From: an uncultured candidate division Zixibacteria bacterium
GTDB taxonomy: Bacteria; Zixibacteria; MSB-5A5; RBG-16-43-9
DNA length: 64,000 bases
Direction of reading: 5' to 3'
Assembly: GCA_963713865.1 (NCBI GenBank)
Contig: OY970208.1
Coordinates: forward strand, 1,952,001 to 2,016,000
A program made the translations under genes and the position numbers. Shown piece by piece: positions 1 through 64,000 of this stretch (the first letter of the stretch is position 1; each line of letters begins with the position of its first letter). The notes under the pieces were generated by a model. That model saw only the letters and a program-made list of their open reading frames with translations. It was not told the DNA's origin and did not search any database.

Positions 1-469
1 CAAGAACTCTTTTTACCTCCCTTAACAATGGGGATAATTCCCGAACGAAACTTCCCATGCCGAATCCTGAGTTAATAAAGGAAATACTTGAATTAGAAAC
101 ATCGGTAAGAAGATCCTCTTCTAAGTCTCTAACTACAAACTGGATATTACCTGCTGATTTATGCAGCTTTTTTTTCTGCGCTACTTTAATCATCTCAGAA
201 CTGAAATCATATCCACGAACTTGATCAAAATGTCTATGAAAGTAAAAAGCATCTCTACCTGTTCCGCAACCGAGATCTAGAGCAATTCGTCTGCGGTTCT
301 TATCTAATGATTCAATGGTGCGATTGATAACCTCCAATTCATACTCCATATAACTACCTGTGGCGAAGTTTGAGGCTGCATATATCTTATCATATTCCTC
401 TGCAGATTTGTTAGAGAGTTCTTTATGACGTTGCTTCCCTATAGTCCAATTATCTATAGTTTCAACCAT
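1..469 (-). CDS. Class I SAM-dependent methyltransferase, runs off the window start
   Basis: Manual translation from ATG 469 (GGAGG SD): MVETIDNW...IALDLGCGTGRD...GYDFSSEMI...LREVKRVL; open to position 1. Confidence 0.85.
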   Translation of the reverse strand, partial: MVETIDNWTIGKQRHKELSNKSAEEYDKIYAASNFATGSYMEYELEVINRTIESLDKNRRRIALDLGCGTGRDAFYFHRHFDQVRGYDFSSEMIKVAQKKKLHKSAGNIQFVVRDLEEDLLTDVSNSSISFINSGFGMGSFVRELSPLLREVKRVL

Positions 470-548
470 GGTTGTCCTCCTTTAATAATCTTGCCAAATA
501 GTTTATAAATAAATAGGCTGAACAGATTTTTTCTCTGTTCTTTGTTTT

Positions 549-620
549 GTAGGGGCGTATTGCAATATGCCCTACTTCTTCTGACCCTCCCTCTTATCCC
601 TCCCTACAAGGGAGGGAAGA
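549..620. repeat. GTAG-type REP-like palindrome plus CCCTCCC...GGGAGGG palindrome; the latter overlaps the folD 3' end
   Basis: gtaggggcgtattgcaatatgccctac; ccctccctacaagggaggg. Confidence 0.7.
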
Positions 621-1509
621 TTAAACCAACCCCTTTCTGCATCTTCGCTGCTTTTAGCGTATTTGACAAAAGCATCGCCACGGTCATTGGTCCTACTCCG
701 CCGGGGACAGGGGTTATGGCTTTTGCTACTTCTTTTACCTCCTCAAAATCCACGTCTCCAAAAATCCTGTAACCTTTTTCTGCGGTTTTATCCTCTACCC
801 TATTCACTCCTACGTCTATCACCACAGCTCCCGGGCTTACCATATCTCTGGTTAAAAATTTCGGTTTGCCCATAGCGGCAACGATTATATCTGCCTGTTT
901 GGTATATTTGGGAATATCCTTTGTCCCGGTATGAACTAAAGTAACTGTGGCATTGGCGCCTTTTGCTTTCTGGGACAAAATCACGGAAAGCGGTCTGCCC
1001 ACTAAACTGCCACGTCCTAAAATAACCACGTGCTTACCTGAAGGGTCATTTCCGCTTCTCATTAAAAGCTCCTGAATCCCATAAGGAGTGCAGGGTAAAA
1101 AAGTGGGCTTACCAGCCAGCATAAGCCCCAAATTATAAGGATGAAAACCATCCACGTCCTTTTCCGGGGAAATGGCTTTGATTATCTTTTCTTCAGAAAT
1201 TTGCTCAGGCAGCGGAAGCTGAACCAAAATTCCACTGATCTTATCTTTGTTATTTAGCTCTGCAATTAAATCAAGAAGCTCAGATTCTTTCATCTCCCTG
1301 GGATATTTTAAAACCTCAGAATAAATCCCGGCTTCCTCGCAGGCTTTTGCCTTGCTTCTTACATAGATTTGAGAAGCTGGGTTATCCCCCACTAAAACCG
1401 CAGCCAAGCCAGGGACTATACCCTTGCTTTTCAAGGTCTCAGTTTCACTTTTGACTTCTGCTCTGATCTGTTCTGAAATCTTTTTGCCATCGATTAATTC
1501 AGCCGCCAT
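604..1509 (-). CDS. folD: Bifunctional methylenetetrahydrofolate dehydrogenase/cyclohydrolase
   Basis: Motifs LVQLPLP, KDVDGFHP, PCTP, TPVPGGVGPMT. Confidence 0.97.
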   Translation of the reverse strand: MAAELIDGKKISEQIRAEVKSETETLKSKGIVPGLAAVLVGDNPASQIYVRSKAKACEEAGIYSEVLKYPREMKESELLDLIAELNNKDKISGILVQLPLPEQISEEKIIKAISPEKDVDGFHPYNLGLMLAGKPTFLPCTPYGIQELLMRSGNDPSGKHVVILGRGSLVGRPLSVILSQKAKGANATVTLVHTGTKDIPKYTKQADIIVAAMGKPKFLTRDMVSPGAVVIDVGVNRVEDKTAEKGYRIFGDVDFEEVKEVAKAITPVPGGVGPMTVAMLLSNTLKAAKMQKGVGLIFPPL

Positions 1510-1511
1510 TT

Positions 1512-2321
1512 TTAATCTCCCTCCATCTCTTCTTTTTGAGCTGGCAAACCAATCCTGATCCTTTCTATGTCAATAGCTCTGCCAGTATCTGAATCTATCT
1601 CCACTAAAACCCCGCAGAATCTAACATCTTCTTTGGCAATCCGGAACCTGTTTGGAATCTGGGTCAAGAAACGAGTAATAGCATCCTCTTTTATAATCCC
1701 TATGACCGAGTCGTGCGCACCGGTCATACCGGCATCAGTTATATATGCAGTTCCATTGGGCAAGATCGTCTCATCCACGGTCTGAACGTGAGTATGCGTT
1801 CCGATGACTGCAGAAACCTTACCGTCCAGATACCAGCCCAAAGCCATCTTCTCTGAAGTAGCCTCTGCATGCATATCCACTATGATTATATTTGTTTCCT
1901 GTTTTAATCTCTGAATCTCCTGATCAGCTGTGCGGAATGGGCAGTCTATTTCTTTAATATAGACCCTACCCTGCAGATTCAAGACTCCGATTTTAACTCC
2001 GTTTTTAAGCTGATAAACGACTGAGCCTTTCCCGGGAGTTTTCGGAGGATAATTTGACGGACGCAATAGATTCGGGTCTTTATCCAGATATTCATAAATC
2101 TCCTTCCGGTCCCAGATATGATTCCCTGAAGTCAGGACATTAACTCCATAACTATAGACCTTGGAGGCGATCTCCTTGGTCAAACCAAAACCACCTGCCG
2201 CATTTTCCACGTTAGCTATCACTAAATCTATCTGCTTCTCTTTTTTCAGATCAGGCAATATCTGGGAAACCGCCCACCGCCCCGGCTTCCCCATCAAATC
2301 TGCAATCAGCAGTACTTTCAA
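1512..2321 (-). CDS. ymdB: YmdB-family metallophosphoesterase (TIGR00282-like)
   Basis: NVENAAGGFG, SGNHIWD, DMHAEATSEK, GTHTHVQT; follows rny. Confidence 0.93.
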   Translation of the reverse strand: MKVLLIADLMGKPGRWAVSQILPDLKKEKQIDLVIANVENAAGGFGLTKEIASKVYSYGVNVLTSGNHIWDRKEIYEYLDKDPNLLRPSNYPPKTPGKGSVVYQLKNGVKIGVLNLQGRVYIKEIDCPFRTADQEIQRLKQETNIIIVDMHAEATSEKMALGWYLDGKVSAVIGTHTHVQTVDETILPNGTAYITDAGMTGAHDSVIGIIKEDAITRFLTQIPNRFRIAKEDVRFCGVLVEIDSDTGRAIDIERIRIGLPAQKEEMEGD

Positions 2322-2460
2322 ATTGACTCCTTTTAATAAAGTAAAAATATTTAGTTCATTTTACACAAATAGAAAAATTAATCAAGGGAAAAATTAAGAG
2401 AAATATAAAATTTATATCCAAGATATCCTTTCGAGCTGAAGTAAATAAGTTAATTATTTT

Positions 2461-2690
2461 CGTAGTGCGACCCTTTAGGGTCGCATAAGCGAGGCTAAAG
2501 CCTCACACTACGATAAACTAAAAAAGCAAAGCTGAAGCCTTGCCCTACAAATTGTAATCAAAAACTTATCCTATATAAAAAGGGCAGGACGATGTCCTGC
2601 CCCTACAATTCCCTCTCTTTTTCAAGGAGAGGGTAAGGGCGTACTACCATATAAAAAATTAAGGGCAGACACGGGGATCTGCCCCTACAA
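2461..2690. repeat. Cluster of REP-like palindromes (GTAG...CTAC families)
   Basis: cgtagtgcgaccctttagggtcgc...gaggctaaagcctcacactacg; gggcaggacgatgtcctgcccctac; gggcagacacggggatctgcccctac. Confidence 0.75.
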
Positions 2691-2729
2691 TTAATTCGTC
2701 ATTCGAAATCCGTCATCCTTCATTGATCA

Positions 2730-4289
2730 TTATTTCGCATACTCCACTGCCCGGGTCTCCCTTATAACCGTTACTTTTATCTGTCCGGGGTATTCCATCT
2801 CCGCTTCGATTTTCTTGGCAATCTCCTGGGCTAAATTAGTCGCTCCGGCATCGTCTATATGCTCGTGTTCCACGATTATCCTTATCTCCCTGCCAGCCTG
2901 AATGGCATAGGCTTTGGTTACCCCCTTAAAAGAATCTGCCAATTCTTCCAACTTCTCCAGCCGCTTAATATACCCTTCTAAGGTCTCCCTTCTGGCACCT
3001 GGTCGAGCACCGGAGATCGCATCTGCTGATTGAACCATAATCGAATATGGAGATTCCATAGGCACGTCTTCGTGATGTGAAAGAATGGCATTTAAGACCA
3101 AGGGATGTTCACCATATTTCTGGGCAATGTTGTATCCGATCTGGGAATGGGTTCCTTCAGTCTCCCGGTCTACAGCTTTTCCTATATCGTGTAAAAGCCC
3201 TGCTCTTTTGGCTAAATTTGCATCTAACTCTAATTCTGCCGCCATCAGCCCGGCAATGAAAGACACTTCTTTGGAATGCTGGAGCACGTTTTGACCATAG
3301 CTGGTTCGAAATTGAAGTTTCCCTAAGAGCTTGATGATCTCCGGATGAAGCCCGTGAATCCCTACGTCAAAGCAGGCCTGTTCCCCGGTCTCACGTATAA
3401 TAACCTCCATCTCTTTTTGAGTCTTGGTTATTATCTCCTCAATCCGGGCAGGATGAATTCTGCCGTCTAAGATCAGCTTTTCCAGAGACATCCGTGCAAT
3501 CTCCCTCCGGATCGGGTCATATCCTGAAAGGATAACTGCCTCAGGCGTATCGTCCACTATCACGTCAATTCCGGTTGCCGTCTCAAAAGACCTGATGTTC
3601 CTTCCCTCTCTTCCGATTATCCTTCCCTTCATCTCTTCGTTCGGAAGATTGACTACCGAAACCGTTGACTCAACTGTATGGTCAGCGGCACACCGCTGGA
3701 TTGCTGAGATGATGATATTCTTGGCTTCTTTTTCAGCAGTCTCTTCAGCTTTCTCTTTGATCTCTTTTATCAGTTGAGCAGCTTCCTGGCGTGCCTGGTT
3801 TTCTAAGTTTGTCATTAACAGTTTCTTAGCCTCTTCAGATGTCATTTGAGCTATCCTCTCCAGCTGCCTGTTCTGATCAGAAATCAGTCGATTTAACTCC
3901 TCGTCTCTGGATCGGATAGCTTTTTCTCTGGCATAAAGGATTTTCTCTTTATTCTGTATCTCACGATCTTTCTTATTGAGGATATCTACTTTGCGATCTA
4001 AATTAATTTCTCTTTCCTGAAGCCTTTTTTCGATCTTCTGGAATTCTAATCTCTTATTAGCCAGTTCTCTTTCGAAATTTGCCTTAGCTTTATACCACTC
4101 ATCCCTAGCCTCTAAAACCGCTTCTTTCTTCTTTATTTCAGCCTCTTTCTCCGCCTCCAGGACTATCTTCCGGGCTAATTCTTCGGCCTTGGCTAATTTA
4201 GCCTCCCCGATCCTCCGGCTAACAAACCAGCCAAGAAAGAAAGAAAGAACTGCAATTGCCACTCCTAATACAATCAATGGAACAACCAT
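2730..4289 (-). CDS. rny: Ribonuclease Y
   Basis: N-terminal TM helix, coiled coil, KH ([12 protein letters not shown]), HD (LLHDIGK); ATG 4289 after AGGAGGAGG preferred to the ORF-track start 4310. Confidence 0.97.
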
Positions 4290-4302
4290 ATCCTCCTCCT
4301 TT

Positions 4303-4379
4303 AAAAACAAAAACCCACTTAGCTAAAAATCTTTCATCTCGCCTACGGCGGAATAAAAGACTTCAAGTTAAGTGGGTTT
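4303..4379 (-). terminator. Long hairpin (about 70 nt) with T-tract between zapA and rny
   Basis: Minus strand AAACCCACTTA...TAAGTGGGTTT then TTGTTTTT. Confidence 0.55.
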
Positions 4380-4396
4380 ATCCAGATAGATAAATA

Positions 4397-4708
4397 TTAT
4401 TCTTCTATCAACTTAGCATCTAACCACTCTATCAAAGATTGGGTTTTCTCTTCAACTTCCGAGAGTTTTTTTTCTTTATCTTCCCTTTCCTTGAAAAGCT
4501 CATCTGCAATATTCAAAGCTGCCAGGACCGCAATCTGAGTCTGGTTACGAGCAGGAATTTTTTCTGCTATCTCCTTCATTTTTCGGTTTACATAGTCTGC
4601 CACACCTTGAACATAACCTGAATCTGCTTCAGACTTTATAGGATATTCCTGTCCGTAGATATTTACTTTAATGCTTTGTTTTCTGTCTTCGTTAAGTTCC
4701 TGCGACAT
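4397..4708 (-). CDS. zapA: Cell division protein ZapA
   Basis: VNIYGQEYPI...AVLAALNIADEL; pheT-zapA-rny synteny. Confidence 0.92.
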   Translation of the reverse strand: MSQELNEDRKQSIKVNIYGQEYPIKSEADSGYVQGVADYVNRKMKEIAEKIPARNQTQIAVLAALNIADELFKEREDKEKKLSEVEEKTQSLIEWLDAKLIEE

Positions 4709-4774
4709 TTTAAATTATCTTAAAATCGTTTTTTCTCCACTTAACTTGAATTATATTAAACTTATGCTTTGATT

Positions 4775-4803
4775 ATGATAAAGTATTAACTTAAGTTTGT
4801 CAA
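4775..4803 (-). promoter_or_regulatory. sigma70 promoter of zapA-rny
   Basis: TTGACA-N17-TATCAT. Confidence 0.65.
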
Positions 4804-4811
4804 GTTAAAAT

Positions 4812-5087
4812 TTAGTCAATATCACTCAATCTGGCTAAAAGGTTTTCTATCCTCCTTTTGATCTTTTCCTCTTTATTTCTTATACTTTCTTTCCTCTCGT
4901 TTATTTGAGCTTTGAGCTGGTTATTTTCTTGAGCTAATCCCTTATTCTTCCCTTCGATCTCAAAAACATTAGAGGAAAGTTTGTTATAGGAGCTAGTTAC
5001 TTGTCTGTTCTCCTCTTTTAATTTATCGACCAATTCAAGAACCTTATTTATCTTAAGTTCTAACTCTTCTAAACTATCCCAGTGCAT
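4812..5087 (-). CDS. ZapB-like coiled-coil protein
   Basis: All coiled coil (LEELELKINKVLELVDKLKEEN...IENLLARL), directly upstream of zapA. Confidence 0.7.
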   Translation of the reverse strand: MHWDSLEELELKINKVLELVDKLKEENRQVTSSYNKLSSNVFEIEGKNKGLAQENNQLKAQINERKESIRNKEEKIKRRIENLLARLSDID

Positions 5088-5098
5088 ATAACCTCCTT

Positions 5099-7504
5099 TT
5101 ACTCCCTGAGCTCAGCTCCATATCTTTCTTTCAACCCCTCTGTGATTTTTTTATGCACCTTCCCGACTTCTTCCTCCGTAAGGGTTTTTTCCTCAGAGCG
5201 ATACCAGATGGTAAAGGCTAAACTTTTCTTGCCTGCAGGCACCTGTGACCCTTTATAAAGATCAAAAAGGTGAACTTTTTCCACCATCTCGCCCCCTGAT
5301 TTCTGGATTTCAGTTTCCAGGTCTTTAGATAAAATCCCTTCATCCACCACCAGGGAAATATCCCTCTCAACCCCGGGAAACCTGGGTAGTGGTGTGTAGG
5401 ATCTGGGTGGAGGAATAACCTCAGACAGGGTTTGAAAATCTATCTCCGCTAAAAAGATCTCCTGATCTAAATCAAAAAGCTTCAAAATCTCATCTGAAAT
5501 CTTCCCTAAACAACCCCATACCTTACCTTGACTCCGAAGCTCGAAAGAGATCTTTTCTGAGAAAAGGTTTAAATCCTCTGGTAAAATGTCGTGCTCTTCT
5601 ATTCTTAAATCATCGATCAAATCTTCAATGATCCCCTTAAGGTCATAAAAATCAACACTTTTTTCTTTCTCACCCCAGAAAATTGGATCCTTTCTACCGC
5701 AAAGAGCTATTTGCAACTGTAGTCTCTCATCCGGTTTCTCTTTTCCCCTTGACCAGAATACCTTCCCTAATTCAAATATCCTCAGATCTTTTTCTTTTCT
5801 GTTCAGATTCCAGGAGATTATGGAGAGAAGATTATAACTAAGCGAGGTTGTCAAAAGAGATAACTCATCATTCAAAGGATTGAGAACACTGATTCCTTTT
5901 TTGTAAGGATTGATTTTACTCATTTTGACTGGATCAACTAAATTGTTAGAGACAACCTCAAATAGACCCTTCCCCGCTAAGAAATTTTTGACTCTTTTTA
6001 TAAGTCTTTCTTCCTCAGATATAGGAGTAAGAAGTTCACCTCCAGCCCTGAAGGAGCTATCAATTTTATCATAGCTGTAAATCCGTGCCACTTCTTCGAT
6101 CAGGTCTATTTCCCTGGTCAAGTCCGGTCTGAATGTTGGAATCTCTATAGATAAAGCATCAGGTTCCCTATCTAAAACTTTTATCTCCAAATTCTCAAAG
6201 ATCCCTTCAATCTCCTTTTGGACAATTCCAGTCCCTAGGATCTTATTGCATCTTTGAGGTCTGAAGGAAATTCTTGCAGGCAAGATAGATTTTGGATAGT
6301 TATCTACTACCCCTTTTAAGATTTTGCCTTGACAGATATCTGCCATAAGTTGAGTTGCCCTGTCTGATGCCTGAATAACTATATTTGGATCTGCTCCTCT
6401 TTCAAACCGGTAGGAAGCTTCCGTGTTCAATCCTAAAGAAATTCTCCCTCTGCGGATCACCCTCGGATCAAAATAAGCGCTTTCCAGGAGAACGTTTTTA
6501 GTCTTCTCAGTAACTTCGCTTTCCAGCCCACCCATTATTCCTGCAATCGCTATAGGCTTACTCCCATCAGTTATAAGAAGAACCTCTGGATTTAATACCC
6601 GTTCTACTCCATCTAAGGTAAAAAATTTCTCCTTCTCCTTTGCCCTGCGGACTAATACTTTCCTGGATGGTTTGCCTGAGAATTTAGTAAAAAGGTCATA
6701 ATCAAAAGCATGTAACGGATGGCCTGTTTCCATCAATATGAAATTGGTAATATCAACCACATTATTAATCCCCCTCGTTCCGCAGCACTCTAATTTTCTT
6801 CTGAGCCAGAAAGGGGATTTGGTAACCTTTACTTCTTTAATTACCCTGGCAGAATAACGAGAACAGCCTAAAGTGTCTTCTATTAAGACCCTTACCCAGT
6901 TTGAGGTAGACTCTTCTATCTCTTTAATAAAATACTCAGGTTTTTTGAGTTTTCCTCCGGAAAGTGCGGCTATATCCCTGGCTATACCGATCATAGAGGC
7001 GGCATCCGGACGATTTGGAGTCAAATCAATGTCTAAAACAAAATCTTCTAAGTCCAAGGCTTGACTTAAAAGTTCCCCGACTTTTCGATCGTCATCTAAG
7101 ATCATTATCACTTCTGACTCCTCACCTATCCCTAATTCCTTTTCAGAACAAATCATCCCGAATGAGTCAATTCCCTTTAAATTCGCTTTTTCTATCTGAA
7201 TATTAAAAGGAAGTTTCGCTCCAATCAAGGCTACCGGAACTTTTGCACCTGACACCACATTTTTCGCCCCGCATATTATCTGCAAAACCTCTTTCCCTGT
7301 ATCAACCAGGCAAACAGACAGCTTCTCAGCCTCCGGGTGTTTTTCAACTTTTTTGATCTGCCCTACTATAACCTTTTCTAATCCTTTTCCCCGGGATTCA
7401 ATCGACTCGACCTCTAAACCAGCTAAGGTTAACCTGTCTGCCAGCTCTTCCACTGACCAGTTGAAATCAACTAATTCTTTTAGCCATTTATAACTTGTCT
7501 TCAT
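5099..7504 (-). CDS. pheT: Phenylalanine--tRNA ligase beta subunit
   Basis: LTPNRPD, GHPLHAFD, SYRFERG, FRPDL..EIDLIEE, C-terminal FDX-ACB. Confidence 0.98.
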   Translation of the reverse strand: MKTSYKWLKELVDFNWSVEELADRLTLAGLEVESIESRGKGLEKVIVGQIKKVEKHPEAEKLSVCLVDTGKEVLQIICGAKNVVSGAKVPVALIGAKLPFNIQIEKANLKGIDSFGMICSEKELGIGEESEVIMILDDDRKVGELLSQALDLEDFVLDIDLTPNRPDAASMIGIARDIAALSGGKLKKPEYFIKEIEESTSNWVRVLIEDTLGCSRYSARVIKEVKVTKSPFWLRRKLECCGTRGINNVVDITNFILMETGHPLHAFDYDLFTKFSGKPSRKVLVRRAKEKEKFFTLDGVERVLNPEVLLITDGSKPIAIAGIMGGLESEVTEKTKNVLLESAYFDPRVIRRGRISLGLNTEASYRFERGADPNIVIQASDRATQLMADICQGKILKGVVDNYPKSILPARISFRPQRCNKILGTGIVQKEIEGIFENLEIKVLDREPDALSIEIPTFRPDLTREIDLIEEVARIYSYDKIDSSFRAGGELLTPISEEERLIKRVKNFLAGKGLFEVVSNNLVDPVKMSKINPYKKGISVLNPLNDELSLLTTSLSYNLLSIISWNLNRKEKDLRIFELGKVFWSRGKEKPDERLQLQIALCGRKDPIFWGEKEKSVDFYDLKGIIEDLIDDLRIEEHDILPEDLNLFSEKISFELRSQGKVWGCLGKISDEILKLFDLDQEIFLAEIDFQTLSEVIPPPRSYTPLPRFPGVERDISLVVDEGILSKDLETEIQKSGGEMVEKVHLFDLYKGSQVPAGKKSLAFTIWYRSEEKTLTEEEVGKVHKKITEGLKERYGAELRE

Positions 7505-7505
7505 C

Positions 7506-8537
7506 TTAAAACTGCCTTAAAAATCTTAAATCATTCTCATAGAATAGACGGATATCGTCAATCCTGTATTTTAACAGTGCAATCCGGTCCACACCCAATC
7601 CAAAGGCATATCCAGAATATTTTTCCGGGTCATACCCAACTGCTTTGAATACTTCTGGATCTATCATCCCTGCCCCCAAAATCTCAAGCCAGCCCCGATA
7701 TTTACAAAGACTACACCCTTTACCTTTACAGATTATGCATCTGATGTCCACCTCAGCCGAAGGTTCAGTGAAAGGGAAGAAACTTGCTCTAAAGCGTAGT
7801 TCAACCTCTTTTTCGAAAAATTCTTTTACAAATGCGACTAAAGCCCCTTTCAGATCTGCGAAAGTCACACCCTCATCTACATAAAACCCTTCCACTTGAT
7901 AGAAAAGACAGAAACTCCGGGAATTAATTGCCTCATGTCTGTAAACTCTCCCTGGAGCTAAAATTTTAACTGGCGGTTTTCTTTTTTCGAAAACTCTGAC
8001 TTGAACTGGAGAGGTATGCGTTCTAAGGATCAAACCCTCACCCAGATAAAATGTATCCTGCATATCTCTAGCTGGATGATCCTGAGGGAAATTCAAAGCA
8101 TCAAAGTTATAGTAGTTAGTCTCGATATCGGGCCCCTTTACTACTTCAAATCCCATTCCATAGAATATCTGCACTATCCGTTCTAAAACTTGAGTAAGAG
8201 GATGAAGCTTCCCTTCCCAGCTTTTTCGTCCAGGTAAAGTGAAGTCAAAAAACTCTATAGGTGCAATTTTCTCCTTTTCTTTCAGCTCCTGAACTTTTGC
8301 CTGCAAAATCTCATCTAATCTAATTTTTATCAGATTTGCCTTTTGACCAGCCTGAGGTCTATTTTCTAAAGGAAGGGTTTTTAACTCCTTAAGTAAAGTG
8401 GAGAACTTCCCCTTTCGGCTGAGATACTCGGATTTGAGCTCTTCAAGTTCTCTAAGATTTGAGACAGATTTTAACCTGCCTATAACTGTTTCTTCTATTT
8501 CCTCTAAACTTTTTAAAAAAGTCATCCTGTTTTTCAA
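7506..8537 (-). CDS. pheS: Phenylalanine--tRNA ligase alpha subunit
   Basis: HPARDMQDTFY, LRTHTS, FPFTEPS, CxxC...CxxC insert. Confidence 0.98.
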   Translation of the reverse strand: MKNRMTFLKSLEEIEETVIGRLKSVSNLRELEELKSEYLSRKGKFSTLLKELKTLPLENRPQAGQKANLIKIRLDEILQAKVQELKEKEKIAPIEFFDFTLPGRKSWEGKLHPLTQVLERIVQIFYGMGFEVVKGPDIETNYYNFDALNFPQDHPARDMQDTFYLGEGLILRTHTSPVQVRVFEKRKPPVKILAPGRVYRHEAINSRSFCLFYQVEGFYVDEGVTFADLKGALVAFVKEFFEKEVELRFRASFFPFTEPSAEVDIRCIICKGKGCSLCKYRGWLEILGAGMIDPEVFKAVGYDPEKYSGYAFGLGVDRIALLKYRIDDIRLFYENDLRFLRQF

Positions 8538-8541
8538 TAAA

Positions 8542-8903
8542 TCATGCAGTCCGAGTTTTTACCCTGGCAATCTCTACTAATTTTTCAAAAGCCTTCAAAT
8601 CTTTCACTGCAATCTCTGAAAGGATTTTCCTGTCCAGTATAATCCCGGCTTTCTTCAAACCGTTTATAAAGGCTCCATAAGTCAAACCAAAAAGTCTGGC
8701 TGCTGCATTAATTCTGCTAATCCAGAGTCCGCGTAAATCCCTCTTTTTGGTCCTCCTATCCCGGTAAGCATAGACTCTCGCCCTTGCTACCGCTTCTTTA
8801 GCAGTACGAATCAACTTGCTACGTCCCCCATAAAATCCCCTGGCTTCTTTAAGTATCTTTTTCTTTCTTCTCTTGGATGCAACCGGTAGGTAGCTCTGGG
8901 CAT
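8542..8903 (-). CDS. rplT: 50S ribosomal protein L20, with an apparent 1-nt deletion near codon 6
   Basis: SD plus ATG 8903 gives MPRAT; the L20 body ([23 protein letters not shown]...YAYRDRR) is in another frame; span 362 nt. Confidence 0.9.
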
Positions 8904-8950
8904 CTTCTTTTCCTCCTGTTTATTTCAATTTGTTAAATAAATTTAACCTC

Positions 8951-9145
8951 TCAAGTGGAGATTATCCTCTTAATTCTTGCCTGATCGGCCTTACTCACCA
9001 AAACCCTTTTTCTTAATCCCCTCTTCCGCTTGGAGGTTTTACTGGTAAGGATATGGCTTTTAAAGGCTTTGCTTCTTTTGATTTTACCCTTACTAGTAAG
9101 CTTAAATCTTTTTCTGGCACTCCTTGATGTTTTTATTTTGGGCAT
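8951..9145 (-). CDS. rpmI: 50S ribosomal protein L35
   Basis: MPKIKT...KRFKLT...SHIL; infC-rpmI-rplT order. Confidence 0.97.
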
Positions 9146-9175
9146 TCTCTAAATCTCTTTTTAAAAGTTTTTACA

Positions 9176-9688
9176 TTATCCTTTGGGCATGAAAGTTAGA
9201 GAAAGGTTCCGACCTTCGAACTTAGCCTTTTGTTCAATCATCCCCAAATCTTTCAGATCTTCCTCCAATCTCTGGATGACCTTCTGACCTAATTCTTGAT
9301 GAGCCATTTCTCTACCTCGAAATTCCACAAAAATTTTCACCTTGTTCCCTTTTTCCAAGAACTCCCGTATATGTCTGAGTTTAAACTGATAATCATGTTC
9401 CTCGATCTTGGGTCTCAGTCTCATCTCTTTCATATGAATGACATGCTGTTTCTTTTTGGCACTTTTTACCTTCTTGCTCAGCTCGTATTTATATTTTCCA
9501 TAATCCATAATTTTGCACACTGGTGGCTTAGCTGAAGGCGAGATCTCAACAAGGTCATACCCCTTATCTATTGCCATTTTCAATGCTTCGCGGGTAGGAA
9601 CTATCCCGATTTGTTCTCCAGTGTTATCAATAAGCCTGACCTGGGGAACCCTTATTCTCTCGTTCACCCGAATGTATTTCTCTGCTAT
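9176..9688 (-). CDS. infC: Translation initiation factor IF-3, probable ATA start
   Basis: RVNERI..VRLI, PPVCKIMDYGKYKY, FRGRE; GGAGG-N8-ATA at 9688. Confidence 0.96.
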   Translation of the reverse strand: MAEKYIRVNERIRVPQVRLIDNTGEQIGIVPTREALKMAIDKGYDLVEISPSAKPPVCKIMDYGKYKYELSKKVKSAKKKQHVIHMKEMRLRPKIEEHDYQFKLRHIREFLEKGNKVKIFVEFRGREMAHQELGQKVIQRLEEDLKDLGMIEQKAKFEGRNLSLTFMPKG

Positions 9689-9708
9689 ACTTCTCACCTC
9701 CTCTTCTG

Positions 9709-11568
9709 TTATTTCTTAGAATCTACTTCTTGTAAAATTTTTGCTATTATCTCTTCTAACCCGAACTCACCTAAATCACCTGAACCGTGCCTGCGAACAG
9801 AAACCGTTTTATTTTCAAGTTCTTTTTTACCCAGGATGAACATGTAAGGTATTTTTTCTAACTCAGCTTCCCTGATCTTATAATTTATCTTTTCATTTCT
9901 ATCGTCTAATTTAACCCTTAGTTCTTTTTGTTCTAATTCTTTCTTTAACTCCTGAGCATGCGAAAGCTGGTCAGAAGTGATGGGAAGAATGGCAATCTGA
10001 ACCGGTGAAAGCCATAGCGGAAATGCACCTGCATAATGTTCTATCAAAAGACCAAAAAATCGCTCTAATGCTCCCAGGAGTGCACGATGGATCATTATAG
10101 GTCTCTGAAAAGACCCATCTTTCCCTACAAAACGCAGATCGAATCTCTCTGGTAGATTGAAATCGAACTGCAGGGTAGTGCATTGCCAGGGTGGTCTGCC
10201 AAAAAGATCTTTTATCTTCAGGTCGATCTTGGGACCATAAAAAGCACCTCCACCCTCATCTACTTTAAATGGAAGATCGTGCTTTACAAGAGCTTGCCTC
10301 AAAGCTTCCGTGGCTTTCTCCCAGGTAGAAGGGTCACCGATATATTTTTCCGGACGTGTAGCTAAGTATATCTCATATTCATTTAAACCAAAAGACCTGA
10401 GGAAAAACAGGGTGAAATCCAAAAGCTTTAAAATCTCTTCCTCTAATTGCTCTAACTGGCAGAATATATGAGCATCGTCCTGGGTGAATCCTCTCACTCT
10501 CAAAAGCCCGTGTAAAACACCTGAACGCTCGTATCTATAAACCGTGCCTAACTCAGCCCATTTAATAGGTAGTTCCTTATAACTCCTCAGCTTCGATTTG
10601 TAAACTAATATATGAAAAGGGCAATTCATCGGTTTAAGCTCATATTCTTCTTCCTCGATTTTCATCGGAGAATACATATATTCTGAATAGAAACCAGTAT
10701 GCCCGCTTTTCTTCCAGAGATCCAGTTTAGCTATGTGAGGAGTATATAAAAGCTCATAACCAGCCTTATAGTGTTCTTTTACCCAGAAATTCTCAATTAA
10801 CCTGCGGATCAAAGCTCCCTTAGGAAGCCAGAAAACCAGCCCTCCTCCGGCTTCTTCGTAAATATCAAAAAGTTCTAACTCGCGACCTAATTTTCTGTGA
10901 TCCCTTCTCTTAGCTTCTTCTAAATTTTTTAAATACTCATCCAATTTCCCCGGGCTGGGGAACGAAATTCCGTAAATCCTCTGAAGCATTGGATTCTTTT
11001 CGCTTCCCTTCCAGTAAGCACCTGCTATCTGCAGGAGTTTAAAAGCCTTGATCTTACCTGAAGAAGGAATATGAGGACCTCGGCAGAGATCTATAAAATC
11101 CCCTTGTCTGTAAATCGTAACCTTATCGCTATCCAGTTCGCTGATCAATTCTATTTTATAAATCTCACCTTTTTCCTTGAATAATTTCAAAGCATCGTTT
11201 TTAGTTAGCTCTTCCCTTTCAAAGAGAAGGTCATCTTTAATGATCTCCAGCATCTTTTTCTCAATCTTTTTCAGATCCTCCGGGGTAAAGGGCTCTTTCT
11301 TATCGAAATCATAATAAAACCCCTCTTCTATAGCCGGACCAATTCCTAATTTAGTATCAGGGAAAAGGTCCTGAACTGCCTGAGCCATAATATGCGAGGT
11401 GCTGTGCCAGTAAATTTTTTGACCTTCAGGATCCTCAAAAGTCAAGAGTTTTAAATCCTTGGATGATTCATATCCCGAGATTGTGGCAAGGTCTTTAAGC
11501 TCTCCCTTTACTTTGGCAATTAAATATTTTTCTATCTCACCTTCATTTACCAGAACCTGCTCTGGCAA
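9709..11568 (-). CDS. thrS: Threonine--tRNA ligase with shortened TGS; start uncertain (possibly GTG 11608 with a frameshift)
   Basis: WHSTSH, DLCRGPH, KPMNCP, RVRGFTQDDAH, IHRA. Confidence 0.97.
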   Translation of the reverse strand: MPEQVLVNEGEIEKYLIAKVKGELKDLATISGYESSKDLKLLTFEDPEGQKIYWHSTSHIMAQAVQDLFPDTKLGIGPAIEEGFYYDFDKKEPFTPEDLKKIEKKMLEIIKDDLLFEREELTKNDALKLFKEKGEIYKIELISELDSDKVTIYRQGDFIDLCRGPHIPSSGKIKAFKLLQIAGAYWKGSEKNPMLQRIYGISFPSPGKLDEYLKNLEEAKRRDHRKLGRELELFDIYEEAGGGLVFWLPKGALIRRLIENFWVKEHYKAGYELLYTPHIAKLDLWKKSGHTGFYSEYMYSPMKIEEEEYELKPMNCPFHILVYKSKLRSYKELPIKWAELGTVYRYERSGVLHGLLRVRGFTQDDAHIFCQLEQLEEEILKLLDFTLFFLRSFGLNEYEIYLATRPEKYIGDPSTWEKATEALRQALVKHDLPFKVDEGGGAFYGPKIDLKIKDLFGRPPWQCTTLQFDFNLPERFDLRFVGKDGSFQRPIMIHRALLGALERFFGLLIEHYAGAFPLWLSPVQIAILPITSDQLSHAQELKKELEQKELRVKLDDRNEKINYKIREAELEKIPYMFILGKKELENKTVSVRRHGSGDLGEFGLEEIIAKILQEVDSKK

Positions 11569-11720
11569 TTCTCTTTAAATCCTCGATTAGTTTTTCCCTT
11601 ATTCCCACTTCTTTCTCCTTAAAGAGTCAATAAAAAATTACCCCACTTCCGGGGTTTCCTGCTCCTTAGTATTATATTATGCTACGAACTGTGAACCATC
11701 AACTATTTACTTTTTTGTTA

Positions 11721-11797
11721 TGGTGGGCGATACTGGGATCGAACCAGTGACCTCTTGCATGTCAAGCAAGCACTCTAACCAACTGAGCTAATCGCCC
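11721..11797 (-). tRNA. tRNA-Val(GAC) with encoded CCA
   Basis: GGGCGATTAGCTCAGTTGGTTAGAGTG-CTTGC-TTGACAT-GCAAG-AGGTCACTGGTTCGATCCCAGTATCGCCCACCA cloverleaf. Confidence 0.97.
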
Positions 11798-11821
11798 TTA
11801 TCAAATTACATCTATCTTAAT

Positions 11822-11873
11822 GTGACCTTCCCGCATATCTGCGGGACACTCTAACCAACTGAGCTAATCGCCC
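11822..11873 (-). pseudogene. Truncated tRNA-Val copy with the anticodon arm replaced by a GC hairpin
   Basis: 27 nt identical to the tRNA-Val 5' end, then TCCCGCAGATATGCGGGA, then AGGTCAC; no T-loop or 3' end. Confidence 0.85.
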
Positions 11874-11959
11874 GTTAAATACAGTTTAAGAGTTTAAAAG
11901 TTTAGGTGTTTATGTCTTATTATCCCTTGAACTTTTAAACCTTTGAACATCTGAACCAC

Positions 11960-11992
11960 TCTTTAACCTTCCCGCATGCCTGCGGGACGCTA
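11960..11992 (-). pseudogene. Second, more degenerate tRNA-like fragment with the same hairpin
   Basis: AGCG-TCCCGCAGGCATGCGGGA-AGGTT mirrors AGTG-hairpin-AGGTC at 11822-11850. Confidence 0.5.
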
Positions 11993-12064
11993 AGGTCATA
12001 AAAATAACTATATTTAAAACATCTGAATTGTTTAAAAACTGAACACTCTTTCTAACAAGATGGC

Positions 12065-12093
12065 AATATAAATTTAACCTCAATCTCTGTCAA
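12065..12093 (-). promoter_or_regulatory. sigma70 promoter of the tRNA locus
   Basis: TTGACA-N17-TATATT. Confidence 0.7.
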
Positions 12094-12232
12094 GTGAAAT
12101 AAAGTCTCTAATTTTATATCGGAAAAATCAAGACTGGATTGAATAATTCCTGCTTACTTTAAACTTAATCATTTTATTAAAGCCTATGACCCGGGAGAAA
12201 TAAGGCAGTTCATAAGATAGGTGGAGATGAAT

Positions 12233-13069
12233 TCAATGAGATATATTTTCTACTTTAGCCAGCCTCAAAAAAACCTCGGACTTGTAAAATTCATCTTTCA
12301 GCAGTGAAAGATAGTATGGGGTTTTATCTTTTTCCAACCCGAGAACATCCCAGCAATCGTCATCCAAACTAAAGCTGCAGGTAGTCTCTTGGTCTGTTTC
12401 TAGAAGACAGCTGAGATAGTCCGCTAGATGGACTATTATGACTGCTTCTTTATTGGAGTTAGCTTTCATTGGCTGATGATGAAATCGTATCACTTGATAA
12501 AATTCTGCAGGAAGATCAAAATTAGATACAAATTCTGCTCCAATCTGGGTATGGTCGACTTCTTTCAGGGATGAGCTATTTTCTAAAATAGTGTTCTTCT
12601 CAGTACTACTCTGGTTTTCTTCGGGAAGGTGAAGATAGGAAAAGATAACCAGTTTACCCAGATCATGCATAAGTCCGAGTGTGAAAAGGATATCTAATTT
12701 CAAGGGTTTATTAGGATAAAGATACCGTCCTATAATTCTTGAAGCACAGGCACAGGTTAAAGAATGACGATATAGTTCCTCCTGATATTCCTGTTCTTCG
12801 GAAATTACATGTGCGGATAAGACTAATTTTATAGCCCTCTCTATTCCTAAAATAGGTAAAGCTTGTTTAACGCTGATCAGCTTTTCGGAATCTCCAAAAT
12901 ATGATAAATCAGCCAGCTTCAAAGCTTGAAATGATAAAGCCGGATCTTCGGAGATCAGAGAAACAATGTCATAAATGGAACTGTAAGGATCGGTTATCAA
13001 GTGAACAAGTTCCTGGAAAACAAGCTTGGGAGTGGGCAGATTATCACTTATTTTGCTAAACTGTATCAT
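12233..13069 (-). CDS. HDOD domain protein
   Basis: LPTP, DPALS, HSL, LGLMHDLGKL, DHTQIGA, IRFHHQP. Confidence 0.9.
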   Translation of the reverse strand: MIQFSKISDNLPTPKLVFQELVHLITDPYSSIYDIVSLISEDPALSFQALKLADLSYFGDSEKLISVKQALPILGIERAIKLVLSAHVISEEQEYQEELYRHSLTCACASRIIGRYLYPNKPLKLDILFTLGLMHDLGKLVIFSYLHLPEENQSSTEKNTILENSSSLKEVDHTQIGAEFVSNFDLPAEFYQVIRFHHQPMKANSNKEAVIIVHLADYLSCLLETDQETTCSFSLDDDCWDVLGLEKDKTPYYLSLLKDEFYKSEVFLRLAKVENISH

Positions 13070-13146
13070 AGTTCACTTTTCAAGCCAAAGTGATTTTTCC
13101 ATCTTATAATATTTTACTGGGGGGCTTAAAAGTAAAAAAAGGGGGA

Positions 13147-13584
13147 CTATATCAAGATATCTATGATCCTCTCAGCTACTTTAGAATAAACCTTTGCCCG
13201 GGAATAATAACCTTGAGCCAGCTTGATCTTTGCCTCTTTTATTTTCTCTTCACGAATATCTAAAGTCGAAGCTGGTGTTTTACCGGTATCGATATGGGTT
13301 AGGTTTGAGGGCATAAACCTTCTGGGGTTTTTTAGGTTATCGAAATTTCTGTTTTCAGTCTTTTGTTTGGAACAACTGAATTTCAGTTTATTTACATTGG
13401 TTAGATTATTTGCTTTATCCGTCTCATTGCGAATCTGATTGGTGTTGGATTTTGGCTGTAAGTCCCTGACATTTCTGGTCTTACGCTGATCGTCCTCTTT
13501 ACGGGATAAAGCTTTTGAGCTTGAAATATCCTTTCCTTTAACCGGGTTAATCTTAAAGTTCAGACCTATTTTGTGAGCCTTCAT
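13147..13584 (-). CDS. flgM: FlgM-like anti-sigma28 factor with long basic N-terminal extension
   Basis: C-terminal DIREEKIKEAKIKLAQGYY...KVAERII; preceded by a sigma28 promoter. Confidence 0.65.
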   Translation of the reverse strand: MKAHKIGLNFKINPVKGKDISSSKALSRKEDDQRKTRNVRDLQPKSNTNQIRNETDKANNLTNVNKLKFSCSKQKTENRNFDNLKNPRRFMPSNLTHIDTGKTPASTLDIREEKIKEAKIKLAQGYYSRAKVYSKVAERIIDILI

Positions 13585-13605
13585 TTTCTTTTACCTCTAT
13601 TATAA

Positions 13606-13632
13606 TTATCGTCTCTGAACTTTAAAACTTAA
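13606..13632 (-). promoter_or_regulatory. sigma28 (FliA) promoter
   Basis: TTAAGTTT-N11-GACGATAA versus consensus TAAAGTTT-N11-GCCGATAA. Confidence 0.75.
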
Positions 13633-13706
13633 ATTTAATTTTATCTACGAAAAAATACGTAATACCATACGTCTCTACAGCTTGAGGATATATCCCTTCT
13701 TTTTTC

Positions 13707-14171
13707 TTAAGAAGGTTTAAATTTATTATTTTGCCTTCTACCTTCAGACCGGCTGAAAATAAAATGTTGAATTTTGTATCCTGTGTCCTTAAGCACAACC
13801 TGTTTTCCTAATTTCTTTTTCAGATTGATTACGATGGGAGCCAGTAGATTCACATGACAGTCTTTCATATCAGGAGGAAAGGTGACTATTACAAAAACTT
13901 TCTCGCTTTTCGAGTCAATTGCCTTTATATCCTCGAGCTCATCTGGATTTATGTGTGGTTTATAATCCTGAAATAAAAAGGAAGAGTCGACCAGAACAAA
14001 AGCTAAGTCAGGTTTCTCCACAGACTGCAGCCATATAAAAGGCTCATCCTCTTTCTGTCTCAGAAAAATAAATTTCTTTTCAGCTGGGAACCCGTAAATT
14101 CCCTTGCGGAAATGGTAAACTTCGCTGGAGGAGAAAGAAACTTTTCCAAACCGTGAAGTTGTAATCTCCAT
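13707..14171 (-). CDS. fliW: FliW, CsrA antagonist
   Basis: TSRFG, GIYGF, WLQS..PDLAF, VNLLAPIVIN, GKQVVL. Confidence 0.93.
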   Translation of the reverse strand: MEITTSRFGKVSFSSSEVYHFRKGIYGFPAEKKFIFLRQKEDEPFIWLQSVEKPDLAFVLVDSSFLFQDYKPHINPDELEDIKAIDSKSEKVFVIVTFPPDMKDCHVNLLAPIVINLKKKLGKQVVLKDTGYKIQHFIFSRSEGRRQNNKFKPS

Positions 14172-14485
14172 TTGCCCCCCTTTTTAAAATCATTATTTAT
14201 GGGGGCTAATTCTCCTCAAAGTAAACAAAGCTGGTATCTACTACTTCTGAAGAAAAAGGAGATCTAAGATTTGGATCCTTATTTGTCTTAGAGCATGATT
14301 TTTCTTTTTCCCTCTTGAACAGGGAATCAGCTTTCTTATGAGTTTGAAGATTAATTTTATTTTGTTTTTTGAAGATCATATTATTTTAAACTGAAATTTT
14401 TCTTTAAAGGTTTAAATAAGAAATAATTCTCTTTATATTGAACTATCGTAAATCGAAATGACCGGATGGAAAGAATAAGAAAAGT

Positions 14486-14755
14486 TTACTCCGGTTCATC
14501 CAGCTTTTTCCTGGGCTTCTCTTTTAATTTCTCTCTAACCACTTTAGCCATCTGGGTTACTTCCTCTTTGCCTACCTGGGCCGCTTTCTTGTTCTCTTCT
14601 TGTATCTTAAAATAGACCTCCTCCCGGTGAACAACCACCTTCTGAGGTGCTATAACTCCCAATCTTACTTGCCTTCCATGGATACCTAAGACTGTTATCT
14701 TGATGTCGTCACCAATAGTAATACTCTCTCCTAATTTTCGGGTAAGAATTAACAT
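14486..14755 (-). CDS. csrA: Carbon storage regulator CsrA with C-terminal extension
   Basis: [18 protein letters not shown]...[15 protein letters not shown]. Confidence 0.96.
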
Positions 14756-14788
14756 CTTTATCTCTCCTGTTTAACGGTAACCTCCCAT

Positions 14789-15100
14789 TTAACCCAAACG
14801 GGGAAAAAAGACGGAAGAAAAGTTCTTGATCTCTTGTTTGAGATGAATAGCTTCTTCACATATAAGCCGCTTTTGAATCAAATTTATAAGCTCTTTATCC
14901 TTATCTCCGTTTATAAAAATATTACCGTTTAACCTTATCTTGGTAAAAGCAGTATTTTTTGTGTCAGGGGTTAATTTAAGATCCTCTGCTACGGAGAGCT
15001 TCTCACTTTTTTCGATTGAGCTGTGGGGCAAAGCTCCCCTTGCTTTTAAAAGAGAATTAATTTTTTTAAGCCCTCTAATCCCTGAGAGAATATCCGACAT
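14789..15100 (-). CDS. Hypothetical protein in the flgK/flgL slot, possible relic
   Basis: 103-aa ORF between flgN and csrA; N-terminus only vaguely FlgK-like. Confidence 0.45.
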   Translation of the reverse strand: MSDILSGIRGLKKINSLLKARGALPHSSIEKSEKLSVAEDLKLTPDTKNTAFTKIRLNGNIFINGDKDKELINLIQKRLICEEAIHLKQEIKNFSSVFFPRLG

Positions 15101-15121
15101 AAAACTAATTTTCCAAAATAT

Positions 15122-15619
15122 TTATCCTGCTTTATTTAAGACCAGAGAAGGTTTAACCTTACCTGGATTATTCGAAGGTTCTTTCAAATAAGAGGTTGGG
15201 GAGTCATCCATCAAAAAAATTATATCGCGGTCGATATATCCCATTGACTCTTTTATCAGCTCTTCGTTTTTATCCCTTTGTGCTTCAACCTTTCGATGCA
15301 ATTCCAGTAAAGTCTTCTGGAGCTCCTCCAGTTTGGAAGAATAAGAGCTATCTAACAACTGGATCAATTTGGAAAGGGAGGTTCTTTCCTGATTGAAATT
15401 GACACCAGCCGAAAGCCAGGCCGTCATCTCCATCCTCTCTTTTTCTAACTGCTTGGCTCGAAGGATAGCCTGCTCCTGTTTATGAATGGATTCCTGCAGT
15501 TGATCAAAACGGTTGTTTATCAAACACTCCTCTTCTTCGGTTAGAAGCCACAGAAAATTTTCTAAAGAATCCACCTCTTTTTGAATTAGCTCAATCAAGC
15601 TAATAACATCTTTTTCCAA
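15122..15619 (-). CDS. flgN: FlgN-family flagellar chaperone
   Basis: Helical L..LI..E...L..LL.EE...L...LEKER...N..LI pattern; GGAGG SD with TTG start; synteny. Confidence 0.75.
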   Translation of the reverse strand: MEKDVISLIELIQKEVDSLENFLWLLTEEEECLINNRFDQLQESIHKQEQAILRAKQLEKERMEMTAWLSAGVNFNQERTSLSKLIQLLDSSYSSKLEELQKTLLELHRKVEAQRDKNEELIKESMGYIDRDIIFLMDDSPTSYLKEPSNNPGKVKPSLVLNKAG

Positions 15620-15653
15620 TTAACCTCCCTTTTAAAGCACCCCTACGCTATTT

Positions 15654-15680
15654 TAATCGGCAGATCTATCCAAGAGTTTA
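15654..15680 (-). promoter_or_regulatory. sigma28 promoter of flgN
   Basis: TAAACTCT-N11-GCCGATTA. Confidence 0.75.
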
Positions 15681-15818
15681 ACCTTCTGATACTATATAGA
15701 CTGTTTCAGATTTAAACTGGCGATACTCTTGCTCAGGCTCTGCAGATTTAAGACCATAAGGGAGGAGCAAAGCTACGAGAATAATTAATATTATCATGAC
15801 AAACATCGATCTGGACAT
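15678..15818 (-). CDS. 46-aa small protein with signal peptide or TM helix (not in the ORF track)
   Basis: GAGGAGGG SD; MSRSMFVMIILIILVALLLPYGLKSAEPEQEYRQFKSETVYIVSEG. Confidence 0.65.
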   Translation of the reverse strand: MSRSMFVMIILIILVALLLPYGLKSAEPEQEYRQFKSETVYIVSEG

Positions 15819-15848
15819 AACCCTCCTCATTAAATCTATTTATTTTTT

Positions 15849-15864
15849 AGCAATTTATATGCCC
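15849..15864 (-). promoter_or_regulatory. sigma54 promoter
   Basis: GGGCATATAAATTGCT (GG-N10-GC). Confidence 0.7.
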
Positions 15865-16040
15865 CTTTTTAAAGATTACTACTTTGCGGGCTTGATTTCC
15901 AACTCGTTGAATCCCAAAATATTACACCTGACTTAGGGTCTATTTAAAAATCTATCCGACTTTCAAATCTTATCGGGGTTAAAATCTTAGAATTTTCTTC
16001 CTTTTTTATGAATTATTTTCCTTTGAGGACAACTCCTTAT

Positions 16041-16496
16041 TCAAACCAACTTATTATCGATAGAGATTGACTTGAGCCTTTTCATAATCAAAAGGATTCT
16101 TTGACTTTCTCCCAATATCCTCTCCAGATATTCTTCGATCTTCTCCTCAATCACCTTATTTCTCTGGAACTCTATTTCTCCATATTGATTGATAGAGTAA
16201 ACCCCACCCACTTCCATTCTCACTAACTTTATAAGTTTAGTTATTTCAGTAGTAGCCTTAGAGGCCTGATTAACCAAATCCAGTACGTCTTCTGTAATCT
16301 TGGCTGGTAGATAGTTTTTTGCCCGGGCAGTAGCTGAGGCTAAGTTTAAAGCTACTTCCTTAACCTGTTCCGTGAAATTCTCCATAGAGTTAAGAACCTC
16401 TTCTATTTCAACTAAAGAGCTTCCCTCCTTTTCTGCTGATCCGTTCTCGGATACCTTCTCTGCAGAGAAAGAACCTTCTTTATTTTTTTCGTTCAT
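16041..16496 (-). CDS. Soluble protein resembling a degenerate MCP signalling domain
   Basis: EQVKEVALNLASATARAK...EDVLDLVNQASKATTEI aligns by eye to EQTNLLALNAAIEAARAG...EVRKLA..S..AT.EI. Confidence 0.55.
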   Translation of the reverse strand: MNEKNKEGSFSAEKVSENGSAEKEGSSLVEIEEVLNSMENFTEQVKEVALNLASATARAKNYLPAKITEDVLDLVNQASKATTEITKLIKLVRMEVGGVYSINQYGEIEFQRNKVIEEKIEEYLERILGESQRILLIMKRLKSISIDNKLV

Positions 16497-16855
16497 CTCA
16501 TACCTCTTAGCAAATCCCGAATCTTTTCTTTGAGCTCATCCAGGTTAGAGGACTTAACCAGGTATGCATCTGCTAACCAAGTTTGAAAATTATTCTTATA
16601 AGTTGAATAAGCTGAATTCAAAATCACCGGCAGGTTTTTATTCTGTCTCTTTAACAAGGATAAAGTTTCCAAACCATTTTCTTCTCCGTTAAGTTTTATA
16701 TCCAGAATAACTAAATTTATCTTTTCTTTGTCAGTTATCTCTAAGGCTTGAGTAACATCCCGGGCTAACTTAACCTCATACCCTTCATCCGCCAGCTCTT
16801 TTTGATAAAGGTCCAGAATATGCTCTTCATCATCAACTATGAGGATGCTTTTCAT
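16493..16855 (-). CDS. Single-domain response regulator
   Basis: ILIVDDE, ILDIKL, NSAY, YLVKS. Confidence 0.92.
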   Translation of the reverse strand: MKSILIVDDEEHILDLYQKELADEGYEVKLARDVTQALEITDKEKINLVILDIKLNGEENGLETLSLLKRQNKNLPVILNSAYSTYKNNFQTWLADAYLVKSSNLDELKEKIRDLLRGMR

Positions 16856-18596
16856 CTTGGCCTCCTTTATTAAATAATTTTATCTCTAGATAGAATCTTT
16901 CTTTATCCTCGGAATGGTATTTCAATGTTCCGCCTAAGTTCTCGATCAGGGCTGATGCCATAGCCAAACTTGAGCTTTTTGCCTCTTCCGCGATTAAGTT
17001 TGGAGACAAGAGGCTCAGAGAGAGAATAATCTCATCTTTAAAAAGACGAGTGGCAATATTGAGAGAACCACCGGAACCAGCGTTGCAGAGCATATTTTTC
17101 AGGAGATTGACTAACGAAGAATTCAGCCATGCCGGATTCAAAAAAAGATTGGGAATACCTGGCTGTAAGTTTTTAACCAGATAGATCCTTTTCTCTCTGA
17201 ATTCCTCTTTAAGTGTCTCTAGCGTCTGCTCTATAACCTGGTTAAGATTTAATTCCTTGGTTTTGTTTTTCGAATTATGGACATAATCCAGGAAACTGGT
17301 AAGCAAACTCTCCATTCTATCGATCTCTGAGACTATTATCTCCAGATACTTATAATTTGCATCTTGTGGGGTGATATTCTTTAAAATCGAACGAGCAAAT
17401 CCACCGATGATAGTCATTGGATTCCTTAGCTCATGAGCTACCTCTAACGTTATCTCCTCTATCGCCTGTGATCTCTCCATCCTTATCATTCTCTGGCTAC
17501 TCTCGGCTATCTTACGATTAGCTTCCTCCAGTTCCACCAGTTTCTTCTCCAGTCTCAGATAAAGTCTGGACCTCTCTATGGCGCTACCGGCATGATGAGC
17601 AAAGATTTGCAGGAGTTTTAAATCTTCCGCTTTTATCTCTTTACCGGTTATGAAATTATCTGCCAGGATTAAACCCTCTACCTTATCCACGGAGATTAAA
17701 GGAGCCAATGCTACCCTTCGAGTACCCAGTAACTCGAAAAGCTGTGAGATGTCTGAAGCCGAGCAGTTTTCCTCATTCAGGTATCGAGCTTGTTTATCTG
17801 AAACTGACTGAATCAGAGGATTTCCCTGCTCCTTCATCGATATCCTAATCTTTTGAACTATCTGATTTACCTCAATATCTTTCTGTTCTAAAGCAGAGCG
17901 ATAAGATTTGAGGATCTCCTCTAAGGATTGGTTTTGCTGGGAAAGATTTTTCCAGATTCTAAAAGCCTCATCCGGGTTAGATGGGCCTATAGCCATCTTA
18001 CCTTCAAGAAAGGTTTCTTTGTCATCTAAAAGCAGAAGAAAAGCTCGGTTGAATCCCAGGCCTTGACCGGCAGTAACGGCGATTAAGATGATATCCAGGA
18101 TCTCGTTTAAATTCAGAGTACTTCCTAAAACTTTCTCCACCCCGTCGATAATGGAAAGCTCATAGATGTTCTGTTTTAAACTCTCCTCTAACTTAACCTT
18201 GTTTGACTCATCCTCAACAAAACCGATTAGCCCGGCGTAGCTCCCATCCTTTTCCTTCAAAGGTGTTACTCGTAAAGAGAGGAAAGCTTCCTTTCCCCAG
18301 ATACTTCTATACTTGACCCTTTCTACTGCGAAAGGTTTCCCCTGTTCTAAAGTTTCCTTGAATTTTTTATCTATTCCCACAGCTCTTATGTTCTCTAACT
18401 CCAAAACATTTAAACCTACAGAATCTTCCGGTTTACTGCCGCCTAAGATCTTGGGGAAAAAATTATTGACGTATCTAACCTTCCCCTCCTGGTCACAGAT
18501 AAAAATTCCTATGCTGAGTTCCTGAAAGATATCCCTAAACTGTTTTATCAAGAGATCTAAATTACTAATTTTCTCAGTGGAAAGTTGTATTTCCAT
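16833..18596 (-). CDS. PAS-GAF-HisKA protein with degenerate ATPase domain
   Basis: PAS, GAF (GLGFNRAFLLL), H-box AHELRNP; no DxGxG or GxGLG boxes. Confidence 0.8.
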   Translation of the reverse strand: MEIQLSTEKISNLDLLIKQFRDIFQELSIGIFICDQEGKVRYVNNFFPKILGGSKPEDSVGLNVLELENIRAVGIDKKFKETLEQGKPFAVERVKYRSIWGKEAFLSLRVTPLKEKDGSYAGLIGFVEDESNKVKLEESLKQNIYELSIIDGVEKVLGSTLNLNEILDIILIAVTAGQGLGFNRAFLLLLDDKETFLEGKMAIGPSNPDEAFRIWKNLSQQNQSLEEILKSYRSALEQKDIEVNQIVQKIRISMKEQGNPLIQSVSDKQARYLNEENCSASDISQLFELLGTRRVALAPLISVDKVEGLILADNFITGKEIKAEDLKLLQIFAHHAGSAIERSRLYLRLEKKLVELEEANRKIAESSQRMIRMERSQAIEEITLEVAHELRNPMTIIGGFARSILKNITPQDANYKYLEIIVSEIDRMESLLTSFLDYVHNSKNKTKELNLNQVIEQTLETLKEEFREKRIYLVKNLQPGIPNLFLNPAWLNSSLVNLLKNMLCNAGSGGSLNIATRLFKDEIILSLSLLSPNLIAEEAKSSSLAMASALIENLGGTLKYHSEDKERFYLEIKLFNKGGQDEKHPHS

Positions 18597-18599
18597 TCT

Positions 18600-19073
18600 T
18601 TACTCGGTAAATGTTTTTACCCCTCTTGGTTCTTTCGCTTTATTAGAATATTCTAAAAGACTTTTTTTAAGTTTTGCTTCGAAGCTTCCAGTTTTTTCAG
18701 GGAAAAGCCCGCTTAAGGCTTCAGCTTTAATCTTCTCCTCGGAGTAAAGTTCAACTCCCACATAGAAATCATGCTCTTCAGATTCCTCCACTTTTTTTAC
18801 CTTTCCTAAAACTCCTTCTAACAGACCCAACCTTTTAAATTTAATGGAGAGATTAATGAAAGAACCCTCTTTCAAAGGATTATCTGTTAAAAGCAGTATC
18901 CCCTGCTCATTAAAGGTGAGCATTTCACCCCTGCCTTCTTTTTCAGCTTCGTATCCTGGCAGTAAACAAGTTTTGAAATTGATAGGCTCTTCTAACTCAA
19001 GTTCTACCACTTTGCCTTTCTTCCGCTCTTCTTCTGATCTTTTACTTTTTTCTAAAGTCGTATTTACTTCCAT
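18600..19073 (-). CDS. PilZ-like domain protein with degenerate motifs
   Basis: Beta-barrel pattern G.MLTFNEQGILL...L.EG..I...GKV...VGVE. Confidence 0.65.
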   Translation of the reverse strand: MEVNTTLEKSKRSEEERKKGKVVELELEEPINFKTCLLPGYEAEKEGRGEMLTFNEQGILLLTDNPLKEGSFINLSIKFKRLGLLEGVLGKVKKVEESEEHDFYVGVELYSEEKIKAEALSGLFPEKTGSFEAKLKKSLLEYSNKAKEPRGVKTFTE

Positions 19074-19188
19074 AATTACTCCTTTTTTGTCTTTTTTAGA
19101 TCTCCATATTTCTTCTTTCCCAAACGCTTTTAAAGAGAACCTTAAGCTATATTTGTCATATCTTTTTATTAGTATCCCGGAGATAGTT

Positions 19189-19947
19189 TTAAATGATAGG
19201 TAGCCGTAGCAACAAGGTATTTCCTTTACCCGGACTTCTTCTTATTTCCAGATCACCTTTATGTTCCTTCAATATCAAGTAACTATTTAAAATCCCAAAA
19301 GTTGAATTATTCCCGATCCGCAGAGCAGCGTAATCTTCTACTCTTCTTCGTATTTCTTCAGGTAATTCCTCCCCCTGGTCATTAAATTCCACCTTCAAGT
19401 ACTCATCTTCTTTTCTTAAACTTATCTCCAGTTTCCCGCCCCAGCTAATCCTTTGTTTAGCATTAAGTGTTAAGTAAAAAAACAACTCTTTGAGTTGTGA
19501 AGGATTTCCCTTAACCTTGGGTAGATTCTCTGGTAAATTTAAATTTAGTTCTATTTTTTTATCCTTAAGGCTGGCTTTGATCAAGGAAAGAATTGAGCCA
19601 ACCAGATAGTTTATATCAACATCGGTTTTTAGTTTATTATCTTCCGATTTCGACCGGGTCAGGTCAGTTAAGCTATCTATTAACTCCGCAATCCGTTGAG
19701 CTCCTTTCTCGATAGTTTTTAAATCCTCCATTGATTTGGTTGGGCTTTGTTCTTTGGCTATTCTCATCATAAATATCTGGGACTTTCCCAGGATGATCTG
19801 CAAAGGATTATTTATCTCATGAGCTACTCCACCCAGGATCTCACCCAGGCAAGCTAATCTTTCAATCTCCAGGGATCTTTGTCTAGATGACTCCGTTATC
19901 TCTTTTGTTTCAGGCTTGTTTTTTTTATCAATTGAAGTCGAAACCAT
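19189..19947 (-). CDS. Sensorless cytoplasmic histidine kinase-like protein
   Basis: GVAHEINNPL H-box and N-box; G1 reads DQGEE, F and G2 boxes degenerate. Confidence 0.8.
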   Translation of the reverse strand: MVSTSIDKKNKPETKEITESSRQRSLEIERLACLGEILGGVAHEINNPLQIILGKSQIFMMRIAKEQSPTKSMEDLKTIEKGAQRIAELIDSLTDLTRSKSEDNKLKTDVDINYLVGSILSLIKASLKDKKIELNLNLPENLPKVKGNPSQLKELFFYLTLNAKQRISWGGKLEISLRKEDEYLKVEFNDQGEELPEEIRRRVEDYAALRIGNNSTFGILNSYLILKEHKGDLEIRRSPGKGNTLLLRLPII

Positions 19948-19970
19948 TTTAACTCCTGCATTTTAAGTTG

Positions 19971-20192
19971 TCAGATAGTTACATCTATAGAGTTTCTACT
20001 TCCGATAATTTTATCTTCTTTACACTGATGCTTTTCCTTCTTCATCTCTCTGAATTTGCATTCTTCGTTTATTCTGGACCAAGGATTCTTCTTTCTGCTT
20101 TTATAAAGAGCCTGTTTTCCTTTAGAAATTCTTTTTTCGGCAGAGATCTGCGAAATGCTGCTTTTTAAAGATTGTTCCTGATTCATATTCAA
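19971..20192 (-). CDS. Hypothetical protein coupled to the fliA stop
   Basis: 73-aa ORF overlapping the fliA stop, ends SIDVTI. Confidence 0.45.
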   Translation of the reverse strand: MNMNQEQSLKSSISQISAEKRISKGKQALYKSRKKNPWSRINEECKFREMKKEKHQCKEDKIIGSRNSIDVTI

Positions 20193-20947
20193 AGGGCAAA
20201 ATTTTCTTTTATCATGTTTCTTAATTTCATCACCGCTTTGGTATGAATCTGGGAAACTCTGGATTCTGATATCTCCATAACTTCCCCTATCTCTTTGAGG
20301 GTCAATTCCTCATAGTAATACAGAGCTATAACCAGTCTCTCCTGTTCTGAAAGATGCTTTATCGCCGAGACCAGAAAAGCTTTAAGCTCCTTTTTCTCCA
20401 GATCATTCAGGATATTTTCTCGGGCCGTGGCTTCGATCGTCTCTATCCTGGGAATCTGCCGGTTATCCTCCTCTTTGTAGACCAGATCATCTAAAGAGAG
20501 CACGATGGAGGAGGATAGATCACCTCTGGCCGAATGCAGCTCCTTGACCGGCATTTTCAAAAATTTCGCCAGCTCTCTATCCGTGGGTATCCGTCCTAAT
20601 TTATTTTCCAGCTTGGTCAAAGCTTTGTCGATCTCGCGCGATTTCGCTCGCGTAGATCGAGGTACCCAGTCCAAAGACCTCAGCTCATCTAAGATGGCGC
20701 CACGGATTCGCGGAACGGCGTAGGTCTCGAACTTTACTCCGCGGTCGGGATCAAAATTGGAAAATGCCTCCACCAGTCCGATAACCCCGGTGCTGATCAG
20801 GTCCTGCAACTCCACCGATTTGGGAAAACCGATCGCCATTCTTCCGGCTACGCTTTTGACTAAAGGCAGATACTCGGACAGAAGTTTTTCCCTTTTTTCC
20901 GGATCTTTACTTTTTAAGTAAATGCCCCAATCCTTTTCAATGGTCAT
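20189..20947 (-). CDS. fliA: RNA polymerase sigma factor FliA/WhiG (sigma28)
   Basis: RIRGAILDELRSLDWVPRS, LYYYEELTLKEIG.V..ISESRVSQIH; ATG 20947 after AGGGGG. Confidence 0.96.
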   Translation of the reverse strand: MTIEKDWGIYLKSKDPEKREKLLSEYLPLVKSVAGRMAIGFPKSVELQDLISTGVIGLVEAFSNFDPDRGVKFETYAVPRIRGAILDELRSLDWVPRSTRAKSREIDKALTKLENKLGRIPTDRELAKFLKMPVKELHSARGDLSSSIVLSLDDLVYKEEDNRQIPRIETIEATARENILNDLEKKELKAFLVSAIKHLSEQERLVIALYYYEELTLKEIGEVMEISESRVSQIHTKAVMKLRNMIKENFAL

Positions 20948-21145
20948 AACTTTACCCCCTTGTGCCCCTGTCAACCTTTTGGGAAAGCTGACTCAAAGCA
21001 CTAAGTATTATTATCGTCTGTTTCATTCTATTTTATCACACTTTTTCTAATTTTAATTCACCCTTACAAGGGATTGCTGGTACTGTTTTGTTTTTATAAT
21101 CCTTAGCAAATATTTTCATTTAAGATTTTTCAGAATTTCAGTTAT

Positions 21146-21311
21146 TTAGTTATTTATGTTTAATAGGAGTTTTTCTATGATTATTCCAGAAACCAGGAAA
21201 GAAAAAGCCAGAATTATAAACCCTATTCCCACCAATAATTTTGAAAGAGATGGCTGAGTAAAATTTGAAATTTAAACTTAATGGATTATATCTCGGTTCC
21301 ATATTTCTCAT
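21146..21311 (-). other. Probable small single-pass membrane protein split by a 1-nt frameshift
   Basis: Frame A MRNMEPRYNPLSL; +1 frame SNFTQPSLSKLLVGIGFIILAFSFLVSGIIIEKLLLNINN-stop. Confidence 0.4.
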
Positions 21312-21328
21312 TTTGTAGAAAAGAGTTG

Positions 21329-21344
21329 AGCAAACCTCGTGCCT
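21329..21344 (-). promoter_or_regulatory. sigma54 promoter
   Basis: AGGCACGAGGTTTGCT (GG-N10-GC). Confidence 0.7.
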
Positions 21345-21674
21345 GAGAGGTATGTTGACTGACAATGTGTAGATAAGTTCCAGTCAAATCAGGGATTAGC
21401 TTTCATAAGAGCTGAAGAGACTGAAGTAAAATTATTGTTGAATTTGGAAATTATTTCCCCCCGTAGGGGACAACCTTTCCTGTGCAGAAAAAGTACAGTT
21501 TTTGATTGATAGAAGAGATGAGTCAGACCTATTCGTATACCCACCTTGCTCCCAGGGCGGGTATAACTCAGATGTTTAACAGTATTTTATTATTGACAGA
21601 AGCCCGTTTTTAACCACATATTAATCTTAATATAAATTATTAAGTTGCTAGTAAAATGGGCTTACCTTTAGTTG

Positions 21675-21773
21675 ATATTTTGAGGGAGTGAAACGACCGA
21701 ATCCGCCTAGGCGGATGTCGAATCTGACCTTGAGGTAGATTCTTCGTCCGCCTTCGGCGGACTCAGAATGACA
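21675..21773. repeat. Degenerate TGTCATTCTGA-type palindromic repeat with two GC mini-hairpins
   Basis: gattcttc-gtccgccttcggcggac-tcagaatgaca; same family at 39467-39657 and 41066-41100. Confidence 0.75.
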
Positions 21774-22125
21774 GTTGGTCAAGTTAATGCAATTTAATAG
21801 TACCTCCTTGCCCTCAAGTCAATGAAACGGCATGCAGGAGTGGAGCAATTTAGTTTTAATCCTCGTTCACCTGACCAATAAATGTATATATTCAAAAAGT
21901 TTACTGGTGAAATCGATTAGACTTTGATGCATTCAGGGAAGGAAAAGAAGAAGAGCTATGGTGATTGACATTTTCTATTAATCTCTTTATGAAATTATGC
22001 TGGCTGAGAGAATGAAGCTCCATTTCATTCTCCCAGCCATTTTCCCCCTCTCCGCGTCTTTGATTTGAGGTTTTATCCTCAAACCTTGTGTGCCATAACT
22101 TCGGTTTAGTTCAATCATTCTCTTT

Positions 22126-22142
22126 CGCAATTTATGTGCCAA
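22126..22142 (-). promoter_or_regulatory. Near-consensus sigma54 promoter with no long ORF downstream
   Basis: TTGGCACATAAATTGCG. Confidence 0.85.
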
Positions 22143-22377
22143 CCTCACAAAATCAGATGCTTACTTTGTTATCTCTCTATTATTCAAGCAATTAATCTTC
22201 TTATAGATTTCTTTAGTCTTTTCTGTCAGCAGACTCATTTCGAAAATAATTCCTGTTTTTATGTAAATATTTCCTAAAAAACTTTCCAGACCAGCAACCT
22301 TGAAAACGCAGAGTATATTCTTATAAAATAATTTAACTTTAAGATTAATTTTAACCTATACAGAAAGGTATATCAGC

Positions 22378-22412
22378 AAAAAAATTTCCCACTTTAGCCA
22401 AAGTGGGAAATT
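22378..22412 (-). terminator. Intrinsic terminator after the protease gene
   Basis: AATTTCCCACTTT-GGCT-AAAGTGGGAAATT plus T-run on the minus strand. Confidence 0.7.
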
Positions 22413-22441
22413 AGGTGTCTTTGTATAACGTGAGAGCCACC

Positions 22442-23311
22442 TCATTTCTTGATACTTTGTGATTTTATTTTCTGTTTAATTAAGTCTACTAATTCCCAGA
22501 TATAGTAAGAGGGGTGTGCAAGGCATAATTCATTCCAAGTATGTCCCATAGCGACAAGTCCGACGACGAGCCACGCTTGGTTCGAACCGGGTAGCAGTGC
22601 GAATACCGGACCCCCGCTATCCCCTGGTCGGGATGTAATATCGAGGATAATCCATTCCGATGTTATTGGCTCCGTACATTCGCAGTTAGCACGTTGTTTT
22701 GTAACGTTAAGGGTGAGCTTATCGCTGGGGAATATTGCTATATTTCCAAATCTACTGATGTGGAATTGCGGTTCTTGGTCGGTAGCAAAGGAAAAGCCAA
22801 TTATTTGAACCGGTGTTCCGTCTCTTATGTCTAACCTCTTGATATCTTCTCTCTTGGCAACCATATCCATTTTTATACCATAAATCCATGGGTCATAGTT
22901 GGCGGGATTGACTATAACGGTGTCACCGAGTGGTACAGCACCCACGATTACAATGACTAAGTCCACATTGGAGTCTGGATGTTCAGCGAATAGCTTAGAG
23001 CCTTTCCAGCGCAAGTATAGCGTGGCTTTTTCGTTGGTGGCTACTACCTTATTGTCATCTGAGATCTTGTTCCTTCGAACAAATACGCTGTCAAAGTATT
23101 GGTGAGTTTTGGGTGATTGAACCATATGCTTGTTTGTAACAAGGAAAAAACCTAATAAAGAATCCCTTACTAAAAAGCCCGTCCCTAATCCCTGCTCTGG
23201 GGTTTCAATTCTAAGTATCGAGCGCTTATTCAGCTCGGGGATTGATTGTGCTAAGGTCGTCGATAAACCCATTAGAAAGAAAATGACGATAGAAAGAATG
23301 ATGTATCGCAT
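22442..23311 (-). CDS. Secreted trypsin-like (S1) serine protease
   Basis: Signal peptide; GTGF, TNKH, VDL, PGDSGGPV triad motifs. Confidence 0.88.
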   Translation of the reverse strand: MRYIILSIVIFFLMGLSTTLAQSIPELNKRSILRIETPEQGLGTGFLVRDSLLGFFLVTNKHMVQSPKTHQYFDSVFVRRNKISDDNKVVATNEKATLYLRWKGSKLFAEHPDSNVDLVIVIVGAVPLGDTVIVNPANYDPWIYGIKMDMVAKREDIKRLDIRDGTPVQIIGFSFATDQEPQFHISRFGNIAIFPSDKLTLNVTKQRANCECTEPITSEWIILDITSRPGDSGGPVFALLPGSNQAWLVVGLVAMGHTWNELCLAHPSYYIWELVDLIKQKIKSQSIKK

Positions 23312-23504
23312 AAGTAAGCCTCCAATCTGTTTATAAGTTTCTTATGACAAGAATCTATGATAAGTGCGGAATGTTGTCAAGAAAAAATTTTAAATTTGAA
23401 TAAGGTGGGAATTTCAAGCCAGTTTTGACAAAATTTTCACCTTCTGCTAAGGTGATAAAACTTTAACAGGTGGTGAAAAGTGAACCTTAGAAAAGCCCAA
23501 AACT

Positions 23505-23627
23505 CGCGTAGCAGTCCCGCTCTTAGCGGGATTAGACCTCTCTACGAGGAGCGAAGCCCGGCGTAGCCGCCGTAAAGCTTTATCGGCTGCCGAGCCCTGA
23601 TCCCGCCAACGGCGGGACGGCTACGCG
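23505..23627. repeat. REP-like GTAGC...GCTAC composite palindrome
   Basis: cgcgtagcagtcccgctcttagcggga...tcccgccaacggcgggacggctacgcg. Confidence 0.65.
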
Positions 23628-23634
23628 TGTATTT

Positions 23635-23841
23635 TTATCCTCTCCCCCACTCACAGAAAATACATCTCCCCAATTCCGGGGCGTAGTTATAGCATTTTTC
23701 GTAATTACCAAAAGGAATTTTTCCATCAAAGGCAAAGCAATCCAGGTCCATATCCTTGCAGGGTATTTCTTTATAGTCTTTGATTACCCTTTCTTCAAAA
23801 GATACAACACTTAAAAGTTTATTTAAACTATCTTCTCTCAT
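23635..23841 (-). CDS. Small Cys-rich hypothetical protein
   Basis: 68 aa, five Cys including C-terminal CIFC. Confidence 0.55.
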   Translation of the reverse strand: MREDSLNKLLSVVSFEERVIKDYKEIPCKDMDLDCFAFDGKIPFGNYEKCYNYAPELGRCIFCEWGRG

Positions 23842-23879
23842 TTCTTTCTCGTAGCACGACTCTTTTAGGGATACACCCC

Positions 23880-23968
23880 GTCATTGCGAGCGACTGCAAG
23901 GAGCAAAGCAAACCTTTTACTCTATTGGGATTGCTTCGTCGTCCCCGTATGGGTCTCCTCGCAATGAC
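23880..23968. repeat. GTCATTGCGAG...CTCGCAATGAC palindromic element
   Basis: 11-bp terminal inverted repeats with internal gattgcttcgtc. Confidence 0.8.
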
Positions 23969-24024
23969 ATATTTCCCCACCTTGAGGGCAAGGTGGGGCT
24001 ACCGGGATTTTCCCTGTTTACTGT

Positions 24025-25407
24025 CTACTCACTACTGTCTACTTGTTTATTATCTTCTTTCAGCCCGTATTCCTGCAGTTTATTCCTAAGGGTGCGGGAG
24101 GAAATCCCCAAAACCTCTGCTGCTTTGGTTTTGTTTTTGCCATAGATTTCCAGGGTTTTAAGGATTAAGGCTTTCTCCATATCAGCGATAGTGCATCCTA
24201 CCTTTAATCCTGAATCGTCATATTCTGCTTTTTTCAAAAACAGCTCCAGAGGAAAATCCGATGGCATAAGGATTTTGTTTTTAGTGGTAACCACTGCCCT
24301 TTCGATATAGTTTTCCAGCTCCCTTACGTTCCCGGGCCAGTGATATTCAAGGAAAAGCTGATAAACCCTTTCTGAAATCCCCTGGGCGTTTTTCTTGTTC
24401 TCCTGATTATATTTCTGTAAAAAATGCTCAGCCAAAATAGGTATGTCCTCTTTTCTTTCCCGCAGGGGAGCTAAATGAATCGGTATAACATTCAAACGAA
24501 AGAAAAGGTCTTCTCTGAACTTCCCTTGCTTTATCTGTTCATCTAAATTTTTATTGGAGGTAGAGATAATCCTCACATCCACCTGTATAGAATACCCTGA
24601 TCCCACCCTTTCAAATTCTCTTTCCTGCAAAACCCTTAAAAGCTTAGCCTGTAGCCCTGGCGTTATTTCGCTTATCTCATCTAAAAGCAAAGTCCCCCCA
24701 TCTGCCATCTCAAACCTGCCTCTGGTCTGGCGGATTGCGCCGGTAAAAGCACCTTTTTCATGACCGAAAAGCTCGGATTCTACCAATCCTTCTGGCAGAG
24801 CGGCACAATTTATCTTGATAAAGGGATCTTCTTTTCTGGAGCTGTTATAGTGAATTGCCTTGGCGATAAGCTCTTTGCCAGTTCCGGATTCACCGCTAAG
24901 CAAAACCGAGGAGCGGCTGTCCGCAATCATATCCACCATCTCAAAGACCTTCTGCATCTGGGGAGATTTTCCGATTATGTTTTGGAACCTGTATTTACCA
25001 ACTACCTCAGTTCTCAACATCCGGTTCTCGATCAAAAGCTTTTTATACTCAAAAGCTTTTTTAACTACCAGCTCGATCTCATCTGCAGAGAATGGCTTCA
25101 TAATATAGTCGAAAGCACCTAATTTCATCGCCTCTACTGCATTCTCCACTGTTCCGAAAGCAGTCATCATAATGATTTTAGTGTCCGGACAGCTGTCTTT
25201 AGCCGCTTTCAGAAGCTCCATCCCGTTTAATTTTGGCATCCTTATATCAGAGACAACTACATCATATTCTTTCTGCTTCAATTTATCCAGAGCCTCATCT
25301 CCGCTGGAAGCTAATTCCACTAAATAATCTGACCGGCTAAGGGTCTCATTTAAAAAATCCTTGGTCAGATTATCATCATCCACCACTAAGACTCTCTTTT
25401 CTAACAA
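24025..25407 (-). CDS. sigma54-dependent response regulator, FleR/FlgR-like NtrC family
   Basis: [27 protein letters not shown], Fis HTH; coupled to a FleS-like kinase. Confidence 0.92.
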   Translation of the reverse strand: MLEKRVLVVDDDNLTKDFLNETLSRSDYLVELASSGDEALDKLKQKEYDVVVSDIRMPKLNGMELLKAAKDSCPDTKIIMMTAFGTVENAVEAMKLGAFDYIMKPFSADEIELVVKKAFEYKKLLIENRMLRTEVVGKYRFQNIIGKSPQMQKVFEMVDMIADSRSSVLLSGESGTGKELIAKAIHYNSSRKEDPFIKINCAALPEGLVESELFGHEKGAFTGAIRQTRGRFEMADGGTLLLDEISEITPGLQAKLLRVLQEREFERVGSGYSIQVDVRIISTSNKNLDEQIKQGKFREDLFFRLNVIPIHLAPLRERKEDIPILAEHFLQKYNQENKKNAQGISERVYQLFLEYHWPGNVRELENYIERAVVTTKNKILMPSDFPLELFLKKAEYDDSGLKVGCTIADMEKALILKTLEIYGKNKTKAAEVLGISSRTLRNKLQEYGLKEDNKQVDSSE

Positions 25408-25518
25408 AGCTCTCCTCCTCCTTCACGTAGTGCGATCCTTTGAGGGTTGATGAAATCGACTGAGCAAGGCTGAAGCCTTGCCCTGCAAAACATATTTTAC
25501 CTTGTTTTAAGAAAACTT

Positions 25519-26796
25519 TTATCCGTTCTTAGGAAACAATACCGTTACCGTAGTCCCTTTCCCTAACTGGCTATCTATCTCTATTTCTCCTTTAAGTGCC
25601 TGCACTATCTTTTTTACCGTTGAAAGCCCCAGGCCAGTGCCTTTTTCTTTGGTGGTGAAAAATGGAGTGAAAAGCTTATTCTTTATCTCCTCAGTCATCC
25701 CGATGCCATTATCCTTAATCTTCAAGCTAACCATCTGTCCAGCAGACAGACCTGGAATTTTCCCCTCTGCATACATCGACTCAATACCTGCAAATATCTG
25801 GATTAACCCTCCTTCTGGCAATGCCTGGGAGGCATTATATAGAAGATTTAAAACTATCTGTTTGAACTTCTCACTATCCAGGAGACAGTTAACTCTTGTA
25901 TTGGTATAGAGCCGTTCAATTTTAATGTTATTTTTCCCCCTGGTAAGATCCATCTCAAAAAAGCTTACCACCTCATCTAAAAACCTGGCAAAATCTATGG
26001 GTCTTAAATCTAATTTTATGCTCCGGGTATAATCCAGGAGATTCATCACGATTCGATTTAAAATCTCCACTCCCTCCATAATTTTCTTTGCATATTTCCT
26101 TCTGGGATCATGTTCCTCGATATCGCGATAGAGTAAATCCGCAAAGCCTAAAATCCCATTTAAAGGATTCTTGACCTCATGGGCAACTGTAGCCGCCATC
26201 TCGCCTAAGGCGGCTAAAGTTCTTACCCTGGCTATTTCATCTTCCAGTTTTTTAATCTTGGAAAGATCAAAAAATACTTCCACCATACCTAAAAGGTTAT
26301 CCTCACCATCCTTCAAAAGAGAAGTTGAATAACCCAGGGGGATTTTGGTCTCAAATTTAGTAATGATCTCTTTCTCTTCATTCAAATGAGAGTTACCTGA
26401 TCTCATCGTATAAATTGGAGTAGATTGAAGAGCCACCCCTTTACCCATAACCTCTAAATATGGTCGATTTAAAACCTCTTCTGCTTTATATCCGGTGATC
26501 TCCTCTGCCGCTCGATTAAAAAGAGTTATCTTCTCCTCTAAATTTACCACTAATACTCCGGAAGTCAGGCTTTCCAAAATATTATTCAGGTAATTGGTAA
26601 CTTTTTCTTTTTCAACTAAACTTTCCCTGAGCTTGAGATTGGTCTGCTCTAATTCCAGGTTTAAATTTTCAAATTTCTCCTCTAAATCCTTGTAAGCCTG
26701 GTGAAGTTTCTGGATGATCTTGTTGAAAGAGGTATAGGAGTCAGCAAAAGCTCCTAACTCTTCCGGGGTGATTTTTCCTTTTTCTTCTTCTGCCAT
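25519..26796 (-). CDS. Cytoplasmic PAS histidine kinase, FleS/FlgS-like
   Basis: N-terminal AF...FN....L..AY..LE coiled coil, PAS, AHEVKNP, intact DNGIG, F and GTGLGL boxes. Confidence 0.88.
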   Translation of the reverse strand: MAEEEKGKITPEELGAFADSYTSFNKIIQKLHQAYKDLEEKFENLNLELEQTNLKLRESLVEKEKVTNYLNNILESLTSGVLVVNLEEKITLFNRAAEEITGYKAEEVLNRPYLEVMGKGVALQSTPIYTMRSGNSHLNEEKEIITKFETKIPLGYSTSLLKDGEDNLLGMVEVFFDLSKIKKLEDEIARVRTLAALGEMAATVAHEVKNPLNGILGFADLLYRDIEEHDPRRKYAKKIMEGVEILNRIVMNLLDYTRSIKLDLRPIDFARFLDEVVSFFEMDLTRGKNNIKIERLYTNTRVNCLLDSEKFKQIVLNLLYNASQALPEGGLIQIFAGIESMYAEGKIPGLSAGQMVSLKIKDNGIGMTEEIKNKLFTPFFTTKEKGTGLGLSTVKKIVQALKGEIEIDSQLGKGTTVTVLFPKNG

Positions 26797-26907
26797 TTAT
26801 ATTTCTACCATAGATAAATACTTTTTAAAATATAAATAAATTATAAAGGATTGCAACAGAAATCTTTAATCTTTATACTGTTATTAATGTTTTCACCAAA
26901 AACCAAT

Positions 26908-27237
26908 TCAGCTTAAATCTTCAACTATCTTTTCCAACTCTTTTTCTTTCTCTTGTAATAGATTTGCTTTGTCTCCTAATTCCCGGTGTAATGTCTTGAG
27001 TTGCTCGATTATCTGAGGGGTAGGTTTTTGAGAATTTGAAGGATTGTAATTAGAAATACTGCCCGTTATCTTCTGAATCAGTTTTACACTTTTAAGTTTT
27101 TTATTTACCAGCAGGTTGATGAGGTCATCCTCTATCTCTGGGGATTGAAGAGATGAGAGGAGTTTATCGGTGAGAGTTAAAACCTTATCGTATTCTTTCA
27201 AGAGTTTGTGATAAGAATAGAGGAGATTGGCGGTCAT
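26908..27237 (-). CDS. Helical hypothetical protein, possibly FliT-like
   Basis: 109 aa, all helical, upstream of the FleS-like gene; assignment rests on context only. Confidence 0.4.
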   Translation of the reverse strand: MTANLLYSYHKLLKEYDKVLTLTDKLLSSLQSPEIEDDLINLLVNKKLKSVKLIQKITGSISNYNPSNSQKPTPQIIEQLKTLHRELGDKANLLQEKEKELEKIVEDLS

Positions 27238-27279
27238 ATTAAAAATTTTCTAGTAAATTGAAATAATTGAAGAATAACC

Positions 27280-27400
27280 TCAAAGCCTTTCTAAAAGCTC
27301 CCCTGTTTTAAGCTCGTATTCTTTATCGCTGATCAGTCCCTTCTCTTTTAATTCACCCGATTTTCTAATCTGCTCGATGATTACCGGGTCAACTGGTTTC
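27280..27400 (-). pseudogene. SHOCT-domain gene remnant
   Basis: PVDPVIIEQIRKSGEL / KEKGLISDKEYELKTGELLERL-stop split across two frames, no start. Confidence 0.6.
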
Positions 27401-27459
27401 TGTTCTCAGGAATCCCTAACCCACTGGTAATCGGGATAACCCCCGAGCCAGGATTGAAT

Positions 27460-27927
27460 TTAAAAGGTTCCAGATTTCAAATTTCCTTTCTGGTAATTTT
27501 TTAATTCTTCCTCCAAATCTTTGATCTTGCCCTTCAACTCACCGATTTCATATTTCAACTGGTGCTCCTTTGAGACCCTGTCGATTGAGGATCTGAGCTC
27601 GTTCAGTTTGAACGGCTTGATCACGTAATCGCAGGCACCGCTTCTCAAAGCCTCAACTGCACTCTCTATGGTTGGATAACCAGTCATAATTATAGGTAAT
27701 ATTTCTGGGATTATTTTTTTCAGCTCTTTTAAAGTTTGAATTCCATCCAGACCCGGCATCTTCAAATCTATCAGCGCTATCTGCACTGGGGTAGTTTTAG
27801 CTATCTCCAGGGCTTTTTCACCTGATTCAGCTAATAAAACTTCGAACCCTTGTTTGCCCAGGAATTCTGACAGAAGCTCTCTTACAAAAAGCTCATCATC
27901 CACCACTAAGATCTTTTCCTGAACCAT
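27460..27927 (-). CDS. Response regulator (REC plus coiled coil)
   Basis: [27 protein letters not shown]. Confidence 0.92.
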   Translation of the reverse strand: MVQEKILVVDDELFVRELLSEFLGKQGFEVLLAESGEKALEIAKTTPVQIALIDLKMPGLDGIQTLKELKKIIPEILPIIMTGYPTIESAVEALRSGACDYVIKPFKLNELRSSIDRVSKEHQLKYEIGELKGKIKDLEEELKNYQKGNLKSGTF

Positions 27928-28012
27928 CTATTCTCCTGATCTCTGTTGATAAACAATTTAAAATTTCTTCACCTTAAAAACAAGGGATTTCTTCGGATAT
28001 AACTCGTTAATC

Positions 28013-28039
28013 TTATCGGCATTTTGCCTTTTCTTATTA
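28013..28039 (-). promoter_or_regulatory. Probable sigma28 promoter of the response regulator
   Basis: TAATAAGA-N11-GCCGATAA; perfect -10, weak -35. Confidence 0.5.
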
Positions 28040-28154
28040 TTCGGGAAGGAAATAGTTGACAGATCAACCTGGATTTCTCCTAAAAGCAAAGATTCCCGGA
28101 AGTATTTTTCCCGGGAATCCCGGTATCTTCATAACAACGCCGAGCTTATCTATC

Positions 28155-29861
28155 TTACCCCTTCAGTAGTTTACGGTATCCGGCTTTATCAGACAATATC
28201 TCTGCTGCTTTCTTCACTATCGGATCGGTTTTCAATAGTACCTCTTCGTAATAACCTTTTTCTCCATATAAACTGATCAGGATGTCTCTCTTGATAGCCT
28301 TTTTAATATAGTCTAAGCTATTAGTGAAATCGTTTTCCTTAGATTTTTGAATCACCTTTTTCAACTCCTGAAGTACAGGATCAAAAATATCCTTATCCTT
28401 CTGGGAATTTACATTCTTCTCTAATCCTTGCAAGGATAGCTCCACAGAGTTAAGGTAGGTAAAGTTTTTCTCTTCAAGAAATTTCTTAAATTCAGATAAC
28501 ATATTATCATCCACCTCAAAATCCTTAGGTAAGTCTTTATGTCGAGAGATATACCTTACTGCAAAATCAAAGAACATCTGCTGTCTTTCTAAATCGATCT
28601 CTATGGGCTGAAATTTCTCTTCCGGAATAACGATATCCGGAACAATTCCGCCGCCACCATACACTATCCGACCCCCATTGGTATGAAAGATCTCTGCCGG
28701 CTTGGGTTCGTTTTTGGAACTATCTGTATCTCCTTCTTCGGAAAATAAATCAGGATTTCTTTTAGATTTCTCTGGCTTCTGGATACACCTGTTGCTGGGA
28801 ATATAATATTTTGCGATGGTTAATTTGAGAAAAACATCATCCGGCATATTCAAAACCGTTTGCACCAGACCTTTCCCATAAGTGGTATCACCTATTATCA
28901 CTCCTCTATCCCAGTCCTGAATTGCACCGGCAACGATCTCTGAAGCAGAAGCAGTCTGTGCATCTACCAATACGACTAAAGGCTTATCTGGATAAAGGGC
29001 TTTTTCCTGGGATACATACTTAATTAGATCTTCCTGCTTTTTGCCCTGAGTATAGACAATTAGCTTTCCCTCATCTAAGAATAGATTTGAGGTTTCCACT
29101 CCCTCATTCAGAAGTCCTCCTCCATTAAATCGCAGATCAAATATCAATCCTTTGACATTCCGCTCATTCAGGTCGCGAATGGCTTCCTTCAACTCTGTCC
29201 CGGTTTCCTCTGAAAATCGGGAAAGCCTGACATAACCGATCCCATCTCCAAACATTCCATAATAGGGAACGTTCTTTAACTCAATCACCGCCCTTTCGAT
29301 TACATAATCTAAAGGCTCCTCAATCCCTTCCCTTTGTATTTTCATGGTAACTTTAGTCCCGGCTGGTCCTCTCATCAGATTGGAAGCTTCTTCAGAGCTC
29401 ATGCCATAAGTATCCTTACCTTCTATCTCGATTATTTTATCCCCTGCTCTCAAACCCATGCGGAAAGCAGGAGTCCCTTCCATAGGTGAAACTATAATGA
29501 TGTATTTATCTTTCCTCTCTATGGTCATTCCCAAACCTTCATACTTTCCATGGGTGAACTCTATCAATTGGTTATAGGTCTTCTTCTCTAACAGAGCCGA
29601 AAAAGGGTCCAAAAGCTCTAACATTCCTCTTATTCCAGCATACCCCAATTCCTTCGGATCGACTTCTTCCACATAACGATCATTAATGTTGTAAGCCGCC
29701 TGAGCCAGAAGTTTGCTGTATCTCATTATGGTATCTTTAGTCTGGGGCTGGGCTTGAAGAGTCTGTTCTCCGGTCTGCCCTAATCCAACAATCCAGATTA
29801 TGGCTACAGCAGCCAAGGCTAAGACTAAAGCTATGATTCCATATTTTTTCTCGCTTAACAT
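28155..29861 (-). CDS. S41 C-terminal processing protease (CtpA/Prc-like) with PDZ
   Basis: LDPFS, DLRFNGGG, TASASEI, TYGKG; ATG 29861 after GGAGG. Confidence 0.93.
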   Translation of the reverse strand: MLSEKKYGIIALVLALAAVAIIWIVGLGQTGEQTLQAQPQTKDTIMRYSKLLAQAAYNINDRYVEEVDPKELGYAGIRGMLELLDPFSALLEKKTYNQLIEFTHGKYEGLGMTIERKDKYIIIVSPMEGTPAFRMGLRAGDKIIEIEGKDTYGMSSEEASNLMRGPAGTKVTMKIQREGIEEPLDYVIERAVIELKNVPYYGMFGDGIGYVRLSRFSEETGTELKEAIRDLNERNVKGLIFDLRFNGGGLLNEGVETSNLFLDEGKLIVYTQGKKQEDLIKYVSQEKALYPDKPLVVLVDAQTASASEIVAGAIQDWDRGVIIGDTTYGKGLVQTVLNMPDDVFLKLTIAKYYIPSNRCIQKPEKSKRNPDLFSEEGDTDSSKNEPKPAEIFHTNGGRIVYGGGGIVPDIVIPEEKFQPIEIDLERQQMFFDFAVRYISRHKDLPKDFEVDDNMLSEFKKFLEEKNFTYLNSVELSLQGLEKNVNSQKDKDIFDPVLQELKKVIQKSKENDFTNSLDYIKKAIKRDILISLYGEKGYYEEVLLKTDPIVKKAAEILSDKAGYRKLLKG

Positions 29862-30026
29862 AATACCTCCAAACATCAAAAGTTTAAAGCTAAATTGACA
29901 TCCTATCTCTGCTTAGAATTTAACAAATTATGCGCTTTTGTCAATATCAATATTTGAACAATTTGTTTTTTTAGCAGGCTAATCCCTAGTAAATTCTGAA
30001 TTTAATCCTGTGCAAAAATACTACAG

Positions 30027-32289
30027 TTAAACCAATACTTTTTTAAGAGAAGAAAGGTACAGGAAGACTAAGAGGACAAAATTTAAAAGGAAAAGGAGCC
30101 AGAGGCTCAAAGTTATACCTAAAAGGGGGATTAAAATTACAGATGTTAGGATAGCGCTCAAGCCTGATCCAAAAAGGTCTATGGCATAGCCGGTCCCAGC
30201 TATTTTTATCCCTTTTTTATGAATATAAAACTGATTTGCGCAGGTAAACTCCGCTCCCCCAATGAAACCTGAGAAAACGATCACCCCACCCAAAATAATT
30301 TCTAATAATTCAGGGCTCAGCCAGGATCTGAGAAAACTGGATATAAGACTCAACAGAAAAAGGAACAAGATAACCTGTAGAACTTGTAACCGTCTTAAAC
30401 TTCCAAAACTTACCTCTTCTTTTTTTCTGGCTATAAAGAAAGCTCCGGAAAAAAGACCCAACATAAAAAGAGTTAGGAAAATTCCGACTTTTGAATAGAT
30501 ATAGCCATATAATACCTGATAGATTAAAAGAATAGAGATCTCCAGGGTTATGCTGGAAAACCCTGCTAAAAATATGGTGTATAAGGAGAGATGGGTTAAA
30601 CTATTTTTTGTATTGAAAAATAAAAACGCCAGCGAAATAGATATAATAAATCCTGAAAGAAAATACCAGACTGGACTAACTTTAGATAAATAGATAAATA
30701 CAGGCTTCTCAAAAGATTTAAGCTGAGTACTCCATAAGACTGTATTATAAAAGTAAGAAATTGGCTTCAGGTCATAATTTTTCTCCCCTTGATAAGAACC
30801 AATAGTTTTGAAAAGGTATTCTATCCTTTCTTTTGAAAGGCGATTCTTTAAAAAATGCTCATTTATATAAGTAGTCTCAATGTTTTTCTTTTTTAGATTC
30901 TCTTCTATTTTCATCCAGTCATCAGTTAAATTTTGTCTGTCGCTGGCCAAGAAGATGTTATTCGAACCGGGTAGAACAATTACCGATTTAAATACGGACG
31001 ACAGCGTGCGATAGAAGCTGGAGATATAAAGGGTTTGCTCCGGGTTAAGATAGTTTTCAGCAGAAGTTATGCGGAAACTAAAGATTCCATACGGAGTCAT
31101 AATTTTCTTCACAAGATTGAAAAATTCTTCAGTATAGAAACGGTTAAGCTGAGCATTATATGGATCAGGCAGGTTCAGGATAACCAGATCATATTTTTCC
31201 TCTCTCTTCCCGCTTTTTTCTCTGACGAAAAGCCTGCCGTCTTTATGAATGATCTTTACTCTTTCATCCATAATAGAGTTAACTTCAGATACCGGAAGAA
31301 AACTTTTACCCAACTCAACTATCTCTGGATCAAGTTCTACATAATCTATTTTCAGGCTTTTGTATTTCAATGCCTGGGTAAGGGTACCACCCACCCCCCC
31401 CCCGATCAAAAGTAATTTTTTCGGTTCAGGATGTTCTGCTATAGCATATAAGACAGCTTCTTCAGCTGAATACTCATCGGGATAGGAGAACAAAAGAAGT
31501 CCATTTTCATAAAAGCTGATCTGCTCTCCTGCTTTGAGAACAGCTAAATTGCCATATATTGAATCTACTGATTTTACAAGCGGAAAATCCCTCCATAGTC
31601 TGTTCAGGGATTTATCATTCAGATAACCGTCAAGTTTACCAATTTTGAAGCCTAAAATTCCTAATAATATTAAGAAGAATATTAACTTTCTTTTGACGGA
31701 ATTTTTTATGAGTAAAATAGAGTACAAAAGCAAAGTTATAGACAACCAGCTCTGCACAGAGAGATTTGATAAATTAGGAATCAAAATTAGACTGCCTAAA
31801 AGACCACCTAAGCCAGCTCCAAAAGATTCCCAGAGATAAACTCTGGTTACCAGAATATTTTGTCTGGATTCAAAAAGCCAGAGAGTGGAGTTTAAGACAA
31901 AGAGTATCCCTAAAACCAGAACAAAGTGGGCACAAAACAAAGAAAGTGAACAGGAGCATAGGTAAAAATCCGATAATCTCACCGGGAAGGGTATTCAGAA
32001 TTATCCTGGAATATCTTATTCCAATAATTGTCATAATTGAGAAAAGAGCTAAGAGGAAATACCAGAAAGACAGACTCTTCAATAGAGAATTCTTAGAATT
32101 GGAGATAATATCCCCCAGTTTGCTTCCCAACCCCACCCATAAAAGCCAGACACAGAGCAGAATACCCAGACACAGCTCATTCCCGTAAAAAACAGTTAAA
32201 AGCTCTCTGAAAAGAATTATCTGCGAAAGGATCGAAGCAAATCCTAAAAGGATACAGGCTGAGATAAAAAGGCTCTTATTTCGAATCAT
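30027..32289 (-). CDS. Multi-TM protein with spermidine synthase-like SAM domain, split by a +1 frameshift near 31920
   Basis: Two overlapping ORFs join into one family-typical protein (QIILFRELL.VFYGNEL...LLIGGGVGG, YVELD, DGR, NLPDP); span is 3n+1. Confidence 0.8.
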
Positions 32290-32334
32290 TGAGAAAAAAT
32301 CTAATCTATTTTAAATAGAAGTCAAGAAAAAGAG

Positions 32335-32515
32335 GTAGGGGTTCATCCCGCCAAAGGCGGGATTGAACTCCTACAAAATAAATCTCCCAAGTGGTCGCCG
32401 GGTTCCCTGACCCGACGATAAAAGACTTGCCAGGTCAGGGGACCTGGCAAGCACTGAAAAGTTGAGCTCCTGCTCCAGCAAAAATATGTTGCGTCGGGCT
32501 TTATGCCCGACGCAA
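32335..32515. repeat. REP-like palindrome cluster
   Basis: gtaggggttca-tcccgccaaaggcggga-ttgaactcctac; ttgccaggtc..gacctggcaa; ttgcgtcgggc..gcccgacgcaa. Confidence 0.75.
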
Positions 32516-32520
32516 GAATA

Positions 32521-33684
32521 CTAAGACCAGACCCCTGGTATTTTCTCCCCGCAGAATTTGCATCTTCCCTTTTGCAAATTCATCTGGGTAATGGAAAATC
32601 CATATCTGCCTATTATGATTTTCTTGCATTTAGGACAATAGGTATTCTCCCCTTCGTGTCCCGGCACATTCCCTATATAAACAAAATTAAGACCAATTTC
32701 CTGAGCAATTTTTCTTGCCTGCTCTAAGGAAGAAACTGGAGTAAGTGGCAAATTCTTTAATAGATACAACGGAGTAAAGCGTGTAAAATGAACCGGCACA
32801 TCCGGACCTAAGTTGTTTAAAATCCACAAACACATTTTCTTGATATCAACCATATCATCATTCAAAGTCGGAACCATTAAATAAACTATCTCATGCCATA
32901 TTCCGATTCTCTTCAATTCTTTTAGTGAATCCAGAACCGGCTGAAGCTTTCCCTGGCAGATCTCCTGATAATATTTCTCGGTAAAACCCTTTAAATCGAT
33001 TTTCACCGCAGTTAATTCCTTGCACAATTCAATCAGAGGTTCTGGTTGAATATATCCCGCGGATACCATCACACTTTTTACCCCTTTCTCTTTTCCTGAC
33101 TTGGCGCAGTCCAGCATATATTCATAAAAAACTGTCGGCTCTGAATAGGTGTAAGCGATTGAAGGACAGTTTCCTTTTAAAGCATACTCCACCACGGTTT
33201 GGGGCGAGAACTCATAATTATAGGTTTGCTCCGGTCGGGCTTGTGATATCTCCCAATTCTGGCAGAATTTACAGTTCAAGTTGCATCCAGCCGTGGCTAT
33301 GGAAAAAGCATCTGTTCCGGGTAAAAAATGAAAGAAGGGCTTCTTCTCAATCGGATCTTTGTGAAAGGTGCAGAGATAACCGTAGACCAGGGTGTAGTAA
33401 ACCCCTTTCTTATTCTCTCTTACCCCGCAATAACCTCTTTCCCTGTCACCGACCCGGCATTTCCTGGGACAGAGCTGGCATTCTATCTCTTTATGCTCAA
33501 GCTTCTTATAATATTTCGCCTCTATGTGAGAAATCATGCCAGTTGAGCTTAAAGCATAAGCTGTATCCGGAAGAGATAACAAAGGAACTTTTGAGATTAA
33601 ATTTGAGCAAATAGCTCCTCCGGTCCCGGCTAAAGAATATTTGAAAAATTCTCTTCTTTTAAATTTCTTCATTTTATTTTGCAA
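32521..33684 (-). CDS. amrS: AmmeMemoRadiSam-type radical SAM enzyme with twin-arginine leader
   Basis: KRREFFK leader; CQLCPRKC, DPIEKKP, CNLNCKFCQNWEISQ, YIGNV...TYCPKC. Confidence 0.88.
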   Translation of the reverse strand: MQNKMKKFKRREFFKYSLAGTGGAICSNLISKVPLLSLPDTAYALSSTGMISHIEAKYYKKLEHKEIECQLCPRKCRVGDRERGYCGVRENKKGVYYTLVYGYLCTFHKDPIEKKPFFHFLPGTDAFSIATAGCNLNCKFCQNWEISQARPEQTYNYEFSPQTVVEYALKGNCPSIAYTYSEPTVFYEYMLDCAKSGKEKGVKSVMVSAGYIQPEPLIELCKELTAVKIDLKGFTEKYYQEICQGKLQPVLDSLKELKRIGIWHEIVYLMVPTLNDDMVDIKKMCLWILNNLGPDVPVHFTRFTPLYLLKNLPLTPVSSLEQARKIAQEIGLNFVYIGNVPGHEGENTYCPKCKKIIIGRYGFSITQMNLQKGRCKFCGEKIPGVWS

Positions 33685-34587
33685 TTAAAGATTTACCTCA
33701 ATCATTTCAATCTCCTCTAAAGAGGCTTTACCCAAGTTATGATTTTTATCTGCGGCTGTAAAGATATACTTAGGATATAGTCCGGATTTTTCCAAAGCAG
33801 GAATTCCTTTTTTCTGTCGAAGCTGGTTTATTATCTGATAACCGATGAAATCTAAAGCTACAGGGTCTGAGCTGATTATTATTCCCTGGTAATCCTCATT
33901 CCACCCGGGATGATAAGAAGGACCCCCTTTATATTGAACCGTTAAAGCATCACAGATAATCAATCTGTTCTGGTCTTTTATTTCGGGTAGAGCATTCAGG
34001 TCAGCTACAAAAGGGTCACAGCCATCCTCGTGATATTTATTGGGGTTGTTAATTGCCCCATAGAAATTCTTCAGGGCACAACTTACCCCAGAGAGTCCAT
34101 GATCCTTTAAAGTCGGTATATTTACCTGAACGTTAGTATAGTTTAATAAAATCTTGCTCAAGAGGCTTCCGATATTAAGATGCTCGTACAAATCACTTGA
34201 ATATCCTATTCCCTCCGTATCGGTCCCGAAACAGCGTAAACCATCGTTATTAAAATTCAGCGGAAAACCGACATCTTCCAATTCATCATTCGAACGATCC
34301 CAGATGATGATACTCTTATCCTTTATCCCACTTTCTTTGAGTAAACCGGCAAAACCTAAAGCTACTTCCGGATGAGTGGAAGCCCCCTTCCCTGCCAGGC
34401 AATTCACCTTCAAGCCCACTATCTCCTTTGGAGAATAGAATTTTCGAATAGAATCCCTGAAATCCGAGTCCCCGGAAAAAGCTGAAAGTCCTCTTTTGAT
34501 CATCTCTGAAAGAACAGAGGAATCGATCTTCTTAGAGCTATTTATAGCCTTATTTGAGCGGATAATTACTACTTTAGACTTATTCAC
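33685..34587 (-). CDS. DUF362 family protein
   Basis: VGLKVN, THPE, NIPTLKDH, ALKN.YG, DPVALD. Confidence 0.82.
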   Translation of the reverse strand: MNKSKVVIIRSNKAINSSKKIDSSVLSEMIKRGLSAFSGDSDFRDSIRKFYSPKEIVGLKVNCLAGKGASTHPEVALGFAGLLKESGIKDKSIIIWDRSNDELEDVGFPLNFNNDGLRCFGTDTEGIGYSSDLYEHLNIGSLLSKILLNYTNVQVNIPTLKDHGLSGVSCALKNFYGAINNPNKYHEDGCDPFVADLNALPEIKDQNRLIICDALTVQYKGGPSYHPGWNEDYQGIIISSDPVALDFIGYQIINQLRQKKGIPALEKSGLYPKYIFTAADKNHNLGKASLEEIEMIEVNL

Positions 34588-34642
34588 ATAAATCTCTCTT
34601 CCTCTAACTTACTATTTAAAATACGATTAATTATTGAAAGAT

Positions 34643-34670
34643 GTAGGGGTTCAAATTTTTGAATCCCTAC
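34643..34670. repeat. REP-like palindrome, uncapped version of the 32335 element
   Basis: gtaggggttcaaatttttgaatccctac. Confidence 0.7.
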
Positions 34671-34773
34671 TATTTATAAGTCTCTTAACAGATTTTAGTT
34701 GACAGCTTTAAATTGAAGCTTATATTTTCAATGAAATTAAATCCATTCCTCTAAAAATGGAAAGGAGGGTCAG

Positions 34774-35007
34774 ATGACAGTCAAAGCTTTCATTTTAATC
34801 GAGATGGAACCTAAGAGCATTAATGGAGCCATTCAAGCTCTGAAAGCAGTTCCCCAGGTGAAGTCCGCTACTGCAGTAGCAGGACCTTATGATATTGTGG
34901 CAGTCATTGAATCAAAATCCTATGAGGATATTCCGCGGATCATCACCAAGGAGATACAATCAGTTGAAGGGGTAATCAAAACTACTACCCTTTTAGCTTT
35001 CGAATAA
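34774..35007 (+). CDS. Stand-alone Lrp/AsnC ligand-binding domain protein
   Basis: KAFILI...VAGPYDIVAVI...I..VEGV.KTTT; AGGAGG SD. Confidence 0.88.
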   Translation: MTVKAFILIEMEPKSINGAIQALKAVPQVKSATAVAGPYDIVAVIESKSYEDIPRIITKEIQSVEGVIKTTTLLAFE

Positions 35008-35040
35008 AAAATAGCGTCCGGTCTAAACCCGGACGCTATT
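35005..35040. terminator. Hairpin terminator between convergent genes
   Basis: aatagcgtccgg-tctaaac-ccggacgctatt with flanking A-run. Confidence 0.7.
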
Positions 35041-35092
35041 CCCGGTATGGAAATTGTGGAACAGAAAACGGAACTACATGGTTTAATTTATA

Positions 35093-35515
35093 CTATCTCC
35101 CTTGACGACCTTTTCTTTCAACGGTAGTTTTTTTCTCCTCGGTCTTTTTCTCGGTCTTCTCTTTTTCTAAGCGATCATCTATACCGTTTCCATTTTTATC
35201 TATAAAATAATCATACCTGTCTTTCTTTTCCTCTTTCAGACTCCCTTTAAGCCCCTTGAGTATTTTAGATAATCCTGTTTCTTTTTCCTTCTCTGGTTTC
35301 CTTACTTCAGCTTCCCTGGCTTCTATTTTTTTACTCTCCTTCCCGGCCGAACTCTCTTCTTTTTTTCCAACCTCAGAAGGTCCGGGTTTTGTTTCTGCTT
35401 TCTGCTCTTTATCAGTTATGTTATCCTTCTTGGGGGTTCTCTCTATGGCTAAAACCGAAGAGAAAAGAAAAACTGAGAGCAAGAGCAGTACCAGCATTAA
35501 AAAGACTCTTTTCAT
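35093..35515 (-). CDS. Secreted, highly charged protein with a DxNxNGxxD Ca-binding-like motif
   Basis: Signal peptide ending SSVLA; FIDKNGNGIDDR. Confidence 0.7.
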   Translation of the reverse strand: MKRVFLMLVLLLLSVFLFSSVLAIERTPKKDNITDKEQKAETKPGPSEVGKKEESSAGKESKKIEAREAEVRKPEKEKETGLSKILKGLKGSLKEEKKDRYDYFIDKNGNGIDDRLEKEKTEKKTEEKKTTVERKGRQGR

Positions 35516-35527
35516 TTTTTATTTACC

Positions 35528-36847
35528 TCACCTTTTCCTCTCGGTTTTATTTCTTTTGACCTCAACTTTTTCCCGGTTGATCTGAGTGCTTTTCTCTTTG
35601 TGGATCACTTTACTTTTTTGTTCATACTTTGGGGATTCAGGTTTTCTTGATTCCAGATTGCTTTTTTTCTGAGGAACACTTTCCGCTTTGATTTCTTTTT
35701 CCTTCGTTCTTACCCTCTCAGAGGTAATATCCCTCTCCCTTACTTTCTTTTCTTCAACTCTTCCCTTCTCCGGAACAAAATCCTTTTCCCTGTCATTTAT
35801 TCTTTCTTTTTTCTGCTCTATTACCCTATCCTGCCGTGGAGATTTTTCTTCATAATAATCAGACCGGGAGCGGACTTGTTTTTCTACAGGTAATGTTCTT
35901 TTATCCTTGACATACCGGTATTCCTTCTCTTTCCAGCTTCGATATTCTTTTTTAACCGGGTCCTCAGAGACATATTTTATTCGCTGATTTATCTTGGCAT
36001 CCACTCTGACGGTTTTACTTCTCTCTACATAAACATAGTCATTCCATACTCTGCAGCCGTTATAATAATAGGTTACATAGTGCCTGCCGACGATGATAGC
36101 GGGAATGGTTATCGGGGCTATCCCATAGAAAATGCCATCGATATAGACCTCCACTCCATAGGGAGCCCAGAAATAGACACTTCCTAAATCGTAAGGGAAA
36201 GAATAAGGGTAATACTGATAAAGGTCTGGATGATAATACCACCGGGGATGAGGATACCTCACATAGAGATTAGTCACATCCGTGACATAATCCGGAGATG
36301 GGCTGATTTGATGGTTCACCCATTCCATAAAAACGTAGGGGTCTTCATCCTCATCCATCCTCAAGGTGCGGACATCTGCTGGCTCTGTTCCTTCTCTATA
36401 ATAATCCGACCAGTGCGGAAGGGAAAGAGGCTCATAAGAAGCCACTGCCTGAATGTACTCGACGCCTGATGGACCATCCACTGTCAGAGAATAATCATCA
36501 TATCTGCCCGGAATCCCGTAAACTCTGCCGCCTTCGACGTAACGATCATCCTCTGAGCTATAAGGATAAAGAACGTTTACATATCCACGGGTATCCAGGT
36601 TATAAACTACGACGTAACAATCCCTGGAAGCTCTGAAATAAATCCGGATATCGTCACCCGGATAATAGGTCGATCCCTCCCCTTTATCGATCCAGACATC
36701 GATATCTAAACCTGGATTAGGTGTCCGTATAATCCGGTTTTCGGCCATCCCCTGATATTCGTCTTTCTCTGGCGACTGTGCGAATGCTGGTTTAAAAGTC
36801 AAAGCCAAAACCAGGATCGCCAGCATCAGTTTTAATATTTTCAACAT
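35528..36847 (-). CDS. Secreted DUF4384 plus PEGA-like protein with charged tail
   Basis: Signal peptide; YYPGDDIRIYFRASRDCYVVVYNLD.RG.V.VLYP; GVEVYIDG..YG.AP. Confidence 0.75.
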   Translation of the reverse strand: MLKILKLMLAILVLALTFKPAFAQSPEKDEYQGMAENRIIRTPNPGLDIDVWIDKGEGSTYYPGDDIRIYFRASRDCYVVVYNLDTRGYVNVLYPYSSEDDRYVEGGRVYGIPGRYDDYSLTVDGPSGVEYIQAVASYEPLSLPHWSDYYREGTEPADVRTLRMDEDEDPYVFMEWVNHQISPSPDYVTDVTNLYVRYPHPRWYYHPDLYQYYPYSFPYDLGSVYFWAPYGVEVYIDGIFYGIAPITIPAIIVGRHYVTYYYNGCRVWNDYVYVERSKTVRVDAKINQRIKYVSEDPVKKEYRSWKEKEYRYVKDKRTLPVEKQVRSRSDYYEEKSPRQDRVIEQKKERINDREKDFVPEKGRVEEKKVRERDITSERVRTKEKEIKAESVPQKKSNLESRKPESPKYEQKSKVIHKEKSTQINREKVEVKRNKTERKR

Positions 36848-36894
36848 CTCAATCACTCCTTTCATCCCGTATTTATGCGGGATTGTCTTACTTC

Positions 36895-37317
36895 TTACCT
36901 ATTAGGTTTCCCGGGTTTCCTGTATTCCTTCTCAATCTTCTTCCTTTCCTCTCCACTCACTCCGCGATATTCTCTCTCAATCCTATCTCTTTCCTTATCA
37001 CTTACTCTGTATTTCTTGTAATGCTCCACAAATTCTTTGTCTTTATGATAATTATATTTCTTGTAAACATAAACCCGGTCCACTCCATGTCTGGGAAGAT
37101 AATAATACCCATTATCCACGAAATAGAAATCATAAAAATCACACTCTGCATACACTTGAGTCCAGGTTGGATGATGATGACAGTCATAACAGTAGCGCGG
37201 GTGGTGATACCCGTATCTTGGACCACCAAAGACACCTCCCACATACAGAGCACAGCCACTTATAAAAACACCCAGGACTATCAAGAGACTCCCTAATACT
37301 AATCTTCTGTTTCTCAT
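36895..37317 (-). CDS. Tyr/His-rich lipoprotein with one CxxCH motif
   Basis: ATG 37317 after GGAGG; lipobox ISGC; YCYDCHHHP. Confidence 0.75.
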   Translation of the reverse strand: MRNRRLVLGSLLIVLGVFISGCALYVGGVFGGPRYGYHHPRYCYDCHHHPTWTQVYAECDFYDFYFVDNGYYYLPRHGVDRVYVYKKYNYHKDKEFVEHYKKYRVSDKERDRIEREYRGVSGEERKKIEKEYRKPGKPNR

Positions 37318-37352
37318 TTCAACCTCCTTCCAGTAACCCTTAAAAGATCGCA

Positions 37353-38195
37353 CTACTTTTTATTAGCAATCCTCTTAGGCACAATCTTAAGCTCAGGATT
37401 ACCCACTGCAGTCTGATAAGCCCATTCGAATCTTATATGATTATAATAGATAGTATCAATATCGGTAACTCTCAATTTGGCATAACGATTATCCCAGGTC
37501 CAGATAACATAAGTATGACCTAACCAAACTGGAATGTAGTCCAACTCAGACCAGCCTATGTTCGTATCCGGTGCAACATTTATCTCATCCAGACTATTCG
37601 TAAATCCAAAGTCTTGTATATCATTAGGAATACTATCCTTCATAGTAGTATTAAGATAAAAAACTCTAGCGTAACTATCTAAATAAACATCACAAAGTGG
37701 GCTGGTTCTGGAGACAATTTGTACTCCCAGTTGATTATCGAAGTAAATCCCAGCGTGACTATTGTCAATTGCTACATTAAATAAAATGTTGAAACCATCA
37801 GGTCTGGGAGTATCATAAAGCACTTTAGAAGGCTCACTTTCATTTCTAGAATTATCGACTGCGGTTATAACATAATAATAAGTAGTGCCGTTCTCCACAT
37901 CAGTATCGATATAATTCGGTTTGTTTGTTGATGCCATATATTGGAAATCACTATCTGGTTCTGGAATAATACCATCTGTTTCTGGAGCCCAGTAAATCTT
38001 ATACCTGTAAAAATCCGACTCGTCATTTCTTTCCCAGTAGATATATACTGCTTTATTACCAGTTACACAATATACTCCTTTAGGAGATGAGGGTGGCGTA
38101 GTATCCGGTTCAACTACATAAACCTTCCTCTCACAGCCACTCAATATAAAAAACAAAGCTGTTAAGACTAACGAAATCAAAATTACCTTTCTCAT
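37353..38195 (-). CDS. Lipoprotein with fibronectin type III domain
   Basis: Lipobox LSGC; DTTPPSSP, W.RN.E.D, GTTYYYVITAVDN..NESEPS. Confidence 0.82.
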   Translation of the reverse strand: MRKVILISLVLTALFFILSGCERKVYVVEPDTTPPSSPKGVYCVTGNKAVYIYWERNDESDFYRYKIYWAPETDGIIPEPDSDFQYMASTNKPNYIDTDVENGTTYYYVITAVDNSRNESEPSKVLYDTPRPDGFNILFNVAIDNSHAGIYFDNQLGVQIVSRTSPLCDVYLDSYARVFYLNTTMKDSIPNDIQDFGFTNSLDEINVAPDTNIGWSELDYIPVWLGHTYVIWTWDNRYAKLRVTDIDTIYYNHIRFEWAYQTAVGNPELKIVPKRIANKK

Positions 38196-38230
38196 AACTA
38201 CTCCTTTATAAAAGTTCCATCTATTAATTA

Positions 38231-38246
38231 TGCAAACCTTATGCCT
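38231..38246 (-). promoter_or_regulatory. sigma54 promoter of the lipoprotein operon
   Basis: AGGCATAAGGTTTGCA (GG-N10-GC) 36 nt before the ATG. Confidence 0.75.
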
Positions 38247-38353
38247 AATTTAAAGCAGGTGATAGGAATAAGGTGATAGGTTGTAGGATATTATAATATA
38301 ATGAGTTATCGTAGTTATATAAAGCACTTTATTAAGGACTTATTTTGCTTATA

Positions 38354-38400
38354 TTTGTGAACTGCACAAAAATTGTTCAAAATAATTAAGATTTTGTGCA
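38354..38400. promoter_or_regulatory. Candidate activator binding site (UAS)
   Basis: Inverted repeats TTTGTG-N5-CACAAA and TGCACAAAA-N20-TTTTGTGCA, 110-150 nt upstream of the sigma54 site. Confidence 0.4.
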
Positions 38401-38407
38401 GATTATC

Positions 38408-38652
38408 GTAGGGACAGAACATAATTCTGTCCCTTGCTCTTGAGAATTCCTCTCTTCTTTTTTTTAAACAGAGGTGGTTTTTTTGCTCTCTGTTGGTCAC
38501 TAGACCAACGGAGAACTTATGGGAGCGGAGCTTATCTCCGCTCATCTTTTTTTCGTAATGCAATCCTTTCAGGGTCGCCCAAAAACGTAGAGACGCATCA
38601 CTATGCGTCTCTACCACTGTTAAATTAATGGAGGTCTAAAAACCTCCGCTAC
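38408..38652. repeat. REP-like palindrome cluster
   Basis: gtagggacagaa..ttctgtccct; gagcggag..ctccgctc; gtagagacgcat..atgcgtctctac. Confidence 0.75.
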
Positions 38653-38655
38653 AAA

Positions 38656-39459
38656 TCAAAAAATCACCTCATCTAAATTCAATTCCATCCCGTCTGAGGC
38701 TGCTATAACCTCAGTTTTCAACTCTTTTTTCAACTGCAAAGCCAATTCCCAGGGCTTGGCTTTGAGCATCGTCATTCCGAAATGAGTTAAAATGGCAATT
38801 TGAGGTTTACAGTTTTTTATTATATTTTTCGCATCCTCTAAATTCAGATGGTCTAAATTTAACTTTTTTGCCCCTTCAGGCTCATATCTAACTGTATTGA
38901 TCACTATCAACTCACTTCCTGTGTGAACTTTTAATAGTTCCGGAAAAAACTTAGTGTCTACTATAAATGAGATTCTGTATTTTGGAGTTTTGAAGGTCAA
39001 CCCATAAGCCTCAACTCCGTGAATATGCTTTAAGGGTGTAGACAAAGTAATAGAATCTATATTATGCTCACCACCAGCTTTGAGTATATGAATTTGTTCC
39101 ACAAAACTCCTTACATATTTCAGAACAACCGCATCCTCATCTAAAGCATCAGCCGGACAGAAAAGCACTCCTCTTTTCTTAAATCCACCCTCAGTCATCG
39201 ACTCTATCATAATATTAACGTCATTGGAGTGGTCAATATGTCGGTGAGTTAAAATGATTGTATCTAACTTGGATGGGTCTAATTTCGGTTTGCTGGAGAA
39301 ACATTTGACCAGAGTCCCAGGTCCGGGATCAATCAAAAAGTTTTTATTTTCCAGAGTAAGCCAGGTTCCCCCTGAAGCTCTAAGTTGTTTGGATACTACT
39401 ACTCTTGCTCCAGCCGTCCTTAAGAATTTGATCCTGTTAGGTGCTTCTGATTTTTTCAT
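38656..39459 (-). CDS. Metallo-beta-lactamase fold hydrolase
   Basis: LIDPGPG, THRHIDH, DT, DHL, LTHFG. Confidence 0.9.
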   Translation of the reverse strand: MKKSEAPNRIKFLRTAGARVVVSKQLRASGGTWLTLENKNFLIDPGPGTLVKCFSSKPKLDPSKLDTIILTHRHIDHSNDVNIMIESMTEGGFKKRGVLFCPADALDEDAVVLKYVRSFVEQIHILKAGGEHNIDSITLSTPLKHIHGVEAYGLTFKTPKYRISFIVDTKFFPELLKVHTGSELIVINTVRYEPEGAKKLNLDHLNLEDAKNIIKNCKPQIAILTHFGMTMLKAKPWELALQLKKELKTEVIAASDGMELNLDEVIF

Positions 39460-39466
39460 TTTAAAC

Positions 39467-39657
39467 TGTCACCTTGACCCCGATTTATCGGGTAAACATC
39501 TCTCTCAATTGTTTAAAGATTCTTCTCCCGCCTTTGGCGGGATCAGAATGACACAGTGTATGGATTGTGTCATGTTGAGTCCGCCAAAGGCGGACGAAAC
39601 ATCTATTTCATAAAGACAACAGATTCTTCTCCCGCCTTTGGCGGGATCAGAATGACA
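39467..39657. repeat. Two tandem TGTCA...TGACA palindromic units, each with GC mini-hairpins
   Basis: agattcttctcccgcctttggcgggatcagaatgaca occurs twice, identical. Confidence 0.85.
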
Positions 39658-39658
39658 A

Positions 39659-40996
39659 TTACTTTATCTGATACTCTTTCATCTTCAGCCTCAAAGTATT
39701 CCGGTGAATGCCTAAAAGCTCTGAGGCTTGACTCAGATTCCCACCGGTTTTTTCCAGGGCTTTAAGGATATGGCTTTTCTCTAAATCTTTCAGTAAAAGA
39801 GTTGATGAAATTTCATCTATTCTCTGGAAACTCAGGTGAGCCAAATCTGATTTATCAATTGCCTCCCCCCGGCTTAAGACAGTTGCCCTTTCTATTACAT
39901 TCTCTAATTCCCGGATATTTCCATGCCAGGGATATGAAAATAAAATGTCTTTTGCTTCCCGGGTTAATCCCTGGATATTTTTCCCGGTTTTCTGGTTTGA
40001 CTTCTGAATGAAATAATCGACCAAGGGAAGTATGTCCTCTTTTCTTTCCCTTAACGGAGGGATAAAAATCGAGATCACATTCAATCTATAATATAGATCC
40101 TCACGAAAAGATTTTTCTTTGATTTTCTTTTCCAGGTCCTGATTAGTGGCAGAGATAATCCTGACATCAACCTTTATAGTCTCCTCACCACCTAATCTCT
40201 CAAATTCCTGAGTTTCAATCACCCGAAGAAGTTTCACCTGAGTCTCTAAGGATAGATCACCGATCTCATCCAGAAAAAGAGTTCCCGAATCCGCCAGTTC
40301 AAATCTTCCCTCTTTCCTACGAGTTGCACCGGTAAAAGCGCCTTTCTCATATCCGAACAGCTCAGATTCAAGCAGGGTCTCAGGTATAGCCGCACAGGAC
40401 AAAGAGATAAATCTTTGATTATCTCTATCACTTAAAGCATGGATTGCCCTGGCCACCAATTCCTTTCCGGTTCCACTCTCTCCACGGATCAATACAGTTG
40501 AATCGGATTTTGCTACGCGTGCAACAGTGCTCAACACCTCTTTTATGGCTTTGCTCTCGCCAATTATCTTCAAATCTTTATATTTCTCATTCAACTGTTC
40601 TTTCAGGTATTTGTTTTCGGTTAAAATCTTCTGATTTTCCAGGGCTTTTTTTATAGTTATTCTTAACTCCTCTAAATCTACTGGTTTATTAACATAATTA
40701 AATGCCCCTTGCTTCATCGCCTCAACTGCCGTCTCAATTGATGCATAAGCCGTCATAACAATAACCTGAATTTCCGGGTTAATCTCTTTTAATTTTGATA
40801 GTAATCCAATCCCATCCATCCCCGGCATTTTCAAATCTATCAGCGCCACTTCAAAGAATTTATCCTGACAAATCTTTAGAGCTTCTTCGCCTGAATCAGC
40901 TAAAGATACAGAATATCCTTCTTTCTTTAGAAAACCGCCTAACATTTCCCTTTGAGTTTCTTCATCATCCACTACTAAGATTCTATATAGAGCCAT
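39659..40996 (-). CDS. sigma54-dependent response regulator (NtrC/ZraR-like)
   Basis: [28 protein letters not shown]. Confidence 0.93.
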
Positions 40997-41065
40997 AAAA
41001 TCTCCTTCTGCCTATTCGTTTCTCATAAGGCAAACCCAGGTTGAGAGCAACGTGGACATACCGAT

Positions 41066-41100
41066 AGATTCTTCGTCCCCTGCGGGGACTCAGAATGACA
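41066..41100. repeat. Half unit of the TCAGAATGACA repeat family
   Basis: agattcttc-gtcccctgcggggac-tcagaatgaca. Confidence 0.7.
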
Positions 41101-41156
41101 GCATAAATAGACATTTATCATACTTTTTATCTGCCTAATCTGCCTTGAATTTATTT

Positions 41157-43202
41157 TTACACCGGTAGCCTGATAATGAAAGTAGTCCCTTCACTGAGTT
41201 TGCTTTCCACTTCGATTTTACCCTTATGATCAGCGATAATCCGATAAGCAATTGCCAGACCCAAACCAGTCCCTTTATCTTTAGTGGTAAAGTAGGGTTG
41301 AAAGATCTTAGAGAGATTTTCCTCTGGAATTCCAGGCCCTGAATCTTTAATTTTTATAACAATTTCTTTTCCTGACCTATCCAATTTACCCAGGATTTTC
41401 ATCTTCCCCCCCGCCGGCATTGCCTGAATCCCGTTAAGAATTACATTTACAGTAGCTTTTTTCATCTCCTCTCTATCTATCCGTATCTTTGGTATATTCT
41501 CAATCTCTTTCTCTATTAATATCCCCTTTTCTTTAGCTTCGATCTCCATTAAAGAGATGATTTCACAAAAGAAGGAATTCATATCAGTAGAAACGAGATT
41601 CAATTTCTGAACCTTAGCCAGGCTTAGAAATTGATTTATAGTCTGATCCAGCCTTTTGATCTCATTCAGGATGGTCTGTGTGAAATTAAGGTACTCCTCC
41701 TTATCTTTAATGGGTACAAACTCACTTTTCAATCTCTGAGCTGCAATAGAAATGGCATTCAGAGGATTCCTTATCTCATGAGCCACTCCCGCTGCCAGAT
41801 TCCCTAAAGTAGAAAGCCTTTCTGCCCTTTTAGCCTCCTCTTCATATTTTTTCAACTCAGTCATATCATGGATAACTGCTACTGCTCCCTGAATTTTCCC
41901 TTTTTCATCTAAGAGAATTGAGGTGCCGAGAACCAGGTCCTTGTTTTCTTTTGAACGCATCGGTAATCTTCTTTCCATATCCCATATGCTTTTCCCTGAA
42001 CTTAAAACTTGATTAATTAAGGGTTCGTCCTCAGGAAAAATCTGAGAATAGTTTTTGTTGATTACCTCATTTCTTTTCAGCGAAAATAGTTCTTCAGCCA
42101 CTGGATTGAAAACAATTATACTTTTATTTTTATCCACAGCCACAACCGCATTATTCATTCCTTCTAAAACATTTCCGGTTAGAGTTCTGATCTCCTTATA
42201 AGATCTATCCAGGACAAAATAGCTTTGATTGACCATCACTATTCCAATAAAAAGTAAGCCTAAGAAGAAGAGGATAAGGCTGAAAAAGAGGATTTGTCTC
42301 TGAAAACTTTTCGAGACTTGACTATACCCCTCCAGGGATAGTCCTATGCGGAATACCCCCGCAGGAAATCGATCTGATATGAAAGGCTTTACCACTTCTA
42401 AGACCTTTCTTTCCTCGAAAGGCGTCACTCTGCTTTTAGTTTCATTTTTCAAGAGAGCTTCTAAAAGGAAAGGGTCGTTTTCGAGCTTCAGCATCTTTTC
42501 CACCTTTTTAGAGGCAAATACAATCCCCTCTCTGGATTGAAGAACTATATATTCTATTCCGCTCTGCTGGCTAATATTCTGGATCAGATATCCGATTCCG
42601 ATCTCCTTCTGGAAATTCTCCATATAAGCAGTTGGTGATATGACTGCAATTCCACCTTGACCTTTAGACCTTCTTAAGACCACCACATATTTCCCCTCTG
42701 AAAGTATTCCATCTCCTTTTATTTCAAAAGCTGTCTCCTGGATTTCACCTTTTAAAACCTTCTCTGATTTAGCAAAAGAGAAATGGGCAGTATCGGCATA
42801 AATTTCTAATTCTTCTGGATGACTGCTTTTGAAAATCTTTCTATTTATGTCCAGAAGATCAATTCTCGACAATGAATTTCTTCTGACCAGTTCCTCTAAC
42901 TTAGAATTGGTTAAAATACCGTCTTTATCCATCTGATCAACCAATTTAGCAACATCCAAAAGCCTCTCTGTAACTAATTCCTCTAATAGACTGTTGGCTT
43001 TGACCGTATTCTGGCTGGCTAAAACTAAGCTCTCTAAAAGAGCCTCCCCCTCTTTTTCCATCACCTTCAGCATATTCGATTTGCTCTTCTCGATACTGAA
43101 AAAAGCAATTAAAAATAAGAGCGAAGCAAAAAGAAGGGTTAACAGGATAACATATCTCAGCCTTAAGCCGGTTAAGAATCTTAGACTTTTCAGCTCAGCC
43201 AA
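41157..43202 (-). CDS. Membrane sensor histidine kinase with PAS (ZraS-like architecture)
   Basis: Two TM helices, periplasmic domain, PAS, AHEIRNPL, DSGPG, GTGLGL. Confidence 0.92.
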   Translation of the reverse strand: MAELKSLRFLTGLRLRYVILLTLLFASLLFLIAFFSIEKSKSNMLKVMEKEGEALLESLVLASQNTVKANSLLEELVTERLLDVAKLVDQMDKDGILTNSKLEELVRRNSLSRIDLLDINRKIFKSSHPEELEIYADTAHFSFAKSEKVLKGEIQETAFEIKGDGILSEGKYVVVLRRSKGQGGIAVISPTAYMENFQKEIGIGYLIQNISQQSGIEYIVLQSREGIVFASKKVEKMLKLENDPFLLEALLKNETKSRVTPFEERKVLEVVKPFISDRFPAGVFRIGLSLEGYSQVSKSFQRQILFFSLILFFLGLLFIGIVMVNQSYFVLDRSYKEIRTLTGNVLEGMNNAVVAVDKNKSIIVFNPVAEELFSLKRNEVINKNYSQIFPEDEPLINQVLSSGKSIWDMERRLPMRSKENKDLVLGTSILLDEKGKIQGAVAVIHDMTELKKYEEEAKRAERLSTLGNLAAGVAHEIRNPLNAISIAAQRLKSEFVPIKDKEEYLNFTQTILNEIKRLDQTINQFLSLAKVQKLNLVSTDMNSFFCEIISLMEIEAKEKGILIEKEIENIPKIRIDREEMKKATVNVILNGIQAMPAGGKMKILGKLDRSGKEIVIKIKDSGPGIPEENLSKIFQPYFTTKDKGTGLGLAIAYRIIADHKGKIEVESKLSEGTTFIIRLPV

Positions 43203-43439
43203 TTTTTTTCTCCTTTTGATAGAGTTAATTTAACTCCAAATAAATTAAGTGTCAAGATATATGAATTTGGAGAATGTAGTGTCAGGCTGTAGCCTTCCTT
43301 CTAACCATCTATATATCGTAAAACCAGCGAAGATCTGCAGGGGCGAACCGATAGGTCACCCCTACAACGACCGTCAAAAAAAGAAAACAAAAAAACCGAC
43401 CCCATAGATCAGTTTTTTTGTTAGCCAGACTACCTCTTT

Positions 43440-46091
43440 TTATCTGATCAGAAGCATTTTCTTGGTTTCAGAGTAATCTTTTGAGTTCAGTTTGTAGAAA
43501 TAGATCCCACTGGATACATCAAATCCCTTTTCGTCTTTTCCGTTCCAGGTAGCAATATAATTTCCCGCCTCCATCTCCTCGTTCACCAGATTTTTAACTT
43601 TCTGTCCGAGTATATTATAAACTGAAAGCTCAACCCTGATCCTCTTCGGTATGGAGAACTTAATCTGAGTAATCGGATTGAACGGATTCGGATAGTTCTG
43701 GAACAGAGCGAAAACCTTAGGTACAGCTCCCTCTTCCTCACGAACCGACGTAACCATAACTGGAAGCTCAACCGAAGGTTCACTAATGTTCCCTGAGAAA
43801 TCAATGGCAGTTAGCTTGTAATAGTAATTACCATTCACCAGGTTAGAATCTACATAATCGGTATTAGCAGAGTATCCGATCCGGTTAGAAGGAGATGGTG
43901 TGAACCCGGATGTGGTGCTACGATGGATAACAAAATAGTTAAGATCAGGATCCGGAGACTGGTTCCATCTCAGCTGAACATTGCGTCCCAGAATCAGGGC
44001 TGCAAGTCCTGTAGGAACGGCAGGAGCTAAATTATCTACGGAATAACCGCTATCCGGTAAAGATTCGTAGAAAGTCCCGGGATCTGCAGTATGGCCTGAT
44101 ACGTATAAGATGGTCCAGTGCATTCCGGAAACGATAGTAGAATCATAAAGGGTTGGAGCTACGTAACCATAGCGATCATGATGTGTGGCTGGTATGGAGC
44201 CTAAGAAAGTCCAGACCGTTCCCGCTACTGAGATTTTCGCACCAAGTTTCAACTCGGGGTAGGATGAGAGCATCTTCTTAAAGGTATCCACTTCTTTTGC
44301 CAGAATCTTTGAGTTGTAAGAATCATCTCTTCTCCAGATACCGTAACTGGTAACTGGATGGTCGATATCATCCTCGCCCGCAAACATATTCCAGAGGATA
44401 CTTACTTGTTTACCCTGATCGTTAGGCACATCCGAGATCTCCACGATGTCTCCGGCCTGAGCTTGAGCTGATATCCTTTTGATAGAATCCCATAAAAGTT
44501 TTTCAGCATAGGCTGGGTTGTGCATACCCTTGCTGCCGTCTAACTCTACGAAGTAGTAATTGTATGCCCCGCCCTTCTCGGTAATAGTCAGAAGAGGATC
44601 CAGGTGGTTTCTGACTGCGCCTGTGGAATCTTTAGGAAGTAATGTACCCAGAGAGTCCAAAACTGTTTCGACTTTGGCTTGAGCTGTCCTCAGGAAGACA
44701 AGGCTCACACTACCATGACATCCTTTGCACCCCCCGTCATTTAAGATATCATCTGTAGAGTCATCCGGAGTACCATTATCAGAAAAAACTGCAAAGGTAT
44801 GCCCGCCCACTTTAGTGACAAGAGTATCTGCTGGAGATACTGCCATATGACAGGTTACACATTTATCAGCCGCATAAGTATGGCTTCCAACCGGGTATAT
44901 TTCATTGGGATAGTTATACCCGCTCTTTCCTTCCAGCATATCTGACTGGTGCGAATGGTGAAGCCCACGACTGCTTACTCTTAACTTGTGACAATCGTAG
45001 CATACACCGTATAATTGCGGTCTCCTGAGCTGGTGCAGATTCTCAGCACTATGAGGATCGTGACAGGCTGCACAGGTAACCCCTTCTACCAGCTTATAAG
45101 GTGCCGCAGAGGACTGTCCATCTATGGTCTCATGCAAATAACCTTGAGCAGTATGACACCTGGCGCAGTTAGTGCTATTCATATGTTCAGGATCTCCAGG
45201 TTCGCCTGCTGACATCGAATGTCTGGAGAAATCCCATTGATAAGGGAATATATGATGACCCGAATCATGACATGCAGCGCAGACACCGGAATTAAGGCTA
45301 ACACCGATCCTGTTGTACCTATTCTCACCGCCGTGCCGGCTGCCCGGACCATGACAGTTTTCGCACTGGATATTAGCTAAGTTAGCCAGATCTGGATAAT
45401 TAACCACCATAGAGTCAAAATTACCCGGCTGCAAAGTGGTCGGGAAAGTCCAGCCTAATAAAGCTGCCACATCGTCAAAGCCATAGTTGTTTGCTGCAAT
45501 GTCTTGATCATACCCTACTGTGTGACAGCTAATACAGTTTGGACCATAATGGGTGCTGACGATTCCGTCTATGCCCCTTTGAAACATAGAGGCGTGACCA
45601 GTCTCCTCCCATTCGGCAACCTTATTGTTATGGCAGAAAAAACCGCACTGGGGCCAGTGAGGAGTCATTCCACCAATTTGACCTGTACCTACCCACGTTC
45701 CAGCGCTAATATACATAGTGTCCGGATTACTCGTGCCTGCACTTCCAGTTATTACCAGGGTAACGATATAAGTTCCCTCTAAATCCGGAACCATAGTTGG
45801 ATTCTGAATGGCAGCGTTACTTAAAGTAGTTGATGAACCAATCGGTTTGGCAAGAACCCAGATATAAGTATAAGTGTTAGTATCACCAGGATTAGATGTA
45901 AAATAAATTTTACTACCTACACCTACATTCGGCAATCCGGTAGAAGTTCTAAGCAGGGTAGTGTCTACAGTAAGGTCTCTGGGCGAATAGGCTAAAAGTC
46001 TTACCTTAGCCACCGGAACTGCAGCTAAAGAGAATTGAAAACTAAAGAGAAGTAAAAAAACATTAAACAAGAAAACTTTGCCAACTTTCAT
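43440..46091 (-). CDS. Secreted multiheme cytochrome c with FN3 and T9SS/FlgD-type C-terminal domain
   Basis: Signal peptide; 8 CxxCH plus 1 CxxxCH; LFQNYPNPFNP...SGIYFYKL...KKMLLIR. Confidence 0.9.
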   Translation of the reverse strand: MKVGKVFLFNVFLLLFSFQFSLAAVPVAKVRLLAYSPRDLTVDTTLLRTSTGLPNVGVGSKIYFTSNPGDTNTYTYIWVLAKPIGSSTTLSNAAIQNPTMVPDLEGTYIVTLVITGSAGTSNPDTMYISAGTWVGTGQIGGMTPHWPQCGFFCHNNKVAEWEETGHASMFQRGIDGIVSTHYGPNCISCHTVGYDQDIAANNYGFDDVAALLGWTFPTTLQPGNFDSMVVNYPDLANLANIQCENCHGPGSRHGGENRYNRIGVSLNSGVCAACHDSGHHIFPYQWDFSRHSMSAGEPGDPEHMNSTNCARCHTAQGYLHETIDGQSSAAPYKLVEGVTCAACHDPHSAENLHQLRRPQLYGVCYDCHKLRVSSRGLHHSHQSDMLEGKSGYNYPNEIYPVGSHTYAADKCVTCHMAVSPADTLVTKVGGHTFAVFSDNGTPDDSTDDILNDGGCKGCHGSVSLVFLRTAQAKVETVLDSLGTLLPKDSTGAVRNHLDPLLTITEKGGAYNYYFVELDGSKGMHNPAYAEKLLWDSIKRISAQAQAGDIVEISDVPNDQGKQVSILWNMFAGEDDIDHPVTSYGIWRRDDSYNSKILAKEVDTFKKMLSSYPELKLGAKISVAGTVWTFLGSIPATHHDRYGYVAPTLYDSTIVSGMHWTILYVSGHTADPGTFYESLPDSGYSVDNLAPAVPTGLAALILGRNVQLRWNQSPDPDLNYFVIHRSTTSGFTPSPSNRIGYSANTDYVDSNLVNGNYYYKLTAIDFSGNISEPSVELPVMVTSVREEEGAVPKVFALFQNYPNPFNPITQIKFSIPKRIRVELSVYNILGQKVKNLVNEEMEAGNYIATWNGKDEKGFDVSSGIYFYKLNSKDYSETKKMLLIR

Positions 46092-46275
46092 TATATTCCC
46101 TCCTTATTGATTGTTGAGCGATTCATTGTCTAAAGTATAATTTTTCTGAATCACCTCCTATTTAGTTAACAATGTTGAAATTTAATGTTTGAGGAATTCA
46201 TTATCCCTTGATTGTAAGTCGATGTAACCAATGAACATACCTGTCAAAAGACCAGCTCAATAATCATACTTGACA

Positions 46276-46304
46276 ATTATAATCTCTTATATCTAATTTG
46301 TCAA
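46276..46304 (-). promoter_or_regulatory. Consensus sigma70 promoter of the cytochrome gene, inside an inverted repeat
   Basis: TTGACA-N17-TATAAT; TACTTGACAA...TTGTCAAGTA at 46267-46307. Confidence 0.8.
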
Positions 46305-46320
46305 GTATTATTTAGGGCAA

Positions 46321-47767
46321 TGTTATAGCAAGATTAAAATGTCCTAATTTCTACAAAGTTAAAATGTCCTGTTTTCATGTTTTAGTTAATAGTAGCTTTT
46401 GTTCTTTTTGTTCATAAGGTCTATATTGTGAATTAACCTTAAACTTCCGCCAGGGATGATCCACTGGAGGTATATAAGCCGTTTTGAGTTTTAATATGGG
46501 TAGTTTTGGAGTTTCTTTTTCTCTCTTAGGCCTGATGATAATCTCTTTAAACTTCAAGATGGTATCTTTATAGGTAATTAGCATAGAGCCATCTATCATA
46601 TCTTCTACTATCACATTGTTAGTTCTTACATTATCCTTTATCTGATAGAGCCTGTTATTATGCGCTACCGTGAAGTCGTTCCTTAAAGCCCTTTCGGTCT
46701 TAAAGCATAGTATTCGATCCAGGTTAAGAGCTATGGGAACAGGTCTATGAAGATCAAGCTCTTCTGCCGCCCTAAAGCTGAATCGCTTATTATATATGGG
46801 CAGGTAGTATCTTAAGAGTCGATTGGCTTCTTCTATGGTCTTAATACCTCTTAGCCTCATCTCCTTTATTAGGCGATCCTGGAAAGTCCTGAATTGTCTC
46901 TCTATCCTCCCCTTAGCCTGAGGAGAATGGGCATAGATAATCTTAACTCCCAATTCCTTAAAAGCTCTGGCAACCTCACTCAACGGCTCTATTCCCTTAA
47001 GCTGGTCTTCTATAGAAGGCTTCTTAGTTGATTTATATGTGGTATGCTTGTCTAAATATATGCTCAGCGGAATACCATATTTTTTGATATAACGTTTAAA
47101 ACTGTCCATAGCTGGAATGGTGCCTTCATAAGGATAAAATCTTGCAAAGACATTACCGGTAGCGTCATCCACATAACCCATAAGAACACATTCCGGACCC
47201 CTGCTCTCCAGCCAATCATGATGAGAACCGTCCAGCTGGATCATCTCGCCAAAATAACGCCTCCTCTGACGCCACTGACGATGAGCCTTTCTCTTTCGAC
47301 CCCGGTACTCTATCCCTTTCTCCTTGAGCCAGTTCCTTAAGGTCTCTCGACTTAAACCTATCTTGTCTATCTCTAAAAGCTTCTCTGTCGCTAAGGTCGG
47401 ACCAAATCCTGCATATCTCTCCTCATAAAGCTCAAGAACCCTTGTCTTTATCATATCCGGTGTCATATTATGCGATGGTTTTCCTCGAGATCTGTGGACT
47501 ATACCTCGGTCGCCTTCTTCTATCACCCGCTTTATTATTCTTCTGACCTGCCTATCGCTTAAACCTAATATCCCAGCTGCCTCTACTTGAGTTAAACCCT
47601 TGTCAATTGCCTGGTGAATCACATTTATCCTCTTTAGCTCCTCCTGGCTCATCTTTATTATGTCCTTCCCTGCCATAATATCCTCCTTTGGAAAAAGATA
47701 CTATGGCAATCTCTAAATAGGACATTTCTGCTTTGCTAAAACAGGACATTATTATATTGCGATTACA
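46321..47767 (-). mobile_element. Complete IS1202-family (former ISNCY) insertion sequence, 1447 bp
   Basis: TGT...ACA ends with doubled AATGTCC subrepeats; 16-bp direct repeat GTATTATTTAGGGCAA at 46305-46320 and 47768-47783. Confidence 0.92.
46375..47676 (-). CDS. DDE transposase
   Basis: HTH, FGPTLA.EKL, QLDGSHHDW, YLDKH, PQAKGRIER...QDRL, DHPWR. Confidence 0.95.
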   Translation of the reverse strand: MAGKDIIKMSQEELKRINVIHQAIDKGLTQVEAAGILGLSDRQVRRIIKRVIEEGDRGIVHRSRGKPSHNMTPDMIKTRVLELYEERYAGFGPTLATEKLLEIDKIGLSRETLRNWLKEKGIEYRGRKRKAHRQWRQRRRYFGEMIQLDGSHHDWLESRGPECVLMGYVDDATGNVFARFYPYEGTIPAMDSFKRYIKKYGIPLSIYLDKHTTYKSTKKPSIEDQLKGIEPLSEVARAFKELGVKIIYAHSPQAKGRIERQFRTFQDRLIKEMRLRGIKTIEEANRLLRYYLPIYNKRFSFRAAEELDLHRPVPIALNLDRILCFKTERALRNDFTVAHNNRLYQIKDNVRTNNVIVEDMIDGSMLITYKDTILKFKEIIIRPKREKETPKLPILKLKTAYIPPVDHPWRKFKVNSQYRPYEQKEQKLLLTKT

Positions 47768-48134
47768 GTATTATTTAGGGCAATTCTTAGAAATTACCTT
47801 TCTCAAAAAAGTCAAGAGCTAAAACTTTTGCTTTGCCTGAGTGATTCTCTTCTTACTTTAAACTATTTAATTTTGACGAGTAAATCTCTAACCCCTTAGA
47901 TTTGGTAGTTACAACTGAAACTCAGTATTTCCAAATTCATTAGAAACCTAAAGAGTCATTTTTCACCTTTCCCCTCCTTGGTTTCAAATTAATTTGAGTC
48001 TCATTAGTTTAGTTTAAACTTAGGTTGAATGTCAAGTATTTATTTTAAATTGTTTGAAGAATTTCTTGAGAGGTATTTCTGAGTCTGAAAAAATTACTGA
48101 TTTATAAAAAATCTCACTTTATTTACCACGATCG

Positions 48135-49898
48135 CTACTTTTCCCCTCTCCCGAATATAAAGAGGAGTTCTTCAATAGTCTCCTCAGTTTCATAAATATT
48201 ATCTCTTACTTGAAACCCGGCAGAAATTAGACTATGAAATAATTCCACAGTCTCTGGGGCTCGCATCCCTTCTTCTTTGAGCTTTTCAACCTGTTTAAAG
48301 AAATTAGTCTTGGGACCATCATATAGAACTTTACCTTGCTTTAAAAAGATAACCCTTTTAGCTAATGCTGCTACCAGATCTAAATTATGAGAGATTAGAA
48401 TTACGGTTACGCCTTTTCCCCTTAGCGCAAGCAGTATTTTCTTAACTCTATCTACTCCATCAAAATCTAATCCCGCCGTGGGCTCATCCAAAATTAAAAT
48501 CTCTGGTTCTAAAGCTAAGACCCCAGCTATAGCCACCCTTCTCTGCTCACCGCTGCTCAAGGAAAAAGGTGAGCGATAGGCAAAATTATCGAAATCCAAC
48601 CCCACCGTCTGAAGGGAGTTTTTTACTCTCAGGTCAACCACCCTATCATCCAAGCCAGAATTCTTTGGTCCAAAAGCAATATCTTCATAAACTGTTTCTT
48701 CAAAAAGTTGCCTTTCCGGAAACTGAAATACTAATCCAACTTTTCCCCTGATTCTTTTCAAGTATGTTTCCTTCTCTTTCAACTCTAAATCCTCAACCCG
48801 GACCTTGCCTGAAGTAGCAAACAATAAACCGTTGAAGTGTTGAGCCAGAGTGGTTTTACCGGAGCCAGTAGGTCCTACCAACCCGATAAATTCACCTTTC
48901 TCAATTTTCAGATTGATCTCTTTTAATGCTGTTTTCGGATTAGCGCTTTTGTAATTATACACATAATCTAATTTTTCAAACTCTATCTGAATATAACCTG
49001 AGACTTTAGGTTTGACCGTCTCGGTTAGATCTGTTTTCTTCTGTATAATGGGTAATGAATAGTTTACCCCTTCTAAGGAGAGCAGTTCCTGAATCAGCTC
49101 CTCCATCTTTGAGATTTCCCTCTTGAATCTGAACCCTTTTCCTTTAAGACCATTTGTTATCTCTATGCTTTTAGGCACAGATAATCCAATATTTTTAAGC
49201 TTCTCAGTCTCTTTGAATACTTCTTCAGGTGTGCCATCCAGAACAACTTTTCCCTTATCTAACACCAAAAGACGCTGAGCCAAAAGAGCTTCATCTGGAA
49301 ATTGAGTGATGTTAAGGATAGTAATCTTTCCTTCACCTGCCAGTTTTCTAATCAGTAGATTTAACATTTCCCTGCCTTCAGGATCGAGGAGTGAGGTCGG
49401 CTCATCCAAGATCAGATATTTTGGTCTCATCGCCAAGACCGCGGCAATTGCCACTCTTTGCTTCTCTCCACCTGAAAGCTTGTGGGGAGGAGAATTTTTA
49501 TACTCCCAGAGATGAAAAGCTGAAAGTGCCCACTCAACTTTCTCTCTAATCTCATCATAAGGTAGGTTTAAATTTTCCAATCCAAAAGCGATCTCTCTTT
49601 CTACTGAAGTAGTTATAATCTGATTATCCGGATTCTGAAAAACCATCCCTACTTTTTGACGAATTAATCTTAAATTCTTTTTATCTTCTGGATTAAGACT
49701 ATCTATCCTCACCTCGCCAGAGGAGGGTTTCAAAAGACCATTCAGTAATCGAGCCAAAGTGGTTTTACCTGAGCCATTAGGCCCGATTATAGAGACAAAC
49801 TCACCTTCTTTAAATTTAAGAGTTAACCCCTCCAGAACATTGATAATCTTTCCTTCAGGTAAGGAGTAATCAAAGGTAACTTGATTTAATTCAATCAT
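48135..49898 (-). CDS. Fused double ECF transporter ATPase (EcfA-EcfA')
   Basis: Two ABC domains: VFQNPDNQ / LSGGEKQR and VFQFPERQLF / SPFSLSSGEQRR. Confidence 0.88.
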   Translation of the reverse strand: MIELNQVTFDYSLPEGKIINVLEGLTLKFKEGEFVSIIGPNGSGKTTLARLLNGLLKPSSGEVRIDSLNPEDKKNLRLIRQKVGMVFQNPDNQIITTSVEREIAFGLENLNLPYDEIREKVEWALSAFHLWEYKNSPPHKLSGGEKQRVAIAAVLAMRPKYLILDEPTSLLDPEGREMLNLLIRKLAGEGKITILNITQFPDEALLAQRLLVLDKGKVVLDGTPEEVFKETEKLKNIGLSVPKSIEITNGLKGKGFRFKREISKMEELIQELLSLEGVNYSLPIIQKKTDLTETVKPKVSGYIQIEFEKLDYVYNYKSANPKTALKEINLKIEKGEFIGLVGPTGSGKTTLAQHFNGLLFATSGKVRVEDLELKEKETYLKRIRGKVGLVFQFPERQLFEETVYEDIAFGPKNSGLDDRVVDLRVKNSLQTVGLDFDNFAYRSPFSLSSGEQRRVAIAGVLALEPEILILDEPTAGLDFDGVDRVKKILLALRGKGVTVILISHNLDLVAALAKRVIFLKQGKVLYDGPKTNFFKQVEKLKEEGMRAPETVELFHSLISAGFQVRDNIYETEETIEELLFIFGRGEK

Positions 49899-49935
49899 AT
49901 TTTAAAAATACTGAAAAACATAATATATTTCAAAT

Positions 49936-49965
49936 AAAACCCGCCTAAGAGTGCAGGCGGGTTTT
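49936..49965. terminator. Intrinsic terminator after gcvPB
   Basis: aaaacccgcct-aagagtgc-aggcgggtttt. Confidence 0.75.
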
Positions 49966-50009
49966 GACCTTTTTATATTTCATCCACTTAGATGGATTAA
50001 ACTATTACT

Positions 50010-51470
50010 TTAACCTTTCCACCTTATTTCTAAGTCTTTAGCGGCTTTAATTTCATCTAACCGTGAAACCGGTGTGTTGTATGGTGCTCCTTTTACCAAC
50101 TCAGGATTTTCCTCAACCTCTTTAGCAATTTTTCTCATTACCTTAATAAACTCATCACAACTTTCCCGGCTTTCAGACTCAGTTGGCTCAATCATCAAAG
50201 CCTCAGATACGATCAATGGGAAATAAACCGTGGGTGCATGTAATCCATAATCCAGAATCCTCTTGGCTATATCTGCTGTTCTCACCCCTTTACTTTTCTG
50301 CTTAATACCAAACAATACAAATTCATGCATGCAGGGTCCGGGATAAGGAAGGTGATACAGCTCTTTCAAAGACTCCATTATATAATTGGCATTTAAAACC
50401 GCATTCTCTGAGATTTTTTTCAGCCCTTCTGCACCACAGGCTCGGATAAAAGCATAGGCTCTGATCATAATCCCGAAATTCCCATAAAATCCTTGCATCT
50501 TTCCGATTGAATCCGGTCTTTTATAATTCAACGAATAATTTTCTTTCCCCTTTTCATCAACTTTTTTCTCTATAACTGGAACTGGTAGAAAAGGCTCTAA
50601 GATTCTTTTAACTCCCAAAGGTCCTGCTCCAGGTCCTCCGCCCCCATGCGGGGTGGAAAAAGTTTTGTGCAGGTTGAAATGGACTATATCAAAACCCATA
50701 TCACCCGGACGAACTATACCTAAAAGAGCATTCAGATTTGCACCATCCATATATAAAAGTGCTCCTGCATTATGGACTGCTTTGGAGATCTCTTCTATCT
50801 GGGATTCAAAAAGTCCTAAAGTATTAGGAGTGGTAAGCATAAAGCAGGCTACCTCTTCATCCAGAGCTTTTTTTAACTCATCTAAATCCACTAATCCCTT
50901 TTGGTTCGATTTGACCTGAACGACCTGATAGCCGGTTATGGTGACAGAAGCCGGGTTTGTGCCGTGAGCAGAATCTGGAATGATTATCTTTGACCTGGGA
51001 TTTCCGTTTTTGGCATGATAGGCTCGGGTTATCAAAAGACCGGTCAGCTCTCCCTGAGCTCCAGCCGCAGGCTGAAGGGTTACTGCATCAACTCCACCGA
51101 TCTCCTCTAAATATTCACCTAATTCATACATCAACTTTAAAGCACCCTGAACTGTCTCCTCCGGTTGATAGGGATGGATTGAGGAAAAGCCCGACAGACG
51201 TGCCAGATCTTCATTGATTTTGGGACTGTATTTCATTGTGCAGGAGCCTAAGGGGTAAAAGCTTTTATCCACGTGATGATTTAAAATAGAAAGAGCGATG
51301 AAATGACGTACTACATCTACCTGACTCACCTCCGGTATTCGTAACTCTTTCTGCCTTAAGTTGTCCTGAGATATAAGCTCCTCTATTTTTTTTGGTGGTA
51401 TATCTAATTCTGGTAGATCACACCCGCTTCTCCCTTTTGAGCTCAGTTCAAAAATCAGTTTTTGACCCAT
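50010..51470 (-). CDS. gcvPB: Glycine dehydrogenase subunit 2
   Basis: [42 protein letters not shown]. Confidence 0.97.
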
Positions 51471-51535
51471 CCAAAACTCCTTAATATTTTAAAGTATGTA
51501 AAACTACCTTCCTGCATTTAGTTCTCGAAATATTT

Positions 51536-52414
51536 TTACTCCTGGGCTTCTTTTTTCCCTTCTAACTTTTTTATCATCTTCTCCACCCAATCTTTTTCTC
51601 CTGATTCTAAATCCGGATGATCTTTTAAGATATTTTTAAATAAAGTAATGGCTTTGACTGTATCACCCATAGTTGCATAAGTATAGGGAATATACTCCTC
51701 AGCTTCTAAACTCACCTCACTCCGGGGATATTGTTTAAGGATTTCTTGAAATTTCTCAATGGCTTTAGGATAATTTCTCAGTTTCCTGTATATAAACGCC
51801 ATATTCAAAAGTGCTTCTGAGGTTTTTTTGGTTTGGTCTTTTGGATCTAAGAAGACAACCTTATTGAAATTTAACAGAGCTTCATCGAATCTTCTACGCT
51901 CCTGATACTTCTCCCCCACTTTGAACCAGAGCTCTAAATCGGTGGTATCTTTTTTTAACTTGTTTTCTAAATCAGACAGGGTCCCTTCACCCTTAATGTA
52001 CTCTTTAATTTTTTGCATAAAATCAGGAGCATTGGCATATCCTACAACTCGGTCGATCTCCTCACCTGAAGGATTGGTAAGGATGACGGTGGGATAACCA
52101 TTTACCTTAAATCTTTCAGCCAAAGCTGTATCCTTTTCCGCATTGGTTTTGAAGAAAACAAAATCCATAGAGAAGCGTATTAAACTGGTATCAGTGAAGG
52201 TAGAATCAGCCAGCTTTTTACACCACTTACACCAGTCGGTATAAAAATCTACAACCATATTTTTGTTCTCAGACTTAGCAATCTGAGAAGCCTCTTCAAA
52301 ATTAGCCACCCAGTTAATCGATTTAGGGATAACCTTCCCGCAGGCGAAAAAATAAAAAGATATGAAAAAAACTACTAACAGAATAAACCAGTGAGAATCT
52401 TTTCTTTTTTCCAT
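51536..52414 (-). CDS. Thioredoxin-fold plus TPR lipoprotein
   Basis: Lipobox FFAC; DFYTDWCKWCK; GYPT; TPR repeats. Confidence 0.85.
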   Translation of the reverse strand: MEKRKDSHWFILLVVFFISFYFFACGKVIPKSINWVANFEEASQIAKSENKNMVVDFYTDWCKWCKKLADSTFTDTSLIRFSMDFVFFKTNAEKDTALAERFKVNGYPTVILTNPSGEEIDRVVGYANAPDFMQKIKEYIKGEGTLSDLENKLKKDTTDLELWFKVGEKYQERRRFDEALLNFNKVVFLDPKDQTKKTSEALLNMAFIYRKLRNYPKAIEKFQEILKQYPRSEVSLEAEEYIPYTYATMGDTVKAITLFKNILKDHPDLESGEKDWVEKMIKKLEGKKEAQE

Positions 52415-52435
52415 ACCACCTCTCCTTTAGTAAAG

Positions 52436-52774
52436 TTATAGGTTTCCTACAGTTTGCTCTTTAATAGCTAAGCTCTCCTCATATTTATCCTCCGGCACAT
52501 ACAACCTAAATCCGGGTTGGTCTTTTACCACATATCCCAACCCGCCTTCTAAAAAACTTCCCGTATAGCGAAGAAAACAGGGAATATTGCTGTCCGCCAA
52601 GGTTTCCTTTAAAAACTCAGCCAAAACCCGATTTGGAGTAACATAGAGCAGGACCAGGTTCTTCTCTTCTTCCTCTTGCTCTTCGGGTAACTCCTCAATT
52701 AAATCGGCTTCACACTCCGGGCATCTTTTTGCGCCAGCCGGATATTCGGAATTACATAACGGACAGAACGGCAT
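52436..52774 (-). CDS. Zinc ribbon plus DUF2007-like protein
   Basis: CPLC..EY...CPEC; L...IPC; LYVPE. Confidence 0.78.
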   Translation of the reverse strand: MPFCPLCNSEYPAGAKRCPECEADLIEELPEEQEEEEKNLVLLYVTPNRVLAEFLKETLADSNIPCFLRYTGSFLEGGLGYVVKDQPGFRLYVPEDKYEESLAIKEQTVGNL

Positions 52775-52809
52775 AGACTTATTTTTAGTTGGAAGTTTTT
52801 ATTACTTTT

Positions 52810-53175
52810 CTATTGTAAATCATCCACTAATAGCTCTTTTATCTTCAAGCTTTTTTCAAAGTCTTCTTCTCTTACATAAATTTTAATATCTGTGACAGGA
52901 TGTCGGGTTAAAGCTCCGGCTCTAAGATTCAAACCAGATTCACTGCGAACCAAACAGGGAATCTCATTTTTTTCCAAAGTCTCTGACAAGAAATTAGCAT
53001 AAACCATATTCTTAGTAATATACAGAAGTTTGAGTTTTGGTTCAGTTATAACCTTTTCTCTTACAACCTCTTTTTCCCTGACTGATTTCAGTTCTACAAC
53101 CAACTTCTCTCCGCAGTCTGGACAAGTGTTAATCCCAGGTTTATATTCAAATCCACATTTAGGACAATAGGACAT
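52810..53175 (-). CDS. Zinc ribbon plus DUF2007-like protein (paralog)
   Basis: CPKC..EY...CPDC; LEKNEIPC; IYVRE. Confidence 0.78.
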   Translation of the reverse strand: MSYCPKCGFEYKPGINTCPDCGEKLVVELKSVREKEVVREKVITEPKLKLLYITKNMVYANFLSETLEKNEIPCLVRSESGLNLRAGALTRHPVTDIKIYVREEDFEKSLKIKELLVDDLQ

Positions 53176-53176
53176 T

Positions 53177-54526
53177 CTATCCTCTTTTGACCAAACCCTT
53201 AAGATTCTCTACAAAATCATCTATCTCCTCTTTGGTCCTCTTTTCAGTGATAGATACCAGAAGACTGTTCTTAACCTTCCTATCGAACCGGGAGAGATCG
53301 ATTCCCGCCAGGATATTCTTCTTCAGGAAGAGCTTGATTACTCTACCTGCCGGGATGGGTGTTTCCACTACCAACTCCTTGAAGAATGGCGCTGAGTATC
53401 TAAGTCTGAAACCATCTATTTGAGCTATCTTTTCAGCTGCATAATGGCTTTTCTGCAGACACAACTCTGCTACTTTTCTTAACCCATTTTTGCCCAAAAG
53501 GGAGAGATAAACTGTAGCTGCCAAAGCACACAAAGCTTCATTCGTGCAGATATTAGAGGTAGCTTTTTCACGACGGATATGCTGTTCTCTGGTCTGCAAC
53601 ACTAAAACAAACCCTCTTCTACCTTTCGAATCTACGGTTGCTCCGACAAGCCTTCCGGGCATTCGACGGATAAGGTTTTGTTTACAGGCAAAAAACCCTA
53701 AGAACGGTCCTCCGAAATTGAGGCTGTTTCCTAAAGGTTGACCTTCGCCCACTGCAATGTCTGCTCCATACTCTCCCGGAGTTTTCAGAATGGCTAAAGA
53801 GATGGGGTCACAAACCATAATCAACAAAGCTCCAGCTGAATGCACTTTTTTCTCAATCTCCTCTACCTTTTCTAAAAGTCCGAAGAAATTAGGAGATTGC
53901 AGGATGAAACTGGCAGTCTTTGAAGAAAGTTTTTTATCCAGAAGCTCCAGATCAGTAACTCCATCTTTCGGTTCGAGCTTCCGTATTTTCATCCCTCCTC
54001 TCTCACAATAGGTACAGAGAACCTTATAGTAGGTTGGATTAAGAGAGCCTGAAACCAGAATCTCTTTTCTGCCAGTTTCGGCTAAGGATAAAAGACCTGC
54101 CTCAGCCACTGTCGATGCCCCGTCATACATTGAAGCATTTGAAACCTCCATCTCAGTAAGCTGACAGAGCATAGATTGGTATTCATAGATGCTCTGTAAA
54201 GTCCCCTGACTCACTTCTGGCTGATATGGAGTATAGGCCGTATAAAATTCTGAACGTAAAAGAATATGATTTACCACGCTGGGAATGAAATGGTCATAAG
54301 CTCCACCGCCTAAGAAACTAATCAGTCCATCTGTGTTCTTATTTTCCTCTGATATCCCGGTCAGTAAATTATTAAGTTCCAATTCCGAGAGTCCTTTGGG
54401 AAGCTTGAGTTCATCTTTTAACCTCAGGGATTCGGGAATAGGATTAATTAGATCTTTAAATCCGCCAACTCCTATCCTCTCCAGCATTTTTTTCTGATCA
54501 TCCTCAGTATTAGGAATATAGCTCAT
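53177..54526 (-). CDS. gcvPA: Glycine dehydrogenase subunit 1
   Basis: TAYTPYQPEVSQG, NASMYDG, REQHIRREKATSNICTN. Confidence 0.97.
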   Translation of the reverse strand: MSYIPNTEDDQKKMLERIGVGGFKDLINPIPESLRLKDELKLPKGLSELELNNLLTGISEENKNTDGLISFLGGGAYDHFIPSVVNHILLRSEFYTAYTPYQPEVSQGTLQSIYEYQSMLCQLTEMEVSNASMYDGASTVAEAGLLSLAETGRKEILVSGSLNPTYYKVLCTYCERGGMKIRKLEPKDGVTDLELLDKKLSSKTASFILQSPNFFGLLEKVEEIEKKVHSAGALLIMVCDPISLAILKTPGEYGADIAVGEGQPLGNSLNFGGPFLGFFACKQNLIRRMPGRLVGATVDSKGRRGFVLVLQTREQHIRREKATSNICTNEALCALAATVYLSLLGKNGLRKVAELCLQKSHYAAEKIAQIDGFRLRYSAPFFKELVVETPIPAGRVIKLFLKKNILAGIDLSRFDRKVKNSLLVSITEKRTKEEIDDFVENLKGLVKRG

Positions 54527-54577
54527 AAACTCTCTTTTTTTAAAATCAATAGTCTAATTTATCTTCAAAAATATTCT

Positions 54578-54961
54578 CTATTTTTGTTCAAGCATCTTTT
54601 TATAATCTTCTGCCGAAAGAAGATTATCTAGCTCCTTGGGGTTTTTAACCTTTATCTTTATAATCCATCCCTCTGCGTAAGGGTCTTTATTGATCAGTCC
54701 TGCTTCCGCTTCAAGCTTAGAATTGACTTCGATTACTTCACCCGTTACCGGGGAGAAAAGCTCTGATACAGCTTTGACTGCCTCTATCACCCCAAAAGGT
54801 TTCATCTGCTCAACCTTGGTCCCTACTTTGGGTAATTCCACAAAGACAATATCCCCTAACTCCCCCTGGGCATAATCGTCGACCCCCACAGTTGCTATAT
54901 CCTTCTCCAGTTTCACCCACTCATGCTCTTTGGTATATCTCAAATCATCTTTTATAATCAC
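54578..54961 (-). CDS. gcvH: Glycine cleavage system H protein
   Basis: YTKEHEW, LGDIVFVELP, lipoyl EAVKA. Confidence 0.97.
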   Translation of the reverse strand: MIIKDDLRYTKEHEWVKLEKDIATVGVDDYAQGELGDIVFVELPKVGTKVEQMKPFGVIEAVKAVSELFSPVTGEVIEVNSKLEAEAGLINKDPYAEGWIIKIKVKNPKELDNLLSAEDYKKMLEQK

Positions 54962-54980
54962 TTTACCTCCTTTGAATTAT

Positions 54981-56348
54981 TCAAGTGGATACTTTTTCTT
55001 TTGAAGTTTCTTTAAACAGGTTTTCTACGAATGAAGTATCATATTCACCGCTTATGAAATTGGGATTGGAAAAAACGGTTTTATAAAATGTTATCGTCGT
55101 CTGTATACCTTCGATGATGAACTCATCTAAGGCTCTTCTCATTTTGAGAATAGCCTCCTCCCTGGTATCGCCACAGGAGATCAATTTTGCCACCAGGGAG
55201 TCATAAAAAGACGGGATCTCATATCCAGCATAAGCGTGAGTATCTACCCTGATCCCGTGTCCACCCGGGACATGAAAGCTTTTAATCAAACCTGGATTGG
55301 GCCTGAAATCCTTCTCCGGATCTTCGGCATTGATCCGGCATTCGATCGCATGTCCTCTCAGGACAATCTCTTCTTGAGTGCGAGAAAGTTTTTCTCCAGC
55401 TGCAATTTTTATTTGTTCTTTTAAAAGGTCTATCCCTGTAACCTCCTCTGTAACCGGGTGCTCAACCTGAATTCGGGTATTCATTTCCATAAAATAGAAA
55501 TTACCATTTTTGTCTAAAAGAAACTCTATCGTACCCACGCTCTCATAGCTTATCCGGGATGCACCTAATACTGCTGCACTACCCATCTTTTCTCGGAGCG
55601 ATGGGGTTAGAGCTGTAGAGGGTGATTCTTCTATTAATTTCTGATGCCTTCTCTGGATAGTGCAATCTCTTTCACCTAAATGGATCAGATTCCCGTAACT
55701 ATCTCCTAATATCTGAAACTCAATATGACGTGGATTTAAAACCAGCTTTTCAATATAAACTTCAGGATTGCCAAAAGCCGCTTCCGCCTCCATCTGAGCC
55801 ATCTCAAAATTTTTCTTAAGTTCCTCTTCGTCTTTAGCTACCCTCATCCCTTTACCCCCTCCTCCTCCAGAAGCTTTGATCAAGACCGGGAATCCTATTT
55901 CGATTGATACTCTCCGAGCCTCTTCCAGGTCTTTAATAACGCCCTCGCTTCCCGGAATGACCGGCACTCCAGCTTCCCTCATTTTCTGCTTTGCTACAGC
56001 TTTATCACCCATAAGTCTGATCATTTTAGAAGTAGGCCCTATGAATTTTATTTTGCAGGACTCACAGATTTCAGCAAAATCCGCATTTTCAGCCAAGAAA
56101 CCATATCCCGGATGGATAGCTTCTGTATTGGTGACCTCAGCCGCACTGATAATTCTTTTAGGATCCAGATAGGTTTCCGTTGCTTTAGCCGGACCGATGC
56201 AGACATCTTCATCCGCAAATCTAACATGTAGAGAGTTACTATCTGCCTCAGAATGAACCGCTACCGTGGCAATCCCTAACTCTTTACATGCCCGGATAAT
56301 CCTTAAGGCTATCTCACCACGATTTGCTATCAATATTTTTTTAAACAA
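54981..56348 (-). CDS. accC: Acetyl-CoA carboxylase biotin carboxylase
   Basis: [35 protein letters not shown]. Confidence 0.97.
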
Positions 56349-56520
56349 ATTAATTCCTCTCTAAACATCCATCTTACTTAATCATTAGATTAAAATTTAT
56401 CTTTTTTTAAGAAGAATAGCAAGAAAAATATTTACTTTTATTTTTAGATCAAACCTGTCATGGCAAGCTTTATCAACACCGATGGTGAGATTGTTGAAAA
56501 GCAGTTTTCGGAGTAATTCT

Positions 56521-56651
56521 GGTGTGTAAACCCTTGAGGTTTACCTGAATAAATCATTCATTTGTTTAAACGTAAAGCTCTAGTCTCAAGCCCTTGAGGC
56601 TTTACACTCCAAAAACTATAAATAAAGAAGCTCTGAGAAAGTCTCAGAGCT
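56521..56651. repeat. REP-like palindromes and hairpin after pilT
   Basis: gtaaacc..ggtttac; ctcaagcccttgag...tttacactcc; agctctgaga..tctcagagct. Confidence 0.55.
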
Positions 56652-56682
56652 TAAATATTAATATTAATTTTAGTTTTCTGAA

Positions 56683-57801
56683 CTACTTCCTTTTCTTTGC
56701 TTGTTCGAATTCGGTCCAGCCTCTATCTGCAGCTCCGGTTATTCCCTTAACCCTCAACTCGAAATCATCTGGATTGGTACACTGCTGCATAGCCTCATCA
56801 TAAGAGATAAACCCATCTTTATAAAGCTGCATAATCGACTGGTCGAAAGATTGCATCCCATACTGAATATTACCGCTTTCGATCAGCTCGATTATCAGAG
56901 GTGTTTTCATGGGATCGATAATATATTCCCTGACCGAGGAGGTTGAAACTAACACTTCAACTGCTGGTATTCTTCCAGGTCCGTCCGCGCGGGGAAGTAA
57001 TCTCTGGCAGACTACCGCTTTAAGAGTGGCAGCTAAAAGCAATCTGATCTGCTGGTGCTGATGTGGAGGGAAAAAAGAGATAATCCGGTTTATAGTCTCG
57101 ATGGCATTTAAGGTATGCAGGGTGGTTAATACTAAATGGCCGGTATCAGCCGCAGTCAAAGCAATGGACATTGATTCGTAATCCCTGATTTCTCCAATCA
57201 GGATCACATCCGGATCCTGACGAAGAGCATGCCTTAAGGCAGTTATAAAACTCTCTGTATCTCCTCCTACCTCTCTCTGGCAGATTATACTCCTGCGATC
57301 TTTATGAATATATTCGATCGGATCTTCGACTGTAAGGATATTCTCTGCCCGGGAAGAATTTATATGCTCGATCATAGCTGCCAGGGTAGTTGATTTGCCA
57401 CTTCCAGTTGTCCCGGTAAGGATTATTATCCCTCTGCGGTTATTAGCCAAATCCTTTAAACCTTTAGGCAGATTCAGCTCTTCGAAGGAAGGGACCAGAG
57501 TATGAACCGCTCGGAGGGCAACCCCCACTGTCCCCCTCTGCCGGTAGAAGTTAATCCTGAACCTTCCCATCTTAGAGATACTCAGGGCCAGGTCCAGCTC
57601 ATTCTTTTTAAGGAACCTCTCCTTCTGTTCTTCAGTCAGAATCTGACTCATTGTCTCATCCATATCTGCCTGGGTCAGATTCTCACATTCTAAAGACAAA
57701 AGAGCCCCATCTACCCTTATAGTAGGTTTTACCCCTACCCTGAGATGTAGGTCAGAGGCTTTCCTTGCCAGGACCTCTGCGAGCATCTGTTTTAAGTTCA
57801 T
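56683..57801 (-). CDS. pilT: PilT/PilU-family type IV pilus retraction ATPase (start uncertain)
   Basis: ASDLHL, GTTGSGKSTT, EDPIEY, LRQDPDVILIGEIRD, TGHLV.TTLH, GMQSFDQ; lacks canonical AIRNLIRE. Confidence 0.88.
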   Translation of the reverse strand: MNLKQMLAEVLARKASDLHLRVGVKPTIRVDGALLSLECENLTQADMDETMSQILTEEQKERFLKKNELDLALSISKMGRFRINFYRQRGTVGVALRAVHTLVPSFEELNLPKGLKDLANNRRGIIILTGTTGSGKSTTLAAMIEHINSSRAENILTVEDPIEYIHKDRRSIICQREVGGDTESFITALRHALRQDPDVILIGEIRDYESMSIALTAADTGHLVLTTLHTLNAIETINRIISFFPPHQHQQIRLLLAATLKAVVCQRLLPRADGPGRIPAVEVLVSTSSVREYIIDPMKTPLIIELIESGNIQYGMQSFDQSIMQLYKDGFISYDEAMQQCTNPDDFELRVKGITGAADRGWTEFEQAKKRK

Positions 57802-58046
57802 CTTTATCTTAACCTCCCTGATCATAAATCTTCTTCTCTTTCTATTTTCGGCTGAAATAATAAACACCTTAATACCTTTTAATTGGTTCTCTTGAGAAAA
57901 AATCTAACTGGAAAGAGAGTGGTCAGGCAAGGGTATCCGACTTACGATGAATAACAACTTTTCTCTTCTGGGCATCCGCCAGAGGTGGACCAACCCTGCA
58001 AAACGACTTCCTCAAAGATTTCTGGTAAAATACCTTGAAATGAAAA

Positions 58047-58175
58047 GGTGTCAGGAGGTAACTCCTGACACCACGAGAATAGTTTTTAGGTAACATTGGA
58101 GAGTAAAGCTTTAGCTTTACTCTAACTCCTTGATGCCAGAGATTTTTTTGGTAAGCCTAAAGACTTACACTCCAG
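58047..58175. repeat. REP-like palindromes between accB and pilT
   Basis: ggtgtcaggag..ctcctgacacc; gagtaaagct..agctttactc; gtaagc..gacttacactcc. Confidence 0.6.
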
Positions 58176-58192
58176 TGGTTATTTCATTTTTT

Positions 58193-58675
58193 TTATAAAG
58201 GCTCAATTAAAAAAAGAGTCTGACCGAATTCAACTGGTTTTGCATTCTCCACCAAAATCTTAACCAATCTCCCGGCAACTTCCGCTTCGATCTCGTTCAT
58301 CAGCTTCATCGCCTCTACAATACAGACCACCTGTCCCGCGCTTATTATCTGACCTACATCTACATAAGGCTTTGCCCCGGGTGCCGGTGCTCGATAGAAA
58401 GTTCCCACCATCGGTGATTTGATAGGCACTAAGTTACCTTCTACCCCTTCGGGCTTAGAGATTTCTACTGATACCGCTACCGGTTTTTCCTTAGAAGGTG
58501 TAACCGCGACCTTCTCCGGAGCCGGGTTCACTATCAGATGGGAAGAACTATGTGGATTCTGATGGTTTAACCTTCGAGTGATTTTGATTCTCCTTCCCCA
58601 GCTGGTTACTTCTAATTCATCTATGTTGCTTTCCTCGACGATCTTTATCAATTTTCTAATTTTAGATTCTAACAT
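58193..58675 (-). CDS. accB: Biotin carboxyl carrier protein
   Basis: SPMVGTFY, EAMKLMNEI. Confidence 0.96.
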   Translation of the reverse strand: MLESKIRKLIKIVEESNIDELEVTSWGRRIKITRRLNHQNPHSSSHLIVNPAPEKVAVTPSKEKPVAVSVEISKPEGVEGNLVPIKSPMVGTFYRAPAPGAKPYVDVGQIISAGQVVCIVEAMKLMNEIEAEVAGRLVKILVENAKPVEFGQTLFLIEPL

Positions 58676-58791
58676 CTTTACCCCTTTCTCCAAGGGTTAA
58701 ACTGAATGTTTTGCTAAATCTAGTTTTATTGTGTGAAAATTACCCCCTTTTAAATATTTTCGGAAATCCCTCCTCCAGATATTAACTATTT

Positions 58792-59862
58792 TTATAGCTC
58801 CAACAGCTCTCTATTTATGTTAGTTAAGACTTTACACCCTTTTCTGGTAATAAGTATGTCATCCTCGATCCTCACCCCACCCCAACCTGGAAGATATATC
58901 CCTGGCTCTAAGGTAATAACCATTCCCGGTTTGAGCACCTCCTGACTTTTAGTATTTATGCCTGGTGAATCATGCACCAAAAGTCCTATCCCGTGTCCTA
59001 ATCCATGTCCAAAATAATCTTTGAATCCTGCATTATTTATAACATCGCGGGCTACTTTATCTAACTCAAATCCTTTCATACCAGAACAGGCATTTTTTAT
59101 GGCTTTAGTTTGAGCTTTTAGAACCAGATTATAAATCTTTTTCTGCCGAGGAGTAGCTTTTCCTAAAACTACTGTCCGGGTAATATCACAGACATACCCT
59201 TCGTATAAGGCGCCAAAATCCAGAGTCACGAAATCCCCTTTCTGAAACCTTTTAGAAGAAGCTCTGGCGTGAGGCATGGCTGACCTTACGCCTGAAGCTA
59301 CAATCGGTTCAAAGGCAGAGCCTGTTCCGCCATTTTTTCTAATGTTATATTCCAACTCCGTCGATAAATCTTGTTCTTTTACTCCGGGTTTAAACAGAGG
59401 TAGAATCTTTTCAAAAGCTTTTTCACTAATATCTGCTGCTTTCTTTATCTTTTTGATCTCCTCTTCATCTTTGGTTACCGAAATAGATTCAACTAATTCC
59501 TCAGTAGGTATCCAGAGAATCTGGGGGAAAAGTGCTTTAAGCTTTTCATATAACTTAAAGGACAGAATCTTAGATTCAAAACCAACCTTGATCCTCTTCT
59601 CTTTCAGCCAGTCTATATCCGTAAGAGTGGAAAATAATTCTCGCTGGGCAATTTTTATCTCAGCACCTTTGACTTCTTTCTTTACCTGTTCTTTATATCG
59701 AAAATCAGTCAGAAAAATAGATTTATCCTTTGAAACCAAAAGGATTCCATTGGAGCCGGTATAACCACACAGATATCTGAGATTTGTGGGAGTAGTTACT
59801 AGAAGAAGATCTAAGCTCTCACCTTTTATTTTCTCCCCTAATCTCTTTATTCTATCTTTCAT
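58792..59862 (-). CDS. Xaa-Pro peptidase (M24)
   Basis: TDFRY, LDFGA, DITRT, HGLGHGIG..VH, EPGIY, GVRIED. Confidence 0.93.
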   Translation of the reverse strand: MKDRIKRLGEKIKGESLDLLLVTTPTNLRYLCGYTGSNGILLVSKDKSIFLTDFRYKEQVKKEVKGAEIKIAQRELFSTLTDIDWLKEKRIKVGFESKILSFKLYEKLKALFPQILWIPTEELVESISVTKDEEEIKKIKKAADISEKAFEKILPLFKPGVKEQDLSTELEYNIRKNGGTGSAFEPIVASGVRSAMPHARASSKRFQKGDFVTLDFGALYEGYVCDITRTVVLGKATPRQKKIYNLVLKAQTKAIKNACSGMKGFELDKVARDVINNAGFKDYFGHGLGHGIGLLVHDSPGINTKSQEVLKPGMVITLEPGIYLPGWGGVRIEDDILITRKGCKVLTNINRELLEL

Positions 59863-60062
59863 TTTTGATTCCTATTTAATTTGAATTTCTTCTCTAATTC
59901 TTCAACTTTTTTAGCTATTTCAGGGTTAGCTGGATCTCTTTTAAGAATCCTCCGGTAAATCTCCAGTCCTTCTCTGTATTTTTTAACCTGGATATAGATT
60001 TCAGCCATAGTCGGAGTTTCTATAAATTCCCTCCCTTCCAGTCCTTTATCATCTTTCTCCAT
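59859..60062 (-). CDS. Small TPR-like protein
   Basis: TPTMAEIY...LEIYRRIL..DP.N. Confidence 0.65.
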   Translation of the reverse strand: MEKDDKGLEGREFIETPTMAEIYIQVKKYREGLEIYRRILKRDPANPEIAKKVEELEKKFKLNRNQK

Positions 60063-60174
60063 CTAAAAAAATAACCATAAAATGACCATTTTATTATTTG
60101 AAGGATAACATCTTATTATAAGCCTGTCAAGAAAAAAAGAGAAAAGAAAATCTTCTTTTCTCCTTAAAGGATAT

Positions 60175-60660
60175 CTATTTTATATTACGAAACCTTCTTA
60201 TGATGGTTTGGATAATCTGCTGGGTTGATTTCCCTTTAACCATTTTAATATTCAGAACTTTTCCGCCGTGTGATTCTACTGTCTCTTTTCCCACTATGTC
60301 CTTTATCTTCCAATCACCTCCTTTGACCAGAATATCCGGGACTAATTTGGAGATAAGTCTCAATGGCGTTAACTCATTAAAAATGCAGACATAATCGACG
60401 AAGTAGAGTGAAGCCAGAATCTCCGTGCGATCTTTTTGATCCTGGATGGGCCTGCCTTTACCTTTAATTCTTCTAACCGAGTAATCGCTATTTAACCCGA
60501 TTACCAGAATATCTCCTAATTTCTTTGCTTTTTTCAGATATTCGATATGCCCGCGATGTAAAAGGTCAAAACAGCCATTGGTGAAAACCACTTTTTGGTT
60601 CTCTTTTTTGGCTTTATTTCTAATTCGGATTAATTCTGCTAATTTAACTATCTTTCCCAT
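60175..60660 (-). CDS. rfaE2: Heptose 1-phosphate adenylyltransferase (HldE domain II)
   Basis: FTNGCFDLLHRGH, GLNSD.SV..KG..RP, LVKGGDW. Confidence 0.94.
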   Translation of the reverse strand: MGKIVKLAELIRIRNKAKKENQKVVFTNGCFDLLHRGHIEYLKKAKKLGDILVIGLNSDYSVRRIKGKGRPIQDQKDRTEILASLYFVDYVCIFNELTPLRLISKLVPDILVKGGDWKIKDIVGKETVESHGGKVLNIKMVKGKSTQQIIQTIIRRFRNIK

Positions 60661-60708
60661 AAAAAAGTGAGTTCTTCTGTTTACAAGATTCAAGGTGTAA
60701 TTATATTT

Positions 60709-61710
60709 TCATTCTATATAATTTTTCAAGTCCTGATACAGAGCTTCTTTAGTCACCTGAGCAGTCCCTAATTCACCTACAACTATACCCGCCGCATGAT
60801 TTGAGATTAAGGCTGATTCCTTTAAAGAGGCTCCAGCTGCAAAGGCACAGGTGAAAGCAGAGATAACCGTGTCACCTGCACCGGTGACATCGTACACCTT
60901 CTTGGCAACCGTTGGAAAATGAGTTAGTTTCCGAGTCTTCTCGAAAAGTGACATTCCCCTCTCTCCGCGGGTTATCAATAAAGCCTCAGTCTCTAATCTT
61001 TCCAATAGCCCCCAGCCAACCTCTTCTAAGCTAATTTCATCTTTTATCCTTTTGCCATAAGCAAAACCAGCTTCATTATGATTTGGGGTTATGAGTGAAA
61101 CATTTTTGTAATTCATAAAATGGGTCTCTTTGGGATCAACCGAGATAAAAATCTTGTTTTCTCTGGCAAAGTTTATAATCTCATTCAAAAGATTTAAACT
61201 GATTACCCCTTTGCCGTAATCAGAGATCACCAGGGCGGAGATCTTCTCCTCTATTATATTCTTCTTTATGAAGTCTCTCAATTTAAAAGTCATATCCGCA
61301 GAGAGTTCATCCGTATTTTCCCGGTCAGCTCTCACTACCTGTTGACTATGAGCGATGATCCTGGTCTTGACCGTGGTCTGCCTATCTTCATCTATAAACA
61401 CCCCCTGGCTCGAAATACCCGATTTTGTAAGGATTTCCTTTAACCTCTCTCCATTTCTATCTTTTCCCACAACTCCAACCAGGAGCGGAACATTTTCTAA
61501 GGCATTAACATTAAGAGCTACGTTAGCCGCCCCGCCTAATTTCAAAGACTCCTCCATAATTTCTACTACCGGTACCGGAGCTTCAGGCGAGATTCGACTA
61601 ACGCTTCCCCAGATATATTCATCCAGCATAAGATCACCCAGTATTAAAATCTTATGATCTCCAAAGGTGGAGAAGACCTGTTCTAATCTCTGTGCTGATA
61701 TTCTATTCAT
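60709..61710 (-). CDS. rfaE1: Heptose 7-phosphate kinase (HldE domain I)
   Basis: RISPEAPVPVV, GGAANV, SDYGKG, DVTGAGDTV. Confidence 0.95.
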   Translation of the reverse strand: MNRISAQRLEQVFSTFGDHKILILGDLMLDEYIWGSVSRISPEAPVPVVEIMEESLKLGGAANVALNVNALENVPLLVGVVGKDRNGERLKEILTKSGISSQGVFIDEDRQTTVKTRIIAHSQQVVRADRENTDELSADMTFKLRDFIKKNIIEEKISALVISDYGKGVISLNLLNEIINFARENKIFISVDPKETHFMNYKNVSLITPNHNEAGFAYGKRIKDEISLEEVGWGLLERLETEALLITRGERGMSLFEKTRKLTHFPTVAKKVYDVTGAGDTVISAFTCAFAAGASLKESALISNHAAGIVVGELGTAQVTKEALYQDLKNYIE

Positions 61711-61715
61711 CTCTT

Positions 61716-62543
61716 TTAAAAGTTTAATGTTACCTTTAAAATATTAGATTCAACCTTAGTTTGAAAATATAAATTCTTTGACTTTATAATCTTGGTTTTA
61801 TTAAACCGAACAATACTTTTACCTATCCAATGCCCTAACATACCTCCGAAGAAAACATCTGAGGTAAAATGAACATTATCATTAACCCGAGCCCAGGCAG
61901 CCAGGAAAGCTAAACTGTAAGAGAGTATACCGATGACTTTATTATTATACTGTTCAGCCACAACCGAAGCTAAGGTGAAAGCTGTAGCTGAATGACCTGA
62001 AGGAAAAGATAACGAGTAAGAAGAGGGATGAGCTCTCAAACCCTCGAAAGAAAATGCACCTTTCTCTGCAAAGGGTCTGGCCCTTCCGGTAAGGCGTTTA
62101 ATCCCCTGAGTAATCCCCTGTGTAAAAATCAATGCTTCCAAAAGATAAAAAGCGGTCTCTTTTTCTTTTTTACAATTAAAGACTAACCCACCCAAATAAA
62201 AGCTTCCGATGATAACCGTAGGATAGACATGCTCAGAAGGGGTAACTAAATTTGAAAGATCATCTGAGAAATGATTACGATTCCTTTGAACCATCTTCTG
62301 GAGTTCTTCATCCGTCAAAAATAATCCGGCTGTTGCAGTAGCTACTAGAAGAAATTCTACCCTTTCTTTTTTATCCCAGTGAAAGGGAGAAAGAAAAAGA
62401 TTTTTGCCATCAGAGTAAAATTGCTTGATTGTACAGTTTAGAATATTCTCTCCATTACACCCTTGAGCCCGGGCTTCTTTTGCTGCCAGGATTGAAGAAA
62501 TAACTGTTAGAACCGAAATAAGTATTATCTTTACTCTTGACAT
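61716..62543 (-). CDS. PAP2-family phosphatase
   Basis: K.LTGRARP, SFPSGH, AR....HF.SDV. Confidence 0.88.
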   Translation of the reverse strand: MSRVKIILISVLTVISSILAAKEARAQGCNGENILNCTIKQFYSDGKNLFLSPFHWDKKERVEFLLVATATAGLFLTDEELQKMVQRNRNHFSDDLSNLVTPSEHVYPTVIIGSFYLGGLVFNCKKEKETAFYLLEALIFTQGITQGIKRLTGRARPFAEKGAFSFEGLRAHPSSYSLSFPSGHSATAFTLASVVAEQYNNKVIGILSYSLAFLAAWARVNDNVHFTSDVFFGGMLGHWIGKSIVRFNKTKIIKSKNLYFQTKVESNILKVTLNF

Positions 62544-62604
62544 CGTGTCTAAATATATTAAAATAGGATTTAAATGCAAGCAGAACTTAACAGAGGAGTA
62601 GAAT

Positions 62605-62934
62605 ATGGAGATAAAACCGCAACAGCTTAGCGTGGAACTGGGTGAAAAAGAATCCGAGGGGATTTATTCCAATTTAGCTTTTATAACTCATTCCCCTTCA
62701 GAGATAATCATCGATTTCGCTCGAATGATGCCCGGAGTTCCTAAGGCTAAGGTCTATGCCCGTATAGTTATGACTCCGGCGCATGCCAGGATGCTCTTGA
62801 ACGCCTTAGAAGATAATATCAAGAAATTCGAATCCCAGTTTGGAGCAATAAAGCTTTTTGGCAAAGAGGGGAAAGAAATAGGTTTTACCAGAGGGATGAC
62901 TGATACATCTGAACCGCCTAAAAAAGAGAACTGA
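62605..62934 (+). CDS. DUF3467 family protein
   Basis: EGIYSNLAFITHSPSEIIIDF...RIVMTP.HA...FE.QFG.I. Confidence 0.85.
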   Translation: MEIKPQQLSVELGEKESEGIYSNLAFITHSPSEIIIDFARMMPGVPKAKVYARIVMTPAHARMLLNALEDNIKKFESQFGAIKLFGKEGKEIGFTRGMTDTSEPPKKEN

Positions 62935-62960
62935 TTGTTAGGATTTTCCCCTGTAGGTTT

Positions 62961-63016
62961 CTGTAGTCGCTCGATTCGTCGAGCAAAAACATACCCAGTA
63001 AATTGGGCAACTACAG
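62961..63016. repeat. REP-like composite palindrome
   Basis: ctgtagtcgctcgattcgtcgagc...cccagtaaattgggcaactacag. Confidence 0.7.
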
Positions 63017-63044
63017 TGAAGAACTAAAAAAGAAAGGAAATCAA

Positions 63045-64000
63045 ATGCCAGTAAATAAAATCGGTAGTTTCACCTTCGTCTTGCATTTACATCTGCCTTA
63101 TGTTATCGCTCATGGAAAATGGCCTCACGGGATGGACTGGTTAAACGAAGCAGCTTCTGAATGCTACCTCCCCATTTTGAATATCTTAAACGAGCTGATA
63201 GAAGAGGGGTACTCTCCGAAATTAACCCTGGGTATTACTCCGGTTTTAACTGAACAGTTGGCCGATGAATCGTTCAAATCCGAGCTTTCTTCTTATCTTG
63301 AGCAGAAGATAAAAGCCGCAGAATTAGATATTCAGGAATTCACCCGGTATAACCGCCCAAATCTTCTCTCCTTAGCCTGGATGTGGAAAGATTATTACAT
63401 TAAGATAAAAAATGATTTCGAAAACAAATATAACCGAAACATTATTGAAGCTTTCAAAAATCTGCAGGATAATGAATATATAGAGATAATCACCAGTGCA
63501 GCTACTCACGGGTATTTACCTTTATTGTCCCGGGACACTTCGGTTCAGGCACAGATAAAACAAGGGGTAAAAACTTACGAAAAACATTATGGAAGAAAAC
63601 CCAGAGGGATCTGGCTTCCGGAATTCGCCTATCGTCCCCGTTATAAATGGATGCCACCCGTAAATACGGGAGAAAAAATAGAACCATATCTTCGAAAAGG
63701 GATCGACGAGTTTCTAACCGAAAACGAGATCGAATATTTTTTCGTGGATACTGCTCTACTTAAGGGAGGAAAAGCCATCGGAGTCTACATTGACCGGTTT
63801 GAAGCCCTGCAGCAGTTATGGGGTCAGTTTGAAAAAGAATATAAGCCCAGAGAAGAAGAATTGGATAAAACCCCTCGTGAAATCTATTTGGTCTCCTCCT
63901 CGGTTGAAGGGAAAAAACCCGTGGCGATCTTTACCCGTGATCCGGAAACAGGTTTACAGGTTTGGAGTGGTGAGTGGGGTTATCCCGGTGATGGCAATTA
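63045..64000 (+). CDS. GH57 glycoside hydrolase, probable 1,4-alpha-glucan branching enzyme; runs off the window end
   Basis: Manual translation: FTFVLHLHLPYV...WLNEAASECYLP...SAATHGYLPL...GIWLPEFAYRP...VWSGEWGYPGD. Confidence 0.9.
   Translation, partial: MPVNKIGSFTFVLHLHLPYVIAHGKWPHGMDWLNEAASECYLPILNILNELIEEGYSPKLTLGITPVLTEQLADESFKSELSSYLEQKIKAAELDIQEFTRYNRPNLLSLAWMWKDYYIKIKNDFENKYNRNIIEAFKNLQDNEYIEIITSAATHGYLPLLSRDTSVQAQIKQGVKTYEKHYGRKPRGIWLPEFAYRPRYKWMPPVNTGEKIEPYLRKGIDEFLTENEIEYFFVDTALLKGGKAIGVYIDRFEALQQLWGQFEKEYKPREEELDKTPREIYLVSSSVEGKKPVAIFTRDPETGLQVWSGEWGYPGDGN

Follow-up and report, generated by a model that had tools for sequence, protein, structure and literature searches.

Flagellar control genes outlast the flagellum in a candidate Zixibacteria genome, probably as part of a wider regulon

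We consider it likely that, in a bacterium from sediment that belongs to the candidate phylum Zixibacteria, the regulatory half of the flagellar regulon survived the flagellum and was kept for a wider, non-flagellar regulon that predates the loss; the regulators were probably retained for their control of further genes, in particular those of type IV pili. The genome is a single contig of 2.72 Mb, of which a window of 64,000 nt (the whole stretch of DNA analysed) contains the locus. ORF calls combined with Pfam and NCBIfam profile searches place the flagellar control genes on the minus strand at 12233-28039 (Table 1), where a preliminary description made from the sequence alone had put them, all as intact ORFs and with no structural gene among them.

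Table 1. Features of the locus, in order of transcription (dN/dS against congener G001)
Feature	Position	Strand	Basis	dN/dS
Sigma-28-type -10 element GCCGATAA, 5' of REC regulator	28013-28020	-	predicted	
REC-only response regulator, 155 aa	27460-27927	-	Pfam Response_reg, 96.4 bits	0.106
ORF, 109 aa (earlier "FliT-like")	26908-27237	-	family unassigned by profiles	0.101
PAS-HisKA-HATPase sensor kinase, FleS-like by position	25519-26796	-	Pfam	0.115
NtrC-type sigma-54 activator, REC-Sigma54_activat (AAA+)-HTH_8, FleR-like by position	24025-25407	-	Pfam	0.057
Cys-rich ORF, 68 aa, 3' of activator	23635-23841	-	conserved	0.066
Trypsin-like peptidase, cargo at deletion scar	22442-23311	-	Pfam Trypsin_2	
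Sigma-54 promoter, TGGCAC-N5-TTGC	22126-22141	-	motif, predicted	
Conserved leader RNA	21990-22125	-	alignment, 8/8 family genomes	
Leader hairpin 1	22064-22083	-		
Leader Shine-Dalgarno (strong) and ATG	22044-22053	-		
Leader hairpin 2, GGA in loop	22002-22038	-		
Four colinear export-block scraps	21286-21348, 21445-21489, 21880-21958, 21992-22178		blastn to G003 block	
fliA, sigma-28, FliA/WhiG family	20189-20974	-	TIGR02479, 278.8 bits (cut-off 189.6)	0.030
HisKA-HATPase kinase, 3' of fliA	19189-19947	-	Pfam	
PilZ-like gene	18600-19073	-	Pfam, weak match	
PAS-GAF-HisKA gene	16833-18596	-	Pfam	
REC gene	16493-16855	-	Pfam	
151-aa protein	16041-16496	-	Pfam, weak MCP-signal match	
Sigma-54-like promoter, GGGCAT-N5-TTGC, ahead of small ORF	15849-15864	-	motif, predicted	
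Small ORF, 46 aa, hydrophobic N-terminal stretch	15678-15818	-	frame conserved	
Sigma-28-type promoter of flgN, TAAACTCT-N11-GCCGATTA	15654-15680	-	scan match, predicted	
flgN, chaperone family	15122-15619	-	Pfam FlgN, 61.9 bits (cut-off 30.5)	0.105
ORF, 103 aa (orf103), in FlgK slot	14789-15100	-	seen only in this bacterium's family	0.353
csrA, long C-terminal tail	14486-14755	-	Pfam CsrA, 85.9 bits; TIGR00202, 93.2 (cut-off 70.1)	0.018
ORF, 57 aa (orf57), between csrA and fliW	14206-14379	-	ends conserved	
fliW	13707-14171	-	Pfam FliW, 127.7 bits (cut-off 25)	0.280
Sigma-28-type promoter of FlgM-like gene, TTAAGTTT-N11-GACGATAA	13606-13632	-	scan match, predicted	
FlgM-like gene, 145 aa	13147-13584	-	Pfam FlgM, 15.7 bits, E 0.018	0.299
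HDOD/HD protein, last of block	12233-13069	-	Pfam HDOD, 115.4 bits	0.124

Several of these genes have counterparts in flagellar loci of relatives. The FleR-like activator has a single clear ortholog (56 to 57% identity; paralogs at most 47%) in each of four flagellated genomes, and in one of them, G039, the ortholog lies within the flagellar supercluster. There the counterpart of the FleS-like kinase (36% identical) stands directly ahead of the FleR ortholog and motAB-flgC-fliF, FlgK comes after FlgN, and a protein similar to our HDOD protein (33% identity, E 1e-47) follows an FlgM candidate, of which our FlgM-like gene is the positional counterpart. The FlgM-like protein aligns to the Pfam profile in its C-terminal part only and under the cut-off of 25. 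It is the top FlgM match of its own genome, PF04316 is found in 12 of 54 homologs and one homolog is named an anti-sigma-28 factor; on this basis it is probably an FlgM-family anti-sigma-28 factor. FliA is 85 to 98% identical inside the family, and its top NCBIfam row is a WhiG model, at 304 bits under a cut-off of 343. FliW has 13 invariant columns over 11 sequences, two of them from flagellated genomes. The chaperone gene flgN is retained without its usual clients FlgK and FlgL, and fliW without any flagellin gene in the genome. The same set of signalling genes occurs 3' of fliA in relatives with and without flagella.

Other ORFs of the block are less readily placed. The REC-only regulator is 83% identical to a 215-aa REC-SHOCT protein of G003, a relative from outside the genus; frame analysis shows that its SHOCT tail was severed by disruptions shared with the congener G001, a sign of some erosion. 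We do not retain the earlier label "FliT-like" for the 109-aa ORF, which is kept in G001 and G003: searches of Pfam and NCBIfam returned no family match, and a language model (Atlas) gave only a weak lead, to FlgN-like clusters (score 0.86). The same profile searches found no family for the 103-aa ORF, nor did comparison with Zixibacterial FlgK reveal any similarity. Two small conserved ORFs had been overlooked. The frame of the 46-aa ORF, whose stop codon overlaps the flgN promoter, is kept in G001, G003, G005 and two loci of genus g3; the 57-aa ORF has conserved ends (MFFK..., ...DTSFVY-acidic) in an alignment of nine homologs and did not turn up in either of the flagellated loci, L056 or L057, in which it was sought. 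Also overlooked were the Cys-rich ORF (90% identical to G003, 70% to G013; no Pfam match) and the peptidase gene, which by synteny is missing from the equivalent site in G003, G005 and G001.

The absence of structural genes, previously noted for the locus, extends to the whole genome. Profiles for FlhA, Flagellin_N and Flg_bb_rod found nothing in it (0/1 each), and FliG_C and CheW, likewise not found, were present only in the flagellated G039 among the five genomes searched. When the genome was searched by tblastn (E ≤ 1e-3) with 134 ORFs from flagellar loci of Zixibacteria, counting those on the opposite strand, 37 queries matched, all to kept regulators or weakly at paralog level, and no structural-gene ortholog was recovered. 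Flagellin and rod proteins were found in none of nine family genomes. The complete flagellar gene set at another place in the genome that would have refuted the preliminary description is thus not there, and its reading that the regulators outlived the loss of the flagellum stands.

Comparison of gene content shows that the relatives make up a reduction series and that loss was stepwise, not a single event. FlhA is present in 12 of 41 relatives (its absence being the basis for calling families f2 and f4 non-flagellated) and, within the family, in five of eight genomes, all from genera g2 and g3; flagellin accompanies it in all five genomes of order or class level that have FlhA and were tested. 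A complete flagellar supercluster, in a gene order that matches the locus, is found in class-level genomes and runs in G039 as FleS-FleR-MotA-MotB-(FlgB)-FlgC...FliF-FliG-FliH-FliI and FlgN-FlgK-CsrA-FlgL-FliW...FliC-FliD...FlgM-HDOD. Set against this order, the "empty slots" of the preliminary description are correct. The sister genera g2 and g3 have a bare flagellar export core without axial proteins. In G003 the export block encodes FlhA, FlhB, FliR, FliP, FliO, FliN, a FliM-like protein, FliJ, FliI, FliH and a 450-aa FliF-FliG(N/M) fusion, and occupies precisely the interval from fliA to the FleR-like gene, the position of the deletion scar in our genome. Four colinear scraps of the block, not seen previously, remain at the scar and match, respectively, the fliR/fliQ boundary, the inside of fliQ, sequence 3' of fliP and sequence 5' of the fliM-like gene of G003; the same four are present in G005. 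Even congeners differ in the scar that separates fliA from the 68-aa ORF. On these comparisons, the flagellum-less, regulator-keeping state goes far back and is widespread within the order.

The ancestor would have had one flagellar supercluster, as in present class-level relatives, in the order che, fleS-fleR, motAB, flgBC, fliE-J, fliM-R, flhBA(FG), fliA, signalling genes, flgN-flgK-csrA-flgL-fliW, fliC-fliD and flgM-HDOD. As the comparison shows, a first step removed the axial proteins, flagellin, the FliG torque domain, the stator and the chemotaxis genes, a stage that survives in g2 and g3. In a second step, several deletions eroded the export core in the line to this genus and g4.

All promoters given here are predictions from motif matches to consensus sequences of E. 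coli and Bacillus; none of the RNA runs contained the locus. Four of the sites proposed earlier are conserved in relatives. The predicted sigma-54 promoter at the scar has GG and GC elements invariant in 8/8 family genomes, with no gene of at least 50 aa downstream; together with the conserved leader RNA it constitutes one of the four scraps. The leader, which occurs in a single copy in the genome and matched no Rfam family, folds (RNAalifold) with 27 pairs, two of them with compensatory changes, and in G003 stops ~30 nt short of the fliM-like start. A second sigma-54 site proposed between FleR and fliA (~22095) is not a promoter, as the TTGC element is missing and the site lies inside the leader. 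The sigma-54-like site ahead of the 46-aa ORF keeps GGCAT...TTGC in 6/6 aligned family loci. Of the sigma-28-type promoters, that of flgN persists in G001 and G003 as well as in two g3 loci, with a degraded copy in G005, and that of the FlgM-like gene is nearly invariant in G001, G003 and one g3 locus. The GCCGATAA element has a weak -35 and falls below the scan threshold; it is kept in G001 and G003, and nearly all sigma-28-type promoters in the genome are one -10 position off it (GTCGATAA, GACGATAA, GCCGATTA). We infer that these promoters are read by FliA.

A genome-wide scan with the sigma-28 motif gave 52 matches, 25 of them intergenic and 17 with a gene start within 150 nt. Intergenic sequence makes up 11.4% of the genome (binomial 5e-11 for the enrichment); reversed sequence gave 17 matches with one intergenic, and five permuted motifs gave 0 to 12 matches with 0 to 2 intergenic. 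Sites precede pilM-N-O-P-Q and pilT-like/pilC/pilS-like genes, as well as genes for a PAS-GAF kinase, a REC-GAF-HD_5 protein, hemerythrin, signal peptidase, PTS EIIA-2, a Big_1 adhesin and an NtrC-type activator. The best predicted sigma-28 targets are the pilMNOPQ and pilT-pilC operons for type IV pili, plus signalling genes. Sigma-54 promoters are predicted ahead of one pilin gene and one pseudopilin gene, and rpoN is present.

Could the cascade have been re-aimed after the loss, with new promoters, a new FliW ligand and a new FlgM trigger? The preliminary description had suggested rewiring to a non-motility output, and many sigma-28-type sites do precede non-motility genes (kinase, hemerythrin and PTS EIIA-2 among them). 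Also in keeping with it, the 57-aa ORF was seen only in loci without FlgL or flagellin, save G021 with its degenerate FlgL-like gene, and the orphan sigma-54 leader stayed conserved after its genes went. However, the pilM and pilT elements, the two targets compared across lineages, are kept not only in G001, G003, G005 and G013 but also in flagellated G039, and a CGATA-type -10 is visible by eye ahead of pilM in 5/5 additional flagellated genomes, so that 6/6 flagellated relatives inspected have the element 5' of pilM. This argues for inheritance, not recruitment. We therefore regard re-aiming as rather unlikely and keep retention after loss from the earlier interpretation, without the rewiring: given that the elements precede pil genes in flagellated relatives too, the regulon is more probably older and wider, kept and not newly wired.

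The kept regulators are under purifying selection. Against G001, at dS 0.13 to 1.0, dN/dS of the retained genes is 0.018 to 0.35, compared with 0.022 to 0.262 for neighbouring genes and >1 for nested or overlapping spurious ORFs; the neutral decay that the preliminary description gave as a refutation of its reading is not observed. FliW, FlgM-like and orf103 have the highest values of the region (0.28 to 0.35), which could reflect relaxed constraint on parts whose partners are gone. These somewhat raised values, the split REC-SHOCT gene, the scar that differs between congeners and the absence of FliW from G002 and G005 are what one would expect of decay in progress, in which a recent loss has left functionless regulators intact for lack of time. 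That explanation is improbable and largely refuted: every retained gene has dN/dS far below 1, FliA shares 85 to 91% identity with its counterparts in other genera, at saturated dS, promoters are kept between genera, and among the 29 FlhA-negative relatives FliA exceeds its cut-off in 26 and FliW is retained in 23, across three families. Given that G002 and G005 yielded no FliW, and genera g5 and g9 no FlgN, these two appear dispensable in some lines. Finally, that the regulators serve a hidden, divergent flagellum- or injectisome-like machine, elsewhere in the genome or missing from the assembly, is scarcely credible: marker completeness is 94%, not 100%, and a bare export core persists in sister genera, but the genome is one contig, the FlhA, flagellin, rod and FliG_C profiles are all empty, tblastn with the sister genera's export proteins matched only a 34-aa remnant at the scar and, at 31% identity, a paralogous ATPase, FlhA was not found in two congeners either, and the scar sits exactly where G003 has its core.

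Most likely, then, the regulators stayed as members of a regulon that was never confined to the flagellum. FliA would drive ~17 to 25 promoters: in its own locus those of flgN-orf103-csrA-orf57-fliW and flgM-HDOD, elsewhere those of pilMNOPQ and pilT-pilC, along with several signalling genes of two-component and GAF/HD type. The pilin gene would be under sigma-54, as would both conserved promoters of this kind in the locus. Given so wide a regulon of pili and signalling, the cascade probably now times surface behaviour rather than flagellar assembly. FlgM would still restrain FliA and CsrA-FliW would still act post-transcriptionally, their old inputs (FlgM export, free flagellin) presumably replaced by something else.

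Related re-use is familiar from Streptomyces, in which WhiG, a FliA/WhiG-family sigma factor, and its own anti-sigma factor RsiG serve a non-flagellar programme. The Zixibacterial pair is similar in kind; its anti-sigma factor would belong to the FlgM family, not RsiG, and the c-di-GMP side is represented only by a weak PilZ-like match nearby. In Synechocystis, the group 3 factor SigF is described as FliA-like, autoregulated and reading a type IV pilin promoter in a flagellum-less host (PMC2532724). Type IV pilus targets are predicted here too; for SigF there is experimental proof and the target is the pilin gene (PMC2532724), whereas our targets are pilMNOPQ and pilT-pilC, in silico, and the pilin gene lies behind a predicted sigma-54 promoter. 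Non-motile Clostridioides difficile of clade 5 is reported to keep FliW and CsrA, functional without a flagellum, as here, and FliW there has a partner outside motility, TcdR (PMC11898703). C. difficile retains flagellin, the classical FliW ligand, according to the same source (PMC11898703), whereas the Zixibacterial genome has no flagellin-family gene, and its FliC-FliW-CsrA three-way switch is therefore one arm short. There is also a likeness in gene content with Legionella longbeachae, which has lost all flagellar biosynthesis genes between conserved flanks, retains FliA and FleR/FleS and has type IV pilus genes (PMC2824747). L. longbeachae is reported to keep FleN, FlgD and a chemotaxis system (PMC2824747), in contrast to our genome without CheW. 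Beyond what is described for L. longbeachae, the Zixibacterial genome additionally keeps FlgM-like, FlgN, CsrA-FliW and HDOD proteins, and its state covers several families of the order, with intermediates living on in sister genera.

In this Zixibacteria genome the regulators of a flagellum persist intact and under selection, at a locus whose structural genes were deleted in stages and whose promoter-like elements are conserved. Housekeeping genes flank the locus: those for ThrRS, PheRS beta, and RNase Y to one side, and that for an S41 peptidase to the other.

Features of the regulator locus, with family assignments (score versus cut-off where given) and Nei-Gojobori dN/dS against the congener G001
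Feature	Window coordinates	Strand	Family evidence	dN/dS
REC-only response regulator	27460-27927	minus	Pfam/NCBIfam	0.106
109-aa ORF	26908-27237	minus	Pfam/NCBIfam, no family	0.101
PAS-HisKA-HATPase kinase (FleS-like)	25519-26796	minus	Pfam/NCBIfam	0.115
REC-AAA+-HTH_8 sigma-54 activator (FleR-like)	24025-25407	minus	Pfam/NCBIfam	0.057
68-aa Cys-rich ORF	23635-23841	minus	no family match	0.066
Trypsin-like peptidase	22442-23311	minus	Pfam/NCBIfam	
Stretch of 1.47 kb without notable ORF	20975-22441			
Orphan sigma-54 promoter	22126-22141	minus		
Promoter plus leader element	21990-22141	minus		
FliA	20189-20974	minus	TIGR02479, 278.8 bits vs 189.6	0.030
Kinase, weak PilZ-like, PAS-GAF-HisKA, REC, and weak MCP-signal match protein	16041-19947	minus	Pfam/NCBIfam	
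FlgN	15122-15619	minus	PF05130 (Pfam), 61.9 bits vs 30.5	0.105
103-aa ORF	between FlgN and CsrA	minus	no named family	0.353
CsrA	14486-14755	minus	TIGR00202/PF02599	0.018
57-aa ORF	14206-14379	minus		
FliW	13707-14171	minus	PF02623 (Pfam), 127.7 bits vs 25	0.280
145-aa FlgM-family protein (FlgM-like)	13147-13584	minus	PF04316, below cut-off	0.299
HDOD/HD protein	12233-13069	minus	Pfam/NCBIfam	0.124

All three sigma-70 regions (r2, r3, and r4) are present in FliA according to Pfam, and CsrA scores 93.2 bits against a cut-off of 70.1 (TIGR00202) and 100 bits against 73 (NF002469). FliW falls below the NCBIfam equivalog cut-offs (at best 130.7 against 223, and 127.4 against 130) and has 13 invariant columns over 11 sequences, two of which come from flagellated genomes. 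CsrA adjoins FliW, but the flagellin arm of their three-way switch is missing, both from this genome and from the family (0/9). The clients of FlgN, FlgK and FlgL, are likewise missing: the genome has no Flg_bb_rod or Flagellin_N match, and tblastn with Zixibacterial FlgK and FlgL was also empty. The adjacent REC-AAA+(sigma-54)-HTH activator and cytoplasmic PAS kinase have the architecture of flagellar two-component systems (FleS/FleR, FlgS/FlgR, and FlbD). The activator scores below the named NCBIfam models for FlgR (348.4 against 750) and FlbD (385.4 against 750), its best NCBIfam row being AtoC (533.6 against a cut-off of 714). A single clear ortholog was found in the flagellated relative G039 and in each of three other flagellated genomes (56 to 57% identity, with paralogs at 47% or less), and in G039 it lies inside the flagellar cluster, directly before motA-motB-flgC...fliF. 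The 68-aa Cys-rich ORF that directly follows the activator gene is 90% identical to its counterpart in G003 (genus g2 of the same family) and 70% identical to that in family f4. At window positions 27238-27927 (minus strand), disruptions of the linker frame sever the REC gene from a still recognizable SHOCT-coding tail; these are common to this genome and G001, and the G003 protein is uninterrupted at 215 aa. A second NtrC-type two-component pair lies at 39659-43202.

Pfam FlgM (PF04316) covers only the C-terminal part of the 145-aa protein, at 15.7 bits (E 0.018) against a cut-off of 25, yet this is the genome's best FlgM match, and the FlgM candidate of G039 itself scores just 19.6 bits. The same Pfam family is carried by 12 of 54 database homologs of the 145-aa protein, one of which its source calls an anti-sigma-28 factor. 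The gene next after the FlgM candidate of G039 encodes an ortholog of the HDOD protein (33% identity, E 1e-47), the same order as in the window. A search of the FlgM-like family profile against solved structures returned rows at chance level only (E 0.1 or worse). Homology and the conserved place in the cluster assign the protein to the FlgM family, as a putative anti-sigma-28 factor. No export apparatus for FlgM is encoded in the genome.

The structural genes are absent from the whole genome as well as from the locus. The window lies within a single contig of 2,723,046 bases that is 94% complete by marker genes. Six-frame profile searches for FlhA, Flagellin_N, and Flg_bb_rod found none of them here (0/1 each); among 14 named control genomes, each profile recovered its target in four. 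FliG_C and CheW are also absent, with only the flagellated G039 positive among the five genomes searched (this one included); rpoN is present. When 134 ORFs of Zixibacterial flagellar loci (opposite-strand ORFs included) were used as tblastn queries at E ≤ 1e-3, 37 matched, all of them to retained regulators or as weak paralog-level matches, such as those of a FliI query (31% identity) and of FlhF- and FlhG-like queries (25%).

Among 41 relatives (this genome counted), FlhA occurs in 12. It is absent from the two further genomes of the genus and from genus g4, present in genera g2 and g3 of the same family, absent from families f2 (0/20) and f4 (0/4), which are called non-flagellated on FlhA, and present in 6/7 class-level genomes. 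Flagellin was found in 5/5 FlhA-positive order- or class-level genomes tested, and flagellin and rod proteins in 0/9 genomes of the family. The cluster of G039 runs from che genes through FleS-like, FleR-like, MotA, MotB, a rod protein, FliF, FliG, FliH, and FliI and, further on, FlgN, FlgK, CsrA, FlgL, FliW, FliC, FliD, the FlgM candidate, and HDOD, which is the ancestral order. G003 represents a first stage of reduction. It is colinear with window positions 604-38195 and carries a 20-kb block exactly between fliA and the 68-aa ORF, encoding FlhA, FlhB, FliR, FliP, FliO, FliN, a short FliM-like protein, FliJ, FliI, and FliH, a 450-aa protein in which part of FliF is joined to the N and M domains of FliG, and a hydrolase and znuABC; FliG_C and CheW were not found. 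This export core without flagellin or rod/hook genes (G003:C3, extracted loci L005:19239 to L006:13365) was also seen in four g3 genomes (G004, G006, G007, and G008), and it has the look of a flagellum-derived machine that is either a relic or serves secretion only.

At the second stage, the window has 2.7 kb in place of the 20-kb block. Sensitive blastn recovered four short pieces of the block, in their original order, at 21286-21348, 21445-21489, 21880-21958, and 21992-22178. The same four pieces are held by G005 of genus g4, which indicates loss by several deletions, probably common to genera g1 (that of the present genome) and g4. Synteny with G003 and G039 places the deletion between conserved flanks, with scraps remaining at the scar. 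The cargo of the scar differs between congeners, being a trypsin-like peptidase in the window and a 521-aa repeat protein plus a retained outer-membrane barrel gene in G001; G+C-rich hairpin repeats lie upstream of the peptidase (22442-23634; G001 counterpart L008:8152-10975). Between the kinase and the 109-aa ORF there is another empty gap, which did not arise by flagellar deletion, as G003 encodes there a T9SS-tailed 890-aa protein and a dockerin protein. In G021 (L058:8233-12315; family f2, without FlhA), csrA and fliW are separated by the gene for a 540-aa protein whose C-terminal end resembles FlgL/flagellin. This protein has a sub-threshold Flagellin_IN match only, a radical-SAM/SPASM gene follows, and the arrangement looks like another stage of reduction. 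At ~11720-11900 of the window (minus strand), upstream of a tRNA (11724-11797, Rfam), a partial copy of the 5′ half of that tRNA is joined to a short G+C-rich hairpin that recurs further upstream. At 43440-47676 (minus strand), an 883-aa multihaem cytochrome with a T9SS sorting tail adjoins a 433-aa HTH transposase-like ORF.

The retained genes show no neutral decay, with dN/dS between 0.018 and 0.353; other genes in the window range from 0.022 to 0.262 and nested spurious ORFs from 1.4 to 3.6. FliW, the FlgM-like protein, and the 103-aa ORF lie at or slightly over the top of the range for real genes, and may be under looser constraint, yet they are not neutral. FliA is 85 to 91% identical to its orthologs in the family's other genera, where synonymous sites are saturated. 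Among the 29 FlhA-negative genomes (of 41), FliA exceeds the cut-off in 26 and FliW is present in 23, and FlgN is patchier (24/41 genomes, none in genera g5 and g9). The preliminary description of this locus, as one in which flagellar regulators were kept intact and structural genes are absent, is confirmed.

Consensus sequences for sigma-28 (TAAAGTTT-N11-GCCGATAA) and sigma-54 (TGGCAC-N5-TTGC) underlie all motif work. Sigma-28-type promoters precede flgN (TAAACTCT-N11-GCCGATTA) and the FlgM-like gene (TTAAGTTT-N11-GACGATAA), both conserved in other genera, and the REC gene has an upstream GCCGATAA with a poor -35. We rejected a conserved ATGAAACAGACGATAATAATA upstream of fliA as an alternative start codon, since it is out of frame. 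Genome-wide, the sigma-28 motif has 52 matches versus 7 to 25 in Markov shuffles. Intergenic DNA makes up 11.4% of the genome and holds 25 of the 52 (binomial 5e-11), and 17 have a same-strand gene start within 150 nt; reversed sequence gave 17 matches (1 intergenic) and five permuted motifs 0 to 12 (0 to 2 intergenic). The TAAA-N15-GCCGATAA-type motif expected of FliA/WhiG is enriched in intergenic DNA and is conserved before four operons. Genes behind sigma-28 sites include pilM-pilN-pilO-pilP-pilQ and a PilT-like ATPase with pilC and a PilS-like kinase, as well as a PAS-GAF hybrid kinase, a REC-GAF-HD_5 protein, hemerythrin, signal peptidase I, an outer-membrane barrel protein, TPR proteins, PTS EIIA-2, a Big_1 adhesin-like protein, an NtrC-type activator, and a cold-shock protein. 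Sigma-54 sites also exceed controls (15 strict sites versus 3 to 6), 27 of 47 looser sites are intergenic, and promoter-like sites precede a type IV pilin gene and a pseudopilin gene near pilM (G000:C1:1838474-1838996 and 1858798-1859239, G000 being this genome). On paper, these scans suggest that pilus genes lie within reach of both sigma-28 and sigma-54, the alternative sigma factors of the old flagellar hierarchy.

The preliminary description had further proposed that the cascade was possibly rewired to a non-motility output after flagellar loss. Retention after loss stands, but rewiring is not what the evidence suggests. The pilM and pilT promoter elements are conserved in G001, G003, G005, and G013 (family f4), and flagellated G039 has them as GCCGATAC and GCCGATAT; in all of five further flagellated genomes, a CGATA-type -10 and a T-rich -35 were seen by eye before pilM. 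With sigma-28-type elements before pilM in flagellated relatives also, the link between sigma-28 and pilus genes would, on paper, be older than the loss of the flagellum.

The sigma-54 promoter at the scar and ~130 nt downstream of it are conserved in 8/8 family genomes, with a nearly invariant core of ~55 nt, and the genes once downstream of this orphan leader (the fliM operon) are deleted in four of the eight. In G003 some 30 nt separate the end of the element from the fliM-like start. The leader is single-copy in the genome, carries a strong ribosome-binding site and GGA motifs, matches no Rfam family, and folds as two hairpins, the first with compensatory changes in two pairs and the second varying too little for a covariation test. 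A tiny ORF within it reads as 17 aa in the window and 6 to 21 aa in aligned relatives; this variable length rules against a conserved peptide and favors conservation at the RNA level. As speculation, the leader could function as a small RNA or be bound by CsrA as a target.

The 57-aa ORF between csrA and fliW, its two ends conserved (MFFK... and ...DTSFVY with acidic residues after it), occurs at the same place in nine loci of several non-flagellated Zixibacteria lineages and was not found in the two flagellated loci examined. A predicted complex of its product with FliW, each given as an alignment, scored 0.01 against a mark of 0.32, which is no evidence on binding either way. At 15678-15864 (minus strand), a conserved sigma-54-like promoter is followed by a 46-aa ORF whose N-terminal stretch is hydrophobic; the stop codon of this ORF overlaps the -35 of the flgN promoter, and an invariant block (GAAAATAATTC.TAAA) lies ~150 nt upstream. 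The 109-aa ORF had been labeled FliT-like, a name we do not retain, having found no match in Pfam at E up to 10 or in NCBIfam up to 0.1. An atlas search gave a weak language-model lead (0.86) from this ORF to FlgN-like clusters, and for the 103-aa ORF it returned unnamed clusters only. The 103-, 57-, 46-, and 109-aa ORFs showed no BLAST similarity to FlgK, FlgL, flagellin, or the remaining ORFs of flagellated loci, and are not visible remnants of axial proteins.

FliA would have been kept because it drives the pilus and signaling operons as well as its own locus, with the FlgM-family protein still restraining it and CsrA and FliW presumably still acting on some mRNA. In the textbook model, FlgM is exported and a Hag-FliW-CsrA switch operates, so that FlgM and FliW serve as assembly sensors, via export and free flagellin, respectively. 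With the export gate missing, FlgM has no way out of the cell, and with flagellin gone, FliW should stay bound to CsrA permanently. Either FlgM and FliW have other inputs or they are the two drifting genes, and drift would fit their higher dN/dS. A more elaborate reading, which we regard as rather unlikely, is that the locus is a working control circuit with changed sensors, running from the sigma-54 activator to sigma-28/FlgM to CsrA/FliW, and that type IV pilus assembly is checkpoint-controlled using flagellar parts. FlgM would then be freed in some way other than basal-body export, and FliW would be titrated by a new ligand in place of flagellin, for which the 57-aa protein or a pilus component would be candidates. 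Under such a circuit, the orphan sigma-54 promoter and leader, with which the fliM operon once began, would persist in the role of a small regulatory RNA or of a CsrA target.

The lineage offers a natural series for studying non-flagellar roles of flagellar regulators, from a full flagellum through a bare export core (no rod, hook, filament, or torque domain) to regulators only. The inputs of FlgM and FliW are gone, yet their genes have been conserved throughout an order, so that they have other inputs or else the textbook view is incomplete. The survival of FliA would be explained by the proposed tie of sigma-28 to type IV pilus operons, present both before the loss and after it, and the intermediate genera may bear on the old idea that secretion-only machines can arise from flagella by gene loss.

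None of the papers returned by our literature searches dealt, in title or abstract, with flagellar regulators in Zixibacteria or with FliW/CsrA without flagellin, and one paper names FliW and CsrA only in a methods list (PMC10746217). Cases of the same kind are known elsewhere. Legionella longbeachae is reported to have no flagellar biosynthesis genes except those for FliA, FleN, FleR/FleS, and FlgD, with conserved flanks (PMC2824747), and our locus fits a remnant of this type, its structural genes deleted between conserved flanks and its regulators intact. Non-motile Clostridioides difficile clade 5 is reported to retain fliC, fliW, and csrA, with FliW binding TcdR (PMC11898703), and Synechocystis SigF to read the pilA1 promoter (PMC2532724). 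The present case differs in that FlgM, FlgN, FliW, and CsrA are kept without any flagellin, in that this state is stable across an order, and in that sister genera preserve the intermediate stages.
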